Shown here: in pieces, positions 1 to 64,000 of the stretch | Layout of the letters: each line of letters starts with the position of its first letter | Position numbering within the stretch: position 1 is the first letter of the stretch | Origin: Escherichia phage vB_EcoS_ESCO30 | Length of the DNA stretch: 64,000 bases | Reading direction: 5' to 3' (one strand) | Sequence record: NC_106513.1 | The notes under the pieces: model-generated | Databases searched by the model: none | The model's input: only the letters and a program-made list of their open reading frames with translations | What the model was told of the DNA's origin: nothing | Position numbers and translations under genes: made by a program

Positions 1-1313
1 GCTTCTGCATCTGTAGAGTCCGCTCCAGTATCTGTCAATTTACCTGTTGGAGTTAAGCCAACATAATCAAACAGAAGAACACGCAGCTGCTTAACAGAGT
101 TTGGGTTAAACGCCTCGTTCTGGTCTTTTTCTAGCTGAACGACTTCTGGATAAGTATACAGTTTCTCACGAGCCTTATTCAGGTTATGGGTTAACTGGTA
201 CTGTGCTTCTTTCAAGCGATCAATAGAAATTGGTACACCACGATCTTCAACACGTTGCAGGAACACGCAACCAGGCATCAAAACATCGTAGTATAGACTG
301 CAAAGTTTTTCATTCTTCTCAATTTTTGGTAAGAAGAAGTTGTGCAAACGTATGGTTGCATCGGTATCTTTTGCAGCGTAAGGCCACATAATATCAAACG
401 GAATTAAATCATAGGTGAAATCTTCTTTCTTGATTTTATGTGCTTTGCAGTAATCATCCTTGAACTTATCTAGTTCAAAGTCATAGTCACCCATATCGGT
501 GTACTTCATTGCTAGAGATTTCAAGCCGTGAGTACCACGACGTTCATCTAGAACATAATGCTGCAACATTGTATCATGGAGCCTGCGTTCTTTATGTGCT
601 TTATCAAAAGTAAGTCCCAGATGGTACTTATAAAAGTGCATATCAAACTTCAAGTTGTGAAAAACAATAGTGTGGTTTTCACTATCCAGAATTTTCTGGA
701 GATAATATACTGCAACCTCTGTGAGACAATCAGAATCGATATACACACCCTGATACTCTTGGTGAGACATAGAAACACCAAGCAGATAACCATCTCGACA
801 GTATAGTGCTGAGGTTTCGGAGTCGAATGCTACAGGTCCGATAACCATATTATACACCATCTTGATATATTCTTCCGCCTCGTCAGGGTCAGTAATAGGG
901 CGGTAATCACCAGCTTTTGCAATCTTCTCGCGACCATTGATAATATCGTGGATATTCTCTACTGTTGCATCAAAAACTGGTTTCATTTCAGGCTTAAAGT
1001 GTAACTGGGCTGGGCTGATACTCGCAATCCAGTTAGCATATCCATTATACTCTACACGTTTACCAGTATAGTCACCAATGCCTTTCTTACCTGCGAAGTA
1101 CAGGAAAGGTTCAGCACCTACTAGTATAACAAAATCGTAATCATTCGGATCAAATGGGTTTTCTGGTGTTCCAATAGTAATATGCTTTTTAAGCAAACGA
1201 CCAGATAACTTCTCGTTACACATATGGAATACATCAACTTCCTCGCCGTATAGCTGGAAATGTTTATCGTAACGAGTGTTGTTTAGCGCTTTATCAACTA
1301 CTGCGATTTTCAA
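1..1313 (-). CDS. DNA polymerase, family A (T5-like), N-terminal part with 3'-5' exonuclease domain; gene continues beyond window start
   Basis: Minus-strand frame open from TTG at 1311-1313 (GAGGAG SD at 1321-1326) to window edge; translation starts MKIAVVDKALNN and contains FDSETSALY exonuclease motif; absent from ORF track because truncated. Confidence 0.8.
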   Translation of the reverse strand, partial: MKIAVVDKALNNTRYDKHFQLYGEEVDVFHMCNEKLSGRLLKKHITIGTPENPFDPNDYDFVILVGAEPFLYFAGKKGIGDYTGKRVEYNGYANWIASISPAQLHFKPEMKPVFDATVENIHDIINGREKIAKAGDYRPITDPDEAEEYIKMVYNMVIGPVAFDSETSALYCRDGYLLGVSMSHQEYQGVYIDSDCLTEVAVYYLQKILDSENHTIVFHNLKFDMHFYKYHLGLTFDKAHKERRLHDTMLQHYVLDERRGTHGLKSLAMKYTDMGDYDFELDKFKDDYCKAHKIKKEDFTYDLIPFDIMWPYAAKDTDATIRLHNFFLPKIEKNEKLCSLYYDVLMPGCVFLQRVEDRGVPISIDRLKEAQYQLTHNLNKAREKLYTYPEVVQLEKDQNEAFNPNSVKQLRVLLFDYVGLTPTGKLTDTGADSTDAE

Positions 1314-1375
1314 ATTTAATCTCCTCTTGGTAAGTAAGTATAACTTCAGTGTTTCTTCTCTAACTTACCAATATA

Positions 1376-2266
1376 TTATACCAAATCTTTAAGCGATTCA
1401 GCAACTAAAATTTCAATACGTTTTGCTAACATATCAATTTCATCTTTGTTTAAATCACCCGGATCTTTACCTTCAGGCAGAAGAAAGTTAGCAACTACAG
1501 GTATTAAACGCGTTTTTGTACGAATTAACTTGGCCAACGCTTGTGCAGCCTTATTACCAGAAGCATCATTATCTAGTAAGATAACAACAACTTTTACACC
1601 AGCAATAATATAAGGGCTGAACTTATCCGCAATGTTATCCGAAGTAAACTGATGTGTACCAAAGCAGCAAGAAGCGTAGTCTATACCACTATCTTCTAGA
1701 TTCAGCATATCAAAGATACCCTCAACTAGAATAAGAACTGGAGTATTATATCGTACAGGAAAAATTGGTGGTGAAACTTGTTTTGGTTTTACTAAGTATT
1801 TAGGAGGGGCAGAACTGTTTATAGAACGACCCAAAAATAGGATATTGCGTCCAACAGCATCTGTGATTGGGAATACAATTCTGCCTTCCCAGTCTGCTTG
1901 GTGTTGGAAAGCAAAATATTTCTTCAAGGTCTTAGAACTTATACCTCGGAAATCACCTTCGAAAAGGTAAGCAGATTCAGGAATTGCAAGATTCGTTGAT
2001 CCATTCCTAATCTCTGAAATCTTTTTACGTACTTGCGATAGCCTTGGGGACTGTCGGTACTGAGTCTCATTAAAATAATGGTAAATGCTCGGTATACCTT
2101 TACCGAAGCCACAACTCAAGCAGTGCATAATACCTGTTTCAGGGTCAATACGCAAACTTGGGTGTTTATCGTCATGATCTGGATTTAAGCAACAGATTAA
2201 AATATCTCCACCAGTATCTTTATACTCAATTCCCTTAAGATCAAGTAATTCTGTTATTCTACTCAT
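1376..2266 (-). CDS. DNA primase (zinc-binding domain + TOPRIM)
   Basis: CxxH...CxxC zinc motif near N-terminus; TOPRIM Glu (LVEGIFD) and DxD (LLDNDASG). Confidence 0.75.
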   Translation of the reverse strand: MSRITELLDLKGIEYKDTGGDILICCLNPDHDDKHPSLRIDPETGIMHCLSCGFGKGIPSIYHYFNETQYRQSPRLSQVRKKISEIRNGSTNLAIPESAYLFEGDFRGISSKTLKKYFAFQHQADWEGRIVFPITDAVGRNILFLGRSINSSAPPKYLVKPKQVSPPIFPVRYNTPVLILVEGIFDMLNLEDSGIDYASCCFGTHQFTSDNIADKFSPYIIAGVKVVVILLDNDASGNKAAQALAKLIRTKTRLIPVVANFLLPEGKDPGDLNKDEIDMLAKRIEILVAESLKDLV

Positions 2267-2793
2267 GAATTTAGCTCCTCCAGTGAAGGATACTTAGTTG
2301 GATCAAAGATCTCTTGAACAGCATTTTCTCCATGTAATTGTAGACGTAGTTCATTGGCTTTAGTGACTGCAAGCTTTAGATCTGCGTAATTAAAGAGCCC
2401 ACCGTGAACTTTTTCTCCCGTAGAATTTACTACTCTTACATGCCATTTGTGATCCCGCTTAAACCAGAAAACTCCCAAGTATCCAGATTTACTTCTAGCT
2501 GTTTTATTTCTACTATTTTCTTGCCGGGTGGATGGCCTAATATTAATCCATCTATTATCCCAAGTAATTCGATTAATATGGTCTACTTCCTCTGGCATAT
2601 ATCCTTCCATATATAGGAAGGCTAGTTGGTGTGCAAAGTATAATTTTCTATCTACCTTTATCCGTATGTATCCACTATCTAGAGTACCCGCAATACTACC
2701 AGCTTTCTGATTGCCTCTAGATACTTTTCTAGTAAACTCCCCAGTCTCTGGGGAGTAGTCAAACAGTTCTTTTAGTCGTTCCTGTGTTATCAT
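2263..2793 (-). CDS. HNH homing endonuclease (HNH_3 + AP2-like)
   Basis: HQLAFLYMEGY...DHINRI...NRW motif; paralog of ORFs at 10169, 26421, 41862, 53980, 57429. Confidence 0.75.
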   Translation of the reverse strand: MITQERLKELFDYSPETGEFTRKVSRGNQKAGSIAGTLDSGYIRIKVDRKLYFAHQLAFLYMEGYMPEEVDHINRITWDNRWINIRPSTRQENSRNKTARSKSGYLGVFWFKRDHKWHVRVVNSTGEKVHGGLFNYADLKLAVTKANELRLQLHGENAVQEIFDPTKYPSLEELNS

Positions 2794-4262
2794 ATATCGC
2801 TGGCCTGTTCACCTGTTGAATTTTCAGTTTTGTCTTTCTTAGCACGTTTAGGTTGAGCCGGCTTATCCTTCTCAATAGGGATAACGAACTCAGCTTCCAT
2901 TTGAGATATATCTTCCATTGCTAGGTTGGTAGTGTTATCCATTCGCAGAGTTTCCCAGTTCATCTTAGGCATAAACTTCACGCTATCAGAAGAACGAGTT
3001 TTAACGAAGTCAAACATAATAGCACCTTGGCCATTATCAGCTTTTGCAGCATTAAGATTAGCAGCCATGTCTGCAGAATCAAGAATCCCCTTTGACATAC
3101 GTGTTCTACCATCTTGATCGATCTGGTAAGGAGCTACGCCAGCCACGTTATGTTTCTGGCAGATAGATTTGAAAGACGAGCTAACAACCATCTGTTCTTT
3201 CCAGTCATACATATCAATGGTTTTAGAATCTGGAAGTCGGGTTTGGTTAATATAGTCCAGTAAAGCTACTGTAACTTTATCACCATATCTAGCAACTAAT
3301 TTATTTAGTTCTACGTCAACTGTTGTAATGGACAGCTCAGGATCATAAACAATAATCATAGGAGTATGTAGTTCATATCCCTCTATTAGCTTACTCTCCA
3401 TATCGTAGAAATCACTCATCTTAGCCATTGTGTACTGTTTAACGAAGTTATCAAAAAGCTCTTCACCTCCATTAAACATTCTAGCTCTAGTTCTGGCCAA
3501 TCTCAACAGAGCTGCACCTTCTAGAGTATTATTACGCATTGCTAATGCTGATACACCAGCTAACATGGCTAGATTACGTCTAAATACTTCATGTTCTTTC
3601 ATCTCAATTGAGAAGTATGGAGCAATATCTCCATTCAAATATTGCTGAACCTGTATGTTTGAACAGATAATGGATTTACCAGTACCACGCCAACCACCAA
3701 GCAGTAACGTTTCTGTGCGAGCTAAACCGATTTGAGCGTCGAACTCATTACAAATACCAAGAGCGATTAAGTTCAGTTTGGTATCTTCTTCTCTCTGGAA
3801 AATACGCATGTTATCTGCGTTGAATACTTTTCCAGTATTCGTTACTTTCTCTTCTAATTTTAAGTGAAGGGAGGCAACTCGGTTGAGAATTTCTCCCTGA
3901 TCCAGCATTGTTAAATCTTGAAGCACGTCTGTTTCTAGAAGCTTCAGGAATAAATCCTGTGTATATTCGGCTTCTAGGACTTCAAGTGCCTGTTCCATGC
4001 TCACTTCTGGAATTTGAGTGTTAGCTAAGACGACTAGAGCTTGAGAAAGGCGGGCGTTCCTATTAGCTTCAAGCATAAGTGCGTCAATGGACGGCATTGT
4101 GTTATATTTTTTATAATAATTCTGGACGGCTTGGTAAATTGAGGAGAAAGCGTCATTAAAATGATCTTTATGCAGTTTTGAGAATGTTTCCAATGCTATT
4201 TGCTTCTGTTCGGAAGCTAGAAGCATCTTCAACACTACAGCTTGCACGTTAAACAAGGTCAT
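2790..4262 (-). CDS. replicative DNA helicase (DnaB-like)
   Basis: Walker A GGWRGTGKS; ATG at 4260-4262 with AAGGAG SD; ORF track extends to 4313 but that start sits inside a GC hairpin. Confidence 0.7.
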   Translation of the reverse strand: MTLFNVQAVVLKMLLASEQKQIALETFSKLHKDHFNDAFSSIYQAVQNYYKKYNTMPSIDALMLEANRNARLSQALVVLANTQIPEVSMEQALEVLEAEYTQDLFLKLLETDVLQDLTMLDQGEILNRVASLHLKLEEKVTNTGKVFNADNMRIFQREEDTKLNLIALGICNEFDAQIGLARTETLLLGGWRGTGKSIICSNIQVQQYLNGDIAPYFSIEMKEHEVFRRNLAMLAGVSALAMRNNTLEGAALLRLARTRARMFNGGEELFDNFVKQYTMAKMSDFYDMESKLIEGYELHTPMIIVYDPELSITTVDVELNKLVARYGDKVTVALLDYINQTRLPDSKTIDMYDWKEQMVVSSSFKSICQKHNVAGVAPYQIDQDGRTRMSKGILDSADMAANLNAAKADNGQGAIMFDFVKTRSSDSVKFMPKMNWETLRMDNTTNLAMEDISQMEAEFVIPIEKDKPAQPKRAKKDKTENSTGEQASDI

Positions 4263-4291
4263 TCTCCTTTGCACGCTTTCGTGCCTTCTAA

Positions 4292-4326
4292 ATGCAAAAA
4301 GGGGAAGGAGCATAGCCCCCTCCCCT
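4292..4326 (-). terminator. rho-independent terminator/attenuator between DNA-binding gene and helicase gene
   Basis: GGGGAAGG...CCTCCCC stem followed on minus strand by TTTTTGCATTT. Confidence 0.5.
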
Positions 4327-4344
4327 TAGGTTTAATTTACCAGA

Positions 4345-5112
4345 TTATTCAGCAGCCGCAGCTTTTGCATCCAGTTTAGCACGCTTAGCGGCACCATCAT
4401 AGTCCTTAGCAACCAGACCACGACGAGACAGCATAGATTTAACACCGCGCTCAGATTTACCAGTTTTCTCAGCGATCTCAGCAACAGTCATGTTAACCAG
4501 ATCCAGGCCTTCTAACAGATCTTCACGAGTTTTAGCACTTGAGGTTTCCTGTACCGGCATAGCAGCGATACGACCTTCACGAAGCAGACTCAGAGCTTTA
4601 CCGCGGATCTGCTTGATATTACGACCGAAGTGAGCAGCGATAGCTTCAATAGTAGCACCAGCAACAACCTGATTAACAAAATCAGTTTCTTCATCCGGAG
4701 TGAAGGAACGAACAGCAGCAGCTTTTTCGGTTGGCTTAACAGAAGCGGTCATTTCCAGACTCAGGATCTTACCCTGTACCTGTTTAGCACCGAACTGACC
4801 ACCAGCTACAGCAGCAGCGATTTCAGCATAGGTATACTGACCAGCATGAGCATTCAGGAAATCAACCAGTTCAGCTTCCTGCTCAGGAGTCCACGGGGAT
4901 TTCTGTACTTCGTTAGCTTTTTGTACTTCGAAACCTTCTTTACGCAGCTTAGAGCCAACAGAGCGAGCGGTAACGTCTTTGCCAGTTTCAGCAGCCAGTT
5001 CAGCGGCGATAGCAGCTACTTGTTCTTGAGAGATTACATCAACACCCAGAGCAGTGGCTTTTGCTTTCAGAGACTCGGTTACACCTTCTACGTTCCAGTT
5101 CAGTTTAGACAT
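4345..5112 (-). CDS. Ala-rich DNA-binding protein with three tandem HTH-like repeats
   Basis: Three repeats of AEIAAxxG...K/RxxxG...LS; locally GC-enriched. Confidence 0.5.
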   Translation of the reverse strand: MSKLNWNVEGVTESLKAKATALGVDVISQEQVAAIAAELAAETGKDVTARSVGSKLRKEGFEVQKANEVQKSPWTPEQEAELVDFLNAHAGQYTYAEIAAAVAGGQFGAKQVQGKILSLEMTASVKPTEKAAAVRSFTPDEETDFVNQVVAGATIEAIAAHFGRNIKQIRGKALSLLREGRIAAMPVQETSSAKTREDLLEGLDLVNMTVAEIAEKTGKSERGVKSMLSRRGLVAKDYDGAAKRAKLDAKAAAAE

Positions 5113-5884
5113 TATTATTTTTCTCCAATAGTTCTTTAATCGACAGGATTTCTATCCCATTCGTTTCGGCTTTCTTATAAGATGAGGAAGAACGCTTCGA
5201 TTCATCCTCACAGATTAGGTATTTGACGTCTTTGGTAACGGATTTCTTAACCGTATATCCTAGACCTTCTAAATAGTTTGTTGCATCCGTTCTATTTGCA
5301 AAATCTTGCAAAGATCCGGTAATACACACCGTGATTCCATTTGGCTGGGCAACTAATTCATCTGTAATGATGTCAGCTTTAGCACCCTTAATACCATTTG
5401 AGAATTTCCACGGTAGTTCGATAACATCCTTGCCTTGTGGGGAACTTAGCCAGGCTTTATAATTTTCTCCAGCCTTGCCGTCAGCCTTCACATCGTGGAA
5501 GCTAGTGCAATTTTGGGATAATTTCTTTGCTGCAACCTCTCCAATTAGAGGGATTCCTAAAGAACCGAGAACTGAACCAAAGTCAATGTCTCCGCGAACT
5601 TTAGTATTTAATTCGCTAATTAACTTAGCGGCAACCTTGCTACCCACGGCTCTAACCAAATCTTCTTCGGTTAGGTAAAACAGTTCTGAAATCTTCGTCA
5701 GCTCCAGCTTCTCAATAGTTTTTGGGCCAAAGCCCTTTAACTTCATTTTTGAACAGAAGTTCTCAATTAACTTACTTGATTGCGCTGGACAGTTGGACTT
5801 ATTCCGACAGAATAATTGTCCGTTGACAAGATCTAGCTTAGAACCACAAGAGGGACATTGTGTTGGAATTTCGATTTTCATCAA
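5105..5884 (-). CDS. NAD-dependent DNA ligase, C-terminal subunit (Zn finger, HhH, BRCT-like)
   Basis: CPSCGS...C...C zinc finger near N-terminus, glycine-rich HhH-like segments, BRCT-like C-terminus. Confidence 0.75.
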   Translation of the reverse strand: MMKIEIPTQCPSCGSKLDLVNGQLFCRNKSNCPAQSSKLIENFCSKMKLKGFGPKTIEKLELTKISELFYLTEEDLVRAVGSKVAAKLISELNTKVRGDIDFGSVLGSLGIPLIGEVAAKKLSQNCTSFHDVKADGKAGENYKAWLSSPQGKDVIELPWKFSNGIKGAKADIITDELVAQPNGITVCITGSLQDFANRTDATNYLEGLGYTVKKSVTKDVKYLICEDESKRSSSSYKKAETNGIEILSIKELLEKNNNV

Positions 5885-5911
5885 ATTTCTTCCTTATCAA
5901 TTTATATAAAT

Positions 5912-5940
5912 ATTATAGCAAGTATTTAAGCATTTAGCAA
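5912..5940 (-). promoter_or_regulatory. sigma70-type promoter (minus strand) for ligase C-terminal subunit gene
   Basis: minus-strand -35 TTGCTA (5935-5940), 17 bp spacer, -10 TATAAT (5912-5917). Confidence 0.6.
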
Positions 5941-6083
5941 CTACAATTTTAACTAACTTTGCTTACCCTCGCCATAACTTTCTATCCCTCAACTGAATGA
6001 TAATAGTATATACCTAAGCGGCGAAAATGTCAATAACCACTTTATAATTCCGATATGGTAGATGGGTAGCAAAGGGTTATGTA

Positions 6084-7055
6084 TTAATCGTATACTCTCT
6101 CTACTATGCACGGGATTACACCACCAGCACGAATCACTCGAATCTGGCAACCGATCTCTAGATCAAGAGAGTTAATATAATCAACGTTATTAAGAGTCGC
6201 TTTAACAATTGTAGCATCATCAATAATTACCGGTTCGAAATAACCAACTGGAGTTACTTTACCAGAAGCCCCTACCTGCCATTCAACTTTAGTAAGAGTT
6301 GTAATCTCGCCTTCTTCATCCTCTTTAATAGCGAATGCCCCGCGAGGGAATTTATTAGTCCAGCCTTCTCGGAAGAATTTGTTGTTGTCATTAATACGAA
6401 CAACTTTACCATCCGTCGGAATCCATTTAAAGAAGGAACGCACATTAACAACTGTTAAGAAGTTCTCATTCTCTAGCCAGAGCATATCTTTTAAATACGA
6501 TTCTGTAATACCTACAGATTCAGCAGAACATTGGATACCGTATGCAACGAAGATTAAACCACCTTCCCCGATACGTTGTGCGAAATCATCGCTATCTTTG
6601 AGGTTAATAGCACCAGAGGCAAAGTTACGTTTATTTTCTACTTCTTTTGTAATTAGAACTTCACCAGTGATTTGAGTAGGTACTTTTTGGGAAATCTTTT
6701 TAGGGATGTTCAGCAATCTTACGTTGCTTGTGACATCATTCCCTAGAATACCATTACCACGAGTTAGCGCTTGAACAAATTCGCCATTAATATATAACAG
6801 AGAAATCGCACAACCATCTAACTTATCAGTTTCTACCTGACCTAATGGGTTAAACGGAGGTTTATCTCCACGATTATAATAAACTTTCTGTAAAGAATAC
6901 ATACGATACAGATGTGGAATATCACCCTTAGGCCCGATCTCTTCCTCTAATGGGAAGCGTTTTACCAGGCGATCATATTCTTCATCAGAGATTAAAGACA
7001 TGCCTTGATAATATGCTTCTTGACAGCGTTTAATAAATTCTTTTACATTGGTCAT
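6084..7055 (-). CDS. NAD-dependent DNA ligase, N-terminal adenylation subunit
   Basis: KxDG adenylation motif (TDKLDGCAIS) and OB-fold-like region; separate ORF from C-terminal half. Confidence 0.75.
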   Translation of the reverse strand: MTNVKEFIKRCQEAYYQGMSLISDEEYDRLVKRFPLEEEIGPKGDIPHLYRMYSLQKVYYNRGDKPPFNPLGQVETDKLDGCAISLLYINGEFVQALTRGNGILGNDVTSNVRLLNIPKKISQKVPTQITGEVLITKEVENKRNFASGAINLKDSDDFAQRIGEGGLIFVAYGIQCSAESVGITESYLKDMLWLENENFLTVVNVRSFFKWIPTDGKVVRINDNNKFFREGWTNKFPRGAFAIKEDEEGEITTLTKVEWQVGASGKVTPVGYFEPVIIDDATIVKATLNNVDYINSLDLEIGCQIRVIRAGGVIPCIVERVYD

Positions 7056-7086
7056 TTATTTATATCTCTCATTAATTTATATAAAT

Positions 7087-7115
7087 ATTATATAACAAAA
7101 CTGAGTTGAAAGCAA
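7087..7115 (-). promoter_or_regulatory. sigma70-type promoter (minus strand) for ligase adenylation subunit gene
   Basis: minus-strand -35 TTGCTT (7110-7115), 17 bp spacer, -10 TATAAT (7087-7092). Confidence 0.65.
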
Positions 7116-7121
7116 ATACAT

Positions 7122-7433
7122 TTATTCTTTTTCCGCCAGGCGTCTAGCTTCTTTTTCTACTTCTAATAAAACCTCACTATTAGACAATATTTTAGTAAAT
7201 GCCTTAAATAAATGAGATGTTGTTTCTAGAGTGTATGGCATACTGAATCCACTTTTTGTTGGAAACCATTCGCCTTCTATATCTTGGAGCCAGTACCTAA
7301 TTCCTAAGTATAGATTCCCCCTAAACTCAGATACAGTTAGCCTAACCTGTTGGCCATCTTCTCTTTCCCAGATAACTATGGACTGATCATCTACATGCCC
7401 AACATAATCCTGATTTACATTATCTCCCGACAT
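7122..7433 (-). CDS. hypothetical protein
   Basis: 103-aa ORF in operon context; no recognisable motif. Confidence 0.45.
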   Translation of the reverse strand: MSGDNVNQDYVGHVDDQSIVIWEREDGQQVRLTVSEFRGNLYLGIRYWLQDIEGEWFPTKSGFSMPYTLETTSHLFKAFTKILSNSEVLLEVEKEARRLAEKE

Positions 7434-8080
7434 TTTATTGCTCCCTGACTTAGGAGATATTCCTCTGCCTCCTCTGGTTGAATATTAAAAAACTCAGTAG
7501 AACCATCAAATATTGATTCTGTAAATATCTGTGTAGTACTAAAAAATCTATGAGCTTTATTTTCTAGATTATACGCTGACTCATCATAAGAGTATACTCC
7601 ATGTATACTCAAGTCCTCCAGATTAGAGTCTTTTTTGATCTCTAAAAGTCTTCTATCTGGACTTTTAGATGTTCCTATTTTTGTTCCTAACCGTGGACTA
7701 TAGAATATATACAAATAGCTTGTAGTTACACAAATAGGACAAGACCTTCCTGCATTTTTAACTTTATCCACGCTACTAGTCCACCTATGCCCCTCTGCAC
7801 ACTCGAATACTGCTTGACTATGTGCATTGATATAGGGAGGTATAAGTTTTATGCCTCTATTGGCTAATTGTTGATTTATTTGCTCTATAGTAAGTTTAGC
7901 TTTACCGCTACAATGTGGGCAACCACTGCCTTTTCTTATATTATTTAGGTATGCCTTCCACTGGTGGCCTTTTGAGCATCTAAATATGGCGGGTGTTCTT
8001 ATGTTAATCCACTCACTTACTATACTAAAACCTCGCGGCTCTAATTCTTTATTTATTTGCTTTACTGTTAACTTTTTCAC
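7415..8080 (-). CDS. T5orf172/GIY-YIG-like putative endonuclease with two zinc-ribbon repeats
   Basis: Two C..GH.W...GxGCPxC repeats, then YLYIFYSP..GTKIGTS..P..RL motif. Confidence 0.6.
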   Translation of the reverse strand: MKKLTVKQINKELEPRGFSIVSEWINIRTPAIFRCSKGHQWKAYLNNIRKGSGCPHCSGKAKLTIEQINQQLANRGIKLIPPYINAHSQAVFECAEGHRWTSSVDKVKNAGRSCPICVTTSYLYIFYSPRLGTKIGTSKSPDRRLLEIKKDSNLEDLSIHGVYSYDESAYNLENKAHRFFSTTQIFTESIFDGSTEFFNIQPEEAEEYLLSQGAIKCREIM

Positions 8081-8127
8081 TATAACCCATATACAGCAAA
8101 GGAGAGCCGAAGCTCTCCTTTTCTTTA

Positions 8128-8418
8128 TTATTTTTTGCCTACTGGCGTAGCTCTATCAAGTTCACTAGACAATGAAGTGATACGTTTCACCTTATTTACA
8201 GGAATAAATCGGAAGCTGTCATTAGTGCGACTAAACACTAGAATTTCGTCATCTTTTGGTTGACGGATACGCTCCTGAGCAAAACGTTTACTTAGGTACT
8301 TATCAGAAAAATCCATAGTACCCTGAAGGTACGTAGTACCTTTTTGGCGTAGTTTCTCATAATGAAGGTAGAACTCATTATGGGCTTCACATGCGGAGAT
8401 AATTTCTTGTTTGTTCAT
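8128..8418 (-). CDS. hypothetical protein
   Basis: 96-aa ORF; no motif recognised. Confidence 0.45.
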   Translation of the reverse strand: MNKQEIISACEAHNEFYLHYEKLRQKGTTYLQGTMDFSDKYLSKRFAQERIRQPKDDEILVFSRTNDSFRFIPVNKVKRITSLSSELDRATPVGKK

Positions 8419-8432
8419 GTATAATCTCCCTA

Positions 8433-8843
8433 TTACTTAGTGATAGCTCGGATCGCTTCTGCCAGATGAGCAGCCGCTTTACCGGTCAGTTTGTCGATAA
8501 TTGCATCATCCAGAAAATCTGGTGCTAAGCCAGCATCAGAGAATGCTGAACGAAGGTCGGCATGGGCTTGAGCTTTGGAGGTACGAGAGCCACCGGAAGC
8601 TTTTTCTCCAGTAGATGCGCTAGATTTAGAAGCAGAACCAGCAGCTTTCTTAATATACAAGCCCGCTTTAGTCAGCTTCATACGAAAACCGTTCGGAGTT
8701 ACACCATTTTCCTGGGCAATTTCGCTAACAATTTCCATGCTAACACTCGGACGTTCATCCTCTGGGAATTGCTCCATACGAGCAACGTATTCGGAAGACA
8801 TTTTTTCGAACAGTTCATCAGTCCACTGAGTTGGAGTAGTCAT
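8433..8843 (-). CDS. hypothetical protein
   Basis: 136-aa ORF with Ser/Ala-rich linker; no motif recognised. Confidence 0.45.
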   Translation of the reverse strand: MTTPTQWTDELFEKMSSEYVARMEQFPEDERPSVSMEIVSEIAQENGVTPNGFRMKLTKAGLYIKKAAGSASKSSASTGEKASGGSRTSKAQAHADLRSAFSDAGLAPDFLDDAIIDKLTGKAAAHLAEAIRAITK

Positions 8844-8949
8844 ATTTTATATTTCCTTAATTAAGAATTAAACAGAATAGTTCTTTCAAACTATGAGAAT
8901 ATTATATCAAGAATTGTAGGATTAAGCAACTGAAATTTTTCGGTAATTG

Positions 8950-9210
8950 CTACACGTCTAGCTCAACAATCTCCCAATCATCCGCTAGAGCTTCATCTAG
9001 AGTTAATTCAACCTCTTCATCACTGGGCAGCAGCGTAGTATCTGAAGGCATCCACACGTACTGGCGTACAGTATTGCTGTCTACGTCAAATTTCAATAGT
9101 ACAGTATACTCTCTATTATTTTCCCAGCTATCCCGCTGGAGATATTTTACTTCCCCATCTTTAAGTAAATCAGTTAGTCTACTCACGGCGTTTTCCTTTT
9201 TCTTTATCAA
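8950..9210 (-). CDS. hypothetical acidic protein
   Basis: 86-aa ORF; no motif recognised. Confidence 0.4.
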   Translation of the reverse strand: MIKKKENAVSRLTDLLKDGEVKYLQRDSWENNREYTVLLKFDVDSNTVRQYVWMPSDTTLLPSDEEVELTLDEALADDWEIVELDV

Positions 9211-9883
9211 GTTTCAAGGCGGCCTTAACAGCTTCGTTAATCAACGTAATGACTTCTTCCCGAGTCCACTTATACCCCAGAGACTTTACATCAACCCCTA
9301 ACTTTTCCAGGTGTTTAACAGAAGCCAGTTCATAATTCATATAATGAACGTTCTGTTGTTTGCCTTCTGATAGAAGCCATACACGGTAACAACCAACAGG
9401 GTTATCCATTGCTTTTTTGATTTCACCGATACACTGGTATCCAGGAACCCAAACAAGCTCACCTACCTCAAATTCTTCTGCTACAGCATCGTCAGGAATA
9501 ATTGGTGGATTCAATGGATCTACAATATCGTTCAAACGAAGTAGAGCACCATATCGTTCCAGAACAGATTTAACCATTGCTACAGAGCGATAATTACGAT
9601 CGGCAATCTCTTCAAAAGAATCACCAGATAAATACTGCTCAATAACGTTGGCTAACTCAATGCCTTCAATGAGTGTGCCACGTTTCTTTTTCTTCATCTC
9701 GGCAACTTGAATTTGGCGATCTTGCCACTCTTCAATCATCCTTTCCATAGTTGGATTGGAGGATACTCCGAGCATTTCACATGCTGCTTTCTTAGTACCA
9801 CCGTTCTCCAGATGCTCTATAACTTTTTTAAAGACTTCATCCGGGATTTCATGGATATGTTTCTTTCTGCGAGAACCAGCCAT
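9179..9883 (-). CDS. putative HTH DNA-binding protein
   Basis: N-terminal HTH-like segment GGTKKAACEMLGVSSNPT; own promoter. Confidence 0.5.
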   Translation of the reverse strand: MAGSRRKKHIHEIPDEVFKKVIEHLENGGTKKAACEMLGVSSNPTMERMIEEWQDRQIQVAEMKKKKRGTLIEGIELANVIEQYLSGDSFEEIADRNYRSVAMVKSVLERYGALLRLNDIVDPLNPPIIPDDAVAEEFEVGELVWVPGYQCIGEIKKAMDNPVGCYRVWLLSEGKQQNVHYMNYELASVKHLEKLGVDVKSLGYKWTREEVITLINEAVKAALKLDKEKGKRRE

Positions 9884-9914
9884 ATTTAAACTCCTCTCTC
9901 AAATTTATGAATCT

Positions 9915-9943
9915 ATTATACAGAAAAATTTTCCTGAAAGCAA
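9915..9943 (-). promoter_or_regulatory. sigma70-type promoter (minus strand)
   Basis: minus-strand -35 TTGCTT (9938-9943), 17 bp spacer, -10 TATAAT (9915-9920), GAGAGGAG SD before ATG at 9883. Confidence 0.65.
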
Positions 9944-9951
9944 ATAAATTT

Positions 9952-10185
9952 TTACGATTCCTTGAGCAAAGAAGAAAGTTCAGCATATACTTTATCTAAT
10001 TCAAACCCTATGCGAAGAGATACGTTAGTCCTCCGTTGTTTAAGTAACCACTCGGATATGTTAGGGATGCCAGCTAGTCTGTGTGGTACCACCCTACATA
10101 GCTTTTCCGAAGTATCGTAAGCAGGAACTTTACGCTCTTTTACTGGAAACTTCCTTGTTTCCCATTTTTTATTCTTCACTGTCAT
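9952..10185 (-). CDS. hypothetical protein (start uncertain)
   Basis: ATG at 10185 with GGAGAG SD; track ORF extends to 10293 but overlaps HNH gene. Confidence 0.35.
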   Translation of the reverse strand: MTVKNKKWETRKFPVKERKVPAYDTSEKLCRVVPHRLAGIPNISEWLLKQRRTNVSLRIGFELDKVYAELSSLLKES

Positions 10186-10699
10186 ATCTCTCCGAGGGAT
10201 TAAATTCACCAAACAGCTCTTTAACTCCCCTAAGGTATAGCTGATGGGCTTCTTCCGGGGTATCTCGTCTACCAAAAATATGCTGCTTTCCATCGCAGTA
10301 AGCGTAGGCCATATACCTATTACCTCGTTTTACAACTCCAGTGAATCCGGTAGAATTAGTAGAACACTTCTTATTCTTTCCATTTTCGGAATAGGTAGCC
10401 TTACGTAAATTATCCCACAAGTTATTTAAACTATCACCGTCTTTATGGTCGATAGTTTTATCTCCAGGATCTTCGCCTGTCTTTATAAACCAGATTATTC
10501 TATGGGCTAAGTAAGCTGTCCGCTCCCCATTTATCGTAAACTCTAGTTGTCTCCCAGTTTTCATTTTGGAGCCCGCTACCTTTCCCTTCCTTGGGCCAGA
10601 TAACCAAATTAAGTCCCCAGTACTTTCGTCATACCTAAGCTTTTCTAGGATAAATGCCATAGGAGGCATTGGTTTATGCGTCTTCATTAGTTGCTCCAA
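10169..10699 (-). CDS. HNH homing endonuclease
   Basis: AYLAHRIIWF...IDHKDGD...NNL...NL HNH-like motif; diverged paralog of other HNH ORFs. Confidence 0.65.
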   Translation of the reverse strand: MEQLMKTHKPMPPMAFILEKLRYDESTGDLIWLSGPRKGKVAGSKMKTGRQLEFTINGERTAYLAHRIIWFIKTGEDPGDKTIDHKDGDSLNNLWDNLRKATYSENGKNKKCSTNSTGFTGVVKRGNRYMAYAYCDGKQHIFGRRDTPEEAHQLYLRGVKELFGEFNPSERYDSEE

Positions 10700-13538
10700 G
10701 TTCTGACAGTACTTCTTCTGCCATAGCCTTCTCTTCCTCTGTCATGAATTTGAAAGGAATCGGCATACACTCGATTTTACAATAGGTTCTGTACCAGTCT
10801 ACTATATTTTCAGTGTTCATATCCTTACCAATACCCATCATACCAAGATACATTCTAGCATATTTTGGGTTAGCACTCTGACCTGTTTTAAGGAAGAAGT
10901 CTTTCTTCTTACCTTTCAGAGCTTCTATGAAGGGTTTAATGGTTACATTTGAACACTTCTTAATGTCTTCCCAGAACATCTCGTGCATCTTATGGAAGAA
11001 TGCAGCTCGATCGTTCGGCTTATCTTTGATATATTGTTCAACATGCTCAACTGTTACATCTTTAATAGACTCAAGATGATAATAGCGAACAAGAAGTAGT
11101 TTAGCTTCATACGCATCCGCATGACGTGGAGCACAATAATCTGGAGTTGAATGCAGAATAGCTTTGATTCGCTCTTCTGTGTACTCTTTACCAGCACCTT
11201 CGATAGTTCCCCAGCTTTCACTGAAAATATCAATAGTTGCACCTTGATCAAGTAAGTAATAACGTAAAGTACTAGTATAGTTCCTAGATTCCAGCTCCCT
11301 GCGACGTGCGTATAATTGCTGTGCTAATTCCAGCCAGCCTTCATCAATATTATATTGTTCAGAACCTGCGGAGAATCCACTCGTAGATTTATCAATAAAA
11401 TAATAGATGTTCTGGGCACCACGGTCGCGCCTGATTGCTTGGAAACGCATGTTCGGCGCTTGATTACTGGTTCTAGTAATAACAAATACGTTATCAAAAT
11501 AGTTGAAGTCAACGCCACTCGTTACGGATGGACTACATAATAAACAGTCAATCTGTTGGTCAATTAGCTCATTAGTTGTATAATCCAGAATACGTCGAAT
11601 ATCCACATCTGAGGTGGAGTTTGAATGGATTTCCTTAACTAACGCACCAGTATTACGACGTAGTGCCATACCCTTCTCATTCAGCTCATCAGGGCCACAA
11701 TCAGATACCAGAATAGATTTCTCACCCATCTCTAGAGAAGTCTGAAGTGCAACCCAAATACTGGATTCATCAGGGAACTCATAAGCATGAGCTTTTGACA
11801 GCATCTTACGGTGATGATTATAGAATGCAACTGGTTTATCGAACTCAATCAAAGAACCATATGCTTCAATTGTTTCCGCACTAATATCACCATCGGATAG
11901 TATAATGATTTTTGCAGTTGCAAGAATATCCCGAAGAACCTGAATACACTCGCGACGTTGCTTAACAACCGGGGCGAATAATAGGTCATTCATTACTGCA
12001 TCACATTCATCAATAAAGATTGCATCAATTTGACCAATAAAACTTTTGAACTTATGTAAAGAGTGAATAGTTGTGGACATACGATCAATAGCACCACGCT
12101 TGAAATTAAGCATATCTACAGACTTATCATATTGTCCTGCACTAAATTTCTTGGCATTTGAAGATACCAGTGCTCTAGTATTTGTAATTGCTAAGAAATT
12201 ACCTTTAATAACCCCTGAATCTAACCAACGCACAACCGCCGTGGTTTTACCTGTGCCTAGACTTGCTTTTACAAAAGTCATATGACCTTCTGGTGGCACA
12301 GTGTTTAATTTCAAGAAATTATCTGTTTCTAGAGAGTTAGTTTCTAGCTTTTTAAGTGGAATACCTTTTAAAACATCAGGTATATCACGTTTAGAATTAT
12401 TAACAAATGCTTTCAGAGCCTGTTTTCGACCGTTATTAAAGTAATCTTGAATATTACGACTATTATCTTTAGTTGCAATATACTCAGATAAAGCTGGGCG
12501 GATCTCCTTCTCTAGCCAACCAAAATCTACACCATCCTCTAACGCTCGGTGATAGAGTTTAGGAATAATACGTAGATACACTCCATCTTCAGCTTCTTCT
12601 AGTTCGCTGATAGTTTCCTCTACTTTATCAGAGGCAGCTTTTTTACCTTTAATTTGATCGAGTAAAGAGTAGAATTCCTCTTTAAACTCTCCTCTAGTTG
12701 TTTCATAGTCAACTAGATTATTAGGTAAATTTACTTTTGAGCCTTTAACAAATACCAGACGTGAAGCACCATCCGCTTTAAACGGATCAACTATACCATC
12801 AGTAAATAAAGGATCTGCAAAATAGTGGAGCTGTACTGAAGAGTAATAAGCTAAGTCGGCAATATCAAAACCATACTTTTGTCTACTACTTTCGTTGATA
12901 GATGTAAATAAGAACTTGATCTGACCCTGTGTAACTTTAACATTAGATTCTAGTATTAAGTGCATTCGGATACCTGGTTTTAGTCCAGCCGAAGACGATG
13001 CATGAGCAATAAACCCTGCATCAAGAGGAAACATATCCTCACTAATACTATTCAACATCCTAATAATATGACGCGCCATGCCAACAAGATCAAACTTGTT
13101 ACAACCTCCTGTATCTACAATACCATCCACATCCATTGCGATTATATGACTTGGATTAGATACATTAAAGTTGCCCTTCTTACGTCGCACATTATTTTTA
13201 GGTGCAAGACATCGACCTCGTACCACAACGATATGAGGGTCAGACGTTAAACGTCTCATAAGAGGAAGCATTTCTACTAGGGTTTGAGGATCAACTTCAT
13301 CAATTACATCAAACTTGAAGGGCATTGAAGCTGGTTTACCTTCAGGATGCTTTGAGGAAAATCTTTTAGCAAAAAGATAATCTTCTGCTTTAACTTCTCG
13401 CCAATTGCCTGTGGCTAAATCGCGATGAAATCCTGCATGACCTTGTAGGATTGAAAACACAACAATACTCCTGTGTTGGAAATGAAATAAATTTTCTTTA
13501 GGACTATTCAGAAAGAATAGAACAACTGTTACTGTCAA
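10674..13538 (-). CDS. putative primase-helicase / replication initiation NTPase (start uncertain)
   Basis: Walker A SLGTGKTT and Walker B IFIDECD; N-terminal DxD-containing region; track ORF starts at TTG 13538, alternative ATG at 13325. Confidence 0.6.
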   Translation of the reverse strand: MTVTVVLFFLNSPKENLFHFQHRSIVVFSILQGHAGFHRDLATGNWREVKAEDYLFAKRFSSKHPEGKPASMPFKFDVIDEVDPQTLVEMLPLMRRLTSDPHIVVVRGRCLAPKNNVRRKKGNFNVSNPSHIIAMDVDGIVDTGGCNKFDLVGMARHIIRMLNSISEDMFPLDAGFIAHASSSAGLKPGIRMHLILESNVKVTQGQIKFLFTSINESSRQKYGFDIADLAYYSSVQLHYFADPLFTDGIVDPFKADGASRLVFVKGSKVNLPNNLVDYETTRGEFKEEFYSLLDQIKGKKAASDKVEETISELEEAEDGVYLRIIPKLYHRALEDGVDFGWLEKEIRPALSEYIATKDNSRNIQDYFNNGRKQALKAFVNNSKRDIPDVLKGIPLKKLETNSLETDNFLKLNTVPPEGHMTFVKASLGTGKTTAVVRWLDSGVIKGNFLAITNTRALVSSNAKKFSAGQYDKSVDMLNFKRGAIDRMSTTIHSLHKFKSFIGQIDAIFIDECDAVMNDLLFAPVVKQRRECIQVLRDILATAKIIILSDGDISAETIEAYGSLIEFDKPVAFYNHHRKMLSKAHAYEFPDESSIWVALQTSLEMGEKSILVSDCGPDELNEKGMALRRNTGALVKEIHSNSTSDVDIRRILDYTTNELIDQQIDCLLCSPSVTSGVDFNYFDNVFVITRTSNQAPNMRFQAIRRDRGAQNIYYFIDKSTSGFSAGSEQYNIDEGWLELAQQLYARRRELESRNYTSTLRYYLLDQGATIDIFSESWGTIEGAGKEYTEERIKAILHSTPDYCAPRHADAYEAKLLLVRYYHLESIKDVTVEHVEQYIKDKPNDRAAFFHKMHEMFWEDIKKCSNVTIKPFIEALKGKKKDFFLKTGQSANPKYARMYLGMMGIGKDMNTENIVDWYRTYCKIECMPIPFKFMTEEEKAMAEEVLSELGATNEDA

Positions 13539-13959
13539 TTTCTCAACAAATTAATCGCAAATACTGAAGTGGGGTGGCAACTTCCACTTTCACGCTACAC
13601 TGCCGCTTCACTATACCGCACAAATCCTTGAGGATGGCCGCTAAGCCAGATTTGCTCACCTAATGCTTCATGTACTAGCTCATACTAGATGTAGTATACC
13701 TTACGTCATCACTTCTCAGAGTTTTTCACTCTTCCCGTCTCACTTCACAACCACCTCACACTAGGTTGCTTCGAGGCCTTACCAGGGTTCCTACGGGATG
13801 TAGATCGCTAAGTATTCTATTAATTATTTGTTTAAAAACTAACACGTAACAGTTAAAACAACCCTTAATGGGGCAGCCTAACTGTTCCGTATCGCGGATT
13901 GTAAACAAGAAAAATTAGCAAAATCAATTTTTACTAATGTCTCTCAATTCAATATAAAT

Positions 13960-13988
13960 ATTATATCAAGATTTTGAGCATCGTGCAA
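13960..13988 (-). promoter_or_regulatory. sigma70-type promoter (minus strand)
   Basis: minus-strand -35 TTGCAC (13983-13988), 17 bp spacer, -10 TATAAT (13960-13965). Confidence 0.55.
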
Positions 13989-14030
13989 GTAAATTTTTAA
14001 AGAGAATGCTATCATTGGTCTTGAGTACGG

Positions 14031-14058
14031 ATAAAACCGAGCCAAAATGACTCGGTTA
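14031..14058 (-). terminator. rho-independent terminator (minus strand)
   Basis: AACCGAG...CTCGGTT stem followed on minus strand by TTTTAT. Confidence 0.5.
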
Positions 14059-14064
14059 CGTGGA

Positions 14065-14262
14065 TTAGACACTTAAAATACTTCTAATCTCTTCTATATA
14101 CTTATCTACTTTTTTAGCATCTACTTTGCTTAGTTTTTCTATATCAAAATTAGGATCAGTAAACATTCTAGCTATCTCTATCTCTAGAGACTTACTAATT
14201 TTCCCTGTAGTATTCCACTTAGAAATCTTCCCTTTTATTTTCCAAAATTCCTTATTCATCAT
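14065..14262 (-). CDS. hypothetical protein
   Basis: 65-aa ORF, last gene of minus-strand operon. Confidence 0.4.
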   Translation of the reverse strand: MMNKEFWKIKGKISKWNTTGKISKSLEIEIARMFTDPNFDIEKLSKVDAKKVDKYIEEIRSILSV

Positions 14263-14644
14263 TTAATCCCGGAACATAAATCCCAACACGATTTAATTGT
14301 TCTTTAGCTTCTGCGAGAATATCTGGAGTGTACTCCCAAATATCATTTTCCACCTGTAAAAGATGGGGCGAACAACCGTCATCAGGCACACGACATATGG
14401 CCAAACCACGTGGATGGAACAAAGAGAAATTTAGTGCAACAATTAAACCCATAGCAGACAACTCATTCCAATCCAATTCCCATTCCCTAGCGTAGCCTGA
14501 TAGGAAAACACCAATACAGGGATAGTCTATTTGCTGCTTCGGAAAAGTGAAGGAAGCTTGTCTTACCCCCAACCAACGTTGTAGCAGCTTCTCCGCACGC
14601 TTCACCAAACTAGGATCAATCTGACGCCAATATACTTGTTCCAT
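14252..14644 (-). CDS. hypothetical protein, paralog A
   Basis: Shares PCIG...W.ELD.MGL..ALN..LF.P...GxxxPGL pattern with adjacent ORF 14654-15082. Confidence 0.5.
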   Translation of the reverse strand: MEQVYWRQIDPSLVKRAEKLLQRWLGVRQASFTFPKQQIDYPCIGVFLSGYAREWELDWNELSAMGLIVALNFSLFHPRGLAICRVPDDGCSPHLLQVENDIWEYTPDILAEAKEQLNRVGIYVPGLNDE

Positions 14645-14653
14645 TGTGCCCCC

Positions 14654-15082
14654 TTAGGCAGTTAAACCAGGAATCTGATAACCAAAACGACGAAGTTTCT
14701 GGATACCATCATTTACCTCTTCCGGCGAGTAAGACCAACCGTAGTGTTCATTAACTTGAAAGCCCGGAGATTCACTGGTTTTATAATTAACAACAATACG
14801 GTGTTTATTGGGCATAAATAGCTTATAGTTTAATGCAAAAACCAATCCCATTTCATCCAGCTCTTTCCATCCGACAATCTCTTCAAGACCATCCTCTACC
14901 TGCACAATTAAACCAATACAGGGAGCCTCTTCAATCTCACCTTTAAAAGCAAAGGAGATTTCATTATTCTCACACCATATTTTCAGAGCATTAATAGCCT
15001 CGTTGTACAGGTTGGCTGGAAGAGTACGCCAAAAATTAACCAATATTGGGTTAGCTTCTTTAGAAAATACATTATTGAACAT
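14654..15082 (-). CDS. hypothetical protein, paralog B
   Basis: Same conserved pattern as 14252-14644; tandem paralogs. Confidence 0.5.
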   Translation of the reverse strand: MFNNVFSKEANPILVNFWRTLPANLYNEAINALKIWCENNEISFAFKGEIEEAPCIGLIVQVEDGLEEIVGWKELDEMGLVFALNYKLFMPNKHRIVVNYKTSESPGFQVNEHYGWSYSPEEVNDGIQKLRRFGYQIPGLTA

Positions 15083-15084
15083 AT

Positions 15085-15591
15085 TTACACCTTAAATTGT
15101 TGTAGGGCTTTACACATTTCAAGATCTGGACTAAATTCTAACATATAGCTAACAGCTCTTAAATCTTGAAGATTTATTCCAGTCCTACCGTTGACTATAA
15201 CCGTTGGATACTGATACATCATAGCACCCGCATCATCAAGCACACACCAATGTTTGAGCTTATGCTTTTCAACGAAACGAAGAACAGAATTACCCCTAGA
15301 TAATCCACCCCCAGTAAAATCCGTTGTACCAAGAAAACGATCGATAAGACCTAATCCGGTCATAATCTGAACGTTCTCCATCTCATTTCTGACAGAGAAC
15401 CAAGATGATACTCCAACAATCATTATCGGAGAAGGACGAATAAAGTCCTGAAAAGCCTTGAGAAGCGGTTTAAAAACCCAGTCACTTCCAAAGAAAATCT
15501 TTTCATCATCAGGTGCATGGTGATGAGAGATGCTCGAGTTGAGTACCCCATCAATATCTAGAAAAATAATTGGAGTATTACTTATTTCCAT
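15085..15591 (-). CDS. HAD-superfamily phosphatase (possible 5'-nucleotidase)
   Basis: HAD motif I FLDIDGVL near N-terminus. Confidence 0.6.
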   Translation of the reverse strand: MEISNTPIIFLDIDGVLNSSISHHHAPDDEKIFFGSDWVFKPLLKAFQDFIRPSPIMIVGVSSWFSVRNEMENVQIMTGLGLIDRFLGTTDFTGGGLSRGNSVLRFVEKHKLKHWCVLDDAGAMMYQYPTVIVNGRTGINLQDLRAVSYMLEFSPDLEMCKALQQFKV

Positions 15592-15760
15592 TTTTGTCCC
15601 TTTCTAAGAACGTATCATACTCAACCGTATCAACATATATGACACCATAGTCATCAGATTTATAGTCCATTTCCCATAGCTCACATCGATAACACCAACT
15701 ACCATCCGCCCATACAAATATATCATCGGGATGTGTATATACAGATTTAACTATGGACAT
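15578..15760 (-). CDS. hypothetical protein
   Basis: 60-aa ORF overlapping neighbours by a few codons. Confidence 0.35.
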   Translation of the reverse strand: MSIVKSVYTHPDDIFVWADGSWCYRCELWEMDYKSDDYGVIYVDTVEYDTFLERDKNGNK

Positions 15761-16583
15761 ATCTGTTTCCCCTCATCTCCGGTACATAAGGTCTACCCTC
15801 TAGATGGGCTTCTACACGAGCAATAAAATCAGGGTCACTGAAAGCATCTACCGCACCTTTACTCCAGTAAGGGATACCGCGTTCTTCCAACTGGTACATC
15901 TCACTACGAGTCATACCTTGATAGCCTGGTTCCGCCGCTAGGGCACTATCGTAGTAGTTAACTACCATAAGTTTCGCAGCAGTACGATTAAGAGTAGGAA
16001 ATAGTTCCCAGTAGAAGTTAATTACTTGGTTAGAGCAACCAACTACAACGATCATATCTTGACTGGTAATACCATCAAAAATATTGTACATTTCTGCGTA
16101 CGCTGGAGCATGCTCACCAAAGAAGATTACATTAGGTTTAACCCATTTATAATCATCTGGGTCAATAGAGTTATACCCAACATCAATAACTCGTTTATTA
16201 CTACTATTGTAGCTGTCAGCTACAACAACCTCTTTTAAATATCCGTGAATGTGCAGAATGTCACTATGTGGAACACCAGCACGCTCAATAAGATCATCAA
16301 CGTTAGTAGTCAAATTTACTACTTGACCCGGATATTTCTTATACCATTCACCAATACGCAGGTGTGCAAGATTGGGTTCAACAGTTTCTAACTCTTCACG
16401 ACGTTTGTTGTAAAACGTGTGGGTTTTATGATAAAAATTACCACGAAAGGCATGAATATTACATATCTCTTCTAAGTCATAATCATCCCACAATGCTTTA
16501 CCACTAGCAGTATCAGTACGGAAGGCTCGTACACCACTTTCAACACTCAAACCTGCACCGCTAATAATAATTAATCTACGCAT
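15747..16583 (-). CDS. SIR2-family (sirtuin-like) NAD-binding protein
   Basis: GAGLSVESGVRAFR, TTNVDDL, LHIHG, NVIFFGE and VVVGCS motifs in sirtuin order; no zinc-ribbon Cys pairs. Confidence 0.7.
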   Translation of the reverse strand: MRRLIIISGAGLSVESGVRAFRTDTASGKALWDDYDLEEICNIHAFRGNFYHKTHTFYNKRREELETVEPNLAHLRIGEWYKKYPGQVVNLTTNVDDLIERAGVPHSDILHIHGYLKEVVVADSYNSSNKRVIDVGYNSIDPDDYKWVKPNVIFFGEHAPAYAEMYNIFDGITSQDMIVVVGCSNQVINFYWELFPTLNRTAAKLMVVNYYDSALAAEPGYQGMTRSEMYQLEERGIPYWSKGAVDAFSDPDFIARVEAHLEGRPYVPEMRGNRYVHS

Positions 16584-16797
16584 TTTTCACCTGTTCTCTG
16601 AAGTTTTTACTAAGGTTATGGAGTATATCAGATACTTCTGGATGGGCTTTCCCAACTACAGAATTAGCCATAATATCCATTATTTTTGCACAAGATTCAA
16701 CCCCATCCTTATACCCAGCCTCCCACTGCTGCATCAATGCATTTTCCAGCGCAGCATTTAAGCCGTTATCGGGTAGCATCGGCTTCGAGAATGCCAT
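16576..16797 (-). CDS. hypothetical protein
   Basis: 73-aa ORF in operon. Confidence 0.4.
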   Translation of the reverse strand: MAFSKPMLPDNGLNAALENALMQQWEAGYKDGVESCAKIMDIMANSVVGKAHPEVSDILHNLSKNFREQVKNA

Positions 16798-16969
16798 AAA
16801 GTTTCTCCTCTAGTTCCATAATACGACTTTCATAAGAAGCACGCAACTTTTCAATTGCTAGCGCACGCACCATAACCTCATTAGAGTTAATAGCTAATTG
16901 AGCTAGCTCTTCAGTTTCCATACGTCCGTTATAGATTAAGCGATATTTAAGGTGTTTTACGTTTTTCAT
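16766..16969 (-). CDS. hypothetical protein
   Basis: 67-aa ORF in operon. Confidence 0.4.
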   Translation of the reverse strand: MKNVKHLKYRLIYNGRMETEELAQLAINSNEVMVRALAIEKLRASYESRIMELEEKLYGILEADATR

Positions 16970-17178
16970 TCTATGTCCTCAAACAATTCAATTTCTGCAT
17001 TTGCAATTAAAAGAGCTGGTTCCGATAAGCATATGCCTGATCTAGGGTCAATCTTCTCCTTATCCATCCAAGTATTTATTAAGCAAAATTTAGTAACATC
17101 TTCTCTTAGAATAGATCCATATGCTCCTGAGTCCATAACAAAATAGATACGATCTTTATCTACCTTATGAATCCTCAT
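16966..17178 (-). CDS. hypothetical protein
   Basis: 70-aa ORF, first gene after promoter. Confidence 0.4.
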   Translation of the reverse strand: MRIHKVDKDRIYFVMDSGAYGSILREDVTKFCLINTWMDKEKIDPRSGICLSEPALLIANAEIELFEDIE

Positions 17179-17206
17179 ATCTTTCTCCTCTCAAATTTAT
17201 AAATCT

Positions 17207-17235
17207 ATTATACATATATTTTTAGCTGAAAGCAA
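17207..17235 (-). promoter_or_regulatory. sigma70-type promoter (minus strand) for SIR2/HAD operon
   Basis: minus-strand -35 TTGCTT (17230-17235), 17 bp spacer, -10 TATAAT (17207-17212). Confidence 0.65.
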
Positions 17236-17277
17236 ATAAAATAAAAGCCAGGTCGACTAGCAACCTGGCTGATTATC

Positions 17278-19104
17278 TTACTTAAGATTTAAGTGTTTTA
17301 CTCTACCAAGCACTTCTTTTTGTTTCCCAGAATTGAAAGGCCTACTGCCCGGGGATCCCAGGTACCCGCAAACCCTACGTGTAACCTCTATTTCTTCAGA
17401 CCCACAACTTGGACATACAAACCCACGCTCAGAGGCAATAGATTCACCCATATATCCGCAGTTGAAACACTCGTCAATCGGTATATTAACACCGATATAA
17501 TGGCTACACTCTAGTCCCTTATCTACTACGTATTCAAGAGCTTTATGGAATTTTTTCATTTGTGGTAATTCCACAAACGATATATTACCCCCATTAGCTA
17601 TTTTGGTAAAATGAGCTTCGTACTCAAATTTAGTATCTGGGGCTACCTTCTCTCTTACGTCCAAATGGTGACTATTAGTAAGATAGCCTTTGTCTGTTAA
17701 CCAAGAATACTCTGGGAATCTACGTTCTAGTAATTTATTAAAACGATTACATAGAGACTCACTAGGAGTAGCGTATAAGCTAAATCCAAGATTAGTCTCA
17801 TTAGCTTTAACTTCGCAACGATTTTTTAAGTGAGTGAGAACTTCCTCTGTAAATTCAATACAGTCCCTATGAGTCTGTGGTAAACTAAACATTATTTGGC
17901 ACATCTCATAGACTCCAATATACCCAAGAGATACAGAAGATCTACCCTCAAAAATAGGCCATACATATTCTTCCCCCTCTAAACGTACACCAAAACCACC
18001 GTGCATATAAAGAATAGGGGCTTGTTTAGCCTTCACTTTCTTAAGTCTATCCAAGAAAAAATCATGAGCTTCAAAAGCCTCATCCACATATTTGTCCAGA
18101 ATATCCCAGAAATCTTCAAAAACCCCATCTGCCTCAGCAGCAACCATAGGTAGATTAATAGACACTACACCTAAATTATTGCGCCCTGCAATTTCTCCGG
18201 AGGGGATAGCAGATAAAAAGCTACGACAACCCATAGGGGCTTTAAAATCACCAGTAACAGCTACAACTTTCTCATAGCTTAAATAGTCTGGGTACATACG
18301 GGTAGCAGAACACTCAAGTGCTAGCTGTTTTATATCGTAGTTAGGATCGCCTGGATTTTTATTTAACCCTTCTTTAACTGAGAATACTAGTTTAGGGAAG
18401 ATAGGGGTTGACTCAGCAGCACCTAAACCTTTAATACGATTTTGGAGGATGGCTTTCTGAATCATCCTTTCCTCCCACTCCTGACCTAATCCAAAGCCAA
18501 GCGTAACAAAAGGGGTCTGCCCATTAGAGTTAAATAATGAATTAGTTTCATACTCTAGAGCTTGGAATGCATCATAACACTCTTTTTCAGTAAGCTCAGT
18601 GGCATACACAGCAGCTTTTCTTTCATCCTTGAGCCAACGTAGCCCACGACCCAGATGTTTATTGTAAGACTTTCTGACATACGGGGCTAGAACCTCGTCG
18701 ATACGATCAATAGAGGTGCCACCATACTGAGCACCAGATACTTGGGCAATAATCTGAGCAGTGATTGCACATGCAGTAGTTATGGATTTAGGAGTTTCAA
18801 TATTTGCATTACCAATTTTAGTACCATTCTTCAGCATGCCACCAAGGTCTACTAAGCAACAGTTAGTGTACCCCTGCGCCCTGTAATCCATATCATGAAT
18901 GTGTATCTTACCTAGATTATGGGCGTCTAATAGATGTTTGGGTAATTCCTGCGATACTAAATACTTGTTGATTTCTCCGGCCAATAAGTCTCTTTGAGTA
19001 TGGAACATCTCACTAGGCTTATTAGCATTATTATGTTGTAAGTCTTTATCCGCAGTTAGAGTGAGCAGACCTTTGCAATTCTCAATTAATTCATTCTCTG
19101 TCAT
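17278..19104 (-). CDS. nrdD: anaerobic ribonucleoside-triphosphate reductase (class III)
   Basis: C-terminal glycyl-radical motif RRVCGYLG and CxxC...CPSC zinc ribbon; 608 aa. Confidence 0.85.
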   Translation of the reverse strand: MTENELIENCKGLLTLTADKDLQHNNANKPSEMFHTQRDLLAGEINKYLVSQELPKHLLDAHNLGKIHIHDMDYRAQGYTNCCLVDLGGMLKNGTKIGNANIETPKSITTACAITAQIIAQVSGAQYGGTSIDRIDEVLAPYVRKSYNKHLGRGLRWLKDERKAAVYATELTEKECYDAFQALEYETNSLFNSNGQTPFVTLGFGLGQEWEERMIQKAILQNRIKGLGAAESTPIFPKLVFSVKEGLNKNPGDPNYDIKQLALECSATRMYPDYLSYEKVVAVTGDFKAPMGCRSFLSAIPSGEIAGRNNLGVVSINLPMVAAEADGVFEDFWDILDKYVDEAFEAHDFFLDRLKKVKAKQAPILYMHGGFGVRLEGEEYVWPIFEGRSSVSLGYIGVYEMCQIMFSLPQTHRDCIEFTEEVLTHLKNRCEVKANETNLGFSLYATPSESLCNRFNKLLERRFPEYSWLTDKGYLTNSHHLDVREKVAPDTKFEYEAHFTKIANGGNISFVELPQMKKFHKALEYVVDKGLECSHYIGVNIPIDECFNCGYMGESIASERGFVCPSCGSEEIEVTRRVCGYLGSPGSRPFNSGKQKEVLGRVKHLNLK

Positions 19105-19954
19105 TGATTATTTCCTCGATAAACTTTATAGCTACTTTTGGTTCAATATTGAAGAATTCCGTAGCGCCGTCAAAATCTTTGTACTGGCAATTCTGCTCTT
19201 TAAAGTAGTTATGGGCTAATTTTTCTATTCGAACTGCACTACTATATTCTCCAATTTCAAATACTTTAATTATTTCCAAATCAGTAAGGTGGCTACTAGA
19301 TCTAATTTGTAGAAGCCTACGCTCTGGGTTGTTAGATCTACCTATTTTAACCCCATGTGAGGGGCTATGCATAATATATATCCTAGTACTTTCTAAATCT
19401 CTATAATTACAGTAAGGACAACCGTTCCCTCTTAATACAGATCCTGGAGTAGCTTCCCACCTATGCCCTGCACCACAAAGAAAGGCGGTCTTAGTATTCG
19501 CGTTACTATACTCACCCACTATTCTGATATTTCTGGCAGCAAGACGATCATTTATAGTATTAACACTAAGTTTTTGTTTATTAGTAGCACAAGATGGGCA
19601 GCCACTACCTCTATTAATTATACTATTAAGTGTAGTAGCCCACTCATGACCACAAACACACCTAAATTTAGTATTTATATCGGCACTATTTTTATAGCCG
19701 TTCAACAATGTAATACCTCTGTCCTGTAATACAGTATTAATTCTATCAATATCTAGTTTACGGCTACTAATAGAGCAAGTAGGACAATTGGTCTTTCCAT
19801 TCCTAATAGCGTCAAATTTAGCTGTCCATTGGTGACCGTATTCACACTGATACGTATGCCTATACCTAGAATTTTGATATGGCTTATCCACCATAGTAAA
19901 ACCACGCTCGGCTAGGCATTTATCTACTTCTTCTTGAGTTAATTTTTTCGGCAT
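19091..19954 (-). CDS. T5orf172/GIY-YIG-like putative endonuclease with three zinc-ribbon repeats
   Basis: Three C..GH.W...G.GCPxC repeats, then IYIMHSP..GVKIGRS..P..RL motif; ATG at 19952-19954 with GGAGAAG SD; track start is GTG at 19996. Confidence 0.6.
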   Translation of the reverse strand: MPKKLTQEEVDKCLAERGFTMVDKPYQNSRYRHTYQCEYGHQWTAKFDAIRNGKTNCPTCSISSRKLDIDRINTVLQDRGITLLNGYKNSADINTKFRCVCGHEWATTLNSIINRGSGCPSCATNKQKLSVNTINDRLAARNIRIVGEYSNANTKTAFLCGAGHRWEATPGSVLRGNGCPYCNYRDLESTRIYIMHSPSHGVKIGRSNNPERRLLQIRSSSHLTDLEIIKVFEIGEYSSAVRIEKLAHNYFKEQNCQYKDFDGATEFFNIEPKVAIKFIEEIINDRE

Positions 19955-20007
19955 TCCACTTCTCCACAGAATTTTTACGGCATTCCACTTCTCCACAGAA
20001 TTTTTAC
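19950..20007. repeat. perfect 2 x 29 bp tandem direct repeat (GGCATTCCACTTCTCCACAGAATTTTTAC)
   Basis: Identical copies at 19950-19978 and 19979-20007; each carries SD + ATG of the downstream minus-strand gene. Confidence 0.9.
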
Positions 20008-20011
20008 ACCT

Positions 20012-20040
20012 ATTATACTAAACATTATCCACTATGTCAA
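20012..20040 (-). promoter_or_regulatory. sigma70 consensus promoter (minus strand) for endonuclease/nrdD unit
   Basis: minus-strand -35 TTGACA (20035-20040), 17 bp spacer, -10 TATAAT (20012-20017). Confidence 0.6.
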
Positions 20041-20177
20041 TTAAAATTTTCTTTCGTCATCTAATACTGTAATATTTCGCATATAAATAAATGATTATCT
20101 AGTATCATATTTCTACCTTTATAAGCAAGTAAATTTTTTACTTAAAAGCAATATCATAGGTTTATTTAAAATTATAC

Positions 20178-20206
20178 TTGCTTTTTGCTGTAAACCTTGT
20201 TATAAT
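20178..20206 (+). promoter_or_regulatory. strong early promoter (TTGCTT-17-TATAAT)
   Basis: -35 TTGCTT 20178-20183, -10 TATAAT 20201-20206, AT-rich upstream. Confidence 0.7.
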
Positions 20207-20282
20207 ATATTTGTAAGTTGATAAACAAGATCTCTTTGTTGATCCTCTGTTAGAAGCGAAGTACACTATAGGAGTGTTATTT

Positions 20283-21035
20283 ATGGGAAAAGCACGTCAA
20301 AAAAGAGAGAACCGCAATGGTTCAAGAAAGCGTGGCAACAAATATGAGAATAACGTAATTCAGGCTGATTTTTCTAATGATTACGCTAATCCAGTTGCTA
20401 AATCCCTAGTAGGTAAAAACCGCGAGCAAAAATCATATATCAATATGATCAAGAACAACACAGTGACTGTGGGTATTGGTGAGCCAGGTACAGGTAAAAC
20501 CTTTATTCCGTCTGTTCTTGCAGCTCAGGAACTCGTAGACATTCACTCAGATATTGAGCAAGTGATCCTCGTACGTCCTAATGAACCTCTAGGTAAGTCT
20601 CTTGGTATGCTTCCTGGTGATCTAGCGGAAAAGCTAGAGCCTTGGTTAGAGCCAATAGCTGATGGTATGAAATGGGCCATCGGTGATCATGCCTATAAGG
20701 GATATGTCGAACGTCAGAAAATTAAATTTTTGGCTATAGAACATGCTCGTGGCAGAACTTTCAACAACTCCTATGTAATTGTCGATGAAGCTCAGAATAT
20801 TTCCGTTGAGGCAATGGTTTGTCTCCTAACTCGTGTAGGACAAGACTGCCGTTTAATTATCTGCGGAGATATAGCTCAGAAAGACATTAAAGGTGACTCA
20901 GGTCTAGCACTACTTATGGAAGTCTATGAGAAATACGAAAATGCCCCATTCTCAATGATCGAATTGATTGATAACGTTCGTTCTGTTGAGTCTAAAGCAT
21001 TCTATGATATTTTTAAAGACATGGGGAAGGTGTAA
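20283..21035 (+). CDS. phoH: PhoH-like ATPase
   Basis: Walker A GEPGTGKTF, Walker B VIVDEAQN; ATG 20283 with AGGAG SD (track starts at GTG 20274). Confidence 0.75.
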   Translation: MGKARQKRENRNGSRKRGNKYENNVIQADFSNDYANPVAKSLVGKNREQKSYINMIKNNTVTVGIGEPGTGKTFIPSVLAAQELVDIHSDIEQVILVRPNEPLGKSLGMLPGDLAEKLEPWLEPIADGMKWAIGDHAYKGYVERQKIKFLAIEHARGRTFNNSYVIVDEAQNISVEAMVCLLTRVGQDCRLIICGDIAQKDIKGDSGLALLMEVYEKYENAPFSMIELIDNVRSVESKAFYDIFKDMGKV

Positions 21036-21037
21036 TA

Positions 21038-21234
21038 TGGGAAACGTCGTACATCTACACCGTAAAACTAAAATACATCGTACTTCACTGAGTGCTGCTA
21101 ATATGATTACACGTAAGGAAGGGGAAGAAAGTCCTAAGACTACCCTAGCGTGGAAAATTGTAACCTCAAATCCAAATCGGCCCTTCAATTATAATGAACT
21201 AAGTACCTCAATAGATATTCTGCTGAGAACTTAA
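21038..21234 (+). CDS. hypothetical protein
   Basis: ATG overlapping phoH stop (TAATATG), GGGAAGG SD; 65 aa. Confidence 0.4.
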
Positions 21235-21261
21235 GTGGCCAAAAACTAGACTGACAACACA

Positions 21262-21296
21262 GAAGGCCTGGGTATGAAAATACTCGGGCCTTTTCT
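21262..21296 (+). terminator. rho-independent terminator
   Basis: AAGGCC...GGCCTT stem followed by TTTTCT. Confidence 0.5.
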
Positions 21297-21379
21297 ATCA
21301 GAAAATTTTATTTGCCAAATGACTGAGAATAAAGTAAACTATTTCCTAAATCCCGATAACCATAAAAAAGGAAAACCAA

Positions 21380-23710
21380 ATGAGCCATCGCATTGAAAAA
21401 GTAATTAAACGTGACGGTACTGTAGAAGACTTTGCTCCTGAAAAACTCAATGGTTGGGCAGAGTATGGTTGCAAAACAGTTGATGTAAGTTGGTCAGCCA
21501 TTACTATGGCTGCTCAAAAAACTCTGCCTAAAGGGGTTGTAGATTCCGATACTCTGATGGATGCGTTAATTAAAGCTGCTGAAAGTCTTATCAAAGATAA
21601 TCCAGCATACGACGTACCAGCAAAGGAACTACGTCTTGCGCAGATGCGTAAACGTCTTTATGATTCCTTCGAACCACCTTCTCTACGCTTCTTCCACGAT
21701 CATATGGTTAGTGTAGGTGCATGGGAAGACATGAGTGCATGGATTACCGATGAGCAGTTTGAGGCTTTGAATCAGGTTATTGACCATGATCGCGACCGAC
21801 TTTTTACTAGTGGTGGACTGAAGCAGTTCTTTGATAAGTATTCCCGTCGTAACATAGCCACTGGTGAAATTTATGAAACTCCGCAGTTTGCCTACATGGG
21901 TATGGCAATGGCGATGCTATCTCAACCTAACTGGACAATTCTAGATGCAATCGACCTCTACAACGCAATGTCACTCCACAAAATCAACGTTCCTACGCCG
22001 CCACTGGTTGGTCTGCGCTCTAGTGACCGTGGATTTGCTAGTTGTTGCCTCGTTGATTCCACTGACACATTGGATTCAATCGACACAGCCGAGCACATCG
22101 TCTTCAAAATGGTCGCAGCCAGAGCGGGAATCGGGTATCATCTTGAAAGCCGATCAATTGCTGATCCGGTGCGAAATGGGGCATTCCCGCATTCCGGAAA
22201 ACTGCCATATTATCGACACATTGACCGCTCAGTAAAGGCCAATACTCAGCAAACTCGTGGTGGTTCTGCTACAGTGTCTTATTCATACTTTGACCCTGAA
22301 ATCATTCAATTGATGCAGGTTAAGCAGCAACGTGCTACAGATGAGAATAAAATCGATAAGATGGATTATTCTCTGAGCTTCAACAATCTTTTGTTAAAAC
22401 GTTATCTGAAAAATGAAGATATTACGCTAATGTCATACTTCTATGCTCCAGAAGTTCATGAAGCGTTTTATAGTGATGACGAGGCTAAATTTGAAGAAAT
22501 CTATGTGGCAGCGGAGAAACGTGTGGCATCTCTTACAAAGATCGACCACGAAGGAAAAACAGTTCCAGCAGCTCCTAAAGTCTCTGCAAAAGAAATCCTA
22601 GATACTTGGCTACGTATCCGAATGGAAACAGGACGTATGTATGCCCACCACATCGGGGAATCTAATCGTCACGGTAACTTCCTTGATCCGATCCGTATGA
22701 CAAACCTTTGTGTTGAGATTACTCAGCCTACACGCCCGTTCCATCATATCACGGAACTGTATAAAACAAAAGAACAACTTGATCAAATGAAGCCGGAGGA
22801 TATTGGTGAAGTATCTCTGTGTAACTTAGGTGGTGTTGTACTTGGACGCATGGAATCTCTGGCTGAGTGGGAAAAAACTTGCTACATCCTTCTGAAATTC
22901 GTTGATACAATTATCGAAATTCAGGATTATCCGTTCCCAACTATGGAATATACGGCTAAGAAACGTCGTAATGTTGGTATTGGCCTAATGAACGCAGCAG
23001 GTGCAATGGCCGCAGAAGGTCTGGCTTACGAAGGTATTGAAGCCCGTAACTGGATTCACCGTGAGGCTGAAAAACTGTCCTACTTCCTGCATAAAGCCTC
23101 TGTACGCCTAGCTAAAGAACAGGGTGCATGTGAGTGGTTTGATCGTACTAAACCATCTAAAGGAATTCTGGTAATCGACACGTACAAGAAAACTGTTGAT
23201 GAACTGGTATCCGTAGGTCTAGAAATGGATTGGGAGTCTCTACGTGCAGATATTCTGAAATATGGTATGCGTAACTCTGTTCTGACTGCTCAGATGCCGG
23301 GAGAAAGTTCTTCTGTTCTGTTAGGTGTTACTAACTCTATCGAACCACCACGTAAGATTGTATCTATCAAGGGTAGTGCAGTAAATAAAGTAATTGCAAT
23401 TGCTCCAGGTGCAACCGATTGGGAAACGTTAATGAGCTATAAACTGGCTTATGATGTAGATCGTATCGAGTGGATCAAATGGGTAGCAACTATGCAGAAA
23501 TTCTTCAGTCAGTCTATCAGTACGAATATGTACTATGACTACACCAAGTTTGAGAATGAAATCATTCCTGGCCCAGTAGTAGTTCGTGATTTCATGACTG
23601 CTGTTAAGTATGGGTGGAAAACCTTCTACTACGCAAACTTCAACACCGAAAATGGTGGGGGTGCTGGAGAAGAAGCAGCCGGTTGTGCATCCGGTGGTTG
23701 TACTATTTAA
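21380..23710 (+). CDS. nrdA: ribonucleoside-diphosphate reductase large subunit (class Ia)
   Basis: 776 aa; N-terminal ATP-cone, NLCVEITQP catalytic motif, C-terminal CASGGC pair. Confidence 0.9.
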   Translation: MSHRIEKVIKRDGTVEDFAPEKLNGWAEYGCKTVDVSWSAITMAAQKTLPKGVVDSDTLMDALIKAAESLIKDNPAYDVPAKELRLAQMRKRLYDSFEPPSLRFFHDHMVSVGAWEDMSAWITDEQFEALNQVIDHDRDRLFTSGGLKQFFDKYSRRNIATGEIYETPQFAYMGMAMAMLSQPNWTILDAIDLYNAMSLHKINVPTPPLVGLRSSDRGFASCCLVDSTDTLDSIDTAEHIVFKMVAARAGIGYHLESRSIADPVRNGAFPHSGKLPYYRHIDRSVKANTQQTRGGSATVSYSYFDPEIIQLMQVKQQRATDENKIDKMDYSLSFNNLLLKRYLKNEDITLMSYFYAPEVHEAFYSDDEAKFEEIYVAAEKRVASLTKIDHEGKTVPAAPKVSAKEILDTWLRIRMETGRMYAHHIGESNRHGNFLDPIRMTNLCVEITQPTRPFHHITELYKTKEQLDQMKPEDIGEVSLCNLGGVVLGRMESLAEWEKTCYILLKFVDTIIEIQDYPFPTMEYTAKKRRNVGIGLMNAAGAMAAEGLAYEGIEARNWIHREAEKLSYFLHKASVRLAKEQGACEWFDRTKPSKGILVIDTYKKTVDELVSVGLEMDWESLRADILKYGMRNSVLTAQMPGESSSVLLGVTNSIEPPRKIVSIKGSAVNKVIAIAPGATDWETLMSYKLAYDVDRIEWIKWVATMQKFFSQSISTNMYYDYTKFENEIIPGPVVVRDFMTAVKYGWKTFYYANFNTENGGGAGEEAAGCASGGCTI

Positions 23711-23718
23711 TAAAAACA

Positions 23719-23746
23719 AGGAGATCTTCGGGTCTCCTTTTTCTTT
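23719..23746 (+). terminator. rho-independent terminator
   Basis: GGAGATC-TTCG-GGTCTCC hairpin followed by TTTTTCTTT. Confidence 0.7.
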
Positions 23747-23756
23747 GAAATTTTAC

Positions 23757-23785
23757 TTGCTAATCGCTATCAGATTTGCTATAAT
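23757..23785 (+). promoter_or_regulatory. strong early promoter
   Basis: -35 TTGCTA 23757-23762, 17 bp spacer, -10 TATAAT 23780-23785. Confidence 0.7.
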
Positions 23786-23816
23786 ATTCCTGAAATAGTG
23801 AGAAAGAGGAAAATCA

Positions 23817-24962
23817 ATGACTACTTTACTAAACCTGAATTGGGATCATACTAACGCTGACCTTTTCCTGGGAGATTCTCTCGGTATCGCAGATTATGTA
23901 CGTGTAGCACATCCAGAACTAGAACGTCTGGCACTTCTGCAACGCTCTCAATTTTGGACTGAGACAGAAATCAGTCTGGAGGCAGATAAGAAACAATGGC
24001 CTAATCTCCCGCGTGAAATTCAGGAAATTACACTCCTGAACTTAGCATGGCAGACTCAAACTGATTCCTTTATCAGTCGTGCCCCTGAAGCAGCTATTAT
24101 GCCACTTGTAAGTCGTCCAGAATTGGAAGGTATGCTCAAACAGTGGAGCTATTTTGAAGACCTGCATAGTCGTGCTTATAGCAATATTATTCGTAATGTG
24201 CTGACTGATCCAGCAGAATTTATTGATTCTGTAACCAAAAACCAAGAAGCATTCGCGCGCATCGCTGATTCTGTTGAACTATTCGATGAACTGTACCAGT
24301 TAGGTCAGTATTTCATCGCAGTACGCGATCATCGTGGCGACAATACATACCCAGAAACGGAGTTCCCTGAAGTTAAACGTGAAACTCAGGCTAAACTATT
24401 AGACGCTTACTTTGCGATCTATGGTCTGGAAGCAATGCAGTTTTACGCATCCTTTGCATGTACCTTTGCATTAGCAGAGAACGATATTCTGCAAGGTATT
24501 GCTAAAAATCTGCAATTAATCGCTAAAGATGAAGCTCTGCACACTCAGATGTCAAAAGCAATCATCCAGATTATGTTTCAGCAATTTGACAAAGATCTGG
24601 TAGATGAGGCAGTGGCTAAAGCACCAGCACAGCTCCTGAAAACTCTGAAAACTGAAATTGAATGGGGTCATTTCATTTTCAAAGGTCGTAGTCTGATTGG
24701 CTTGAATGCAGAACTTCTAGAAGAATATCTGTACTTTGTGGGGCGCAATGCATTTATGCACATCGGTATAGAATGGCCAAGTAATCTGCCGGTAATCACC
24801 AAAAACCCTATTCCGTGGATCATGAACTGGTTGGATACTACTTCTCTACAGCCTGCTCCGCAAGAAATCCAGATTGGTGCAGCTTACCGTGTAGGTCAGG
24901 TAACTGAGACCTCTACTGATACTCTGAAAGATCTGGGCAATGAATTTGGAGATTTCCTATGA
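23817..24962 (+). CDS. nrdB: ribonucleoside-diphosphate reductase small subunit
   Basis: 381 aa; di-iron/tyrosyl-radical family pattern (E...H pairs); follows nrdA. Confidence 0.85.
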   Translation: MTTLLNLNWDHTNADLFLGDSLGIADYVRVAHPELERLALLQRSQFWTETEISLEADKKQWPNLPREIQEITLLNLAWQTQTDSFISRAPEAAIMPLVSRPELEGMLKQWSYFEDLHSRAYSNIIRNVLTDPAEFIDSVTKNQEAFARIADSVELFDELYQLGQYFIAVRDHRGDNTYPETEFPEVKRETQAKLLDAYFAIYGLEAMQFYASFACTFALAENDILQGIAKNLQLIAKDEALHTQMSKAIIQIMFQQFDKDLVDEAVAKAPAQLLKTLKTEIEWGHFIFKGRSLIGLNAELLEEYLYFVGRNAFMHIGIEWPSNLPVITKNPIPWIMNWLDTTSLQPAPQEIQIGAAYRVGQVTETSTDTLKDLGNEFGDFL

Positions 24963-25492
24963 TTACAGCAATGTATGCAGTTGGGCCGAATGGGGAGTTC
25001 GGCCTCCGAGGTAAGCTTCCCTGGGGTTCTTTTAAAGAAGAACTAGATGCTTTTTATTCACAATTAGATGTACTAAATCCTGATAATATTATTATTGGGG
25101 CGGGTACTTATTTAGCTCTTCCATATGCCGTTAGGGAACGTATGATTGGAGCTTCTGACCTATTTATTCGTGCTGATCGTCCACTGCCAGACGATATTAC
25201 ACATGATATTTACACCCCAATTTCTAAGATTGGGGATACATTGCCCACGTTCTTAAAAGATCAACAGACAGTGGTTTTAGGTGGCGCAACATTACTGTAC
25301 GAAATGTATATTCATGGTCATATTGAAAGTGCTTTCGTATCCACAATCTTTAGTAATCAAAAACTAGAGGCAGATGTACATCTGGATAATACGATTCTAG
25401 ATTACAACTATGAATCTACTCGTTTAGTTTACGCAACTGGCGCAAACAGTGATAACAGCCTGCGATTTGTACAGGAATTGGTTACTTATTAA
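24959..25492 (+). CDS. folA: dihydrofolate reductase
   Basis: N-terminal GxxGxLPW motif (GLRGKLPW); 177 aa; ATGA overlap with nrdB. Confidence 0.7.
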
Positions 25493-26346
25493 TGGATCAG
25501 TATATCGAAGTTGGAAAACGTATTCTATCAGAGGGTCAGTGGGTAACGAATCCTAGAACAGGGGTTCGTTGCCTCACTATTATTGACGCAGACTTTACTT
25601 TTAACGTAGGTGCAGGGGAATTCCCCCTTATTACTACTCGTAAGGCGTTTGCAAAACAAGCAATAATGGAAATGATTGGGTATCTACGTGGGTATGACTC
25701 AGCAGCACAATTCCGCGCTATTGGTGTTAACACATGGAATGCTAATGCAAATGAAAACTTAGCTTGGCTAGACAATCCATACCGTAAAGGTGAGGATGAT
25801 ATGGGACGAGTCTATGGTGTTCAAGGACGTCAGTGGACTAATTCCGATGGTCTTATGTTTGACCAATTAGCCAAGATTTATCATAATCTGAAAAAGGGCA
25901 TTGATGATCGTGGGGAAATTCTAACCTTCTGGAATCCTGGAGAGTTCTCGAAAGGTTGCTTACGTCCATGTATGCATACTCATCAGTTCTCTATTTTGGG
26001 GGGTACATTATACCTGAACTCTTTCCAGAGATCTAATGACTTCCTGTTAGGCCAAGTATTTAACATGGTTCAGTGCTATACGCTTCTAGCATTAATGGCA
26101 CAGATTACGGGCCTTAAACCAGGAATTGCACGCCAGAAGATTATCAATCTTCATATCTATGAGGATCAGTATAATGTTTTGATGGAGCACAAGCAATTCG
26201 ATCGTGAACCTTTTGCACTCCCAACTCTAGAAATTAATCCAAATATTAAGACTTTAGATGACGTATTGACTTGGGTAAGTAAGGATGATTTTACTGTTCA
26301 AGGTTATGAACATCATCCAGCTATTGCATATCCATTCACTGTTTAA
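25492..26346 (+). CDS. thyA: thymidylate synthase
   Basis: [12 protein letters not shown] active-site Cys region and QRSND motif; 284 aa. Confidence 0.8.
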
Positions 26347-26359
26347 TTTAAAATATTAT

Positions 26360-26389
26360 TTGCTTTAATCCCAGTACTTATAGTATAAT
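26360..26389 (+). promoter_or_regulatory. strong early promoter
   Basis: -35 TTGCTT 26360-26365, 18 bp spacer, -10 TATAAT 26384-26389. Confidence 0.65.
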
Positions 26390-26420
26390 ATCTCCTATAT
26401 ACATTATAGGAGATATATTT

Positions 26421-26975
26421 ATGATCGTACAAGAGGGGTGGACAAAAGAATCCGCACGTAATAGGTTTATCTATAATCCTCTTACTGGGGAGATTTTAAA
26501 TAGAATTAACAGTGGTAGGGCTAAGAAAGGACAGACAGCCGGGTACCTCGACAAGTCTACTGGATATATTCGGGTAACATTGGCAGGAAAAAGAATGAAA
26601 GGACATCAGTTAGCCTTCTTATACATGGAAGGATATATACCTGATACTATAGATCACATCAACAGAATAAAATCTGATAATAGATGGTGTAATTTAAAGG
26701 AATCTTCACCCCAAGAGAATGCTAGAAATATTAAAGCAAGAAGTAAATCTGGTTATTTAGGGGTTGGGTGGCATAAGCCAAGTCAAAAATGGTGGGTATA
26801 TACTAAAGATGTAAAAGGAGCGCAGATTAATGGTGGTTACTTTGATTATACGAAATTAGAGGAAGCAGTCAATAAAGCTAATGAACTCCGTCAGCAATTA
26901 CATGGACATACTGCTATTTTAGAAGTTTTTAATCCTGATCAACCAATACCTACCATAGAGGAACTTAATAAATGA
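26421..26975 (+). CDS. HNH homing endonuclease
   Basis: HQLAFLYMEGY...DHINRI...NRW motif; inserted between thyA and RNase H. Confidence 0.8.
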   Translation: MIVQEGWTKESARNRFIYNPLTGEILNRINSGRAKKGQTAGYLDKSTGYIRVTLAGKRMKGHQLAFLYMEGYIPDTIDHINRIKSDNRWCNLKESSPQENARNIKARSKSGYLGVGWHKPSQKWWVYTKDVKGAQINGGYFDYTKLEEAVNKANELRQQLHGHTAILEVFNPDQPIPTIEELNK

Positions 26976-27448
26976 GTGTTTTCCACATTTACACAGATGG
27001 TGCTTGTAAGTCTAATCCAGGTCCAGGTGCTTGGGGTTTTATTGTCTATGATGATAACGACGATCGTTTAGGTTCTAAATCTGGTTATAATCCTAAAACC
27101 ACAAATAACGAGATGGAACTCACAGCTATTGTAGAAGCTCTACGTTGGTCCGTTAAAAAAGATAATAGACCAATTGCTATCTATACTGACTCTGCTTATT
27201 GCAAAAATGGTATGGAAAGTTGGATGTTTTCTTGGCAAAAGAAAGGCTGGAAGAAAGCAGATGGTGAAATCCCTCTTAATCTAGAACTTTGGCAAGAAGC
27301 ATTTAAATTAACTCAGCAATACATTAACTTCCACAATACTAATCCTACTTTTATTAAAGTAAAAGGGCACTCAGGAATTAGTGGTAATGAAGCTGTAGAT
27401 GCACTATGTAATACAGTTATTACTGAAGCTGAAATGGCTGAGATGTGA
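26972..27448 (+). CDS. rnh: ribonuclease H
   Basis: YTDGAC...NNEMEL...YTDS...KGHSG...NE.VD catalytic pattern; 158 aa. Confidence 0.8.
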   Translation: MSVFHIYTDGACKSNPGPGAWGFIVYDDNDDRLGSKSGYNPKTTNNEMELTAIVEALRWSVKKDNRPIAIYTDSAYCKNGMESWMFSWQKKGWKKADGEIPLNLELWQEAFKLTQQYINFHNTNPTFIKVKGHSGISGNEAVDALCNTVITEAEMAEM

Positions 27449-27469
27449 TAAATAAATTAAAAATTTTCT

Positions 27470-27497
27470 TGCTTAAAGCCCTTTAATTTAGTATAAT
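27470..27497 (+). promoter_or_regulatory. strong early promoter
   Basis: -35 TTGCTT 27470-27475, -10 TATAAT 27492-27497. Confidence 0.65.
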
Positions 27498-27523
27498 ATT
27501 CGTATTGAAAGTGAGGGGGCTTT

Positions 27524-27802
27524 ATGCGAATTTATAACTCAAATTCATTAGGATTTAAACCGTTGAGAAAACGTGCGCAATCACCTCGTCAAATAAGAAA
27601 GGCTAATATTGGTGAACCAGAAACACGTCTTCCACCTCCCCCAGAACAACGTTTAGTTTATCTGGATGAAGAATTAGCTGAACGCGAAAGAAAAGCTCAA
27701 GAAGAGATTGAGCGTAAGAAAATGTGTACTGCTCCAGCGTATAATAAAGGAGCGTATCAATACGTTTCTGATGAAGAACAAGCTAAGCTGGTCGGCAGAT
27801 AA
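27524..27802 (+). CDS. hypothetical protein
   Basis: 92-aa ORF with own promoter and SD; no motif. Confidence 0.5.
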   Translation: MRIYNSNSLGFKPLRKRAQSPRQIRKANIGEPETRLPPPPEQRLVYLDEELAERERKAQEEIERKKMCTAPAYNKGAYQYVSDEEQAKLVGR

Positions 27803-27818
27803 TTTTTAAAAAATTCAT

Positions 27819-27847
27819 TTGCTAAACGCTTCAAATTCTCGTATAAT
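27819..27847 (+). promoter_or_regulatory. strong early promoter
   Basis: -35 TTGCTA 27819-27824, 17 bp, -10 TATAAT 27842-27847. Confidence 0.7.
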
Positions 27848-27885
27848 ATACTTCATAAATTGATAAACAAAAAGGAAAACAAATA

Positions 27886-28401
27886 ATGGCTAAGCAGAAA
27901 AACGCAAAAACTCAAGCAGCTACTACAGTTAAAACTTTCCCGCAGACTGAGGCTAACCGCAAAGCTCGTCTGGAACGCCACCTACGCAAGCACCCTACTG
28001 ATGCTCAGGCTGCACAGGCACTGAATCGTCCGGCCCCGATTCGTCAAAAGCCGAAGGCTAAGAATGCTACTCGTTCTGTAGCCCGCCTTGTGACCTATGT
28101 ACAGGGTTATGGTCACAAATCTGTTCCAGTAACACTGAGTTTCAATGCTGGAGCTGAATTGTTCTCTCGTAATGGCATGGCCATGAAAGATTATGAGAAA
28201 GCAGTTAACCAGAAACGTAAACCAACGGCAGATGTACTGCGTGATACTCGTGGCCAGTTTGGTTCTGTTAAGCCAAATATCTTTGGCGTAGAATATAGCA
28301 AGGATAATGTTCGTGCTCTGTGTTACGGTGTGGGTATTAAATTCACAGGCGATTCTGCTCGTAAATCTGCTAAACCAGCTCGCAAACGTAAAGTGAAGTA
28401 A
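27886..28401 (+). CDS. hypothetical basic protein
   Basis: 171-aa Lys/Arg-rich ORF with AAAGGAAAA SD. Confidence 0.5.
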   Translation: MAKQKNAKTQAATTVKTFPQTEANRKARLERHLRKHPTDAQAAQALNRPAPIRQKPKAKNATRSVARLVTYVQGYGHKSVPVTLSFNAGAELFSRNGMAMKDYEKAVNQKRKPTADVLRDTRGQFGSVKPNIFGVEYSKDNVRALCYGVGIKFTGDSARKSAKPARKRKVK

Positions 28402-28460
28402 TAGATAGGGGCGAAAGCCCCTACAGTCAACTAATTCTCTAACCAATCAAGGATATTTTT

Positions 28461-28676
28461 ATGTTCTCTAAGAAACCACGTTCCGTTACTGAAATCGTTG
28501 CTTCCTTTACTACTATTACTGATGAACTTCAAGCTCGTATTGAGGCTGATCAGAAAATTGCTGCTGATATTCAGAAACAACAGGAAGAACTTGCCCTGAA
28601 ACTGGCCGAAACTACTAAGAGTGAAAAATCTGCCCAAACTATTATGGAAAATATCCTTAAACTGCTGGGCAAGTAA
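28461..28676 (+). CDS. hypothetical protein (coiled-coil-like)
   Basis: 71-aa ORF. Confidence 0.45.
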   Translation: MFSKKPRSVTEIVASFTTITDELQARIEADQKIAADIQKQQEELALKLAETTKSEKSAQTIMENILKLLGK

Positions 28677-28718
28677 TTTAAGTTAGGGGGCGAAAGCCCC
28701 TCTTAGTTTGGAGAAACT

Positions 28719-28955
28719 ATGCGTAATTTTGTAGCAAAGAATGATTTTAACCGTGCTAGCACTCATAAGTCCGCTAGAGATTATACACGACTTTCTAGTC
28801 ATGAGGTAATGGATACCTGTTATGAAGAGCTGGAAGATAACTGGAATGAATGGCCAGACTTTTCTATGGAAGAAAACTGGGATGTCAGTGAGGATATGCT
28901 TCCTAGTTTTAAAGACCCCAAGAAGTGGGAGTCTATTAAAGAGACAGCTCTTTAA
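28719..28955 (+). CDS. hypothetical acidic protein
   Basis: 78-aa ORF. Confidence 0.45.
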   Translation: MRNFVAKNDFNRASTHKSARDYTRLSSHEVMDTCYEELEDNWNEWPDFSMEENWDVSEDMLPSFKDPKKWESIKETAL

Positions 28956-28983
28956 TAGTTTTCTACACAATAAAGGATAAGTT

Positions 28984-29685
28984 ATGAAAGTAAAACCATT
29001 TGGTATGTTAGATATTGAATCTCTAGGAACCCCAGGAGATTGTGGTACTACTCATATCGTAATGCCTTCTTTCGCTTTTGTGGCTATGCATGGAATTGAT
29101 AAAGATCCTGATCTAGTGTTTGTTACTTTGGATGTACAAGATCAGCTTAATTCTGGAGCCAAAGTTACGGCATCTACTCTAGCATTCTGGATGGATCAAG
29201 CTAAAAATAGCCCATCAGCTCTCCATATTATGGAAGCTATGAAGGAATGCAATCCAAAGCTGATTGCTTTTCAAGATGGTAAACATCACTGTACTAATAA
29301 GCTTGGCTCTAACTATGCAGCTTATTCTATGGCTAAAAACATTATGGAGTTGGCTCTAGGCGAAAATACTTTGTATTATGGCAATGGCCCAGAATTTGAT
29401 ATGACTATCTATTCTGCAAATACGTTCCATGCTGGAACCAATGAAGAGGTAATTCCGTGGAAATTCTGGAATTTGGGTAATGTTCGATCTCTTCGTAATC
29501 TCTGGATGCAAGCTGGATATAGTTACAAAGACCTAGAAGCTGAGGGGATTAGCTGGGCAAAAGCTAAGATGGAGAAGATGGACACCATTCGTTATGGGAT
29601 CTATCCGGTTAAGCATGATCCTGCATTTGATGCCTTAGTTGAAAGCTATTGTGTTGCAGCTATGATCGAAAAAATGAAAATTTGA
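28984..29685 (+). CDS. putative DEDDh-type 3'-5' exonuclease
   Basis: DIESLG (Exo I D-x-E) near N-terminus and H-x4-D (HDPAFD) near C-terminus. Confidence 0.45.
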   Translation: MKVKPFGMLDIESLGTPGDCGTTHIVMPSFAFVAMHGIDKDPDLVFVTLDVQDQLNSGAKVTASTLAFWMDQAKNSPSALHIMEAMKECNPKLIAFQDGKHHCTNKLGSNYAAYSMAKNIMELALGENTLYYGNGPEFDMTIYSANTFHAGTNEEVIPWKFWNLGNVRSLRNLWMQAGYSYKDLEAEGISWAKAKMEKMDTIRYGIYPVKHDPAFDALVESYCVAAMIEKMKI

Positions 29686-29686
29686 T

Positions 29687-29715
29687 TTGCTTCCGGCTCC
29701 AAAATTCTGTATAAT
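29687..29715 (+). promoter_or_regulatory. strong early promoter
   Basis: -35 TTGCTT 29687-29692, 17 bp, -10 TATAAT 29710-29715. Confidence 0.7.
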
Positions 29716-29755
29716 ATATTCATAAATTTGAGAAAACAATAAAAGGAAAACAAAT

Positions 29756-29938
29756 ATGCCAGTATCTAAAAATGTTCGTAAAAATGGTAAGAAAGCTACT
29801 CGTAATCTTGGTATCCGTCGTATGGCTGAACGTCAATCAGGTATCCAGAAAATCTTTGATCTGTTAAATCGTGCTAATCCTAAAATTGATAACAGTAATG
29901 ATACTGTTCTGCGCACTCTGCTGGCAATTGGTCTGTAA
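29756..29938 (+). CDS. hypothetical small basic protein
   Basis: 60-aa ORF after promoter. Confidence 0.45.
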   Translation: MPVSKNVRKNGKKATRNLGIRRMAERQSGIQKIFDLLNRANPKIDNSNDTVLRTLLAIGL

Positions 29939-29991
29939 TAGATCAAATTTAAACAAATTCAAATCTCAAACTTCATATAAGGAAGCAAATA

Positions 29992-30630
29992 ATGACTACT
30001 CGTATTTCTAAAACTCGCGCTCTGGCAACTATCAAATCTCTGGAAGCTAAAATCCGTAAAGCTACTGAACAACAGCTTCTGATCGCTGTTGGTGAAGGTA
30101 AGGATAAAAATAAGGTTGTAGTTGGCGCTGCAATCGAAGTAGACGATCTGTCTAATCGTATTAGGACAGATTTCCAGTCTCTGCTGGATATGATGTCCCA
30201 GCGTGACCGAATCAAAGCAGCTTTGATTAAGAGCAATGCGGAAACAATCGTTGAGATTGGTTCTCGTAAAATGACTGTTGCAGAAGCAATTGAAGCTAAA
30301 CGTTCTATGGAGCTTAAAGCTCAGTTGCTGGCTAATATGCGTAAGCAGTTCCATGCCGCTACGGTTAAGTTTAATACGCAGAAAGCACAGTTTGATGCTA
30401 AATATGAGCGTTTGCAGGATAGCATGGCTACCCGCGATAAGAAAACTTCCGAAGATGAAGTTAAAATGCAGCTCAACCTGCTGGAACTCAAGAATACTCC
30501 ATTCTTGATTGATCCGCTGGAACTGGAGAAGCTGATTAAACAGCATGACGAGGAATACCAGGACTTTGCAACAAATGTTGACTTTGTTCTGTCCGAGTCT
30601 AACGCCTCTACTTTCATTGAAGTAGAGTAA
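29992..30630 (+). CDS. hypothetical protein
   Basis: 212-aa ORF with AAGGAAG SD; antisense ORF 29959-30771 judged spurious. Confidence 0.5.
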   Translation: MTTRISKTRALATIKSLEAKIRKATEQQLLIAVGEGKDKNKVVVGAAIEVDDLSNRIRTDFQSLLDMMSQRDRIKAALIKSNAETIVEIGSRKMTVAEAIEAKRSMELKAQLLANMRKQFHAATVKFNTQKAQFDAKYERLQDSMATRDKKTSEDEVKMQLNLLELKNTPFLIDPLELEKLIKQHDEEYQDFATNVDFVLSESNASTFIEVE

Positions 30631-31013
30631 TAATTTAAAAGCTAGTAAATCGGTAGACGAAAGCCCAAGCATCTTACCTCGCAGCAGCGGTTGAAATACG
30701 AGGTTAAATAAGACCGCTGACCATACTATAAAGTATAATCTATTGGAGATTATGTTTATTACATCAGACATTTAATCTGACACGTAAAAACAAAGCGTCG
30801 TTGATATTACCGACACAACTTCAAAGATCAACATTTAAGTATGAAAGCTGAAAAGTTTAAAGAACTCAAACTTCTAAACTTCTAAAGCTAAAAGATGCAA
30901 AGTATTCGTTGATGATTCAAACCCTAGATCAAAGGTACATGGCTCGTAAGATATGGCCTGTGGCGCCTCTAGGCTGTTTATCGGTTTACTAGTTTCACAA
31001 TTTAAAAATGTAT

Positions 31014-31042
31014 TTGCTAATTTATTAAGTTTTCTGTATAAT
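31014..31042 (+). promoter_or_regulatory. strong early promoter
   Basis: -35 TTGCTA 31014-31019, 17 bp, -10 TATAAT 31037-31042. Confidence 0.7.
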
Positions 31043-31072
31043 ATATTTTTAAATTGATGAAACGAGGCTATT

Positions 31073-31390
31073 ATGACTTTTCATATTTTGATTGATGATG
31101 TGCGTAATCTTCACGGAATGGACATTATCATTCGAACCCCAGAAGCCGCTGTCGAGTTTCTGAATAAAACTGATACCACAGGCCACTTCGTTTATATGGA
31201 TAATGACTTGGCTGTAGATGGTATGGAAGGTTATCAAATTCTTCGTTTACTCTTAGAATTTGGGCAGAGACCAAAGAAAGTGGTACTAGTAACCTCGAAT
31301 CCCGTAGCTAAGCAAACTATGCGTAATGATTTGCTTGACTTGGGATACAAAGAAAACCCCAATCGTATTGAATATGATTGGCAGGAGTAA
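31073..31390 (+). CDS. hypothetical protein
   Basis: 105-aa ORF. Confidence 0.5.
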   Translation: MTFHILIDDVRNLHGMDIIIRTPEAAVEFLNKTDTTGHFVYMDNDLAVDGMEGYQILRLLLEFGQRPKKVVLVTSNPVAKQTMRNDLLDLGYKENPNRIEYDWQE

Positions 31391-31395
31391 AAAGA

Positions 31396-31845
31396 ATGAA
31401 GGCAGCTTTGCTTTTAGTAGCTGCCCTTACCTTCAGCTTTAGTAGTCAGGCATCGCACGATGCAAAAGAAATAGATTGCATTGCTAAAAATATCTATTTC
31501 GAAAGTCGTGGTGAGGGCATAAAGGGAATGACGGCGATTGCACATGTTACTAAAAACCGTGTAAACTCCGGTAAATTCCCAGATTCCTACTGTAAAGTAG
31601 TATATCAGTCTAACCAGTTCTCTTGGGTATCTAAGAGACCAAAAGTTGATAAAACTGATGAGGCTTGGCAAACCGCTAAGAATTTAGCTAGAGTGATATA
31701 CTACGTTGATTTACCACAAGATCCTACATATGGAGCACTTTACTTCCATAGTGGTAAAGATAAACCTTACTGGACAAAGAAGTTTAAGAAAACAACTAAG
31801 ATTAAGGGACATACGTTTTATAAACCTGTTGTCACTAAAACTTAA
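31396..31845 (+). CDS. secreted SleB-like cell wall hydrolase
   Basis: Signal peptide MKAALLLVAALTFSFSSQA; SleB-like pattern AKNIYFESRGE...AHVTKNRV...YCKVVYQ..QFSW; alternative start 31378. Confidence 0.6.
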   Translation: MKAALLLVAALTFSFSSQASHDAKEIDCIAKNIYFESRGEGIKGMTAIAHVTKNRVNSGKFPDSYCKVVYQSNQFSWVSKRPKVDKTDEAWQTAKNLARVIYYVDLPQDPTYGALYFHSGKDKPYWTKKFKKTTKIKGHTFYKPVVTKT

Positions 31846-31853
31846 AAATTTAC

Positions 31854-31882
31854 TTGCTTAAATACTTAAATTTCCGTATAAT
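31854..31882 (+). promoter_or_regulatory. strong early promoter
   Basis: -35 TTGCTT 31854-31859, 17 bp, -10 TATAAT 31877-31882. Confidence 0.7.
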
Positions 31883-31913
31883 ACTTCCATAAATTAATGA
31901 GAGGAAGCGAAAT

Positions 31914-32084
31914 ATGAAATCAGTTGTAATTATTGGTGTTAACACTCGCGGTATTCGTACTACGAAAACTGTTAAAACTTCTAACGTTGCTGAGATCACT
32001 ACGAACCCTAAAAAGTTTGATTTCGCCAAAGTCTCAGCAGTTATGACAGAACAATCTTTTAACCAAGCGTTAGGAATGAAATAA
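31914..32084 (+). CDS. hypothetical small protein
   Basis: 56-aa ORF below track cut-off; GAGGAAG SD; TAATG overlap with next gene. Confidence 0.4.
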   Translation: MKSVVIIGVNTRGIRTTKTVKTSNVAEITTNPKKFDFAKVSAVMTEQSFNQALGMK

Positions 32085-32527
32085 TGGAAGAGAATATTTT
32101 AGATGTTTTGCGTAGAGCTTTGCAGGATTCTAAGTTTAATGGTTCTGATAAAGAAGTCGCTAAAAGCTATCAGACCATAATCGGGGATCTTCAGCGTATT
32201 GATAAAGATTTCATCACTTCTGAACAATTTGTGTCTTATCTCAAAGCTCAACTAAAAAGCATTAACCAGATGAAAGCTAAACTTCATGGTCAAGATCTTG
32301 ATAGTTATAGCTTGCAGTCCGCTCAGTATGAATACATTCTAAATAAGTGGTTGCAGGAGTATCTGCCTCCTCAGTTATCTGATACTGAGATTCGTAAATA
32401 CTTTGCAGAATTAGTTAAGCTAAACCCTGGAATTACAAAAGGTATGCTGATGAAAGCGATTAAGGAAGAATTTCCTGGGCGTTATGATGGTGGTACTGCT
32501 GCTCAGATTGCTGGCGAATTTAATTAA
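32084..32527 (+). CDS. hypothetical protein with YqeY/GatB-like C-terminal region
   Basis: C-terminal ...ITKGMLMKAIKEEFPGRYDGGTAAQIAGEF resembles YqeY-type domain (low certainty). Confidence 0.45.
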   Translation: MEENILDVLRRALQDSKFNGSDKEVAKSYQTIIGDLQRIDKDFITSEQFVSYLKAQLKSINQMKAKLHGQDLDSYSLQSAQYEYILNKWLQEYLPPQLSDTEIRKYFAELVKLNPGITKGMLMKAIKEEFPGRYDGGTAAQIAGEFN

Positions 32528-32535
32528 AAATTTAT

Positions 32536-32564
32536 TTGCTAAATGCTTATAAATTCTGTATAAT
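32536..32564 (+). promoter_or_regulatory. strong early promoter driving ORF-free RNA region
   Basis: -35 TTGCTA 32536-32541, 17 bp, -10 TATAAT 32559-32564; no SD/ORF downstream. Confidence 0.65.
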
Positions 32565-33361
32565 ATATTCATAAATTAGAGAACAGCGAGCCGATTACGC
32601 TGAGTGCAGAATCCCAACCGGAGCGCATTGAATAGAGTCGGTGGGTTAGTTGGAAAACTAGTACACAGGGGGCGGCAATCCCGGTTAGTGGCTAGAACGT
32701 GTAAAATGAGGCGTCTGAAACCTCTCCCCTAAACTCTTCTCTAATTTACTGATAGTGGGGTGTGGAAATCACTTATGTAGTAACACTGCCGATCTAGTAT
32801 AAACGGTATTATCAAGCCGTAACTGGTGGAAGATGTAGGTTCGAATCCTACGGTCGGTAAGAACTGGATAACTGGTGCTTTTAACGTAAAAGCTTCCGAG
32901 GTTAGTTGCGCACTGCCTAAACCACGCGGTAGTTGGTTCCAGACTAACCAACCAGTCTGCTGAATAGTTTTATTACGATTTAACTATGTCCAGGCATAAA
33001 GAAGAACTTTAGAAGGTATTCTAGGTAGTGAAGTTTTTCCTCCATATCGGAGTAGTTTTTCAAGCTATCCACAAAGTGGGAAATGATGGCATGAGAGATG
33101 CCACTAATGGTGCACAATAGCACAGGTAATTCGCGATAACCCCTGTTGAGTAGCAGCAAAAAGGTGGGGAGTCATGACCCTAACCTAACCGAGTCCTCAG
33201 TATACCGCAGGACATAACCACTAAGTCACCTTGACTTAAACTGGAAAATAATAGACGTTACTGTATTTTGTCTTGAAATACTTAATGAGTGAGACTTATG
33301 ACTCTCCCGGTATCGTCTGTATTTTTAAGAGTTTTTACGAGAGTTCTTAAAAATACTTAAA

Positions 33362-33436
33362 CGGGGTGTAGTCTAAGGGAGAGGCAGGAGTCTTCTAAAT
33401 TCCTTTATGCAGGTTCGAATCCTGTCACCTCGGCCA
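33362..33436 (+). tRNA. tRNA-Arg (anticodon TCT)
   Basis: Hand-folded: acceptor CGGGGTG/CACCTCG, D-stem GTCT/AGGC, anticodon loop CTTCTAA, T-arm GCAGG-TTCGAAT-CCTGT, CCA encoded. Confidence 0.65.
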
Positions 33437-33470
33437 ATTTTATTAACTGTAACTAAGACAAAGGAAATAT

Positions 33471-34418
33471 ATGTTTAATACTAAAAATATGAAAGAACTG
33501 ACTTCTGAGCAAAAAGTAATTCGCACTATTAAACGTTGGGGTATTGGTGCTGTAGTTGGTTTAGCAGGTTTAATCCTAGCTTTTAATTCATATACTATTG
33601 TTTCTGATGGTACGGTTAAAACCCAAACATTTCTGGGTAAAGTAGATCCTAACCCAGTATTACCTGGTTTCCATCTTGTAAACCCATTTGCATCTTTCGA
33701 TACTTTTAGTACAAAAGATATTGCTGTAAAATTAGATAAACTTCAGGTTCCTAGCCAGGATAAGTTTAAATCCACTGTTGACCTGACTGTTATGTTACAA
33801 TTTGATGGTTCTAAGGCACCGATCAACCGTATTAACGCAGGTACTCAGGATCAGGCGTTAGATAAGTATGTAACTGAGAAATTGCTATCTACTATTCGTG
33901 AATTTGGTAAGTCTGTTCCTAAAGCACAAGATTTGTTTGACGCTAAAATTCAGGCACAATTGCAAACCGCAATTCAACAGGAAGTTGAAGAGTATGCACG
34001 CCCCTATGGTTACACAGTTAAGCAAGTATTCCTTCAGGATATTACATTGCCACCGGTAATTATGGAACAGGTACAGAATACCAAAGTTCGTGAAGAACAA
34101 GTTAATGCTGCGAAAGCTGAATTGGCTCGTGTTGAACAAGAAGCACAGCAGAAGGTTAAACAAGCAGAAGCAGATCGTGAAGCTCGTAACAACCAAGCTA
34201 TTGCAAACGAACGTGATGCAGATGCTAAACTGTACGCAGCTAAGAAAGAAGCTGAAGCTAACGCTGCTCTGCAACGTACTATTACTCCTGAGATGATTCG
34301 TTGGAAACAACTAGAAGTTGAAATGATTCGTGCTCAGAAATATCAAGGTGGTGTACCGCAAACAGTAGTTGGCACTGGTTACGATGGCCAGATGATTATG
34401 GATATGCGTAACAAGTAA
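33471..34418 (+). CDS. SPFH/band-7 domain membrane protein
   Basis: N-terminal TM helix, SPFH-like core and long Ala/Gln/Glu coiled-coil tail. Confidence 0.65.
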   Translation: MFNTKNMKELTSEQKVIRTIKRWGIGAVVGLAGLILAFNSYTIVSDGTVKTQTFLGKVDPNPVLPGFHLVNPFASFDTFSTKDIAVKLDKLQVPSQDKFKSTVDLTVMLQFDGSKAPINRINAGTQDQALDKYVTEKLLSTIREFGKSVPKAQDLFDAKIQAQLQTAIQQEVEEYARPYGYTVKQVFLQDITLPPVIMEQVQNTKVREEQVNAAKAELARVEQEAQQKVKQAEADREARNNQAIANERDADAKLYAAKKEAEANAALQRTITPEMIRWKQLEVEMIRAQKYQGGVPQTVVGTGYDGQMIMDMRNK

Positions 34419-34442
34419 TACCCACATGTAATATTCGAAGTA

Positions 34443-34477
34443 AGCCCTGCGTTCCCTGGAGAGCGCAGGGCTTTTCT
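34443..34477 (+). terminator. rho-independent terminator
   Basis: AGCCCTGCG...CGCAGGGCT 9-bp stem followed by TTTTCT. Confidence 0.75.
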
Positions 34478-34488
34478 GTATTTAAGGT

Positions 34489-34532
34489 AAAAGAAAAGCC
34501 CCTAAGTCTTTCGACTAGGGGCTTTATTGTTT
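34489..34532. terminator. bidirectional rho-independent terminator between convergent units
   Basis: GCCCCTA...TAGGGGC stem flanked by AAAAGAAAA upstream and TTTATTGTTT downstream. Confidence 0.6.
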
Positions 34533-34742
34533 GGTTCTTTAGAACCATATACTCTTATTACAGCAACCACCCATACGGGAGGCCAATCTTGACTGAAAAT
34601 CTACTCTAGGGGGCAGGATAAGAGTAGGCTTAAAGGCAAAGGGATTGAACGCCGGTATTTGTGTAAACATTGCTGGAGAGCAACAACGTGCTACAGGCAT
34701 TGGGCAGCACGAAACAGATTTTCTGCAACACATAATTCCTCC

Positions 34743-35159
34743 TTAGGAGTTATTATCACCATTTTGAGCTTTTGCAACTTGGCTTTGGCAGAAGCTATTA
34801 AACTTACCCATAAGTGATACAAGCTGTTTCCCATCCTCTGTCTTTGCGAAGTCTTCGAAAAGGGCTAGTACTGCCTGTCCTTCCGCAGAAACCTGCGGTT
34901 GTTGGGTTTGTTGCTGAACTTGCTGCTGAGCCACCTGTTGCTGCATTTGTTGAGGCATTTGCGACTGCCCGCTCATTTGCTGCATCATTTGCATAGGACT
35001 CACACTTCCAGGGTTTTGCTGGAGTTGTTGCTGCATCTGTTGCGCTTCTGCTAAACGCTGTTGCAACTGTTGTAGGTAAGGGTTATCCAGTCCCGGAACG
35101 GGCTGCTGGGAGCCCATTTGTTGATTAAATCCGTTGTTTACAAAACCATATTTACTCAT
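34743..35159 (-). CDS. glutamine-rich low-complexity protein
   Basis: 138-aa ORF, about 30% Gln with QQMQQQ repeats; convergent to neighbours. Confidence 0.5.
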   Translation of the reverse strand: MSKYGFVNNGFNQQMGSQQPVPGLDNPYLQQLQQRLAEAQQMQQQLQQNPGSVSPMQMMQQMSGQSQMPQQMQQQVAQQQVQQQTQQPQVSAEGQAVLALFEDFAKTEDGKQLVSLMGKFNSFCQSQVAKAQNGDNNS

Positions 35160-35180
35160 AATGGGCTCCTCCCCTTAATT

Positions 35181-36161
35181 TTAAGCCGGCAGTTTAGCCT
35201 GCAGACCAGCCAGAGTCTGAGTGATAGCACCAAGACTTACAGCGATTTGGTTGATTACCTGACCGTTTGCACCACTACCTGCAGCGATTGCTTCGCGCAG
35301 ACGGCATTCATTCAGTTCGTCCTGGATACGTGCAGTAGTTACACCAGCGATTGCAGTCTGAAGCTCACAGCAACATTCAGCAAGCTGACGTTCGATAGCG
35401 TTCTGGTTAGCACACATCTGAGCCTGAACAGCGGCAAACTGGTTGTTGGTCTGAATAGACTGCTGGAAAGCAATCTGAGCAGAGTCAAACTTATCTTGAG
35501 CACGTGCTATCTGGTTAGCAGCGAAAGACTGATCCATCTGACGAGAAAGATCGAACTGACCCTGAATAACGTTACGAGTTTCAGCACAGATCTGATTTGA
35601 CAGATTAGCACCTGTACCATAGATAGTAGTCAGAACTTGCTGAGTGCTAGCAGCTTGAGCAGCTCCCACACCGTTTACTGCGCTTAGAACAGCCCCAGTG
35701 CCCTGGTTAGCTTCTGTACGAGTAGTATTGATTGCAGCTAGAATACTTGCAGTATCTTGGTTAGAAAGGATCGCGTCCACAGCAGTTCCTTCAGCGGCAA
35801 CACCAACACCGCGACCAAAACCACCAAAACCACCAAATCCGCCTGTTAATAGAGCACCGATTAGGATAGCTCCGAATAGACCCATACCTTCTCCACCGAA
35901 AGCACTTGCGTTAGCTGGGAATGCACCCATGCCAGGGAAGCCGTTAGTAAATACGTTTACTGGTTCTTGCATTTTATGTTTTCCATATTTATGACAATGT
36001 TCATCATCGTCATCTTCTTCATCTTTATCATCGTGTTCACGATGTTCTTCTTCGTAGGCTTTGACTTTCTCCCACTTTTTCTTATCTGATTCCTCGTGAC
36101 GATGCAGTTCTGCTGCTACGCTAGCGACGGTTTCAGGACTCTTAGCTACTTCTTCTGTCAT
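35181..36161 (-). CDS. Gly/Gln/Ala-rich protein with acidic N-terminus and hydrophobic GGFGGFGGFG segment
   Basis: ATG at 36159-36161 with AGGAGGTG SD; acidic DEEDDDDEH stretch, hydrophobic MGLFGAILIGALLTGGFGGFGGFG, long Q/A/N-rich tail with CCC motif. Confidence 0.5.
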   Translation of the reverse strand: MTEEVAKSPETVASVAAELHRHEESDKKKWEKVKAYEEEHREHDDKDEEDDDDEHCHKYGKHKMQEPVNVFTNGFPGMGAFPANASAFGGEGMGLFGAILIGALLTGGFGGFGGFGRGVGVAAEGTAVDAILSNQDTASILAAINTTRTEANQGTGAVLSAVNGVGAAQAASTQQVLTTIYGTGANLSNQICAETRNVIQGQFDLSRQMDQSFAANQIARAQDKFDSAQIAFQQSIQTNNQFAAVQAQMCANQNAIERQLAECCCELQTAIAGVTTARIQDELNECRLREAIAAGSGANGQVINQIAVSLGAITQTLAGLQAKLPA

Positions 36162-36223
36162 TTTTTGACACCTCCTAGTATATAGAAAATGTGTGTCTCT
36201 TTGATCACTCATCCATAACATAT

Positions 36224-36252
36224 ACTTTACACTACCCCGGCGAAAATGTCAA
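36224..36252 (-). promoter_or_regulatory. candidate promoter (minus strand) for low-complexity gene pair
   Basis: minus-strand -35 TTGACA (36247-36252), 17 bp, -10 TAAAGT (36224-36229), weaker -10. Confidence 0.35.
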
Positions 36253-36368
36253 GGGGTCTTTAAAAATTGCCCCCGGATTTTTAGTGGGGTCACAAATTTT
36301 GGTCCTCACCACTTATCTGCTACCCTTAAGTGCCCTATGATTTTCCCCTAAAAAGTTAAAAAATTTGA

Positions 36369-36397
36369 TTGCTTGAATGCTAAATTCTCTGTATAAT
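36369..36397 (+). promoter_or_regulatory. strong early promoter
   Basis: -35 TTGCTT 36369-36374, 17 bp, -10 TATAAT 36392-36397. Confidence 0.7.
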
Positions 36398-36427
36398 ATA
36401 TCTATAAATTTGAGAGAGGAACCAAAT

Positions 36428-36946
36428 ATGAATGTTGATGAGCTAACACAGCACCTCTTATCTAGGGGATTTGATACTGATAAATATCATTGCTGGTTAA
36501 GTCCGGAAGGATGGCTAACAGTCCCGTTGTATGATTTCTCTGGGATGTTGAGGGGCTATCAAACTTATAATCCTTCTGCTCCAAAAGGTCATGGTAAGTG
36601 CCCCCTTGAAGCTAAATACTTTACTTATTCTACCACCCAGTGTGTATGGGGACTAGAAACTCTCAATGGAGATGAAAAAGTAGTATTGATCGCTGAATCT
36701 GTATTTAAGGCAGTTGCGTTACATAACGCTGGTTATCCAGCCATAGCAATGTTGGGTTCTTCTCCAGGAAAAGCGTTATTAAAGCAACTAAAATTACTAC
36801 CTTTTAAATTGGTAGCTGTTGGTGATAATGATCCTGCTGGTGAAAAATTTGCTAGAAAATTAAACGGTTTTGTTTCTCCCGTAGATGTGGATGAGATGTC
36901 TACCGAAAACTTGAAAAATTTTCTTGCTATGAAGCTAAATTTCTAA
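36428..36946 (+). CDS. small TOPRIM-domain protein
   Basis: ATG 36428 after GAGAGAGGAA SD; TOPRIM-like Glu (VLIAES) and DxD (VGDNDPAG); track start 36377 lies inside promoter. Confidence 0.5.
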   Translation: MNVDELTQHLLSRGFDTDKYHCWLSPEGWLTVPLYDFSGMLRGYQTYNPSAPKGHGKCPLEAKYFTYSTTQCVWGLETLNGDEKVVLIAESVFKAVALHNAGYPAIAMLGSSPGKALLKQLKLLPFKLVAVGDNDPAGEKFARKLNGFVSPVDVDEMSTENLKNFLAMKLNF

Positions 36947-36967
36947 TATAATATATCTTATAAATTC

Positions 36968-37056
36968 GGAAGAATAGCATAACGGTATTGCAGCAGATTG
37001 CTAATCTGTCGGTTTGAAATATAGCCTTGTGGGTTCGATTCCCACTTCTTCCGCCA
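36968..37056 (+). tRNA. tRNA-Ser (anticodon GCT), class II
   Basis: Acceptor GGAAGAA/TTCTTCC perfect, anticodon loop TTGCTAA, long variable arm, T-arm GTGGG-TTCGATT-CCCAC, CCA encoded. Confidence 0.75.
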
Positions 37057-37062
37057 GATTTT

Positions 37063-37140
37063 GGTTCTCAAGCTCATATGGTATGAGCACCCGGCTCATA
37101 ACCGGAAGGTACGTAGGTTCGAATCCTCGGGGAGCCACCA
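37063..37140 (+). tRNA. tRNA with anticodon CAT (Met or Ile-lysidine type)
   Basis: Acceptor GGTTCTC/GGGAGCC, D-stem GCTC/GAGC, anticodon loop CTCATAA, T-loop TTCGAAT but T-stem only 3 bp; CCA encoded. Confidence 0.5.
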
Positions 37141-37160
37141 ACTTAATTAGGGGATTACAA

Positions 37161-37349
37161 GTGGAATTATACATAGTTTATGTTGTGTTCATTCAAGATA
37201 GAGAATACCCTGATGAATATAAAAAAGGATATAGATTAGCCAGAGCTACCTCTGAAGCCCAAGCTATGGATAAAGTGGCAGATTATATGATTACGGTAGA
37301 AAACGTACACTATATCGACTACCTTGAAGCCTCAAAAGTAATTGACTAG
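37161..37349 (+). CDS. hypothetical protein (GTG start)
   Basis: Track ORF 37014-37349 overlaps two tRNAs; trimmed to GTG 37161 after AGGGGA SD. Confidence 0.3.
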   Translation: MELYIVYVVFIQDREYPDEYKKGYRLARATSEAQAMDKVADYMITVENVHYIDYLEASKVID

Positions 37350-37358
37350 GGAGACTAT

Positions 37359-37544
37359 ATGTCTAAGTTTCAAGAACTCAAGCAAGAGCTAGAAGAATGT
37401 GCCTGCCCTGAATGTCTGGGGATTGGAGAAAGTTCTGATGCAGAAGCAGGAGATACTTTTTGCAATATCTGGGTTTGCCCAAATTGCAATGGTACAGGTA
37501 TTAATCCTAACTGTGGTATTTCTCTAGATATTGAAAGAGGATAA
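37359..37544 (+). CDS. hypothetical zinc-ribbon protein
   Basis: CACPECLG...CPNCNGTG Cys pairs; 61 aa. Confidence 0.45.
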   Translation: MSKFQELKQELEECACPECLGIGESSDAEAGDTFCNIWVCPNCNGTGINPNCGISLDIERG

Positions 37545-37646
37545 TACCTGTGAAACTAAAAGATTATTATATTGGTTGGTTTGTGGGACTAGTAGTAGGA
37601 TTTTCACTAGGCTATAATATGTATCAACTAATAAACTGATTACACG

Positions 37647-37723
37647 GGGGGTGTAATCGAATTGGCATAGGTACTGGACTTAAAATTCAGGTTTTGTGGG
37701 TTCGAATCCCACCACCCCTACCA
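37647..37723 (+). tRNA. tRNA, anticodon TAA (Leu-like), type uncertain
   Basis: Acceptor GGGGGTG/CACCCCT, anticodon stem CTGGA/TTCAG with loop CTTAAAA, T-arm GTGGG-TTCGAAT-CCCAC, CCA encoded; D-stem only 3 bp. Confidence 0.5.
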
Positions 37724-37738
37724 AATTAAGGAAATAAG

Positions 37739-37906
37739 ATGTATAGACATCCACCTCCGCCAACACGTCGTTCTAGGGAAGTCATCCTTATGGAATTGAC
37801 TAAAAACTTCAAGGCAACTCTTGAAGATAGAGATCTAGGCACGGATGAAGATATTGATTTTATTTGTAGACTATTAAAGATGAAACTGGAGAAACAACAT
37901 GGCTAA
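37739..37906 (+). CDS. hypothetical small protein
   Basis: 55-aa ORF below track cut-off, AAGGAAATAAG SD. Confidence 0.35.
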   Translation: MYRHPPPPTRRSREVILMELTKNFKATLEDRDLGTDEDIDFICRLLKMKLEKQHG

Positions 37907-38105
37907 TCCTGAAATTACCGCACAACGTTTCATGCTTAAAGGCATGATTGCTGAGGCAGGTATAACTCAAGAGGTTGCAGATTTTCATAAGCAATTTCTT
38001 GACATTATAACTCTAGCTAAAGAGACTGGAGAAAAAGAACATGGAGCGGCAATTATGGCTATATCTCTTATTAGTCTAGACTTGGCTGAAGAATCTGGAG
38101 TTTAG
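37899..38105 (+). CDS. hypothetical protein
   Basis: 68-aa ORF. Confidence 0.45.
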   Translation: MANPEITAQRFMLKGMIAEAGITQEVADFHKQFLDIITLAKETGEKEHGAAIMAISLISLDLAEESGV

Positions 38106-38135
38106 CTCCTCCAAACAGAATTTTTAAAAATGTAC

Positions 38136-38165
38136 TTGCCTTTTGCTTTAAATTTCTGATATAAT
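38136..38165 (+). promoter_or_regulatory. early promoter
   Basis: -35 TTGCCT 38136-38141, 18 bp, -10 TATAAT 38160-38165. Confidence 0.6.
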
Positions 38166-38195
38166 AGTTATATAAATTGATGAAGGAGTTAACGA

Positions 38196-38471
38196 ATGCA
38201 AAATCGTGTTATAGCAGCTGGTATTGAAAGTGCAATCTGTAAATCCTGGGAAGGCTGGGAAGGTGAGATTGAATGGCTTTATTTCTATGATGTAGAACTT
38301 CTGCCGGAAGTTAAAGCTAAATGTGTTAAAGCTGGCATGGCTCCGGATGCAAAAGCTGATATTGATATTTCAATGTCTGAACTTAAAGGTCGTGTAGTTA
38401 CCGTTAGTAATGAGGGGGAAGAAGTTTTCGAACTTCCATTCTCCTTAACTGTCACTCCTAAGTTCGACTAA
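38196..38471 (+). CDS. hypothetical protein
   Basis: 91-aa ORF with AAGGAG SD. Confidence 0.5.
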   Translation: MQNRVIAAGIESAICKSWEGWEGEIEWLYFYDVELLPEVKAKCVKAGMAPDAKADIDISMSELKGRVVTVSNEGEEVFELPFSLTVTPKFD

Positions 38472-38507
38472 CTAATACAGCACTGAGCAAGTTCTTTAAA
38501 ATTTGAC

Positions 38508-38536
38508 TTGCTCAGTGCCTTAAAACTTGGTATAAT
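38508..38536 (+). promoter_or_regulatory. early promoter upstream of tRNA-Tyr, overlapped by 12-bp inverted repeat
   Basis: -35 TTGCTC 38508-38513, 17 bp, -10 TATAAT 38531-38536; palindrome GCACTGAGCAAG...CTTGCTCAGTGC spans 38479-38518. Confidence 0.6.
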
Positions 38537-38601
38537 AGTTATCTAATTTGGAAACATATTTAAAAGTGTTTAAATTAGAATTTTTGAATACTTCTAAATA
38601 T

Positions 38602-38689
38602 GGGCGTTTATTCCGTAAGTGGTAGCGGAGGGGATTGTAAATCCCTGGTCATTGCGACTCGAGTGGTTCGACTCCATTAACGCCCACCA
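38602..38689 (+). tRNA. tRNA-Tyr (anticodon GTA), class II
   Basis: Acceptor GGGCGTT/AACGCCC perfect, anticodon stem GGGGA/TCCCT with loop TTGTAAA, variable arm hairpin, T-arm AGTGG-TTCGACT-CCATT, CCA encoded. Confidence 0.75.
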
Positions 38690-38706
38690 AATTAAAGGTA
38701 AAGGAT

Positions 38707-39198
38707 ATGTATATTGATCGGATAATTCAAGAAGCTGCAAATAGAGGTATTATACAGTTGGGTTCACCAGCTGATATAAATAAAGATCTAATATTAGAAA
38801 GCCTCACATTTGGTACAGCTAACTTTGGTCGCGATAGTAATCGTCGATATAGCTTGAAGTTATCTGCACTATCTTTTATCAAGTATAACAAAAGTATTGG
38901 AGAAAAATCCAGCTGTGGTTTTATTTACGCAATAACTAACCCAGCTTGGGATAACTATGTAAAAATTGGTATGTCTTCTGATCCTAAAACAAGATTAAGA
39001 AATTACCAAACCTATTCTCCTTTACGTGATTATAAGTTAATACATTGGTCATTTTGGTTTAATGCTAGAGAAGCGGAGAAAATGCTTCATAATAGCTTTC
39101 CTGAACGGCTTAATGAATGGGTAGTGTTAGACAGAGGTGTAGACGAAATACTTTCCGAGTTTAACAATTTATCCAATAAGCAATTTAAGTCCTGTTAG
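38707..39198 (+). CDS. T5orf172/GIY-YIG-like putative endonuclease
   Basis: GFIYAITNPAWDNYVKIGMSSDPKTRL motif; 3' end overlaps tRNA-Glu. Confidence 0.6.
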   Translation: MYIDRIIQEAANRGIIQLGSPADINKDLILESLTFGTANFGRDSNRRYSLKLSALSFIKYNKSIGEKSSCGFIYAITNPAWDNYVKIGMSSDPKTRLRNYQTYSPLRDYKLIHWSFWFNAREAEKMLHNSFPERLNEWVVLDRGVDEILSEFNNLSNKQFKSC

Positions 39199-39265
39199 AC
39201 AAACTGGTAAAGTCACTACCCTTTCAAGGTAGGATTTGCGGGTTCGATCCCCGCACAGGACGCCA
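39189..39265 (+). tRNA. tRNA-Glu (anticodon TTC)
   Basis: Acceptor GTCCTGT/ACAGGAC perfect, anticodon stem CTACC/GGTAG with loop CTTTCAA, T-arm GCGGG-TTCGATC-CCCGC, CCA encoded. Confidence 0.75.
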
Positions 39266-39273
39266 ATTTCTGC

Positions 39274-39350
39274 ATTCCTAGAGTGTTACTGGACAGCATG
39301 TCGGTCTCCAAAACCGTACGGTCTAGGTTCGAGTCCTAGTAGGTTTGCCA
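39274..39350 (+). tRNA. tRNA-Trp (anticodon CCA), acceptor stem imperfect
   Basis: Anticodon stem-loop TCGGT-CTCCAAA-ACCGT, T-arm CTAGG-TTCGAGT-CCTAG, CCA encoded; acceptor has two U-U mismatches. Confidence 0.5.
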
Positions 39351-39356
39351 AAATTT

Positions 39357-39431
39357 GCACCTTTAGCTGAGATGGATTAGCGCTTGCCTGAAGAGCTTGA
39401 GAGGTTCGTTCGATTCGAACAGGGTGCACCA
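39357..39431 (+). tRNA. tRNA-Phe (anticodon GAA), anticodon stem imperfect
   Basis: Acceptor GCACCTT/AGGGTGC, anticodon loop CTGAAGA, T-arm GTTCG-TTCGATT-CGAAC, CCA encoded. Confidence 0.55.
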
Positions 39432-39433
39432 AT

Positions 39434-39721
39434 TTGAAGGAGATGCTGATGCATCCTGAAAACTTCTTTATTTACTGCGCGGATAAGTCGCTGAAACGTA
39501 GAATTAATAAAGTCTATCATTATCGTGCTAGTCAACAGCCTTATGTATATGCTTTTGACGGTGATCACATCCCACTAGAACAATTATCTTGTGATTACAT
39601 GATATTGAAGAACTTTGACGAGACGAAGATCTCAAGCGTTCATAATCGACAGAATCCTTTAACGTGGAAATATAAGAGGAAAAAGAAAGGCATCAAATTC
39701 TTAAAAAATGTAGTTGCTTAG
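39434..39721 (+). CDS. hypothetical protein
   Basis: 95-aa ORF directly after tRNA-Phe. Confidence 0.45.
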   Translation: MKEMLMHPENFFIYCADKSLKRRINKVYHYRASQQPYVYAFDGDHIPLEQLSCDYMILKNFDETKISSVHNRQNPLTWKYKRKKKGIKFLKNVVA

Positions 39722-39742
39722 TTTCCAAAAGTTCTGTATAAT
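39714..39742 (+). promoter_or_regulatory. strong early promoter
   Basis: -35 TTGCTT 39714-39719, 17 bp, -10 TATAAT 39737-39742. Confidence 0.7.
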
Positions 39743-39771
39743 AATTACATAAATTGAACTGGAGAAGCGAC

Positions 39772-39996
39772 ATGACAGAACAAGAATTGAATGAACGTAA
39801 GTTGGTAATGCTTCGCTTACTAAATATTTTCTCTGGTATGGATGGTGGAATTGACTTTGTTCATCTACGTTCTTTCGTAGAAGAAGCCGAGGGCGAATCT
39901 ATCACTAAAATCCTTAAACACATGGGATTACTTTTAGACGCTGCTAATGTGGCTACTGAATATAAACTAGAAGATCTACCAGAGCGTGTTAAATGA
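39772..39996 (+). CDS. hypothetical protein
   Basis: ATG 39772 after GGAGAAG SD (track start 39754). Confidence 0.5.
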   Translation: MTEQELNERKLVMLRLLNIFSGMDGGIDFVHLRSFVEEAEGESITKILKHMGLLLDAANVATEYKLEDLPERVK

Positions 39997-40184
39997 AACG
40001 ATTAGTTAGATTTAAGTGTTGTGGTTCCGAGCACATTTTCACACATCTTCGTGAATTTAAAATGTGCGATTGTGGTAAATCAGGCTATGACTCAGGAGAT
40101 GGGTTCTACACCCGTACTCTAGGGAACTTCAATGATCTAGAATTTGAAGATCTCGAAAAACAAGATAAATCGACCGTTGGCTGA
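39993..40184 (+). CDS. hypothetical Cys-containing protein
   Basis: 63-aa ORF with CCGS...CDCG Cys pairs. Confidence 0.45.
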   Translation: MKRLVRFKCCGSEHIFTHLREFKMCDCGKSGYDSGDGFYTRTLGNFNDLEFEDLEKQDKSTVG

Positions 40185-40246
40185 ATGGCTTAGGCGAAGG
40201 ATTGCAAATCCTTTTTATGTGAGTTCAAATCTCATGCGGTCGTCCA
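40171..40246 (+). tRNA. tRNA-Cys (anticodon GCA)
   Basis: Acceptor CGACCGT/GCGGTCG, anticodon stem AAGGA/TCCTT with loop TTGCAAA, T-arm GTGAG-TTCAAAT-CTCAT, CCA encoded. Confidence 0.7.
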
Positions 40247-40398
40247 ATTTGCTGAAAGAATTGTTAAATCAATTCAGGCACGCGTAGGAACACTGTCTCC
40301 GTAATTGAAAGATGAGGCACGGTTTGGAGAGGTATGCCGCTACACGCTACGGTGCTAACTCCGTCTAGGTGAAAATCCTAGTCAGCAATATAAATTTA

Positions 40399-40481
40399 GG
40401 GTCGTTAGCCAAGCGGTTTGGCGGTGGACTGTTAATCCATGTCGAAAGACAACGTAGGTTCGAATCCTACACGGCCCGCCA
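40399..40481 (+). tRNA. tRNA-Asn (anticodon GTT) with extended variable arm
   Basis: Acceptor GGGTCGT/ACGGCCC, D-stem GCCA/TGGC, anticodon loop CTGTTAA, T-arm GTAGG-TTCGAAT-CCTAC, CCA encoded. Confidence 0.65.
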
Positions 40482-40583
40482 AATTCTGTGTAGAGTTAAG
40501 TAAACCGGTAGCCAACCAGCTATCATTGCTGACATCGAATTCAGCCACAGATACCATTTTCATTAATAATTGAGGAAACAAGC

Positions 40584-40769
40584 ATGTCCAAGAATGTAAT
40601 TGCACAGCTAGAAGTTCATCGTGATAGCACTATCAACAATATTGAAGTTGAGAAGAAATACATCGAAGAACTTAAACATGATATACTAGTAAGTCTCAAT
40701 CGTCTTAATGTACGAAAAGAGTTTCTTAAAGAACTTAATGCAGCTATTGAAAAACTCAAAGCTGAGTAA
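40584..40769 (+). CDS. hypothetical protein
   Basis: 61-aa ORF with GAGGAAA SD. Confidence 0.45.
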   Translation: MSKNVIAQLEVHRDSTINNIEVEKKYIEELKHDILVSLNRLNVRKEFLKELNAAIEKLKAE

Positions 40770-40778
40770 ATAAATTAT

Positions 40779-40855
40779 GCGACCGGGGCTGGCTTGGTAA
40801 TGGTACTCCCCTGTCACGGGAGGGAATGTGGGTTCAAATCCCATCGGTCGCGCCA
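40779..40855 (+). tRNA. tRNA-Asp (anticodon GTC)
   Basis: Acceptor GCGACCG/CGGTCGC perfect, anticodon stem CTCCC/GGGAG with loop CTGTCAC, T-arm GTGGG-TTCAAAT-CCCAT, CCA encoded. Confidence 0.75.
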
Positions 40856-40880
40856 AATTAATTTAGTATGAGAATATACT

Positions 40881-41228
40881 ATGCGTAATGCCAAAGAAGA
40901 GTTGTTACTTGCCTTAAAAAATACTAATTCTGAAGTTAAGTGTATTAAAATAGAATTCGGGTATTATGGGGATAAAAAAGTTTGGGTATTACCTTTAGGT
41001 TATACAGAAGAAGACATTGAGGATTTTCTTAATAACCTAGACTTTGAATATGATTCTGGATATGGTGGACAATTACTTTATGGTAATGTATGGTTTGCCG
41101 ACGGAACTTGGCTAGAACGTGGGGAATATGACGGTGCTGAGTGGTGGGAATACAAGGCCACCCCGGCAATCCCAGAGGAATGCCGAACAATTAATGGTGA
41201 AGTAGACAATACTTTACGGTTAAACTAA
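40881..41228 (+). CDS. hypothetical protein
   Basis: 115-aa ORF. Confidence 0.5.
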   Translation: MRNAKEELLLALKNTNSEVKCIKIEFGYYGDKKVWVLPLGYTEEDIEDFLNNLDFEYDSGYGGQLLYGNVWFADGTWLERGEYDGAEWWEYKATPAIPEECRTINGEVDNTLRLN

Positions 41229-41236
41229 TAAAATTT

Positions 41237-41312
41237 CAGTGCGTAGCGCAGTTGGTAGCGTGGGATCCTTGGATGATTCGGGTCGCAGGTTCGAGTCCTG
41301 CCGCACTGACCA
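41237..41312 (+). tRNA. tRNA-Pro (anticodon TGG)
   Basis: Acceptor CAGTGCG/CGCACTG perfect, D-stem GCGC/GCGT, anticodon loop CTTGGAT, T-arm GCAGG-TTCGAGT-CCTGC, CCA encoded. Confidence 0.8.
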
Positions 41313-41318
41313 AACAAT

Positions 41319-41394
41319 TGCGGGTGGGAGGCATAGAGTTCTTCTTAGTCTCATAAGCTAAGTAAGTCCAGGGCAGTACTGGAACCCGCTACCA
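41319..41394 (+). tRNA. tRNA-like gene with anticodon CAT and non-canonical T-loop
   Basis: Anticodon stem-loop TTAGT-CTCATAA-GCTAA, T-arm TCCAG-GGCAGTA-CTGGA (no TTC), CCA encoded; one U-U mismatch at acceptor end. Confidence 0.45.
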
Positions 41395-41412
41395 ATTTCA
41401 AGAAAAACGCAG

Positions 41413-41441
41413 TTGCTTAATGCTTAATTTCTTGTTATAAT
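41413..41441 (+). promoter_or_regulatory. strong early promoter
   Basis: -35 TTGCTT 41413-41418, 17 bp, -10 TATAAT 41436-41441. Confidence 0.7.
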
Positions 41442-41679
41442 ATTTATATAAATTGATGAGGAGAAATCCTCATCATAGTTCACTAAGGTATTAGCTCGAC
41501 CTAGGACTGGCTGCCAAAAAGCACGATCCCTACTATTTGGGAGAAGTTCTAGATTAGTCCACTAGATTCAGCGGCAACTGAATAGTGTATTGGGTTTGCG
41601 AGATGACGCAGTTCCTTCCGCTCGAAGCGAAGGTGCTGTAGTTACGCCGAGCTAATAGCCTTAGTAAACTAAAGAATTT

Positions 41680-41754
41680 GGGCGAATAGTGTCAGCGGGA
41701 GCACACCAGACTTGCAATCTGGTAGGGAGGGTTCGAGTCCCTCTTTGTCCACCA
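41680..41754 (+). tRNA. tRNA-Ala (anticodon TGC)
   Basis: Acceptor GGGCGAA/TTTGTCC, anticodon stem CCAGA/TCTGG with loop CTTGCAA, T-arm GAGGG-TTCGAGT-CCCTC, CCA encoded. Confidence 0.75.
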
Positions 41755-41759
41755 AATTC

Positions 41760-41844
41760 GGGGCTATGCTGGAACTGGTAGACAATACGGCCTTAGATTC
41801 CGTAGCTTAAATGCGTGGGAGTTCGAGTCTCCCTAGCCCCACCA
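41760..41844 (+). tRNA. tRNA-Leu (anticodon TAG), class II
   Basis: Acceptor GGGGCTA/TAGCCCC perfect, anticodon stem TACGG/CCGTA around ...CTTAGAT..., long variable arm, T-arm GGGAG-TTCGAGT-CTCCC, CCA encoded. Confidence 0.65.
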
Positions 41845-41861
41845 ACTCATAGGATTTATGT

Positions 41862-42446
41862 ATGCAGTTTGTACCAGTAAAAGATGCACCAGGGTATTTA
41901 GTAAATGAGGCGGGGGATGTGTTCTCTACATTTACTAATAAAGTTTTATCAAGATATATAGTTGATGGATACCCTGCTGTAAAATTACAGATAAATGGTA
42001 AACAAACCTCTGTACTTATACACCGAATTATTTCTCATGTATTTGGGGACTTATATAATCTATTTGACCCTGAATTAGAGGTAGATCATAAGGATAGAGA
42101 TAGACTGAATCTATCTAAAGATAATCTTCAAGTCCTATCAAAAATAGAACATCAGAGGAAAACTAATAAAGATAATGGGTGGTCTGACAGTAGAGTACCT
42201 TGCCCCCTATGTGGGAGTCTAATGCTTCAGAGATCTGTAACATGTACAAATTGTAAGCCAAAACCTACAGGAAGGTTGATAAAACCAGAATTGTCTTTAG
42301 ACGACATAACTGAAAAGGTTTTATTAATGGGGTGGGTTAAGGCAGCTAAAGAGTTAGAAGTATCAGAGTCCACTTTGCGCAGGAGGTATACTAAACTAAC
42401 TGGATTAAGCCCAAAAGTATTAACAGAACAACGGAAAAGCAAATAG
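41862..42446 (+). CDS. HNH endonuclease
   Basis: HRIISHVFG...EVDHKDRDRLNLSKDNL HNH motif; 3' end overlaps tRNA-Ser 5' end. Confidence 0.7.
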   Translation: MQFVPVKDAPGYLVNEAGDVFSTFTNKVLSRYIVDGYPAVKLQINGKQTSVLIHRIISHVFGDLYNLFDPELEVDHKDRDRLNLSKDNLQVLSKIEHQRKTNKDNGWSDSRVPCPLCGSLMLQRSVTCTNCKPKPTGRLIKPELSLDDITEKVLLMGWVKAAKELEVSESTLRRRYTKLTGLSPKVLTEQRKSK

Positions 42447-42526
42447 ACTGGCGACTAAACCCGATTGGAAATCGGTTGAGTAATAGCAATATTGCCTTAT
42501 GGGTTCAACTCCCATCTTTTCCGCCA
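42433..42526 (+). tRNA. tRNA-Ser (anticodon GGA), class II
   Basis: Acceptor GGAAAAG/CTTTTCC perfect, anticodon stem CCGA/TCGG with loop TTGGAAA, long variable arm, T-arm ATGGG-TTCAACT-CCCAT, CCA encoded. Confidence 0.65.
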
Positions 42527-42533
42527 AACAAAT

Positions 42534-42623
42534 GGAAGATAGGACGTAGTGGTACGTAACTGGTCTTGAAAACCAGCCCGCTGTAGTGATACGGTGATGG
42601 TTCGACTCCATTATCTTCTGCCA
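42534..42623 (+). tRNA. tRNA-Ser (anticodon TGA), class II
   Basis: Acceptor GGAAGAT/ATCTTCT, D-stem ACGT/ACGT, anticodon stem CTGGT/ACCAG with loop CTTGAAA, long variable arm, T-arm GATGG-TTCGACT-CCATT, CCA encoded. Confidence 0.7.
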
Positions 42624-42639
42624 ACTTATAGGGTAATAT

Positions 42640-42822
42640 ATGTCTTTAACGAAAACTGTGAAGGTTACACTAACTGATGGCACAGAGTTTAGTGCACAAA
42701 TAACCTTACTAGAAGACGGTTATTGGGAAGTATATCTTCCACACGTTAATTCTACTGGTAGAGGATGGACTCAACAACAGGCTATTGTTGATGCTTTAAA
42801 TGAGGCTTCCGCTGGTTTATAA
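42640..42822 (+). CDS. hypothetical protein
   Basis: 60-aa ORF. Confidence 0.45.
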   Translation: MSLTKTVKVTLTDGTEFSAQITLLEDGYWEVYLPHVNSTGRGWTQQQAIVDALNEASAGL

Positions 42823-43189
42823 AAATTCTTGGAATATGCCGGAATTGGTAGACGGGACTGCCCAATAGGTTTACTAGGAACATCCACTCCTAGAAATATA
42901 CCTTAAAAGCGGTTGAGTTAAATGGTCTAACTCATGAAGGTTCAAGTCCTTCTGCTTCTTGATACATCTATGGCTCAAAGTGTAACGGTGCTATTTGATG
43001 CTCTTGGAAAGACTTTCCCGACAGGCGTTCGGGGGTAAGCTTCTGAGGCTAGAATAGAAGAGTTTCTGAGAGCCGCCACAATTGAAAATTCGTACTCGTC
43101 TTGAGCTGCGTGCAATAGGAGATAACTTGATTAGTATTCTAGAACATGCTAATTGAGGATGGTTTCGCTAACCCTGCGAGTTTTCAATT

Positions 43190-43266
43190 GTGGCTATATC
43201 ATAATTGGTTAATGATCCTGATTGTGAATCAGGCCTATGTGGATTCGAATTCCACTAGCCACCCCA
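43190..43266 (+). tRNA. tRNA-His (anticodon GTG)
   Basis: Acceptor GTGGCTA/TAGCCAC perfect, D-stem TCAT/ATGA, anticodon stem CCTGA/TCAGG with loop TTGTGAA, T-arm GTGGA-TTCGAAT-TCCAC, CCA encoded. Confidence 0.8.
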
Positions 43267-43291
43267 AATTAACTTAAATAGGAAATAAAAT

Positions 43292-43489
43292 ATGGCTGAT
43301 TTCTGCAAACAATGCTCCATTGATATGTGGGGCAGAGATACTGGTGATCTTTCTGGTTTGATTACAGAAGCCGAAGTCAAAGAAGGTTATGGTGCAGTTG
43401 TGATTTGCGAAGGATGCGGAGTTATTCGAGTAGATCATGAAGGCAAACGTTTAGAAGAACCGGAAAATTTAGGAGAAACAAATGAGTAA
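43292..43489 (+). CDS. hypothetical Cys-containing protein
   Basis: 65-aa ORF with CKQC...CEGC pairs. Confidence 0.45.
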   Translation: MADFCKQCSIDMWGRDTGDLSGLITEAEVKEGYGAVVICEGCGVIRVDHEGKRLEEPENLGETNE

Positions 43490-43718
43490 TGCTTTAATTA
43501 GTGAAATTATGTTAACACGTCTTGCAGAACTGCAAACTCTTCGAGATGAATCTCAGAATAACTTAGCCTATCATAAACAGATGGTAGATACTCTTACTAC
43601 TCGTATTGAAACTTACGAGCGTGATATTGCAGCATTACAAGCTCTTTTCTCTGTATCAGCACCAGATACATTAGAACAGCCTGCCGTATCTCAGCCGGTA
43701 GAAACAGCATCTAGTTAA
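43482..43718 (+). CDS. hypothetical protein
   Basis: 78-aa ORF. Confidence 0.45.
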   Translation: MSNALISEIMLTRLAELQTLRDESQNNLAYHKQMVDTLTTRIETYERDIAALQALFSVSAPDTLEQPAVSQPVETASS

Positions 43719-43727
43719 TAGCATTCT

Positions 43728-43803
43728 TGGAGTGTAGATCAATTGGCAGATCGTCGGCCTCTGACTCCGAAGGTTCCTGGTTCGATCCCAGGCACTCCAG
43801 CCA
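43728..43803 (+). tRNA. tRNA-Gln (anticodon CTG)
   Basis: Acceptor TGGAGTG/CACTCCA perfect, D-stem GATC/GATC, anticodon loop CTCTGAC, T-arm CCTGG-TTCGATC-CCAGG, CCA encoded. Confidence 0.7.
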
Positions 43804-43809
43804 AACAAT

Positions 43810-43885
43810 TGGAGAGTAGTGTAACGGTTAGCACAACGGCCTTTGACTCCGTTAATGGTAGGTTCGATTCCTCCTTCTCCAGCCA
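43810..43885 (+). tRNA. tRNA-Gln (anticodon TTG)
   Basis: Acceptor TGGAGAG/TTCTCCA, anticodon loop CTTTGAC, same architecture as adjacent Gln tRNA, T-loop TTCGATT, CCA encoded. Confidence 0.7.
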
Positions 43886-43893
43886 AACAATAA

Positions 43894-43969
43894 GCGGTTA
43901 AGCACACGGGTTGTGTCGCAGGCCTTCCAAGCCTCGCTGAGTAGGGTTCGATTCCCTCTAGCCGCTCCA
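43894..43969 (+). tRNA. tRNA-Gly (anticodon TCC)
   Basis: Acceptor GCGGTTA/TAGCCGC, D-stem CACA/TGTG, anticodon stem AGGC/GCCT with loop CTTCCAA, T-loop TTCGATT, CCA encoded. Confidence 0.7.
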
Positions 43970-43985
43970 ACTTTAAGGAAACGTT

Positions 43986-44207
43986 ATGCACGTTTTTGAG
44001 TTTCGTAATAAAAGTACCAATAAACGAGTTATTGTTATTGGGGAAACATATCGAGCATATGAACAAACTGACGGCTCTGTTATCTTGAATGATGAGAAAG
44101 GGGGTTTTAGCTTTTATCCAGAAGAAACGTATGAGGGGTTTCGTACTAAGTTTCTTTTACCAGACTGGCTAGCAGTAGCCGAGCAACGAGAATCCGAAGA
44201 TGGCTGA
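43986..44207 (+). CDS. hypothetical protein
   Basis: 73-aa ORF after tRNA-Gly. Confidence 0.45.
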   Translation: MHVFEFRNKSTNKRVIVIGETYRAYEQTDGSVILNDEKGGFSFYPEETYEGFRTKFLLPDWLAVAEQRESEDG

Positions 44208-44364
44208 TAACCTAAAATTAAGAGTTGACAAACAAAAGAAATACGTTGAGGTTGAATTAGGCGAAGAACGCTTAAAGCTAACTTTCGAGTTTCTTCAGCA
44301 GTTGGCTATGACAGTTATGACTGATAAGTCTCCTGTTATTGAAAAAGAAATCCCGTTGAAATAA
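44200..44364 (+). CDS. hypothetical small protein
   Basis: 54-aa ORF below track cut-off; ATGGCTGA overlap with upstream stop. Confidence 0.3.
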   Translation: MADNLKLRVDKQKKYVEVELGEERLKLTFEFLQQLAMTVMTDKSPVIEKEIPLK

Positions 44365-44374
44365 CGGGATTATC

Positions 44375-44449
44375 GCTCCTAAAGCATTGCTGGCGATGCA
44401 GCTGCCTTGTAAGCATCTGAACCGGGTTCGATTCCTGGTGGGAGCACCA
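44375..44449 (+). tRNA. tRNA-Thr (anticodon TGT)
   Basis: Acceptor GCTCCTA/TGGGAGC, D-stem GCAT/ATGC, anticodon loop CTTGTAA, T-arm CCGGG-TTCGATT-CCTGG, CCA encoded. Confidence 0.75.
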
Positions 44450-44464
44450 AATTTAAAAATTCAT

Positions 44465-44493
44465 TTGCCTTCTCTCTTATTTCTTGTTATAAT
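44465..44493 (+). promoter_or_regulatory. early promoter
   Basis: -35 TTGCCT 44465-44470, 17 bp, -10 TATAAT 44488-44493. Confidence 0.65.
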
Positions 44494-44523
44494 ATTTATA
44501 TAAGTTAATGAGAGGGAAACCAA

Positions 44524-44817
44524 ATGAAACGTTATCTTTCTGTTGTGTTCCAAACTGGTGGTCAACGCTATACCTATGAATTTCCTAGCTCTTGGAAGAT
44601 CAAAGAAGGTGATCAAGTAGTAGTGTTAACACCGCGTGAGGGTTTCAAGGTAGTAACGGTTAAGCAAGTATTTCCAAAAGAGCATGAACCAGCTAAAGGC
44701 ATTCGCTATAAGATGATTCATGGTGTAGTTCGTCAAGTACCACGAGTGGAGGTCGAAATCAAAGTAGATAAAGATGGTAAACTTAAATATACCTCTTGCT
44801 TAGACGAGTTGCTATAA
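44524..44817 (+). CDS. hypothetical protein
   Basis: 97-aa ORF with GAGAGGGAAA SD. Confidence 0.5.
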   Translation: MKRYLSVVFQTGGQRYTYEFPSSWKIKEGDQVVVLTPREGFKVVTVKQVFPKEHEPAKGIRYKMIHGVVRQVPRVEVEIKVDKDGKLKYTSCLDELL

Positions 44818-45023
44818 TGAGGATTACTTTTACAGAAAAGATCATGAGTAATGGTGTTATGATCATTACCGCATGGGATGGCAATCAGTGGTGTAGTGTT
44901 TCAGGTATTAAGCCTGAAAAACAAACACTAGAAAATATCTCAAAGATTAAGCGAAGAATGGCAGAACGTGCACGACTTCCAGGTGCACCTAGAAATGGCA
45001 AACGTTCTGCTGTAAAATGTTAA
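44817..45023 (+). CDS. hypothetical protein
   Basis: ATG 44817 overlapping upstream stop (TAATG); track start 44796. Confidence 0.4.
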   Translation: MRITFTEKIMSNGVMIITAWDGNQWCSVSGIKPEKQTLENISKIKRRMAERARLPGAPRNGKRSAVKC

Positions 45024-45024
45024 T

Positions 45025-45101
45025 GCTTCGGTAGCTTAGCGATCTAAAGCACTCGGCTGATAACCGAGAGATCGGGGGTTTAAATCCCTCCCGGAGTACC
45101 A
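45025..45101 (+). tRNA. tRNA-Ile (anticodon GAT)
   Basis: Acceptor GCTTCGG/CCGGAGT, D-stem GCTT/AAGC, anticodon stem CTCGG/CCGAG with loop CTGATAA, T-arm GGGGG-TTTAAAT-CCCTC, CCA encoded. Confidence 0.7.
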
Positions 45102-45197
45102 AATTTAGGAATTAAGACTATGCGTCCAGGAAAGTTTAAAAAAGCTAATTGGACTAAAGAGTATAAAGAATACTTACTTAGCCTAATAAAACATAAT

Positions 45198-45270
45198 AGT
45201 TAGTTGGCAGAGTGGTTATGCACCTCCTTCATACGGAGCGACTACAGTGGTTCAAATCCACTACTAACTA
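45198..45270 (+). tRNA. tRNA with anticodon CAT (Met or Ile-lysidine type), no encoded CCA
   Basis: Acceptor AGTTAGT/ACTAACT perfect, D-stem GCA/TGC, anticodon loop TTCATAC, T-arm AGTGG-TTCAAAT-CCACT. Confidence 0.6.
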
Positions 45271-45310
45271 TCATTAAAAGAGCTAGAGATAGCTAACTTT
45301 AGGAGCAGCT

Positions 45311-45505
45311 ATGTTAACAATTAAAATAATGTCAGCCAAGAATGGGGAACAGATTCATACAGGCAAAAGTGTAAGCTTTAATCCTAGAAATAAAAGATTG
45401 GCTATAGTTGGAGTAGACCAAGCCATCTTTTTAAAAGAAGATGAAGTAGCATATGTCATGAACCAAACTGGTAAGACAGTTTCCGTATACTATGGAAAAG
45501 TATAA
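45311..45505 (+). CDS. hypothetical protein
   Basis: 64-aa ORF with AGGAG SD. Confidence 0.45.
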   Translation: MLTIKIMSAKNGEQIHTGKSVSFNPRNKRLAIVGVDQAIFLKEDEVAYVMNQTGKTVSVYYGKV

Positions 45506-45547
45506 AGAATAAATAGCTGAGCCAAATTCTAACATCGGGGAGATCTA

Positions 45548-45916
45548 ATGAAAGCATATCAAAATCTTAAATCTGGCGTAATTAACCTTGTTCATGAAAA
45601 TCAGATTATTCAGCTATACTCCGACAATGGTGAACTTAAACAGAAAGTTCTAGTTGAAGATCTAGAAGGTATCACACCACAATTCGATCCAGAAGCCTTC
45701 CGTGAAGTCAAAGTGGAAGTCGCCCCTCAAATCGAAGGTGGTCAGCACCTAAATGTCAATGTATTAAGCCGTGATCAGCTTTTGGATGCACAGAAACATC
45801 CTGAAAAATACCCTCAATTAACTATCCGTGTTTCAGGGTACGCTGTACGTTTTAATGCACTGACTCGTGAACAGCAGAACGACGTTATTAGTCGTACATT
45901 TACTCAGGCGATGTAA
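45548..45916 (+). CDS. grcA: autonomous glycyl-radical cofactor (GrcA/YfiD-like)
   Basis: C-terminal [11 protein letters not shown]...[21 protein letters not shown]...[12 protein letters not shown] matches the glycyl-radical domain pattern. Confidence 0.8.
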
Positions 45917-45997
45917 TGGGGTTTGGATACGATTTCTCCGAACTACGTGAGGTAGTCGAGCAAATTCCATTTATCTCCCAAGTTTTAGGAGAAATGT

Positions 45998-46303
45998 GTG
46001 GATCGAGCATTAAGACGCCATCATCGGCAACGTGTGAAGAACAACCGCAAGAAGTATTGGACAGTCTTCCCACATGAAGAAAGCCCTAAGCGGTTAGGTA
46101 TTATCACTACTACTCCTTGCATTTGTTCTTGTTGGATGTGTGGGAACCCTCGCAAATACTATAAAAATAGTAAAGCAGGTATGAAAACCTCGGAGATCAG
46201 GAAAATGGAAGCGATGATTGCGGACATCACCTATACTGGTGGTATTTCAAATGATGAATTTGATGGCTTCGTAGCGTTCGAAGATGAACGTCCCGATCTG
46301 TAA
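45998..46303 (+). CDS. hypothetical protein
   Basis: 101-aa ORF, basic N-terminus. Confidence 0.4.
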   Translation: MDRALRRHHRQRVKNNRKKYWTVFPHEESPKRLGIITTTPCICSCWMCGNPRKYYKNSKAGMKTSEIRKMEAMIADITYTGGISNDEFDGFVAFEDERPDL

Positions 46304-46312
46304 TTAATAACA

Positions 46313-46349
46313 AACCCCAGCTATTGAATAAGTAGTCTGGGGTTTTTCT
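46313..46349 (+). terminator. rho-independent terminator
   Basis: AACCCCAG...CTGGGGTT stem followed by TTTTTCT. Confidence 0.7.
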
Positions 46350-46424
46350 GTATACAGGAAAATAGTTTATGTATAATAAAATTCATCCACATTAGGTTAA
46401 TTTAAAAGACTTAATGGAGGTAAT

Positions 46425-46772
46425 ATGAGCCGTACTTATCGTAGACAATCTGGTGATCAGTGGTGGAAGTCTAAAGAACAATTCTCTCAAGAATATTCTT
46501 TCCTTAAAGAAAATGGCTACTGGATTCGTGTTATTTATGCTAAATCCTGGGATGATGTAGAACAGGAAATGAAGGAAGCAACCATTCGTAATGAGAAAAA
46601 GGATGGTTATAACTGGAATTCTATTAGTAAGAATGTTAAGTGGCATTCTAATAAAATGGTTCGTCAAGGGAATCGTCAAGAACTCCACCGCGTGATGAAA
46701 GATCCAGAAAATGATGATTATAATCGCGATCATGACATGCGTAAGCGTGGGTTATGGTGGCGCTATGACTAA
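46425..46772 (+). CDS. hypothetical protein
   Basis: 115-aa Trp-rich ORF with GGAGG SD. Confidence 0.5.
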   Translation: MSRTYRRQSGDQWWKSKEQFSQEYSFLKENGYWIRVIYAKSWDDVEQEMKEATIRNEKKDGYNWNSISKNVKWHSNKMVRQGNRQELHRVMKDPENDDYNRDHDMRKRGLWWRYD

Positions 46773-46789
46773 ATTCTGAAATAATTCAT

Positions 46790-46818
46790 TTGCTAAACCT
46801 CTCTTTTCTTGCTATAAT
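46790..46818 (+). promoter_or_regulatory. strong early promoter
   Basis: -35 TTGCTA 46790-46795, 17 bp, -10 TATAAT 46813-46818. Confidence 0.7.
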
Positions 46819-46848
46819 ATGTTTATAAATTGATGAGAGAGGTTTGAA

Positions 46849-47130
46849 ATGAAAACTCGTCTAGACTGTGCTGTTCATGTTCTTGAACATGATGTTGCGG
46901 GAACCTGTATGTCTTACCACGAAGCAGGTCGTTTAATTAAAGAACGTGTGGCAGATGTGTGCGGATTGAAGATTACTGCTGAGGAAGCTGATGATCTTTT
47001 AGGTCAAGCACTGGAGAAAACCGAAATGTTTCTCTGCGATTCTTGTTCTTGGTGGTGTGAAGCTCACGAACGTTCTTTCAACGATTATGATGTATGTCGT
47101 GATTGTAGTGGGGAGGATGAAGATGAATAA
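46849..47130 (+). CDS. hypothetical Cys-rich protein with acidic tail
   Basis: 93 aa, ends ...CRDCSGEDEDE. Confidence 0.5.
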   Translation: MKTRLDCAVHVLEHDVAGTCMSYHEAGRLIKERVADVCGLKITAEEADDLLGQALEKTEMFLCDSCSWWCEAHERSFNDYDVCRDCSGEDEDE

Positions 47131-47422
47131 GTTTATTATTGCACTGATGATCTCCGCAGTTAGTTTCGGTTCTCTGGCGTCTACCAAAGTTTCTATGAAA
47201 AATGGTAATGTTAAAGTCCAACAGAACGGCATTATTACAGAGTATGGTAAAGTTCGTGATGTTAAGGAACGTAATGGTAAAGTAGAAATATATACTAATA
47301 AAAACTTCTCTACTCCGGCTGTTACTGTTAGCAAACGTGGTGAGATAACTACTCAACGTACTAATAGCTCTAGTTCTTTTACTTGTCGTTATGATTGCGA
47401 CTTCGAAGGTGAAGATGAATAA
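47123..47422 (+). CDS. hypothetical secreted protein
   Basis: ATG 47123; signal peptide MNKFIIALMISAVSFGSLAS; ends ...CDFEGEDE (track start 47057). Confidence 0.5.
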   Translation: MNKFIIALMISAVSFGSLASTKVSMKNGNVKVQQNGIITEYGKVRDVKERNGKVEIYTNKNFSTPAVTVSKRGEITTQRTNSSSSFTCRYDCDFEGEDE

Positions 47423-47810
47423 TTTAGATCCTAGAATTAAATTTGCAATTACAGAAATCCAAGATCAAATTGATGAGGACTTCACTGTTTGGTCAAGGTC
47501 CGGTAATGGGGAATACTGCCAGCTTTATAGCATGAAAATGGGCATTTCAATCGAGCTTAACATTAACTCTGAAGGTAGAGTAGAAGCCCAACCACTATTC
47601 AGTGTTCCAGGCTTCTCTGGATTTGTTGCAGGTATGAAATTGTGTCTACCAAATAACCATCTTCATCGAGTTATTTGTCAGCTAGAGACTATTAAACATT
47701 TCTTGCCAGAAGGTAACATTAATGACTACTACCATGAAGTTGTAGCAGCTCATATGATGAAAGAACGCAAACGTCGGAGAGAAGAACGTGAAAAAGCTAA
47801 ACATCAATAG
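47415..47810 (+). CDS. hypothetical protein
   Basis: ATG 47415 in a GAAGATGAATAA junction like the previous gene (track start 47391). Confidence 0.45.
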   Translation: MNNLDPRIKFAITEIQDQIDEDFTVWSRSGNGEYCQLYSMKMGISIELNINSEGRVEAQPLFSVPGFSGFVAGMKLCLPNNHLHRVICQLETIKHFLPEGNINDYYHEVVAAHMMKERKRRREEREKAKHQ

Positions 47811-48084
47811 CACAGTGCAGATTCCAGCAACTAAGGACATCTTAACATTCCTGCGTAGTGAGAATACACAATTTTGGCATGACTATATTCAGGAAAATAA
47901 AAATAATCCAGATATAGTGGCTTTTGCCAAAACCCGTATTGGGGAATACAAAGATCCAGAAATTAAAGATGGCATGATTACTATGCAGTTATGGATAGCC
48001 ATGAAAACATTTGGACCTACTATGAGTTTAGGATTTGCCCCTCTGTTTACTAATATTCTAATTAATGAAAAGGATCTGAAATGA
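47788..48084 (+). CDS. hypothetical protein
   Basis: 98-aa ORF, GTG start. Confidence 0.4.
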   Translation: MKKLNINSTVQIPATKDILTFLRSENTQFWHDYIQENKNNPDIVAFAKTRIGEYKDPEIKDGMITMQLWIAMKTFGPTMSLGFAPLFTNILINEKDLK

Positions 48085-48365
48085 TTGTTTCTCCATTTGC
48101 TCTTTGGTTCGTCATCGGCTCTGTGGTTGCTATTTATAGTCTAATAGATGATTTATTCATCTCCAAGAATAGAGATGTGATCTTATATGTTGTACATAAA
48201 ACACGTCCATCAGACCTAGCACCTCTTGATGATAAAACGTTGCTCAGGTGTGCTAGATCTGCAATATTTATTATAGACATTCTTTTAGGCCCAACATCTG
48301 TATTTTTCTATTACCGAAAAACTCGTAATATGAAAAAATTTAAAGCAGAAATGCAGAATAACTAA
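48081..48365 (+). CDS. hypothetical membrane protein
   Basis: N-terminal hydrophobic helix. Confidence 0.45.
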   Translation: MIVSPFALWFVIGSVVAIYSLIDDLFISKNRDVILYVVHKTRPSDLAPLDDKTLLRCARSAIFIIDILLGPTSVFFYYRKTRNMKKFKAEMQNN

Positions 48366-48475
48366 AGAACTCGCGTAGGACCGAGTTGCGTCACCTGCAA
48401 CTGTTACGGATAAGGGAGTCGTGCCCCTTAGTGCGGTAAGTGGTGAGTTGGTCGCTGACCTTAACTGGAGATGAT

Positions 48476-48820
48476 ATGACTATAGTATTAATTCTTGTTA
48501 CCACTTGGTTTTTAATTGGTGCTGGGTATGCAGTAGCCATACTTAGACACTTAGATGAATATTCTGCTGAATGGTTCATTAAACACCTTCGTATAGACAA
48601 CAAGGATCACGAGTTTGAAAACGAAAAACAAAGAAAAGCAGTTGAAGAAATGACAGGCGAAGAATGTTTATTCTATATGCGTGCAATAGGATTCTTAGGA
48701 TTATTTAGTGCTGGCCCACTAGGTTTTACCATAGCTCCTTATAAAGAAACAGTAGACGATATTAAGTTATGGAGAAATGCAGGGGTACTACGCAAAGCTA
48801 GAGAAACTAATATTACATAA
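48476..48820 (+). CDS. hypothetical membrane protein
   Basis: ATG 48476 after GGAGATG; two hydrophobic helices (track start 48440). Confidence 0.45.
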   Translation: MTIVLILVTTWFLIGAGYAVAILRHLDEYSAEWFIKHLRIDNKDHEFENEKQRKAVEEMTGEECLFYMRAIGFLGLFSAGPLGFTIAPYKETVDDIKLWRNAGVLRKARETNIT

Positions 48821-48864
48821 GATTGACACTAAGTCAACTTACTAGCAAAAGCAAATAATGACAA

Positions 48865-48899
48865 AGCCCAGCCTGCACTTTTGCGACTGGGCTATTTTT
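48865..48899 (+). terminator. rho-independent terminator
   Basis: AGCCCAG...CTGGGCT stem followed by ATTTTTG. Confidence 0.55.
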
Positions 48900-48914
48900 G
48901 TAATAAAATTTTAG

Positions 48915-48943
48915 TTGCATAGATGCCCAAACTTTTGTATAAT
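48915..48943 (+). promoter_or_regulatory. early promoter
   Basis: -35 TTGCAT 48915-48920, 17 bp, -10 TATAAT 48938-48943. Confidence 0.65.
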
Positions 48944-48974
48944 ATATTCATAGATTGAGGCAAGAGGATTAAAT

Positions 48975-49673
48975 ATGAGGATCATTTCTAAATTCGCAGA
49001 TGTGTATGATTTGCAGAACAGTTTGTTTGACCCCGATCGTGTTTGGGAGCGTAAAACTGAAGAGTTACTGGTTAAGGTAACTGATGACGCAGAAAAGAAC
49101 ATTGTACATACTCGCCAAGTATTTCGTGAAGGTTCACTATCTTTCCGTGGCGACTTCGAATACTTTGTAAACCCACTGTTTGTTGCAGGTGAAGTTTACT
49201 GGCTACACGAGTTGTACTGCCGGCATCCAGCGTTTAGCTTTAAAACGTTCGACCTCGACACTATGTTCGATAAAATGGAAGAGATGGGGTTGCATGCTCG
49301 CTCCTACTTAATGGATAAGAGTCGTGGAGATGTTCGTGAAACAATGCGTGATTTGCTCGTTGAAGCAAAACCTAAAGCAGAACGTATCTTGTCCGAACTG
49401 CGTGTACCGATTGCATATGTGAAAGGTATCAAGAAGAACGATAACGATGATGTTCGTAACTTCGTGATTCAGACTAACATTCGTTTCCATCAGTCAGGTA
49501 TTCCGTGGCAGGAAATTGAAAGTAACTTATACCGTTTGCACCAAGTTCTCGAACAGTATATCTTCGGTGTACTAGGAACTGGTGAGCCTGATATGATTAC
49601 TGTATCAGATAAAGACCGCCTAGCAGCACATGGATTTGATACGGTTACGTCATTCAGGAATATGAAAAGATGA
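48975..49673 (+). CDS. hypothetical protein
   Basis: 232-aa ORF with GAGGATTAAAT SD. Confidence 0.5.
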   Translation: MRIISKFADVYDLQNSLFDPDRVWERKTEELLVKVTDDAEKNIVHTRQVFREGSLSFRGDFEYFVNPLFVAGEVYWLHELYCRHPAFSFKTFDLDTMFDKMEEMGLHARSYLMDKSRGDVRETMRDLLVEAKPKAERILSELRVPIAYVKGIKKNDNDDVRNFVIQTNIRFHQSGIPWQEIESNLYRLHQVLEQYIFGVLGTGEPDMITVSDKDRLAAHGFDTVTSFRNMKR

Positions 49674-50113
49674 TAAAAAACTTTATTAGTTCTCTATGGC
49701 AAGGTAAATGGTATATCCTGGGAGCTGGTTTGGCGATAGGCATCGGATTCGGTGCTTATCACCTAGTAAATAAGGTTGAGACTCTATCAGGTGATCTTGC
49801 AGTAGCTACTAAAAAGATCTCTTCTCTAGAAACCTCCTTAAACAAGATTAAAGTTGAAAGTGAACAACGTGAAACACGTATGAATCAATATTTCACTTTC
49901 CATAATATTTCTCAACAAGATCTTGATAAGAAGATCTCCCAGCTTGATAAAGCACTTAGTCGTCAAGATATTATAGCTGCAAAGCCTGGATTGGTAACAT
50001 TAATTGCTAAAAAGCAGAGTAAAGAGTTCGAGGAAAGATTAGCATGTTTAACTGGAAGCTTGGAATACTGCTCGCAGCCGCAATCACCGTCACAGGCTGT
50101 GCAGAAACGGTAG
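49670..50113 (+). CDS. candidate i-spanin (Rz-like)
   Basis: N-terminal TM helix YILGAGLAIGIGFGAY then coiled-coil-like periplasmic part; 3' end overlaps next ORF. Confidence 0.45.
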   Translation: MIKNFISSLWQGKWYILGAGLAIGIGFGAYHLVNKVETLSGDLAVATKKISSLETSLNKIKVESEQRETRMNQYFTFHNISQQDLDKKISQLDKALSRQDIIAAKPGLVTLIAKKQSKEFEERLACLTGSLEYCSQPQSPSQAVQKR

Positions 50114-50397
50114 TACCAGAGCCGTCACATGAGTTAAAGCAAGCCCATGTGGATTGGCCTAAAGGACTTCAGCCTTGTAGCTTTGATTTCAAATTCGAAA
50201 AGAAATTAGCTACAAATGGCGAAGATGGCGTAGTAGTTGTTGTACCATATAAAGACTGGAATATGTTGGCAAAATGCCGTGAGGCAGAATATTCATATAT
50301 CTCACGATTGACTAGTATGGTTTGCTTCTATCGCCAAGATTTACAAGAAAAACGTTGCTTAATTTACTATCCACCCATTAACAATAGGAAAGATTAA
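50044..50397 (+). CDS. candidate o-spanin (Rz1-like lipoprotein)
   Basis: Lipoprotein signal LLAAAITVTGC (lipobox Cys); starts inside 3' end of previous ORF in another frame. Confidence 0.45.
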   Translation: MFNWKLGILLAAAITVTGCAETVVPEPSHELKQAHVDWPKGLQPCSFDFKFEKKLATNGEDGVVVVVPYKDWNMLAKCREAEYSYISRLTSMVCFYRQDLQEKRCLIYYPPINNRKD

Positions 50398-51149
50398 TGT
50401 CAGTATTAGTAGGTTTACATGGCGAGGCAGGTGCAGGAAAAGACACTGTTGCAAAATTAATTATCGATTGGTGTAATGACACGTATCCAACGTGTTTACC
50501 TCGTCGTTACAGTTTTGCTAAGCCCGTTTATGAACTTGCATCCGTAATCCTCGGTGTAACTCCAGAGTTTCTAGGAGAGCGCAGGGGGAAAGAGATTAAC
50601 CAATGGTTTACGGTCACACAATCTCAATTGGAGCGAGCTAGAGACGTATGGTTTAAATACGGTATCGATAAGTTTGAAGACTTCTCGTACGTTTGGCCGA
50701 TTTTTGAGGAAAAATATCTTAATCCTCAACAACTTATCTCAGAGAATAAAGAAGACGGACTTTATAGTTTATTTATTTCTCCGAGAAAAATGTTACAGCT
50801 CGTAGGAACAGAGCTAGGAAGGCAGCTGGTACATGAACGCATTTGGCTCATAATTCTGGAGCAATCCATCGCTAAAGACGACCCAGATGTCGCCGTAATA
50901 ACAGATGTGAGATTCCCCAATGAAGGAGAGTTACTCAGAGAAACGAACCATTTAGATATGGATTCTTTACTAGTAAATGTAGTGCCCGCTGAGCAGAAGT
51001 TCACTATTAAATCAGATCATCCATCTGAAAGTGGTATTCCTGCAAAATATATCACTCACGAATTAGTTAATAAATTCGATGGTATCAATAACCTTAAACT
51101 AGAAGTGTATAACTTCTGTGACTTAGAGCTAGAACCACTAGTTGGATAA
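50397..51149 (+). CDS. dnk: deoxynucleoside monophosphate kinase (P-loop)
   Basis: P-loop GLHGEAGAGKDTVA at N-terminus; 250 aa. Confidence 0.6.
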   Translation: MSVLVGLHGEAGAGKDTVAKLIIDWCNDTYPTCLPRRYSFAKPVYELASVILGVTPEFLGERRGKEINQWFTVTQSQLERARDVWFKYGIDKFEDFSYVWPIFEEKYLNPQQLISENKEDGLYSLFISPRKMLQLVGTELGRQLVHERIWLIILEQSIAKDDPDVAVITDVRFPNEGELLRETNHLDMDSLLVNVVPAEQKFTIKSDHPSESGIPAKYITHELVNKFDGINNLKLEVYNFCDLELEPLVG

Positions 51150-51161
51150 TCAAGGATCGCT

Positions 51162-51761
51162 ATGACTAATAAAAAAGAAGAAAAGACTAACCTGTTTCAC
51201 TCCATTCGCCAATCTAACGAGTATACCTTTTTCTTTGATGAAGAACTTGGTCCGCCGGATGAATACCGTGATTTATCAATGGTACTTATGCAGGCAAATG
51301 AGGACGACGAAATTAATCTGATGATTAATGGCCCTGGTGGTTATGTTGATACTGCTGCACAGTTATCTAACTTAATTGCTAATTGCCGTGGAACAGTTAT
51401 AGGACACCTGATTGGTCCTAGTGCTTCTGCTTACTGCACAATTTTCCTATCTTGTCATGGATGGGTAGTACATCCACATGCTACGCTAATGGGACATACG
51501 TTCTCTGGCGGGTTCTGTGAGAAAGGTCAAGAAATCAAGAAAGCCTATGAATCTTACAACAAGTTCGTAGAAGATATGATGCTAGATGTCTACTATCCGT
51601 TCTTCTCAATAGATGAAATCGACGAGATGGTAAAAGACAACAAAAATATCTATCTAGATAGCAAGGAAATTCATAAGCGTATTGAAATCTTGGCAAAATA
51701 TCGATCTGAGCAATATAATAAAACGCAGTTACCTCAATCCGAGGAGCACAACGAAGAGTAA
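51162..51761 (+). CDS. ClpP-like serine peptidase family protein
   Basis: INGPGG motif and GPSASAY Ser region. Confidence 0.5.
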   Translation: MTNKKEEKTNLFHSIRQSNEYTFFFDEELGPPDEYRDLSMVLMQANEDDEINLMINGPGGYVDTAAQLSNLIANCRGTVIGHLIGPSASAYCTIFLSCHGWVVHPHATLMGHTFSGGFCEKGQEIKKAYESYNKFVEDMMLDVYYPFFSIDEIDEMVKDNKNIYLDSKEIHKRIEILAKYRSEQYNKTQLPQSEEHNEE

Positions 51762-51770
51762 GTAATTTTA

Positions 51771-51802
51771 AGCCAGGGTTTAACGACCCTGGCTTTTCTT
51801 TT
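51771..51802 (+). terminator. rho-independent terminator
   Basis: AGCCAGGGT...ACCCTGGCT 9-bp stem followed by TTTTCTTTT. Confidence 0.75.
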
Positions 51803-51864
51803 ATCTAAAATTCTTCTTGACAACGACATAATTTTATGCTCCAAATGTAACATTTAAAAACCCA

Positions 51865-51893
51865 TTGAAATTTTCCTCCAAAATTAGTATAAT
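51865..51893 (+). promoter_or_regulatory. promoter of lysis cassette
   Basis: -35 TTGAAA 51865-51870, 17 bp, -10 TATAAT 51888-51893. Confidence 0.6.
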
Positions 51894-51918
51894 GGTACTG
51901 GTTAGAGGAGGTTACAAA

Positions 51919-52575
51919 TTGGAAAAGTTCTTACAATTATTAACAGTACTGCTCCAAGAAGCGAAAGACCCAGCATCGCTTCTTAAACGTCTGCTAACTA
52001 TCTTAGTTGCTGTCATTATTTTCTTATTTGTTAGTAATACTAGTGAAGTGATGTCATTCTTAAAGACTTTTTCCACGTCTGCAGTTTTACAGGATTTACA
52101 AACCCAGAGGATAGATAACTTCCCTAATGTGGCGAGGGAAAAGAGCATGGTTCTCTTCTCTCAGACGGGTGCAGATGCTGTTTTTGTAGTCAAGTATAAA
52201 CCAGATGCTATCAATGATTATTCCAATATTATTGCATGGGAAAGTAATGCGCAATTAGATAGGGCTGACTTGGCCGATAAAGCGGTAAATAAAACGTCTG
52301 AATTATACAGACGTCATTTAGAGGGCTTTAACTACGCATCGGATTTAAGTGTAAGAGTAAATAAATATATGGGGTTAAATATACCTGCGTTTAAAAACGT
52401 TACTTTTAATTACATATACACTTGTCCATACTTCAATCTAAAAAATATCTATGCTGGGTACATTGGTATTGCTTGGAAAGATAATCCGGTAGATACAGCT
52501 GATTCCGAACAGTTCAAGGAATATTTAGCAAAGCTCTGTTCCCCACAACAGAGATCTTTAGGTAGGTCAATATGA
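51919..52575 (+). CDS. putative holin
   Basis: TTG start at 51919 after GAGGAGG SD; TM segment LTILVAVIIFLFV; stop overlaps endolysin start (track start 51865 lies in promoter). Confidence 0.5.
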   Translation: MEKFLQLLTVLLQEAKDPASLLKRLLTILVAVIIFLFVSNTSEVMSFLKTFSTSAVLQDLQTQRIDNFPNVAREKSMVLFSQTGADAVFVVKYKPDAINDYSNIIAWESNAQLDRADLADKAVNKTSELYRRHLEGFNYASDLSVRVNKYMGLNIPAFKNVTFNYIYTCPYFNLKNIYAGYIGIAWKDNPVDTADSEQFKEYLAKLCSPQQRSLGRSI

Positions 52576-52985
52576 GTTTTAAATTTGGTAAAAATAGTGA
52601 AAAACAATTAGCTACCGTTAAGCCCGAGCTACAAAAAGTAGCTCGTAGGGCTTTAGAACTATCTCCGTATGATTTCACAATCGTGCAAGGTATTCGTACA
52701 GTAGCACAAAGTGCCCAGAACATTGCTAATGGTACTTCATTTCTAAAAGATCCTAGTAAAAGCAAACATATTACTGGGGATGCTATTGATTTTGCTCCAT
52801 ATATTAATGGCAAAATTGATTGGAATGACTTAGAAGCATTTTGGGCAGTTAAAAAGGCTTTTGAACAAGCTGGTAAAGAGCTAGGCATTAAACTTCGTTT
52901 TGGTGCTGATTGGAATGCTTCGGGAGACTATCACGATGAAATAAAACGTGGTACCTATGATGGCGGTCATGTCGAACTAGTTTAA
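52572..52985 (+). CDS. lys: endolysin, L-alanyl-D-glutamate peptidase type
   Basis: 137 aa; HITGDAIDF and GGHVELV metal-binding His/Asp pattern; follows holin. Confidence 0.75.
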   Translation: MSFKFGKNSEKQLATVKPELQKVARRALELSPYDFTIVQGIRTVAQSAQNIANGTSFLKDPSKSKHITGDAIDFAPYINGKIDWNDLEAFWAVKKAFEQAGKELGIKLRFGADWNASGDYHDEIKRGTYDGGHVELV

Positions 52986-52996
52986 TTAATAACTTA

Positions 52997-53019
52997 GGCG
53001 GGAATATTCCCGCCTTTTT
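52997..53019 (+). terminator. rho-independent terminator
   Basis: Perfect palindrome GGCGGGAATATTCCCGCC followed by TTTTT. Confidence 0.8.
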
Positions 53020-53062
53020 AGGCAAAGGGGGCTTTAATAATTTTTGAAGATAGGAGAAAGCC

Positions 53063-53479
53063 ATGTTTGCAGAACTATTCACTATGATGCTGCTAGGTAT
53101 CTGGAAAATAAGTCTAGTAGTATTCGTTTTAATGATAGTCTTTACTATCATTGCATTAACTACCCGAAATAGCTTATTAATAAAGGTTATTCACGGACTA
53201 GAGTATATAATTATGGGTTCATTCGGCGTTTGTAAATGCAATTGCCATAGAGATACGAAATATTGTTGGTTATGGATGGAACTAGAGAATCCTATATCCA
53301 TAGCTTTGGCTGTTTCATTCGGTATGATTCTTATGGCCCTTACTCTAGCATTAATACCTTTGATGTTAGCTGGGGGAGTTACAGCGTATTTCACCCTTTT
53401 CTCCCCGATACTTATGTACTCAATTTACCCAATAACTATGTATCTAGTTAGGAAAAGATTTATACATGCAGTAGATTAA
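53063..53479 (+). CDS. hypothetical polytopic membrane protein
   Basis: 138 aa, several hydrophobic helices. Confidence 0.45.
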   Translation: MFAELFTMMLLGIWKISLVVFVLMIVFTIIALTTRNSLLIKVIHGLEYIIMGSFGVCKCNCHRDTKYCWLWMELENPISIALAVSFGMILMALTLALIPLMLAGGVTAYFTLFSPILMYSIYPITMYLVRKRFIHAVD

Positions 53480-53492
53480 GATAAAAAAGTAG

Positions 53493-53521
53493 TTGACTTT
53501 TAGCCCTAGTTATTGTATAAT
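53493..53521 (+). promoter_or_regulatory. near-consensus sigma70 promoter
   Basis: -35 TTGACT 53493-53498, 17 bp, -10 TATAAT 53516-53521. Confidence 0.7.
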
Positions 53522-53554
53522 ATATACATAAATTAGTTAAGAGAGGTATATAAT

Positions 53555-53983
53555 ATGTCTGATCGTTTCTACACTCAAATGGCGGAACATTTTCGTATAC
53601 CACATTACGAGCTAAACATTGCACTCCGCGATCATGATTCTCCTGAGTACAAAAAGCTCGAAAAGAAAGCGGAAAAATCTATTGATACAAAGGTAGGTGC
53701 TCCTATGTCTAAAGGCAAAAAGTTAACTCGTCTTGATCTTAATAAAATTTTAACTGAACTTTTGGGTACTGATATTGAAGGTGCTAAATTACCACTTCTA
53801 GTACTAGAGACTATGATTAAAAAGGTCAAAAATAAAGAGTATAAGAAGGTAGAAGTCCCAGAAGGCAGATTAAAGGCTCCTTATCAGGAAGCATTAACCG
53901 AGTGTTTGGGTGTAAATCTTGATCTGAGCACCGCAACTGTTAAGTGCATGAAAAATTTCTTAGAAGCTATTAATAAACTATGA
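53555..53983 (+). CDS. hypothetical protein
   Basis: 142-aa Lys-rich ORF. Confidence 0.5.
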   Translation: MSDRFYTQMAEHFRIPHYELNIALRDHDSPEYKKLEKKAEKSIDTKVGAPMSKGKKLTRLDLNKILTELLGTDIEGAKLPLLVLETMIKKVKNKEYKKVEVPEGRLKAPYQEALTECLGVNLDLSTATVKCMKNFLEAINKL

Positions 53984-54510
53984 TTACACAGGATACTCTT
54001 AAACAGATGTTCAATTACGACCCTGAAACGGGAATCTTTACATGGAAAGTAAGTAGAGGACCGAAAAAGAAGGGCGATATAGCAGGAACACTCACTAAAG
54101 ATGGATACATTAGAATAACCGTTAATAAACGCCCTTATTATGCGCAGCAATTAGCATGTCTATACATGACTGGAGAATGGCCAGAGCATGAGATGGACCA
54201 TGAAAATCGCATAACCTATGATAATAGGTGGTGTAATATTCGTAATGCTACTAAACAGGAAAATCTAAGAAATAGGAAAGCATGGAGTAAATCCGGCTAT
54301 TTAGGAGTTTCATGGAATCGAGGTAAGTGGCAAGTCTACGTCGTGAACTCAAATGGAGAAAGTATATCAGGCGGGCGTTTTGAACATAAAGATTTAGAAT
54401 TGGCAGTTAAATCAGCCAATACTTTAAGACAAAAACTACACGGAGAGCGTGCTGTTTTAGAGGTATTTAATGGAGTTATTCCAAGTATTGAGGATTTAAA
54501 TAATGAGTAA
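53980..54510 (+). CDS. HNH homing endonuclease
   Basis: AQQLACLYMTGEW...DHENRI...NRW motif. Confidence 0.8.
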   Translation: MITQDTLKQMFNYDPETGIFTWKVSRGPKKKGDIAGTLTKDGYIRITVNKRPYYAQQLACLYMTGEWPEHEMDHENRITYDNRWCNIRNATKQENLRNRKAWSKSGYLGVSWNRGKWQVYVVNSNGESISGGRFEHKDLELAVKSANTLRQKLHGERAVLEVFNGVIPSIEDLNNE

Positions 54511-54796
54511 TAAATTAGTATATCTATTGAAAGGTTCTACTTGCAATCCTTGCAAAATGTTTGAGCCAGTATTTGATAAAGTAGTCAGTGACTATAATTT
54601 GGAAATCCATAAAGAGACTGATAATACAGAATTAATGCAGAAATTTGGTGTGCGCCAAGTTCCTGTAGTAGTTCTGGCGGATCGCTTACCTAATGGTCGA
54701 GTAGAAGCTAATCATATTTTGATTGGACGTCAGCTTCGTAAAGAAACTATGCACGAAGCTATTAAAAATTTCCTGGATGATAATCCAGAGGACTAA
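54503..54796 (+). CDS. thioredoxin/glutaredoxin-like protein (CxxC)
   Basis: CNPC redox motif near N-terminus; 97 aa. Confidence 0.55.
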   Translation: MSNKLVYLLKGSTCNPCKMFEPVFDKVVSDYNLEIHKETDNTELMQKFGVRQVPVVVLADRLPNGRVEANHILIGRQLRKETMHEAIKNFLDDNPED

Positions 54797-54802
54797 TAAA
54801 CA

Positions 54803-54835
54803 AAGCCTGATCTTAGCTGATCAGGCTTTTATTTT
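54803..54835 (+). terminator. rho-independent terminator
   Basis: AAGCCTGATC...GATCAGGCTT 10-bp stem followed by TTTATTTT. Confidence 0.8.
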
Positions 54836-54837
54836 AC

Positions 54838-54866
54838 TTGCTTTTTGCTAAAAATTTTGGTATAAT
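54838..54866 (+). promoter_or_regulatory. strong early promoter
   Basis: -35 TTGCTT 54838-54843, 17 bp, -10 TATAAT 54861-54866. Confidence 0.7.
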
Positions 54867-54893
54867 AGTTATATAAATTGATTGGAGGATTAA

Positions 54894-55139
54894 ATGTTAG
54901 CGGAACAAGCAAAACGTTTAGCCAGGATAAATAGAGCCGCGTCCCTTAAGAGCCGAAAGAAAACGTATAGATGGGTTAAGCGGAGGATAGTATCTTCTGT
55001 AGAGATTGGGGGTTCTTTTGTACAGCTTAATCGTGACGAAATTAGTTATGAAGCTATAAAAGCCCTCTATAAAGAGGGTTATACTCTCCAACTATCTAAT
55101 GATTATGGCACAACTATTTTAACTGTTATTTGGGAATAA
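54894..55139 (+). CDS. hypothetical protein
   Basis: 81-aa ORF with GGAGG SD. Confidence 0.45.
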   Translation: MLAEQAKRLARINRAASLKSRKKTYRWVKRRIVSSVEIGGSFVQLNRDEISYEAIKALYKEGYTLQLSNDYGTTILTVIWE

Positions 55140-55141
55140 TT

Positions 55142-55993
55142 ATGAAAAAAGAATTTAATGTACATAAAACTCTAGTAGTGCCGGATGACGCTAACTTGTT
55201 TTTCGTTGGTGATATTCATGGATGCAATGATTTGCTAGAAGATGCGTTGAAATTAGCTGGGTATAATAGCAAAAAAGATTGCGTAGTATGTGTTGGTGAC
55301 TTAATTGATCGAGGCACGCAGAACCTACAAGTTCTAGCTAAATTCCTGTATAACCCACGTTTTATCAGTGTCCGTGGTAATCATGATCAATTTATGATTG
55401 TGGGAGATTGGGCTAATTGGATGTATAATGGTGGTATGTGGGCCATGAATGAACTAGATGCTGACACCATTAAAAATATTGCCGAAGATATGGCTGAAAA
55501 AATGCCAGTATTCCTAACTGTTAGACATCGTGGTAAGAAGTTTGGTGTTGTTCATGGTGCGGTTCCCTACAGGCATAAAGGGGATAATAACGTATCTAAA
55601 ATCCCAAATTGGGACACTCTTATTCTGGAGGCAGAGCAGGCCAAAGGGCTTGATTTAGCAGATATTATAGACGATGCTCTATGGGATAGGGATGTGATCC
55701 AAGATGTATTTTCCCATATGTCTGAGGATGCTGACCACCCATATTTTCAAAGATATGCTGGACTTCCAGAAAACTTAATTAATCCCATTCCTAAGGTAGA
55801 AGGAGTAGAATTCGTATTTCACGGGCATACTGGAGTTCCTTACCCAATATTACATAAGAACCGTGTCTATCTTGATACTGGCGGTGTTTTCAACGGGCAG
55901 TTGACGGTTGCGCAAGTTAATGATGAAACTGGCAAAATCACAACATTTACCACGCTTCGAGAAGATAGCTGTGGCATACAGAGGATTCTTTAA
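55142..55993 (+). CDS. serine/threonine protein phosphatase (PPP-family metallophosphatase)
   Basis: GDIHGC, GDLIDRG and RGNHD motifs in order; ATG 55142 (track start 55130). Confidence 0.8.
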   Translation: MKKEFNVHKTLVVPDDANLFFVGDIHGCNDLLEDALKLAGYNSKKDCVVCVGDLIDRGTQNLQVLAKFLYNPRFISVRGNHDQFMIVGDWANWMYNGGMWAMNELDADTIKNIAEDMAEKMPVFLTVRHRGKKFGVVHGAVPYRHKGDNNVSKIPNWDTLILEAEQAKGLDLADIIDDALWDRDVIQDVFSHMSEDADHPYFQRYAGLPENLINPIPKVEGVEFVFHGHTGVPYPILHKNRVYLDTGGVFNGQLTVAQVNDETGKITTFTTLREDSCGIQRIL

Positions 55994-56514
55994 TGAAAGT
56001 CTGCTTTTGGAGTGATCTCCACTTAGGACATGCAAATATTACTAAATTCAGACCAATCTTCTCTACTATGGAAGAGCATGATGAATTTATTATGGATACT
56101 ATTACATCCATGAAAGATAAGCGTACAGTATTTTATATTTTAGGAGATGCATTTGTATCTAGAAATGGTTTGGAGAAGTTTGAAAAACTCTTTAGTAATG
56201 TTAGAACTACATTAGTTTTGGGGAACCACGACTTAGAGCGAGAAGGATTATCTTTCAAAGACTTAGTAGGAGTTGTGGATAACGTACAATCACTAGTTAA
56301 ATATAAAAACTTTTGGCTTTCCCATGCTCCAGTACACCCAGAGGAGCTGAGGGGTAAAAAGAACTTACATGGGCATACCCACTTTGAGTTAATGGGAGAC
56401 CCTCGTTATATTAACGTTTGTGTTGAGTACGCAAAATCACCAGTACGACTGGAAGACATCATGAGTGGTAGGTATACTTCCCATGATAAAACTAGCTGGA
56501 TGTTAAATGTCTAA
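55993..56514 (+). CDS. calcineurin-like metallophosphoesterase
   Basis: SDLHLGH, ILGDAF, GNHD and GHTH motifs. Confidence 0.65.
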   Translation: MKVCFWSDLHLGHANITKFRPIFSTMEEHDEFIMDTITSMKDKRTVFYILGDAFVSRNGLEKFEKLFSNVRTTLVLGNHDLEREGLSFKDLVGVVDNVQSLVKYKNFWLSHAPVHPEELRGKKNLHGHTHFELMGDPRYINVCVEYAKSPVRLEDIMSGRYTSHDKTSWMLNV

Positions 56515-56614
56515 TCACGGATATTATTAAACGTATCATACAAACAGTAGCAATACTTATAATCATTTGTATTGCTATTGGTACAGGATTGGGCATTTTA
56601 ATTAAAAGTTTTAT

Positions 56615-56643
56615 TTGCTAAAATGCTTAAGTTTCTGTATAAT
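56615..56643 (+). promoter_or_regulatory. strong early promoter
   Basis: -35 TTGCTA 56615-56620, 17 bp, -10 TATAAT 56638-56643. Confidence 0.7.
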
Positions 56644-56673
56644 TACTTTATAAATTGATGAGAAGGAATAAAA

Positions 56674-57105
56674 ATGAACAAAGTTGATAAAGCTCTAGTT
56701 TTTGCAGCAGCAGATAAGTTTGAACAAGTTAAAGCTACTTTCCGAACCCTGTTTCAGTCCTACGTTCAGGATAAGTCTAATCCTATCTCTGAACGATTGA
56801 TGGTTTGGGAGTGTCATGCTTGCAATGCCTTGCTAATTGCTGATTACCGCAGTGATATAGATAAAGATCTTTGTGAAACCCTTATCCCCGAGGAAGCAGA
56901 ACGTTATCAGCTAATCTCTTTCCAAGATTTGGCAGAGCACATCATCCCTGACGATCTTTGGGACAGATATTACGGTGATCCTGAAGATGAAGGAATGACT
57001 CCAGAAGCATGTATTGAGTTAATCTGTAAAGATCATCCTGAAATTGCAGAAAAATTTGAGAAAGTTTTTGCTTCTGAGTTCTCTGGTGTTGTTAACGATT
57101 GGTAA
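56674..57105 (+). CDS. hypothetical protein
   Basis: 143-aa acidic ORF. Confidence 0.5.
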   Translation: MNKVDKALVFAAADKFEQVKATFRTLFQSYVQDKSNPISERLMVWECHACNALLIADYRSDIDKDLCETLIPEEAERYQLISFQDLAEHIIPDDLWDRYYGDPEDEGMTPEACIELICKDHPEIAEKFEKVFASEFSGVVNDW

Positions 57106-57121
57106 GGAATTAAAAAATTCA

Positions 57122-57150
57122 GTTGCTTTAAGCCTTAAAATTCTGTATAA
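57122..57150 (+). promoter_or_regulatory. strong early promoter
   Basis: -35 TTGCTT 57122-57127, 17 bp, -10 TATAAT 57145-57150. Confidence 0.7.
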
Positions 57151-57183
57151 TAAGTTCATAAATTAATGAGAGAGGAAATTCTA

Positions 57184-57432
57184 ATGGAAAACATGACTAA
57201 AAATGAAATGGCTAACGTTCTGGCAATTCTCCTCGACATGCAAGGATTTGAGGGGCAACTGATGAAAATGTCTATTCCGGCGATGAAGAAGATGTACGAT
57301 TCTCTTAACAAGAACGCTATGGCCTTTAACTTAGCGAAACAAGAGGCACGATTTGCTAAGGAGCATCAAGCAGTGGCAGAACGCCGAGCAGCTAGCTTTG
57401 AGCGCGAAGTCAAGCAATTAAAGAAAAAATGA
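57184..57432 (+). CDS. hypothetical protein
   Basis: ATG 57184 after GAGAGAGGAAA SD (track start 57166). Confidence 0.45.
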   Translation: MENMTKNEMANVLAILLDMQGFEGQLMKMSIPAMKKMYDSLNKNAMAFNLAKQEARFAKEHQAVAERRAASFEREVKQLKKK

Positions 57433-57965
57433 TAACACAAGAAAGATTAAAAGAATTATTTGAATACCGCCCGGAAACGGGCGAGTTTATAAGGAAAGTC
57501 AGTAGGGGGCGAGGTAAAGCAGGTAGTATTGCTGGCAGTCCTGATAAGGATGGTTATATATTTATTGGAATAAATAGAAAAAGATATGCAGCCCATAGAT
57601 TAGCCTTTTTGTACATGGAGGGGTATATTCCAAATCTAGTACACCACTTAAACAATATAAGAAAAGATAATAGATGGTGTAATTTAAAAGATTGTACGTC
57701 CCAAGAGAATAATCGTAGCAAAATCGCTCAATCTAATTCGGGGTACTTAGGAGTTACCTGGAAAAAAGATCGACAACAATGGAGAGTCCAGGTCAGAAGC
57801 GCCGAAAGTATTACAGTACACGGAGGCTACTTTAGGTATTTAGATTTAGAGTTAGCAGTTCAAAGAGCTAATGAACTACGTTTAGAACTACATGGGTCTA
57901 ACGCTGTTATAGAAACTTTTGATCATACAAAACCATTACCTACTTTAGAGGAATTAAATAAATGA
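57429..57965 (+). CDS. HNH homing endonuclease
   Basis: AHRLAFLYMEGY...NRW motif. Confidence 0.8.
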   Translation: MITQERLKELFEYRPETGEFIRKVSRGRGKAGSIAGSPDKDGYIFIGINRKRYAAHRLAFLYMEGYIPNLVHHLNNIRKDNRWCNLKDCTSQENNRSKIAQSNSGYLGVTWKKDRQQWRVQVRSAESITVHGGYFRYLDLELAVQRANELRLELHGSNAVIETFDHTKPLPTLEELNK

Positions 57966-58243
57966 TTACAGAAATTCTTATTGGGTTACTAGTTCTTACT
58001 ACGCTAGTAGCGATTGGTGGGGTTATTGGTATTGTAAGCATGCGAAAAAATATAGAGAGTATGCTTACTACTAATAGTGGACTTCACTGCCGCTTAATAG
58101 AACAAGAACAAGATATTGAACTAGCACAAAGACGCTCAGATATTCTAAAAGAAAAACTAAACAATATTGAAGCAATAGCTGGGAATAATAAATTACCTGC
58201 TAAAGTAATGCGTACACAGATAATCACGGAGATTAAAAAATGA
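57962..58243 (+). CDS. hypothetical membrane protein
   Basis: N-terminal TM helix. Confidence 0.45.
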   Translation: MITEILIGLLVLTTLVAIGGVIGIVSMRKNIESMLTTNSGLHCRLIEQEQDIELAQRRSDILKEKLNNIEAIAGNNKLPAKVMRTQIITEIKK

Positions 58244-58485
58244 TGATGTTTATTCTAGCATTTTATCTAATCGTGGTGGGAGTTCTAGTTACCAAGCACC
58301 ACACATGGGCACCAAAGAATATAGCTAAGGTAGCATTATTTGTTATTCCAGTCCCACTTATTATACTTTCTATGTTACTGGTGATGTTAATCGGTAAAGT
58401 GACGAAGACCGATGTTAAGCGCATTGTTGACGAATTGCAACAGTCCTGTGATATGATTGAGGATATTCTTAAAGATGAAACTTAA
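58240..58485 (+). CDS. hypothetical membrane protein
   Basis: Two hydrophobic helices. Confidence 0.45.
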   Translation: MMMFILAFYLIVVGVLVTKHHTWAPKNIAKVALFVIPVPLIILSMLLVMLIGKVTKTDVKRIVDELQQSCDMIEDILKDET

Positions 58486-58801
58486 TTTTAGCGAATTAAA
58501 TACTTTGCATGAGTTGTTACAGTTTGTAAATAATAATATTAGTATTCCAGATGACACACTAGAAGTTCTCTTGTTAATTGAGAAAAAGGTAGGGATTGAA
58601 ATTGAGGACTCTTGGAAACCACTTTCTGTATTAACGCCCCTTAATATGAAAGTGATTGTTAAAAATATCAATACCGGAGAAGAACGTGAGATGGTTCGTA
58701 CAGAACTGGCGGATAGTTACTCTCCAACGTCTGTAGTGATGAAACATGATGATGTTTCCGAAGTTCTACAGACAGCTAATTACGTATGGCGTCTCCCATG
58801 A
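58475..58801 (+). CDS. hypothetical protein
   Basis: ATG 58475 (track start 58457). Confidence 0.45.
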   Translation: MKLNFSELNTLHELLQFVNNNISIPDDTLEVLLLIEKKVGIEIEDSWKPLSVLTPLNMKVIVKNINTGEEREMVRTELADSYSPTSVVMKHDDVSEVLQTANYVWRLP

Positions 58802-58944
58802 TTGATTTAGTACCAATTACTGCGGGACTAATAGCACTATTAGTGCTCGCAGTTTTCATTATTGTGGAGCAGGCCAAAGTAATAAGGAGACTTAAAAACA
58901 ATGATAAAACGTCTTGTTTATCAGGCACCAAAGATTGTAACTGA
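58798..58944 (+). CDS. hypothetical small membrane protein
   Basis: 48-aa ORF below track cut-off, ATGA overlap with upstream stop. Confidence 0.3.
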   Translation: MIDLVPITAGLIALLVLAVFIIVEQAKVIRRLKNNDKTSCLSGTKDCN

Positions 58945-59101
58945 GTATTTTGTATTACTGCCTCAGATTGTATTTCTAACAGCATTATTTAATATACTTT
59001 TTCGACATCTAGGAATAACGGAAAATATATTCTATACTTCTGGGTTACTTCCCTTTATGTACGAAGGCATCATTATGGCGATTAACGGGGTTCGTAAATG
59101 A
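58901..59101 (+). CDS. hypothetical membrane protein
   Basis: AAGGAGA SD; hydrophobic 66-aa ORF. Confidence 0.4.
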   Translation: MIKRLVYQAPKIVTEYFVLLPQIVFLTALFNILFRHLGITENIFYTSGLLPFMYEGIIMAINGVRK

Positions 59102-59559
59102 CAGCACTACAACAACTACAGAATTACTGGTTTGATAACCAATTTAACGATCTTTTCATCCAGTTGTTTGTCGAAACGAACGGACGCTTCAACTACCGAT
59201 TCTTTAATAAGTTTCATGAAACAAAATTCTCGCATACAGAAATTAATGCAGCGATCCAAGACCTAACTGGTTCTAAGGTAATTCAGTATCGCGAAGTAGA
59301 CTTTACACCAGATTGTTTTGGATTTGAATTGTTTAAGAAAGCGTATAAATTTGGTAAGTTTGAAGACGCTCGTCAATGGGTTCACGATTTTTGGTATAAC
59401 ACCGATATTGTTCCTAGTCGCGTGCTGATTCTTAACTGGATTGCTAAACAACATCCGCCTAAAACGCAATCATCCTTCTTACCGACTGACACAGGAAACC
59501 TCTACCATGACAGAAAAGAAAAATCCATTATTGGAGCAGATGAAGGAGTGGGAGAGTAA
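59098..59559 (+). CDS. hypothetical protein
   Basis: 153-aa ORF. Confidence 0.5.
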   Translation: MTALQQLQNYWFDNQFNDLFIQLFVETNGRFNYRFFNKFHETKFSHTEINAAIQDLTGSKVIQYREVDFTPDCFGFELFKKAYKFGKFEDARQWVHDFWYNTDIVPSRVLILNWIAKQHPPKTQSSFLPTDTGNLYHDRKEKSIIGADEGVGE

Positions 59560-59878
59560 TATTGAAACTGGTCTAATAGACGGTGAAGATATTGTCAACT
59601 CCATGCTAGAAGTAACAGTAGATAATATTAATCCTATTTTGGCTGGAGAAACCTCAGATCTTATAGGACTCTCTAGCACATTTGATTCTTTGGCTAAATT
59701 AGCTTTAGACGATGAAGAGATAACCAAAGAAGATCTCGCTACAGCTATGAATATGGCTATTAACGCTTACATTGGTAAACGTACCGATGAACTTGGTAAA
59801 CAGATCAATAAGCGTGATACTACGCTAGGTCTTATGGAAACGGCCACTATGTTAAGAAGTGGTAAACAACTTCATTAA
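59507..59878 (+). CDS. hypothetical protein
   Basis: ATG 59507 (track start 59441); overlaps 3' end of previous ORF. Confidence 0.4.
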   Translation: MTEKKNPLLEQMKEWESNIETGLIDGEDIVNSMLEVTVDNINPILAGETSDLIGLSSTFDSLAKLALDDEEITKEDLATAMNMAINAYIGKRTDELGKQINKRDTTLGLMETATMLRSGKQLH

Positions 59879-59884
59879 TTTTAG

Positions 59885-59920
59885 GAGGCCAGGACTTAAT
59901 TGTTCTGGCCTTTTGTGTTT
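59885..59920 (+). terminator. rho-independent terminator
   Basis: AGGCCAG...CTGGCCT stem followed by TTTTGTGTTTT. Confidence 0.7.
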
Positions 59921-59934
59921 TCAAGGAACTTCAA

Positions 59935-60138
59935 ATGCAAGTATATGTCCTTACCAGAGATATAACTGAGTATAATCAGGATGGTGAGTATTTTGTAAAA
60001 GTATTCGCTGAAAAGCCAAGTAAACAACAATTATTAGATGTTGGAGTACCGGAAGACCAAGCTAAGTGTTTACTACAAGATAAAGAGTTTACTGGAGATG
60101 CTTACGAATGTTTCTACCTTAACTGTGAGACTATTTAA
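59935..60138 (+). CDS. hypothetical protein
   Basis: 67-aa ORF. Confidence 0.4.
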   Translation: MQVYVLTRDITEYNQDGEYFVKVFAEKPSKQQLLDVGVPEDQAKCLLQDKEFTGDAYECFYLNCETI

Positions 60139-60139
60139 T

Positions 60140-60586
60140 ATGAGAGAGAAAGTAAATGAATTATTAATCGAGGAAGCTAACAACTTTCCAATAAATAGGT
60201 TCATAAAATCGGATGGGTCTATTAATAGAACTAAAATTAAGCAACTACATCCCGACTTTCAACAAGAAGCACTAAACCTTATATTTATCAAGAAAGCTGT
60301 TGCAGCTCATGGAGCTTTCTTCGGGTATGAGCGTGTAAATTATAAGACAATGCAGCAGCAAGTCGAGATCTATTGCCCAGATCACGATGGTTATTACTGG
60401 CAAACTGCTAGATCTCATTTAGAAGGGCATGGATGTCGACTGTGTGCACACAAGGTTGTGCAGCGTGTCACGGATTATGGAACTTATACCATACCAGCAT
60501 GTTACCATAAATTTGTAATTGACGATAATCACATAGTTTGGTATAATAAGTTTTCAAAGCTAAGAATGGAGATAAGTAGTGAGTAG
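60140..60586 (+). CDS. hypothetical Cys/His-rich protein
   Basis: ATG 60140; CPDHDGYYW...HLEGHGCRLCAH cluster. Confidence 0.45.
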   Translation: MREKVNELLIEEANNFPINRFIKSDGSINRTKIKQLHPDFQQEALNLIFIKKAVAAHGAFFGYERVNYKTMQQQVEIYCPDHDGYYWQTARSHLEGHGCRLCAHKVVQRVTDYGTYTIPACYHKFVIDDNHIVWYNKFSKLRMEISSE

Positions 60587-60869
60587 CTATATTGTATGGT
60601 CAAATCCACTAGCAGCACTTAGTAACAAACTATTTAAAACAACTTGGGGATATAATGAGATAGACTTAGGTAGTCGTCCAATACCAAACAAACACCCTTT
60701 AGTTCCAGAGCTGTATAGGGTAGTGATAAATGGCGCGGAGTATTTGGTTGATAAATTTGACAGAAAACGTTTACTAGAGGGTATCTACGATAATTCTACA
60801 TCGATAAATGAATTAGTAGAACATGCCCAAATATATGATAAAAGCTGGATGTTAATATGGAGATCATAG
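60579..60869 (+). CDS. hypothetical protein
   Basis: 96-aa ORF. Confidence 0.45.
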   Translation: MSSYIVWSNPLAALSNKLFKTTWGYNEIDLGSRPIPNKHPLVPELYRVVINGAEYLVDKFDRKRLLEGIYDNSTSINELVEHAQIYDKSWMLIWRS

Positions 60870-61090
60870 TAATTATTTTAGCAGTTATGTTATTTATTGT
60901 AACATTTGTATCATTTGCTATTATGCGCAGAGCTAGAGAACTAGCGGAAGATATAACAAAATTACGTGGTGAGTTGGCTGCTCTTAAATTACAGCGAGAG
61001 GCTTTAAAGCTGTTTGTGGTTCAGGGTAGCGTAGAACATACAACAGAAGACTTCATCATATACCTCAAACGCTATATGGGAATTAAATAA
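60857..61090 (+). CDS. hypothetical membrane protein
   Basis: N-terminal TM helix. Confidence 0.4.
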   Translation: MEIIVIILAVMLFIVTFVSFAIMRRARELAEDITKLRGELAALKLQREALKLFVVQGSVEHTTEDFIIYLKRYMGIK

Positions 61091-61275
61091 TGGAAACTCT
61101 TTTTCTTTTAATGCTCGTAGGTTCGTTAGTAGTTATATTAGCACTTCTATTAATCTGTAGTATTCTTAATAAGGAGAACCTAGAACTAAAGTGTGAGAAC
61201 CAAATCCTTAATCGTGAACTCAAACAATATAATCTAGCAGCCCATAAACTGTTAGACAAACTGGAGAATAAATAA
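61090..61275 (+). CDS. hypothetical membrane protein
   Basis: N-terminal TM helix. Confidence 0.4.
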   Translation: METLFLLMLVGSLVVILALLLICSILNKENLELKCENQILNRELKQYNLAAHKLLDKLENK

Positions 61276-61877
61276 TGTTTACACAACAACCTATTCAAGT
61301 AGTACCAGACCATGAACTGAACACATGGGATTATAGCTTTAAAGATTTAACTGCTACTGTACAATTCAAATCTATGAAGCTAACCTTTGCACACACTAAT
61401 ATTAGAGCATGTAAAGGTTTTGAAGGTAGGCTCAACAACGCTCGTGAGATTTTTGGCAAGGCTCGCATTCCAGCTGATAACCTTATTAACGCATTAATAG
61501 ATGCTGGCTATAAACTCGTGAAGACTGAGGTGAACCGTCCTAGTACTCCTGTGACTGTTGGAGGTTCCTGGACCAAAAGTGGTATCGCATTTAATCCTAA
61601 AATAACGTCGGAAATGCACAATGTTCCATGCGGTGGCACTATAGAAAATAGTTCCTCATATCGAGTTGGTGAAGATTATGGACCTTCTGCACAGTTGAAA
61701 CATACTCAAGAAGCTTTTGAATCTGATATGCGAAGCGTAGCACCTGCGGATGCTGGAGTTTCTAGGAGTTCTGTTTGTACTATTCATTTTAATAATCCTA
61801 GTAAACATGGAAGTTTAGAAGATGCTATTATGGAGGCATTGGGAGCTGCTATTAACGAGAGTAAAAAAGATCAATAA
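61275..61877 (+). CDS. hypothetical protein
   Basis: 200-aa ORF. Confidence 0.5.
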   Translation: MFTQQPIQVVPDHELNTWDYSFKDLTATVQFKSMKLTFAHTNIRACKGFEGRLNNAREIFGKARIPADNLINALIDAGYKLVKTEVNRPSTPVTVGGSWTKSGIAFNPKITSEMHNVPCGGTIENSSSYRVGEDYGPSAQLKHTQEAFESDMRSVAPADAGVSRSSVCTIHFNNPSKHGSLEDAIMEALGAAINESKKDQ

Positions 61878-61948
61878 AGATCGTTAACTAATTTATAGGT
61901 CTACGCCTCTCCAGACCTTTTAATAGGAGAGGCATATTAGGAGAATTT

Positions 61949-62338
61949 ATGTTACATTATATTATTGCTATAAATCGTCAAATTACTAGCCAAACTCGTG
62001 TTACTGTTCGTAAAGTGGATGCAGGTTATCTTTATCCTGAAGAAACTACTGGAGAGGTAATTGTAGTCGCTTTAGTTACTAACGGAGTTGAGGAAATAAT
62101 CTATGAATCCCCAGTCTTTGAGGTTGATTATATAGATGATGCAGTAGAATTAATCGATGAGCTTATTAACCAACTGATAGAACTAAAACCTAACCGTAAG
62201 ATCTTCAAGGAATCCTTTATTAATGAATTAAGATACATTCAAAAGACAGCATCAGATTGCCTGTCTTTTGAATTCTTTACATTACATTATCAAGCTACCG
62301 AAGATTTCTATACAGAAGATAAAGCTCAGGAGGTTTAA
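61949..62338 (+). CDS. hypothetical protein
   Basis: 129-aa ORF with AGGAG SD. Confidence 0.5.
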   Translation: MLHYIIAINRQITSQTRVTVRKVDAGYLYPEETTGEVIVVALVTNGVEEIIYESPVFEVDYIDDAVELIDELINQLIELKPNRKIFKESFINELRYIQKTASDCLSFEFFTLHYQATEDFYTEDKAQEV

Positions 62339-62340
62339 CA

Positions 62341-63051
62341 ATGAATAAAGCAGAAAAACTAAAGCACCTTATTGCGCTAGCAAAAGAATCAAACCAGAAA
62401 TGTTTCTCCGAGCTAACAGATGAACAAAAATATGCGGTAATGTTCCTATCAGATTATCGTCCTGCACGTTGGGAAGCTCATAAAATTAAATATGATAGGA
62501 ATAGCTCAAAGGTAGTATTAGCAGGCTCCTACGTTGAAACTAATAAAGCATTAAAATCTTTAGATCCTAGTGCGAAAGGTATTAATGCTAGTTCTATTCT
62601 AGTATTGATTGATGAAGTGCTCCCAGCCTATGAAGAAACAGATTTCTTAACAGCATTACTTAGTGATGATAAGATTCCGAGAAAGAAGGGAGAATTTGCA
62701 CATCTTCCTGAGCTAGAGAAACAGAAACCTTCTCTTAATAAGGAAGAAACGTATCGTGGAATTGGCATGACTATAGCGAGTTTGCACGTAGCCATTACCA
62801 AAGATCTAGAATTAACTCCTACAGAGAAAGCCATTCACTATGCGATTCATAGAGATAAAGAAGCATTCAAATCATTATGTAATTCGCTAGGATTGCCAAG
62901 TACTACGATTATTAATCTAGAGCCAGAATATAAGAGGTACGTGAAAGGAACTCTCTCTTACGAAGAGACAGGATCTGCTATGTCCTATTTAGCAACTTAT
63001 ATCTACTTCGCATCTCTTGGTATCAAACTCAAAGCCAAAGTAAAAGAATAA
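62341..63051 (+). CDS. hypothetical protein
   Basis: 236-aa ORF, last coding gene before repeat region. Confidence 0.5.
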   Translation: MNKAEKLKHLIALAKESNQKCFSELTDEQKYAVMFLSDYRPARWEAHKIKYDRNSSKVVLAGSYVETNKALKSLDPSAKGINASSILVLIDEVLPAYEETDFLTALLSDDKIPRKKGEFAHLPELEKQKPSLNKEETYRGIGMTIASLHVAITKDLELTPTEKAIHYAIHRDKEAFKSLCNSLGLPSTTIINLEPEYKRYVKGTLSYEETGSAMSYLATYIYFASLGIKLKAKVKE

Positions 63052-63058
63052 ACGTTAC

Positions 63059-63087
63059 TTGACGTTCATCCATCTGCATGTTATAAT
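63059..63087 (+). promoter_or_regulatory. near-consensus sigma70 promoter with no ORF downstream
   Basis: -35 TTGACG 63059-63064, 17 bp, -10 TATAAT 63082-63087; about 200 nt downstream has no SD/ORF. Confidence 0.55.
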
Positions 63088-63356
63088 AATCACATAGATT
63101 AAAAACAACTCTTGTTTTGAACTCTAGGGGCGATGATTATTACACGAGACTTCGTTAACTCTTTGCGACCGAGCAACAGGGGTATGACAGTCGAGGACTT
63201 ACGTAATTAATCACGCGCCCCACGAGTAAGCACACATGTAATGGGGGCTACTTTACTTTTAATTTACCTTATAATATTTAAAGGCAATATCTGTGTTCAA
63301 GATGATACACCTGTTGCCGCTCTTCTGCTAGGATGGCACAACACTTTCTTCTAGAC

Positions 63357-64000
63357 TCCTAAGTTTCTAGGAATACTCACTCTTTCTAGGGCGGTTCTCC
63401 TAAGTTTCTAGGAACATATACTAGGCGGTTAATACAGGGCGGTTATAGGGAGGGCGGTTATTTCTAGGAGACATTTTTTGAAAACACATTCCCAGAAATT
63501 ACTGTCGGATTTGCACACTGACAAGAGTTTAAAAACTGGTCGGATTTGCACAAACGCCTAAGTTTTTAGGAACTCTTACTCTCCTGAAAATAGCAGCATT
63601 ATTTCGGGCCGAAGGCCCATGATTGCCTGAGTTTTTAGAGCCACAAGAATTTTCACTTGTCAAGCTATTTTGCCCCGTTTTGCTAATAAAATTTTACTTT
63701 TTCTGCACCTATCTCAAATCTTCCCAAATTATCTCAACTCTTCCCCAAAATCCCCGCAAATCAGGTGCTCCGCACCAATCCTGCGCCCACATCCTTCTAG
63801 CCTCCCAAATTTTTCTCGCTCTCTCATCTTCTCCTCAAACCTATACAATCACACACCCTCTCATCGAAGTCACAAAAATCTTGTCGGATTCGCACATCCC
63901 ACCACATGTCGGATTTGCACATACTCTAGCTAATTCCACAGGATTGATGCGCAGCATCGGATTGCTGGAGTTTTTGGGAAAATTCATTGTCGGATTTGCA
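63357..64000. repeat. non-coding array of short direct repeats (continues beyond window end)
   Basis: TGTCGGATTTGCACA x5 (63503, 63540, 63881 variant, 63908, 63986), CCTAAGTTTCTAGGAA x3-4 (63358, 63399, 63557, degenerate 63626), GGGCGGTT x4 (63389-63460), GGGCCGAAGGCCC palindrome, pyrimidine-rich tract 63700-63870. Confidence 0.8.

Follow-up and report, generated by a model that had tools for sequence, protein, structure and literature searches.

We identified nine free-standing homing endonuclease genes (HEGs) in Escherichia phage vB_EcoS_ESCO30 (NC_106513.1; the 64,000-nt stretch analysed is here referred to as the window), and they are best explained, with a probability of about 85%, as selfish genes that settled between, and not inside, conserved phage genes. 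The window belongs to a T5-like phage (Tequintavirus type) with ~93–95% identity to database phages. All nine nuclease ORFs reported in an earlier note on this DNA were located at exactly the same coordinates and carry the Pfam domains of their families. Here we refer to them by W and their first position; they are listed below with the tRNA genes that adjoin two of them.

2263–2793, minus strand: W2263, free-standing HNH_3 HEG (Pfam HNH_3 E=3.5e-12; phrog_99)
7415–8080, minus strand: W7415, T5orf172-type HEG with two CapR/DUF4379 Zn-finger repeats (phrog_681)
10169–10699, minus strand: W10169, HNH_3 HEG, ortholog of T5 hegI (P-TflIX)
19091–19996, minus strand: W19091, T5orf172-type HEG with three to four Zn-finger repeats
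26421–26975, plus strand: W26421, HNH_3 HEG (Pfam HNH_3) between thyA (25492–26346) and rnh (26972–27448)
38602–38689, plus strand: tRNA-Tyr(GTA) (ARAGORN), 17 nt upstream of W38707
38707–39198, plus strand: W38707, Zn-finger-less T5orf172 nuclease gene, T5.069-like (phrog_5032; Pfam T5orf172 E=4.8e-9)
39189–39265, plus strand: tRNA-Glu(TTC) (ARAGORN), its first 10 nt being the last 10 nt of the W38707 ORF
41862–42446, plus strand: W41862, HNH HEG, ortholog of T5 hegC (Pfam HNH_3 marginal, 26.6 vs 24.8 bits)
42433–42526, plus strand: tRNA-Ser(GGA) (ARAGORN), its 5′ end overlapped over 14 nt by W41862
53980–54510, plus strand: W53980, HNH_3 HEG (Pfam HNH_3) precisely between a T5.038 homolog (53555–53983) and the thioredoxin gene (54503–54796)
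57429–57965, plus strand: W57429, HNH_3 HEG (Pfam HNH_3) between T5.032 and T5.030 homologs

The HNH_3 domain (PF13392) was detected in six of the nine ORFs, at 46.2, 47.5, 42.4, 26.6, 38.9 and 42.3 bits (gathering score 24.8), and the same six genes match PHROG HNH families with E=1e-22 to 1e-62. The other three (W7415, W19091 and W38707) contain the GIY-YIG-like T5orf172/MUG113 domain, with 25.3, 46.7 and 37.1 bits, respectively, for T5orf172 (PF10544, cut-off 20) and 40.2, 47.3 and 36.2 bits for MUG113 (PF13455, cut-off 22.3). A six-frame HMM search of the window with the profiles of both families revealed no copies or fragments beyond the nine. All are stand-alone intergenic ORFs with intact neighbours, and none lies within an intron or intein. 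The flanking genes, named by homology to annotated T5, are full length and show 74–99% protein identity to their T5 homologs, except for thyA (30%) and nrdD (57%), both of which have complete Pfam domains. The scatter of the nucleases among essential modules, described previously, was also borne out by T5 homology, as they neighbour the primase and helicase, thyA and rnh, the tRNA cluster and phosphatase genes.

The nine ORFs fall into four lineages. On the basis of their sequences, W2263, W26421, W53980 and W57429, with 49–63% mutual identity, are grouped as one HNH_3 lineage, of which W10169, with ~30% identity to these four, is a distant relative. The earlier description of six HNH paralogs therefore held as regards the HNH_3 domain but not as a single set, since W10169 is that distant and W41862 belongs to a separate subfamily. 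Likewise, the T5orf172 domain was found in all three genes described as zinc-ribbon/T5orf172 genes, whereas the Zn fingers were found in W7415 and W19091 but not in W38707.

The earlier note had named presence or absence across T5-like genomes as a test, and polymorphism was observed at all nine sites: the same gene occupied the same site in ~2–15% of the records with any match (from 10/505 to 60/389) within a collection of 50,697 phage records, where the counts vary with the megablast coverage thresholds applied, and duplicate and near-duplicate records are included. In most relatives the site is cleanly empty, while some have a different nuclease gene there. The empty sites are precise in the named relatives, with the flanks lying from −1 to 29 bp apart.

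W2263 lies between the primase (1376–2266) and the DnaB-like helicase D6 (2790–4313), overlapping each by 4 nt. It was found in 42/443 records, and in most relatives the primase and helicase genes adjoin. In T5 this is the hegJ site, at which W2263 stands as a different allele (66% amino acid and 70% nucleotide identity, with flanks at 96–100%). W10169 lies between the origin-binding protein T5.108 (10674–13538) and a T5.110 homolog, has 98% amino acid identity to T5 hegI and occupies its site in 22/467 records; HZ_ZJUN2 and fp01 are without it, with 29 bp between the flanks. Annotation of its relatives suggests that its true start is probably the ATG at 10687. The W26421 site is occupied in 10/421 records. 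T5 has no gene there, UTK0010, MM-2 and Cit2 have small non-HEG ORFs between thyA and rnh, and the copy in GEC_vB_N7, annotated as an HNH homing endonuclease, is 99% identical at the nucleotide level. W53980 is a clean 524-bp insertion relative to T5, its flanks being 4 bp apart in T5 and S130, and its site is occupied in 14/285 records. W57429 takes the place of 171 bp that hold T5.031; its site is occupied in 60/389 records, and the gene is absent from T5 and Kenya-K20. Together, W53980 and W57429 bracket two phosphatase genes.

In W7415, which is located between homologs of the regulator T5.115 (7122–7433) and of T5.114 (8128–8418), Pfam detected DUF4379, CapR, MUG113 and T5orf172. The gene is present in fp01 and HZ_ZJUN2 and absent from T5 and BB1 (flanks 16 bp apart), with the site occupied in 11/286 records. 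W19091 (DUF4379 in 3 stretches, CapR, T5orf172 and MUG113) lies upstream of nrdD, in the region where nrdD and phoH diverge, and overlaps the nrdD start by 14 nt. It is absent from T5, its site is occupied in 25/436 records, and its counterpart in HZ_ZJUN2 is annotated as "GIY-YIG nuclease family protein". Its true start is probably 19954, to judge from the annotation of relatives. In both proteins treble-clef Zn-finger modules (DUF4379/CapR) precede the nuclease domain on its N-terminal side, in 2 stretches in W7415 and 3 in W19091, and we predict that these repeats bind DNA and guide both T5orf172 nucleases. T5-like phages are rich in T5orf172 HEGs with CapR-like Zn-finger repeats, which cluster near ribonucleotide reductase and replication genes (PMC10448857). 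W7415 and W19091 have exactly the architecture described by Barth, Dunham and Seed 2023 (PMC10448857), with N-terminal Zn-finger repeats and a C-terminal T5orf172 domain, and they adjoin replication and ribonucleotide reductase genes as reported there.

W41862 lies between tRNA-Leu(TAG) and tRNA-Ser(GGA). Unlike the other five HNH genes, it belongs to a subfamily, shared with T5 hegA, hegC and hegD, that has a CxxC...CxxC Zn ribbon at the C-terminus and a putative helix-turn-helix. T5 hegC, which likewise overlaps tRNA-Ser2, is 99% identical to it in amino acids and 99.8% in nucleotides. The gene is absent from BF23 and chee24, and its site is occupied in 10/505 records. We infer that hegC would be TflIII, since hegE and hegJ are annotated as F-TflV and P-TflX in the T5 record. 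The title of Akulenko 2004 reportedly names three enzymes, F-TflI, II and IV, TflIII not being among these.

W38707 interrupts the 6-nt spacer that separates tRNA-Tyr from tRNA-Glu; compared with T5, SE8 and PH204, it is a clean insertion of 485 bp. The site is occupied in 37/471 records, and 92% of the relatives with the same tRNA pair are without the gene; rokbiter and BUCT632 have two other members of the family at this site, which thus holds three different genes. The stop codon of W38707, a TAG, is made of nucleotides 8–10 of tRNA-Glu, as seen in the junction sequence. The tRNA-Tyr is a variant allele that differs from that of T5 by compensated changes in its stems; it is identical at 88/88 positions in slur09 and rokbiter, shows 85–87% identity to T5, SE8 and PH204, and was also found beside an empty site in two IMG/VR genomes. 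The tRNA-Glu is 100% identical to the copy in PH204, where the site is empty.

Neither a Zn-finger profile match (Pfam) nor Cys pairs were found in the W38707 protein, which falls in the ~13% minority of T5orf172 HEGs without a Zn finger (PMC10448857) and has a three-helix N-terminal region instead. Its AF2 model (pLDDT 87.4) shows these helices followed by a core (E71-78, E81-90, H93-103, E110-117, H120-129) with a GIY-YIG-like beta-beta-alpha-beta-alpha order. The best PDB matches of the model were GIY-YIG nucleases (Slx1, At-HIGLE and UPF0213), at weak E-values of 0.06–2; for Slx1 the probability was 0.98–1.0, with an rmsd of 3.0 A over 73 columns. Across 13 homologs Y74, K86, G88, R96 and E124 are invariant, and H128 and E137 are nearly so. 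All 11 members of the T5.069-like subfamily that were examined, some from T4-like phages, lie within ~30 nt of a tRNA gene, and 5 of the 11 end on tRNA positions 8–10 (U8-A9-G10/A10), read as TAG or TAA. From its genomic positions, we regard this lineage as one that lives at tRNA gene junctions. Its constant adjacency to tRNA genes is modestly new, the lineage having been little noticed so far.

The inactive nuclease motifs that the earlier note had named as a refutation were not seen in the nine. W2263, W10169, W26421, W53980 and W41862 keep DH...N...N, and W57429 keeps the His, with HH where the others have DH. All three T5orf172 copies share the conserved motif Y...KIG...R...E/H...E(W/F), which does not vary among the 13 W38707 homologs. 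All nine ORFs are full length, ortholog comparisons gave 191 synonymous versus 112 non-synonymous codon differences, and no internal stops were found in the orthologous copies examined, the PH204 copy of W53980 being left unscored owing to an indel in its extraction. It is very unlikely that some or all of the copies are decaying relics at a late stage of the HEG life cycle, as the HH of W57429 and the score of W41862, barely above the Pfam threshold, might suggest, since the scored copies have no internal stop, synonymous changes prevail, the HH is kept in the PH204 and S130 orthologs, and the six-frame search gave no fragments.

Repeated homing-type insertion, as proposed earlier, is on sequence grounds well supported because of the 2–15% occupancy, the empty sites, the alternative nucleases, the intact copies and the excess of synonymous changes. 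We also counted in favour of homing that different family members were found at one site, namely at the hegJ site and at the tRNA-Tyr/Glu site. By analogy with characterised phage HEGs, two related T5-like phages would co-infect one cell, the nuclease would nick or cut the HEG-less allele near the empty site, and recombinational repair templated by the HEG-carrying genome would copy the HEG with a variable flanking tract into the recipient. Tracts of high identity, an ambiguous sign of co-conversion, do centre on the HEGs, but the comparators were partly chosen by that very region, and the peaks are mild against T5, which is unbiased. The variant tRNA-Tyr, thyA and nrdD alleles beside HEGs occur also without a HEG. 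The same mechanism may have been kept for another selective reason, mainly the benefit of the phage, which would use the nucleases as weapons to keep out markers from co-infecting relatives or against satellites and competitors. That all copies are under purifying selection would agree with this, as would their place beside essential genes, from which the phage's own alleles would be spread, and precedents exist in T4, whose Seg nucleases cause marker exclusion (PMC2330249), and in the ICP1 T5orf172 nuclease Odn, which acts against a satellite (PMC8263062, PMC10448857). However, the low occupancy of every copy indicates that no advantage was strong enough for fixation, and Pfam detected no satellite-related DNA-binding domain such as RepA_N; we consider selection for phage benefit rather unlikely, and favour selfish homing.

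The overlaps with tRNA genes noted previously for W41862 and W38707 are real (14 and 10 nt, ARAGORN). A role in tRNA processing, which had been suggested with them, found no support, while their other suggested role, the targeting of tRNA genes, is plausible with DNA as the substrate, given the SegB precedent and the adjacency in 11/11 subfamily members. That the two proteins act on RNA, in the processing, repair or cleavage of tRNAs or tRNA precursors, could be argued from the physical overlap with tRNA 5′ ends and from how strictly the W38707 subfamily keeps to the side of tRNA genes. It is nevertheless highly improbable, as Pfam revealed no RNA-nuclease domain in either, only DNA-nuclease domains (HNH, and the T5orf172/GIY-YIG fold), the same tRNAs are present and intact in the relatives without these genes, which make up ~92–98% of all relatives, the Zn ribbon and putative helix-turn-helix of W41862 are typical of DNA binding, and SegB, the best-studied analogue, cleaves the DNA of tRNA genes (PMC2330249). 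The neighbouring tRNA genes, as DNA, are the likely targets of both nucleases by this analogy. A better explanation of the overlap is that each gene takes its stop codon from the tRNA and that tRNA processing holds its expression down: both ORFs extend into the tRNA behind them before they meet a stop codon, and since this lies inside the tRNA, an RNase P cut at the tRNA 5′ end would remove it from the HEG transcript, so that little nuclease would be made. tRNA processing has already been proposed to limit the expression of segB and of the T5 F-Tfl genes (PMC2330249).

In function, T4 SegB is the best analogue of W38707 and W41862. Experiments showed that its target is the tRNA genes themselves, in which it recognises the sequence of the T-psi-C stem-loop, with the major site in the T2L tRNA-Asn, and it spreads neighbouring tRNA genes (PMC2330249). 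Like these two, it is a free-standing HEG that lies between tRNA genes and is missing from close relatives, and its ORF ends abut tRNA genes (PMC2330249). It is analogous to the W38707 family and not a member of it, as no sequence relationship was detectable (hhalign probability 0.2%); SegB has an N-terminal PF01541 GIY-YIG domain (residues 3–71), whereas W38707 has no PF01541 match and a C-terminal T5orf172 domain. For the window's HNH genes, no solved structure was detectable by sequence; their HNH_3 core is like that of I-HmuI-type HNH (His-Me finger) phage endonucleases and of T-even mobE, found between nrdA and nrdB. Enzymes of the I-HmuI type nick DNA. Genes of the mobE/I-HmuI type are free-standing or intron-borne and, like the HNH genes here, lie beside nucleotide-metabolism and replication genes (PMC3326045).

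A pattern of this kind is already documented for T5-like phages, in which HEGs are the main difference among genomes (PMC10644984) and number from 1 to 9 (PMC3326045). T5 itself, of the same phage group and genome architecture as the window, has hegA–hegJ. W41862 corresponds to hegC, W10169 to hegI, and W2263 stands at the hegJ site; hegE and hegJ show 46–66% identity to W2263, W26421, W53980 and W57429. Of the nine sites, six are without a HEG in T5, and the window in turn is empty at five sites where T5 has one (hegA, D, E, F and H).

Nine homing endonuclease genes (HEGs), each named here by W and the start of its ORF, are confirmed in the window, where an earlier note made from the sequence alone had placed them. 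All six genes read in that note as HNH endonucleases carried the Pfam domain HNH_3 above threshold, with concordant PHROGs assignments. The three described as zinc-ribbon/T5orf172 genes all carried T5orf172/MUG113 in Pfam; repeated DUF4379/CapR treble-clef zinc fingers were detected in W7415 and W19091, but W38707 had no zinc finger, and for this gene only the T5orf172 part of the description stands. Likewise, the six "paralogs" are all HNH genes but form a heterogeneous set with uneven identities.

HEGs of the window and occupancy of their sites, as occupied/matched records among 50,697 phage records. Each query was the HEG with 500 bp of flank per side; occupied, 80% or more of the query covered by the record; empty, about 60–68% covered in two pieces (both flanks). 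Duplicates in the collection and a threshold sensitive to flank conservation make these counts approximate.
W2263 (2263-2793), HNH_3 gene: 42/443
W7415 (start 7415), T5orf172/MUG113 gene: 11/286
W10169 (start 10169), HNH_3 gene: 22/467
W19091 (start 19091), T5orf172/MUG113 gene: 25/436
W26421 (start 26421), HNH_3 gene: 10/421
W38707 (38707-39198), T5orf172/MUG113 gene: 37/471
W41862 (41862-42446), HNH_3 gene: 10/505
W53980 (start 53980), HNH_3 gene: 14/285
W57429 (57429-57965), HNH_3 gene: 60/389

Within the HNH set, W2263, W26421, W53980 and W57429 showed 49–63% mutual identity and W10169 was about 30% identical to these four. W41862 had the HNH motif alone in common with the other copies and grouped with hegA, hegC and hegD of T5 (whose own annotated HEGs are hegA to hegJ), a type with a C-terminal CxxC...CxxC ribbon and a putative helix-turn-helix. 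HMMs built from the HEG copies recovered exactly these nine from six-frame stop-to-stop segments, with no extra or degenerate HEGs or fragments in the window, and no nuclease domain was identified by Pfam in the ten window-specific ORFs that have no T5 counterpart. Public phage genomes contain near-identical copies of each of the nine, and these often bear the annotation HNH homing endonuclease. In a sequence search of solved structures, W2263 had no match and W19091 only a marginal one to DUF4379.

The nuclease motifs were retained. The HNH copies keep DH...N...N, with HH in W57429, where LVHHLNN replaces EVDHINR at the position at which all paralogs have DH; this HH is also kept in the orthologs of phages PH204 and S130. 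The T5orf172 copies keep the pattern Y...KIG...R...H...E(W/F). No internal stops were found among the HEG orthologs examined, the PH204 copy of W53980 being unscored because of an indel in its extraction, and the summed codon differences between orthologs (191 synonymous versus 112 non-synonymous) indicate purifying selection on the HEGs.

Compared by megablast with the 50,697 phage records, two large parts of the window matched several hundred T5-like phages from Salmonella, Escherichia and relatives, belonging to the Demerecviridae and mostly to Tequintavirus. The top matches were 93–95% identical to the window, with no identical record among the 50,697. Gene order follows that of T5 at about 9.9–72.4 kb in reversed orientation, starting with a replication set (primase, helicase D6, ligase A/B and origin-binding protein), which is followed by nrdD, phoH, nrdAB, frd, thyA and rnh, and then by the tRNA cluster (22 tRNAs), lysis genes and phosphatase genes.

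Among these relatives, every HEG copy is a minority insertion, a result that is robust. Local flank-to-flank analysis of 20 fetched loci revealed empty sites that are clean, the flanks being separated by -1 to 29 bp, as well as alternative occupants, namely small non-HEG ORFs at the thyA/rnh site, T5.031 at the W57429 site and different nuclease genes at the tRNA-Tyr/tRNA-Glu site. Presence/absence polymorphism was thus found at all nine sites and, together with the intact and conserved genes, it leaves the repeated homing insertion proposed in the earlier note well supported.

The load of HEGs is as high as that of T5, in a different combination. W41862 is T5 hegC (99% amino acid and 99.8% nucleotide identity, the overlap with tRNA-Ser2 included) and W10169 is hegI (98% amino acid identity). 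W2263 occupies the hegJ site between the helicase D6 and primase genes (T5 hegJ, 24614-25147 of fetched locus L004), with 66% amino acid and 70% (63–82%) nucleotide identity to hegJ; we read such diverged genes between flanks that are 96–100% identical as one HEG allele replaced by a related one, with two alleles alternating at this primase/helicase site. T5 is empty at the six other HEG sites of the window, and the window is empty at the T5 sites of hegA, hegD, hegE, hegF and hegH. In the place of hegE, a stretch of 361 bp in the window versus 515 bp in T5, lies a 139-aa ORF without a Pfam match (47391-47810), which PH204 also has. The small genes flanking W7415, at 7122-7433 (T5.115 homolog) and 8128-8418 (T5.114 homolog), show 74% protein identity to T5, versus mostly 88–99% for the other HEG neighbours.

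The anatomy of these genes fits that of the free-standing HEGs characterised in T-even phages, from which we infer cleavage and repair: the nuclease would nick or cut the HEG-less allele during mixed infection, and recombinational repair would then copy the HEG and its flanking DNA into the cut genome. Signs of such co-conversion around the HEGs are no more than suggestive. In comparison with T5, the hegI region (9300-11700) was 94–98% identical, compared with 63–87% on its low side and 79–86% on its high side, and hegC was 100% identical with flanks at 98%. Identity tracts against the best HEG-positive relative for each site also peaked at the HEGs; we discounted these peaks since the relatives had been chosen by that very region, and with T5 as the unbiased comparator the signal was mild. 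The BF23 genome paper contained nothing that links HNH nickases to the natural genome nicks of T5.

Two HEGs lie beside genes whose alleles are strongly diverged from those of T5. The ThyA encoded next to W26421 (25492-26346) has 30% protein identity to T5 Thy, between neighbours that are 95% (frd) and 97% (rnh) identical, and both alleles encode true thymidylate synthases (PF00303). The allele of the window, 855 nt long, is of the Epseptimavirus type (86–87% nucleotide identity). A reading in which the HEG had brought in a foreign thyA was rejected, as the same allele occurs without the HEG in UTK0010, MM-2 and Cit2, and in some Tequintaviruses, so that the link between thyA and W26421 is not specific. 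The nrdD gene next to W19091 (17278-19104) resembles this case, with 57% protein and 67–69% nucleotide identity to T5 beside a phoH that is 99.6% identical. The 5′ end of this nrdD allele was unmatched in most of the 436 records at the megablast level, and in phC11 the nrdD flank was matched with the HEG absent. Both swaps fit HEGs marking recombination boundaries (PMC10448857), and are not specifically tied to W26421 or W19091.

The tRNA overlaps described in the earlier note are real, amounting to 14 nt between W41862 and tRNA-Ser(GGA) and 10 nt between W38707 and tRNA-Glu. In T5, SE8 and PH204 a 6-nt spacer (ATTTAA) lies between tRNA-Tyr and tRNA-Glu, and W38707 sits in it as a clean insertion of 485 bp; its ORF crosses the spacer and stops at a TAG formed by nucleotides 8-10 of tRNA-Glu. 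As tRNA-Glu of the window is 100% identical to that at the empty site of PH204, the insertion leaves the tRNA intact, and 92% of relatives are without the W38707 gene; this speaks against the processing of tRNAs, suggested in the earlier note for the tRNA-adjacent copies, in the case of W38707.

The predicted structure of W38707 (AlphaFold, pLDDT 87.4, pTM 0.81) is a confident model whose best matches among solved structures are the GIY-YIG nucleases Slx1, At-HIGLE and UPF0213 (Foldseek, high probability with weak E-values), and Y74, K86, G88, R96 and E124 are invariant in an alignment of 13 sequences of its homologs. Two other members of its protein family, rokbiter gp110 and a BUCT632 gene, are found at the same tRNA-Tyr/Glu site, and the related T5.069 (25007-25525 of fetched locus L003), 40% identical to W38707, lies at a tRNA-Cys/tRNA-Asn junction. 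We inspected the genomic context of ten database homologs (31–91% identical). All 11 distinct proteins, W38707, T5.069 and rokbiter gp110 included, have a tRNA gene no more than about 30 nt away, at nine different junctions (Tyr/Glu, Cys/Asn, Tyr/Asn, Glu/Lys, Asn/Asp, Asn/Ile, Asn/-, Gln/- and -/Asn), in T5-like phages, T4-like myoviruses (e.g. Enterobacter phage vB_EclM-UFV01) and other phages. tRNA-Asn adjoins seven of the 11. In five members the overlap with the downstream tRNA is exactly 10 nt long, which places the stop codon at tRNA positions 8-10, U8-A9-G10 as TAG or U8-A9-A10 as TAA.

We propose, with a probability of about 0.4, that W38707 represents a distinct, so far unremarked T5orf172 lineage without zinc fingers (T5.069-like, phrog_5032, "unknown function") that is an obligate resident of tRNA junctions across unrelated phages (T5-like siphoviruses, T4-like myoviruses and others). 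Recognition of tRNA gene DNA would let the members of this lineage home between tRNA genes; they would usually lack a stop of their own and end on the conserved U8-A9-G10 (TAG) of the downstream tRNA, and, as they move together with flanking DNA, tRNA genes would be shuffled from phage to phage. With the stop codon inside the tRNA, processing by RNase P would de-stop the mRNA. The strict junction habit and borrowed stop of the W38707/T5.069 subfamily are the only part of these results for which we found no earlier description.

An experimental precedent is SegB of T4, a GIY-YIG HEG within the tRNA cluster. Its recognition sequence is the T-psi-C stem-loop of tRNA genes, its major site lies in tRNA-Asn of T2L, and it drags neighbouring tRNA genes along; for segB, as for the F-Tfl genes of T5, processing of tRNAs from the primary transcript has been proposed to lower expression (PMC2330249). 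Direct homology of W38707 to SegB was rejected, as no sequence relationship was found; the domain order is moreover reversed, so that the likeness is functional rather than familial. The W38707 lineage would be a case of convergence from another branch of the GIY-YIG superfamily and, if it homes on tRNA genes, a second, independent vehicle of phage tRNA gene exchange beside SegB. The borrowed stop, if true, would show in a simple case how a selfish gene is controlled by tRNA processing.

tRNA-Tyr beside W38707 (38602-38689) is one of two existing alleles, distinguished by compensated changes in the acceptor and anticodon stems; it is identical over 88/88 nt in slur09 and rokbiter, and 85–87% identical to those of T5, SE8 and PH204. 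Its association with the HEG seemed perfect in three occupied and three empty genomes, as expected of an HEG-linked allele that is immune or resistant to cleavage. This was rejected when two IMG/VR genomes were found to combine the HEG-type allele with an empty site, leaving a one-directional association in which the W38707 HEG was never seen with the other allele. The IMG/VR pattern scans yielded only 10 loci, mostly from isolates that are also in GenBank, and hence offer little independent sampling.

That T5-like phages are peppered with HEGs is a documented, already known property. According to the BF23 genome paper, HEGs such as the F-Tfl HNH enzymes are the largest contribution to their genome differences (PMC10644984), and the AKFV33 paper, which also discusses an nrdA/nrdB hotspot, counted nine HEGs in T5, a single one in EPS7 and two each in SPC35 and AKFV33 (PMC3326045). 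T5orf172 HEGs with repeated CapR-like zinc fingers abound in these phages, concentrated around RNR and replication genes (Barth et al. 2023; PMC10448857). The early, replication and tRNA regions are strewn with HNH and T5orf172 HEGs, which are the source of most gene-content differences between relatives, the tRNA-junction-specific lineage being the one element of possibly wider importance. The practical value of the present results lies in annotation and comparative genomics, since several public relatives leave HEGs unannotated: the W38707 ortholog in slur09 (4483-4983 of fetched locus L008), hegC in PH204 (7314-7898 of L002) and the T5.069-family gene in BUCT632 (832-1385 of L018).

Elsewhere in the window, at 32787-32860, ARAGORN places a tRNA-Ser whose anticodon (ACT) is unusual; the region matches that of the T5 stable RNA "RNAX", and the element may be only tRNA-like and not a working tRNA. 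Beside hegC, tRNA-Leu(TAG) (41760-41844) and tRNA-Ser(GGA) (42433-42526) are strongly unlike their counterparts in BF23 and chee24, two hegC-less phages that have at the hegC site a 112-nt spacer with a T-arm-like sequence (GGGTTCGAATCCC).

What the first reader, a model, noticed from the sequence alone, without database searches (positions are those of the whole stretch)
14065..17240. Operon combining a SIR2-like protein, a HAD phosphatase and a tandem paralog pair
One minus-strand unit (promoter at 17207-17235, terminator at 14031-14058) encodes three small proteins, a sirtuin-like protein with intact GAGxSxxSG / HG / FGE / VVVG motifs but no zinc ribbon, a HAD phosphatase (FLDIDGVL), and two tandem paralogs sharing PCIG...ELD.MGL...PGL. 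A phage SIR2 next to a phosphatase could act on NAD+ or ADP-ribose derived molecules, which bears on NAD-depleting host defences or host takeover by ADP-ribosylation.
Basis: partly seen in the sequence, partly recalled or inferred. Interest (0 to 1): 0.65.

Follow-up and report, generated by a model that had tools for sequence, protein, structure and literature searches.

The report
T5-type early operon: sirtuin plus phosphatase
This is the known, conserved early operon of T5-like phages (T5 genes 100-107) that carries a zinc-less CobB-like sirtuin next to an RNA-repair-type HAD phosphatase; the pairing is already in the literature as a predicted NAD-dependent RNA-repair module, is still untested, and the two paralogs probably belong to a different function.

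Summary
Window 17235-14031 (minus strand) is one tightly packed unit of nine ORFs. It lies between a promoter that follows the nrdD terminator and a hairpin terminator. The window is a T5-like phage, and the unit is the homologue of T5 genes T5.100-T5.107.

- **Sirtuin.** It is closest to E. coli CobB. It keeps every NAD-binding and catalytic residue and the class-III Tyr/Arg pair. It has no zinc-ribbon cysteines.
- **HAD.** It is a full-length member of Pfam HAD_SAK_2 with all four catalytic motifs.
- **Prior description.** Iyer et al. 2022 described exactly this sirtuin plus "Swiss-army-knife" HAD neighbourhood in T5-like phage SP15. They predicted Tpt1/KptA-like removal of RNA 2'-phosphate. 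I found no experimental test.
- **My survey.** The same sirtuin clade sits beside T4-type RNA ligase 1, a kinase and a metallophosphatase in about 145-kb phages. A HAD orthologue is translationally coupled to the NAD-rebuilding genes Adps-Namat in Serratia phage Kashira.
- **Paralogs.** The pair (DUF7415) is separable from the sirtuin-HAD pair. Elsewhere it abuts the P2 replication initiator gene A, nrdD/nrdG or nudE.

Verdict: real, already described and functionally untested. Interest is moderate to low.

The parts
17246..17270 (-). Terminator hairpin of the upstream nrdD gene; marks the 5' boundary of the unit
   Evidence: 10-bp stem with 6 G-C pairs followed by a T run. A terminator is annotated at the same place in T5, BF23 and EASG3.
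17207..17235 (-). Early promoter: TTGCTT, 17-nt spacer, TATAAT, with an A/T-rich upstream stretch
   Evidence: Read. Promoters are annotated at the homologous site in T5 and BF23. The -35 hexamer matches only 3 of 6, so the consensus scan did not list it.
16966..17178 (-). Small ORF, 70 aa, function unknown. This first slot of the operon is variable.
   Evidence: phrog_20147, E=6e-45. Many relatives carry a different gene of about 118-147 aa here, related to the 118-aa gene of phage KEY.
16766..16969 (-). Small ORF, 67 aa, function unknown
   Evidence: phrog_5236, E=3e-45. Present in most T5-like loci.
16576..16797 (-). Small ORF, 73 aa, function unknown; its end overlaps the sirtuin start by 8 nt
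   Evidence: phrog_5827, E=2e-21. Coordinates.
15747..16583 (-). Sirtuin, 278 aa: CobB/class III-like and without a zinc ribbon. Homologue of T5.102.
   Evidence: Family and closest structure:
- Pfam PF02146, E=1.7e-24.
- Best solved relative by sequence is E. coli CobB 1S5P, E=1.5e-17.
- AF2 model has pLDDT 90. Its best fold match is CobB, TM 0.85 normalised to the target.

Residues invariant across 46 phage homologues (121 sequences): G9-A10-G11-x-S13, F21-R22, Y58/R61, N94/D96, H113-G114, F155/E157 (the FFGE motif; G156 between them is not among the invariant columns), G182-x-S184 and N209.
15578..15760 (-). Small ORF, 60 aa, between the sirtuin and the HAD. It overlaps each by 14 nt. Function unknown.
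   Evidence: phrog_5116, E=2e-29. Present in most T5-like loci and absent from some, such as L019 and L022-24.
15085..15591 (-). HAD-superfamily phosphatase, 168 aa, of the 'Swiss-army-knife RNA repair' type. Homologue of T5.105.
   Evidence: Pfam PF18143: 73 bits against a cut-off of 27.5, covering profile positions 1-138 of 139. Motif I D12-x-D14, motif II S62-S63, R99 and the D119-D120 motif are conserved; D12, D14, S62, S63, R99 and D120 are invariant across 25 Demerecviridae sequences and three distant phage orthologues, while D119 is replaced by E in Morganella phage MP1. No solved relative by sequence.
14654..15082 (-). DUF7415 paralog a, 142 aa; core motif degenerate (LFMPNKHR in place of LHPxGLA). 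Homologue of T5.106.
14252..14644 (-). DUF7415 paralog b, 130 aa; keeps the family motif (LFHPRGLAICR). Homologue of T5.107.
   Evidence: Pfam PF24187, E=7e-30. 31% identical to paralog a.
14065..14262 (-). Small ORF, 65 aa, in the variable last slot
   Evidence: phrog_29527, E=1e-39. Absent from BF23 and T5 and present in EASG3 and a minority of loci.
14031..14057 (-). Terminator-like hairpin: 10-nt arms, 3-nt loop, then TTTTAT
   Evidence: Inverted repeat I9 and the sequence. A terminator is annotated at the homologous site in T5, BF23 and EASG3.

Best explanation
The unit is the early operon T5.100-T5.107 of a T5-like phage. It is a mosaic, not one machine.

**The functional core is the sirtuin plus the HAD phosphatase.**
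- The sirtuin descends from a CobB-type (class III) enzyme. It keeps the NAD+ site, the catalytic His, and the Tyr/Arg pair that binds an anionic group in CobB and SIRT5.
- It has lost the zinc ribbon.

**Most likely mechanism (inferred, not shown).**
1. The sirtuin uses NAD+ as acceptor for a phosphate ester on damaged RNA. This would be a 2'-phosphate, or a terminal 2'/3'-phosphate left after a host anticodon or other metal-independent nuclease has cut tRNA or mRNA.
2. The chemistry would copy Tpt1/KptA. The phosphate oxygen attacks C1'' of NAD+ and nicotinamide leaves. The catalytic His then helps the 2''-OH displace the RNA. [quoted passage not shown]
3. The HAD enzyme removes the remaining phosphate monoester. 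That is either the 3'/2'-phosphate on the RNA end (as the HAD domain of T4 Pnkp does) or the phosphate on the ADP-ribose by-product (as yeast Poa1p and phage Adpp do).
4. Sealing would be left to a host ligase, because no RNA ligase or polynucleotide kinase is encoded in the 64-kb window.

**The other genes.** The two DUF7415 paralogs and the five small ORFs are co-transcribed early genes with their own, unknown roles. DUF7415 probably goes with replication initiation or nucleotide supply rather than with NAD.
For: **Shown here**
- Sirtuin identity, and invariance of its catalytic, NAD-binding and Tyr58/Arg61 residues across the phage clade.
- Full HAD_SAK_2 match with intact motifs.
- Sirtuin and HAD are adjacent in 29 of 32 Demerecviridae loci. 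They stay together with inverted order in Erwinia phage KEY.
- The same sirtuin clade (50-65% identity) lies in the string Metallophos - T4 RNA ligase 1 - cREC - AAA_33 kinase - sirtuin - ATP ligase in 12 loci of about 145-kb phages.
- A 36%-identical sirtuin in a 608-kb phage lies two genes from another RNA ligase 1.
- Distant HAD relatives sit by RNA ligase 1 + kinase + metallophosphatase in 2 of 59 loci.
- No Macro domain is encoded next to the sirtuin.
- The phage carries 22 tRNA genes.

**Published**
- Iyer et al. 2022 (PMC9503650, section 3.7.3) name this neighbourhood type, with phage SP15 as its example, and predict KptA-like 2'-phosphate removal.
- Some Tpt1 enzymes also remove terminal 2'/3'-phosphates with NAD+ (PMC6573784).

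**For the ADP-ribose-phosphate branch**
- A HAD orthologue (E=7e-40) overlaps by 4 nt the start of Adps-Namat in Serratia phage Kashira.
- A Macro phosphatase in that operon position is shown to convert ADPR-1''P to ADPR (bioRxiv 10.64898/2026.01.28.702374).
Against: - No experiment exists for any phage sirtuin of this clade in the library searched.
- T5-like phages lack the ligase and kinase that make the RNA-repair reading compelling in the 145-kb phages. None was found in the window or in BF23 20-69.5 kb.
- The acyl-lysine pocket residues (FFGE, and V95 at the CobB I131 position) are also kept, so a protein deacylase or ADP-ribosyltransferase is not excluded.
- The HAD is missing from three Demerecviridae loci that keep the sirtuin (L060, L062, L063). 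None of 59 distant HAD loci has a sirtuin. The coupling is therefore not obligatory.
- Gene neighbourhood in densely packed early regions is weak evidence.
Confidence: 0.4

Rival explanations
1. Metabolite-level counter-defence. The pair acts on soluble NAD-derived molecules, not on RNA. The HAD would be a non-Macro ADPR-1''-phosphate (or ADPR-2''/cyclic phosphate) phosphatase, analogous to Adpp. It would detoxify or recycle the products of RES-type or other non-canonical NAD+ cleavage. The sirtuin would bind or convert NAD-derived immune products or signals.
For: - A HAD orthologue is translationally coupled to Adps-Namat (NARP1) in phage Kashira.
- The preprint 10.64898/2026.01.28.702374 shows that a phosphatase added to NARP1 defeats aRES by turning ADPR-1P into ADPR.
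- Distant HAD loci lie near Namat/NadV-like genes (2 of 59) and Nudix genes (4 of 59).
- A distant sirtuin lies next to NAMPT in L067.
- NARP1 genes lie 6 kb from the sirtuin cluster in Raoultella phage Ro1.
- T5-like phages invest in NAD supply through NARP3 (PMC13464706) and use an NAD-dependent DNA ligase.
Against: - The window has no Adps, Namat, NadV, PnuC or NadR to use the ADPR.
- No role for a catalytically intact sirtuin follows from this model. Rebuilding NAD+ from ADPR-1P plus nicotinamide by reverse phosphorolysis is thermodynamically unfavourable (my estimate from standard hydrolysis energies).
- The HAD-NARP1 coupling was seen in one small lineage only: 3 records at 80% identity or more.
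Confidence: 0.2
2. Host or phage protein modifier. The sirtuin is a CobB-like lysine deacylase (desuccinylase or deacetylase) or a protein ADP-ribosyltransferase that re-tunes host metabolism or phage proteins early in infection. The HAD is merely co-transcribed.
For: - Closest relatives by sequence and fold are genuine deacylases: CobB, SIRT5, Sir2Af, Sir2Tm.
- Y58/R61 equal CobB Y92/R95, which I recall as the succinyl-lysine determinants. I checked the numbering against the PDB titles.
- The FGE loop and the catalytic His are kept.
- This is the name given in most genome records.
Against: - All four zinc cysteines are lost across the whole clade, and the invariant motif reads TTNVD rather than TQNID.
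- Scores fall far below every CobB equivalog cut-off, for example 91 bits against 320.
- The persistent linkage to phosphoesterases, RNA ligase and kinase in several phage lineages is unexplained by this model.
- No Macro or ARH partner is present to reverse ADP-ribosylation.
Confidence: 0.2
3. All nine genes form one system in which the DUF7415 pair is a subunit or regulator of the sirtuin-HAD enzymes.
For: - The genes are co-transcribed and tightly packed.
- The order SIR2-HAD-DUFa-DUFb holds in 27 of 32 Demerecviridae loci.
- One Aeromonas phage locus has a HAD relative 1.8 kb from a DUF7415 gene (L171).
- One paralog has a degenerate core motif, which would fit a heterodimer.
Against: - Phage KEY has HAD and sirtuin but no DUF7415. 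L062 and L063 have the sirtuin and both DUF7415 genes but no HAD.
- Of 80 other DUF7415 loci, none has a sirtuin. 47 abut the P2 replication gene A, in either order.
- Other DUF7415 genes lie between nrdD and nrdG, or one gene after nudE.
- Known fusions are to ASCH/DUF3850 and to a thymidylate-kinase-like domain.
Confidence: 0.1
4. NADase weapon. The sirtuin simply destroys host NAD+ as part of host shut-off.
For: Zinc-less SIR2 domains in bacterial defence systems are NADases (general knowledge; reviewed in PMC9503650).
Against: - The sirtuin has no similarity to defence SIR2 models. It matches the canonical PF02146 family.
- The phage needs NAD+ for its own split NAD-dependent DNA ligase.
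- Relatives encode NAD-rebuilding pathways (PMC13464706).
Confidence: 0.03

Closest known systems
Phage T5 genes T5.100-T5.107 (AY543070), and the 'sirtuin + Swiss-army-knife HAD' neighbourhood type 3 of Iyer, Burroughs, Anantharaman and Aravind 2022 (PMC9503650), whose example is Escherichia phage SP15
   Same: - Same genes in the same order, between nrdD and the origin-binding-protein gene.
- 93-96% DNA identity to several T5-like phages.
- Same sirtuin clade and same HAD family.
   Different: Only the variable end slots differ. This phage has a 70-aa first ORF and an extra 65-aa last ORF. The paper does not discuss the DUF7415 pair.
E. coli CobB and human SIRT5 (class III sirtuins, NAD-dependent lysine deacylases)
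   Same: - Rossmann core and GAGxS motif.
- Catalytic His (H113 equals CobB H147).
- Asn/Asp of the QNID motif, the FGE loop and the Y-x-x-R pair.
- Best sequence and fold match.
   Different: - No zinc-ribbon cysteines.
- TTNVD instead of TQNID.
- An extra C-terminal region of about 60 residues.
- Scores below all CobB family cut-offs.
- The gene context is phosphoesterases and RNA-repair genes, not acetyl-CoA synthetase regulation.
Tpt1/KptA NAD+-dependent RNA 2'-phosphotransferase with the downstream Cpd1 and Poa1p steps (yeast tRNA splicing)
   Same: - Proposed chemistry: a phosphate oxygen attacks NAD+ C1'', nicotinamide is released, and ADP-ribose cyclic phosphate forms and is then dephosphorylated.
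- Genomic company of RNA ligase, kinase and phosphoesterases in related phages.
   Different: The fold is unrelated (sirtuin Rossmann fold against ADP-ribosyltransferase fold). This is a functional analogy only, and the activity is untested.
T4 Pnkp + Rnl1 tRNA repair pathway
   Same: A HAD-type DxD phosphatase is the 3'-end healing activity in T4 Pnkp. The related 145-kb phages carry Rnl1, a kinase and a phosphatase around the same sirtuin.
   Different: The window has no kinase and no RNA ligase. The HAD belongs to a different HAD family (SAK_2) and stands alone.
NARP1-AP (Adps + Namat + the Macro phosphatase Adpp), a phage counter-measure to aRES (bioRxiv 10.64898/2026.01.28.702374)
   Same: A phosphatase gene is built into an NAD/ADP-ribose operon. 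A HAD orthologue holds that position in phage Kashira.
   Different: The window lacks Adps and Namat. The phosphatase is a HAD, not a Macro domain. Activity on ADPR-1''P is not tested.
Defence sirtuins (ThsA, DSR1/2, SIR2-HerA, SIR2-APAZ)
   Same: They are NAD+-consuming SIR2 folds without a zinc ribbon.
   Different: They belong to a different family: the window sirtuin has no PADLOC match. It has no sensor domain, and it is encoded by a lytic phage in an early operon.

Membership tests
Sirtuin superfamily (Pfam PF02146 SIR2) | Profile match above the curated threshold | tested here: met
   87.1 bits against a cut-off of 24, covering profile positions 1-178 of 180.
Sirtuin superfamily (Pfam PF02146 SIR2) | NAD-binding GAGxS and FR, Asn/Asp of the (Q)N(I)D motif, catalytic His | tested here: met
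   G9-A10-G11-L-S13, F21-R22, N94/D96 and H113 align to the CobB residues. They are invariant in 46 homologues. The Gln is replaced by Thr (TTNVD).
Sirtuin superfamily (Pfam PF02146 SIR2) | Cys4 zinc ribbon in the small domain | tested here: not met
   No Cys in residues 117-148. The CobB cysteines align to non-Cys residues. The AF2 model keeps a small beta-sheet there.
Class III sirtuins / CobB equivalog | Y-x-x-R acyl-carboxylate-binding pair | tested here: met
   Y58 and R61 align to CobB Y92 and R95. I checked the numbering against the mutant names in the PDB titles. Both are invariant.
Class III sirtuins / CobB equivalog | NCBIfam equivalog score cut-off | tested here: not met
   Best scores are 102 against 243 and 91 against 320.
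Class III sirtuins / CobB equivalog | Lysine deacylase activity | not testable with these tools
   Needs an enzyme assay.
Phage 'RNA-repair' sirtuin clade, neighbourhood type 3 (Iyer et al. 2022) | Sirtuin of the proteobacterial-phage clade next to a Swiss-army-knife HAD, with no adjacent Macro gene | tested here: met
   - SIR2 and HAD_SAK_2 are separated by one 60-aa ORF, and no Macro domain is present in the unit.
- Homologues include the Mydovirus and SP15 proteins.
- The neighbourhood survey agrees.
Phage 'RNA-repair' sirtuin clade, neighbourhood type 3 (Iyer et al. 2022) | NAD+-dependent removal of RNA 2'-phosphate | not testable with these tools
   This is a prediction only. I found no experimental paper.
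HAD superfamily, HAD_SAK_2 (PF18143) | Profile match above threshold plus catalytic motifs I-IV | tested here: met
   73 bits against a cut-off of 27.5. D12-x-D14, S62-S63, R99 and D119-D120 are conserved; all but D119 are invariant, and D119 is E in Morganella phage MP1.
T4-type RNA repair (Pnkp + Rnl1) | Polynucleotide kinase and RNA ligase encoded with the phosphatase | tested here: not met
   tblastn with the Ro1 Rnl1, kinase and ligase proteins found nothing in the window or in BF23 20-69.5 kb, apart from one chance-level hit at E=0.009. None is annotated in BF23.
NARP1 / NARP1-AP, NARP2, NARP3 | Adps + Namat, NadV + Nmnat, or PnuC + NadR genes | tested here: not met
   None is in the unit. 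None is in the region covered by the BF23 annotation or in the ORFs scanned.
Defence-type SIR2 NADases | Match to the defence SIR2 models | tested here: not met
   No PADLOC hit at E of 0.01 or better.
DUF7415 (PF24187) | Profile match above threshold | tested here: met
   114 and 103 bits against a cut-off of 27. The C-terminal half equals the family core (hhalign 99.7%).

The most novel reading that the evidence does not exclude
The phage sirtuin is the first sirtuin whose substrate is a phosphate ester rather than an acyl-lysine, making it a Tpt1 analogue. Its HAD partner is a non-Macro ADP-ribose-phosphate phosphatase, making it an Adpp/Poa1p analogue. Together they would let T5-like phages undo RNA damage, or RES-type NAD+ phosphorolysis, inflicted by host immunity. 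The tandem DUF7415 proteins would be a separate, previously unnoticed accessory of phage replication initiators.
Probability: 0.25. Interest if true: 0.7.

Novelty: already known. Interest (0 to 1): 0.33.

Why it matters
Sirtuins are known as protein deacylases, ADP-ribosyltransferases or NADases. If the published prediction holds, a sirtuin that transfers ADP-ribose to an RNA phosphate would be a new chemistry for the fold. It would also be a new phage answer to RNA-cleaving immunity. If instead the HAD handles ADP-ribose phosphates, it would add a second, non-Macro solution to the NAD+ arms race. Either case is directly testable in phage T5, a classical model, by deleting T5.102 and T5.105. 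The window itself adds no new kind of system. It is one more T5-like phage carrying a cluster that has been annotated since the T5 genome and was interpreted in 2022.

Tried and rejected
- **Internal repeat in DUF7415.** Pfam reported two stretches per protein. hhalign of the N-terminal half against the C-terminal half was negative (probability 17%), so I do not claim a duplication.
- **Solved relatives of the HAD.** A sequence search found none.
- **Non-coding gap 13539-14030.** It has no Rfam family, only weak repeats and no unusual RNA folding (z=-1.3).
- **Internal signals.** Promoter- and terminator-like sites inside the unit are no more frequent than in shuffled sequence.
- **Literature.** I searched for experiments on a T5 or phage sirtuin, DUF7415, HAD_SAK_2 and T5 gene-essentiality screens. 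Nothing relevant turned up.
- **RNA ligase, kinase or NAD-salvage genes in the window.** None found.
- **Reverse phosphorolysis.** I considered and rejected a sirtuin that rebuilds NAD+ from ADPR-1''P plus nicotinamide. By my estimate the equilibrium lies about 200-fold the other way.
- **nrdD linkage.** I considered it, because nrdD is adjacent here and in L067. Phage KEY keeps HAD and sirtuin at the same site without nrdD.

Full report
**What the window is.** The stretch 14000-17300 matches 429 phage records. At least 80% of it is carried by 160 of them, with 93-96% identity to T5-like phages (KS_S14, BF23, DT571/2, EASG3). These are Demerecviridae, genus Tequintavirus. In phage T5 itself the same genes are T5.100-T5.107. 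T5.102 is annotated "putative Sir2-like protein". A promoter is annotated after the nrdD terminator, and a terminator after T5.107.

**Check of the observation.** Nine minus-strand ORFs fill 17178-14065. Neighbours overlap by 4-32 nt or are separated by 2-9 nt.
- Pfam assigns the 278-aa protein to SIR2 (E=1.7e-24).
- It assigns the 168-aa protein to HAD_SAK_2 (E=4e-20, full profile length).
- It assigns the 142- and 130-aa proteins to DUF7415.
- The five small ORFs (70, 67, 73, 60 and 65 aa) each match a PHROG family of unknown function.
- The promoter is TTGCTT, a 17-nt spacer and TATAAT at 17235-17207.
- The nrdD terminator lies at 17270-17246.
- A 10-bp hairpin followed by TTTTAT lies at 14057-14031.
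- Promoter- and terminator-like sites inside the unit do not exceed the shuffle expectation.

**The sirtuin.**
- By sequence the closest solved protein is E. coli CobB (1S5P, E=1.5e-17), followed by archaeal Sir2 and SIRT5.
- The AF2 model (pLDDT 90) superposes best on CobB (TM 0.85 normalised to the target).
- I checked residue numbering against the mutant names in the PDB titles. With that numbering, phage H113 equals CobB H147, V95 equals I131, and Y58/R61 equal Y92/R95.
- These residues, plus GAGxS, FR, N94/D96, F155/E157 of the FGE loop, GxS and N209, are invariant across 46 homologues down to about 54% identity (121 sequences).
- The family motif reads TTNVDD rather than TQNID.
- There is no cysteine in the zinc-ribbon segment.
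- All CobB-type NCBIfam models score far below their cut-offs. No defence-system SIR2 model matches.

It is therefore a divergent, zinc-less, phage-specific offshoot of class III sirtuins with an apparently working active site.

**The HAD.** Motif I (D12-x-D14), motif II (S62-S63), R99 and motif IV (D119-D120) are conserved in 25 distinct Demerecviridae sequences. All but D119, which is E in Morganella phage MP1, are also invariant in orthologues from Serratia, Morganella and Aeromonas phages. No solved relative is detectable by sequence.

**What is already published.** Iyer, Burroughs, Anantharaman and Aravind (Viruses 2022, PMC9503650, section 3.7.3) define a distinct clade of phage sirtuins with three neighbourhood types.
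- Type 2 (phages V5 and Mydo) has a T4-like tRNA ligase, cREC, a kinase, MazG and sometimes a calcineurin-like phosphoesterase.
- They propose that the sirtuin acts like KptA, removing 2'-phosphates from RNA cut by metal-independent nucleases. The phosphoesterases would either open the cyclic phosphate or process the ADP-ribose cyclic phosphate by-product.
- SP15 is a T5-like phage whose DUF7415 protein is 98% identical to the one here.

I found no paper that tests any of this.

**Independent neighbourhood survey.** I surveyed 62 IMG/VR loci and three NCBI loci that carry the sirtuin.
- All 32 Demerecviridae loci place the sirtuin between nrdD (or phoH) and the origin-binding-protein gene.
- The HAD is present in 29 of the 32. 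It is absent from L060, L062 and L063, which I confirmed with a HAD profile.
- In Erwinia phage KEY the order is HAD - 118 aa - sirtuin, so the pair survived a rearrangement.
- Twelve loci of about 145-kb phages (Raoultella Ro1 and relatives) have Metallophos - RNA ligase 1 - cREC - AAA_33 kinase - sirtuin - ATP ligase.
- A third group (ECO340P2-like) has only two unknown neighbours.
- More distant sirtuins (36-41% identity) lie two genes from another RNA ligase 1 (L068), next to NAMPT and nrdD (L067), or next to a nucleoside-deoxyribosyltransferase-like gene (L066).

This reproduces the published pattern. It also shows that the recurring company of this sirtuin is RNA-end-processing enzymes and, less often, NAD salvage.

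**A second lead for the HAD.**
- In Serratia phage Kashira (Vequintavirinae) a clear orthologue (E=7e-40 against the T5-type HAD profile) overlaps by 4 nt the start of Adps. Namat follows, so this is the NARP1 operon.
- A 2026 preprint (10.64898/2026.01.28.702374) shows that some NARP1 operons carry a Macro phosphatase, Adpp. It converts ADPR-1''-phosphate, the product of the RES-type defence aRES, into ADPR so that NARP1 can rebuild NAD+.
- The Kashira HAD sits in that position, so it may be a non-homologous equivalent.
- This coupling is confined to one small lineage.
- Among 59 distant HAD loci, only 2 have Namat/NadV-like neighbours, 2 have RNA ligase 1 + kinase + metallophosphatase, 4 have Nudix, and none has a sirtuin.

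The two readings converge chemically. A Tpt1-like reaction yields ADP-ribose cyclic phosphate and then ADPR-1''P, and in yeast Poa1p dephosphorylates ADPR-1''P.

**The paralog pair.**
- Sensitive profile search of 1.84 billion representatives finds only 54 relatives.
- The shared core is about 60 residues (WNELSxxGL..IN..ILHPxGLA..R.P.TG.S). It equals residues 68-130 of the 142-aa protein.
- Paralog b keeps the core motif. Paralog a has lost it.
- The fold has no match in the PDB.
- Outside Demerecviridae the domain is mostly a stand-alone small protein. In 47 of 80 IMG/VR loci it directly abuts the P2-type replication initiator gene A, either downstream or upstream with overlapping stop and start codons. 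The T5 record already notes T5.106 as "similar to ORF91".
- In Jiaodavirus it lies between nrdD and nrdG. In Slopekvirus and Pseudotevenvirus it lies one gene after nudE.
- Fusions exist with ASCH/DUF3850 and with a thymidylate-kinase-like domain.
- Within Demerecviridae, KEY has sirtuin and HAD without DUF7415. L062 and L063 have the sirtuin and both DUF7415 genes without the HAD.

The pair is therefore a separable module. Its company elsewhere is replication initiation and nucleotide supply, and in T5-like phages it is the last conserved gene pair before the origin-binding-protein gene. Its function remains unknown.

**Mechanism and likelihoods.**
- The best-supported model (0.4) is NAD+-dependent healing of phosphate-bearing RNA ends by the sirtuin. 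The HAD would remove the remaining phosphate from the RNA or from the ADP-ribose by-product. The main weakness for T5-like phages is that no ligase or kinase is encoded in the window, so a host ligase would be needed.
- Rivals are a metabolite-level anti-defence role (0.2), a CobB-like protein modifier (0.2), a single nine-gene system including DUF7415 (0.1) and a plain NADase (0.03).

**Verdict.** The feature is real, conserved and already described, both as annotated T5 genes and as a predicted RNA-repair neighbourhood. The function is untested. The points I add beyond the literature found are these:
- the mapping of the active-site and class III residues and the clade-wide loss of the zinc ribbon;
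- the HAD-NARP1 coupling in Kashira;
- the evidence that DUF7415 is an independent module associated with replication-initiator genes.

Noticed in passing
L072-L151 (IMG/VR), L152, L153; window 14252-15082: In 47 of 80 loci the DUF7415 gene directly abuts the P2-type rolling-circle replication initiator gene A. It lies either just downstream or just upstream with overlapping stop and start codons. The E. coli P2-like version is an ASCH/DUF3850-DUF7415 fusion of 150 aa. The literature search for DUF7415 returned no papers.
   Followed up: yes
L156:5001-8221 (Serratia phage Kashira, ON287374.1): An orthologue of the T5-type HAD phosphatase overlaps by 4 nt the start of the NARP1 genes Adps-Namat. 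A Macro phosphatase (Adpp) holds this position in NARP1-AP operons, so this may be a non-homologous ADPR-1''P phosphatase.
   Followed up: partly
window 15085-15591, and public records listed: Many GenBank and RefSeq records of T5-like phages list 'Sir2 (NAD-dependent deacetylase)' twice. The second gene is the HAD. PHROG phrog_18062, labelled Sir2, matches HAD residues 77-168 (E=3.5e-58), so the label is an annotation carry-over. DUF7415 proteins are likewise labelled 'exonuclease', 'tail tube protein' or 'tail assembly protein' in some records.
   Followed up: partly
window 13539-14030: A 490-nt non-coding gap lies between the operon terminator and the origin-binding-protein/helicase gene (10674-13538). 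It has no Rfam match, only weak repeats and no unusual RNA fold. It could hold the obp promoter and perhaps an origin. Its length varies among relatives.
   Followed up: partly
window 19091-19996 (minus strand): A 301-aa ORF with CapR, DUF4379 zinc-finger and T5orf172/MUG113 (GIY-YIG-like) domains overlaps the nrdD start by 14 nt. It looks like a homing-endonuclease-type insertion. BF23 has no gene at this position.
   Followed up: no
window 32787-45272: Cluster of 22 tRNA genes on the plus strand, interspersed with small ORFs and HNH/T5orf172 endonuclease genes.
   Followed up: no
window 16966-17178 and 14065-14262: The first and last slots of the operon are variable among T5-like phages. The first gene is either this 70-aa ORF or an unrelated gene of about 118-147 aa, homologous to the gene between HAD and sirtuin in Erwinia phage KEY. 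The 65-aa last ORF occurs only in a minority of loci.
   Followed up: partly
L067:4057-9125; L068:3582-6708; L066:6001-7198: Distant sirtuin relatives (36-41% identity) have other neighbours. L067, a 120-kb contig, has NAMPT - sirtuin - endonuclease VII - nrdD. L068, a 608-kb contig, has RNA ligase 1 - arginase-family protein - 109 aa - sirtuin. L066, a 279-kb contig, has sirtuin - nucleoside 2-deoxyribosyltransferase-like protein.
   Followed up: partly
window 28984-29685: A 233-aa ORF matches the Rv2179c-like 3'-5' exoribonuclease domain (E=6e-8). The corresponding BF23 gene appears to be annotated as a metallopeptidase.
   Followed up: no
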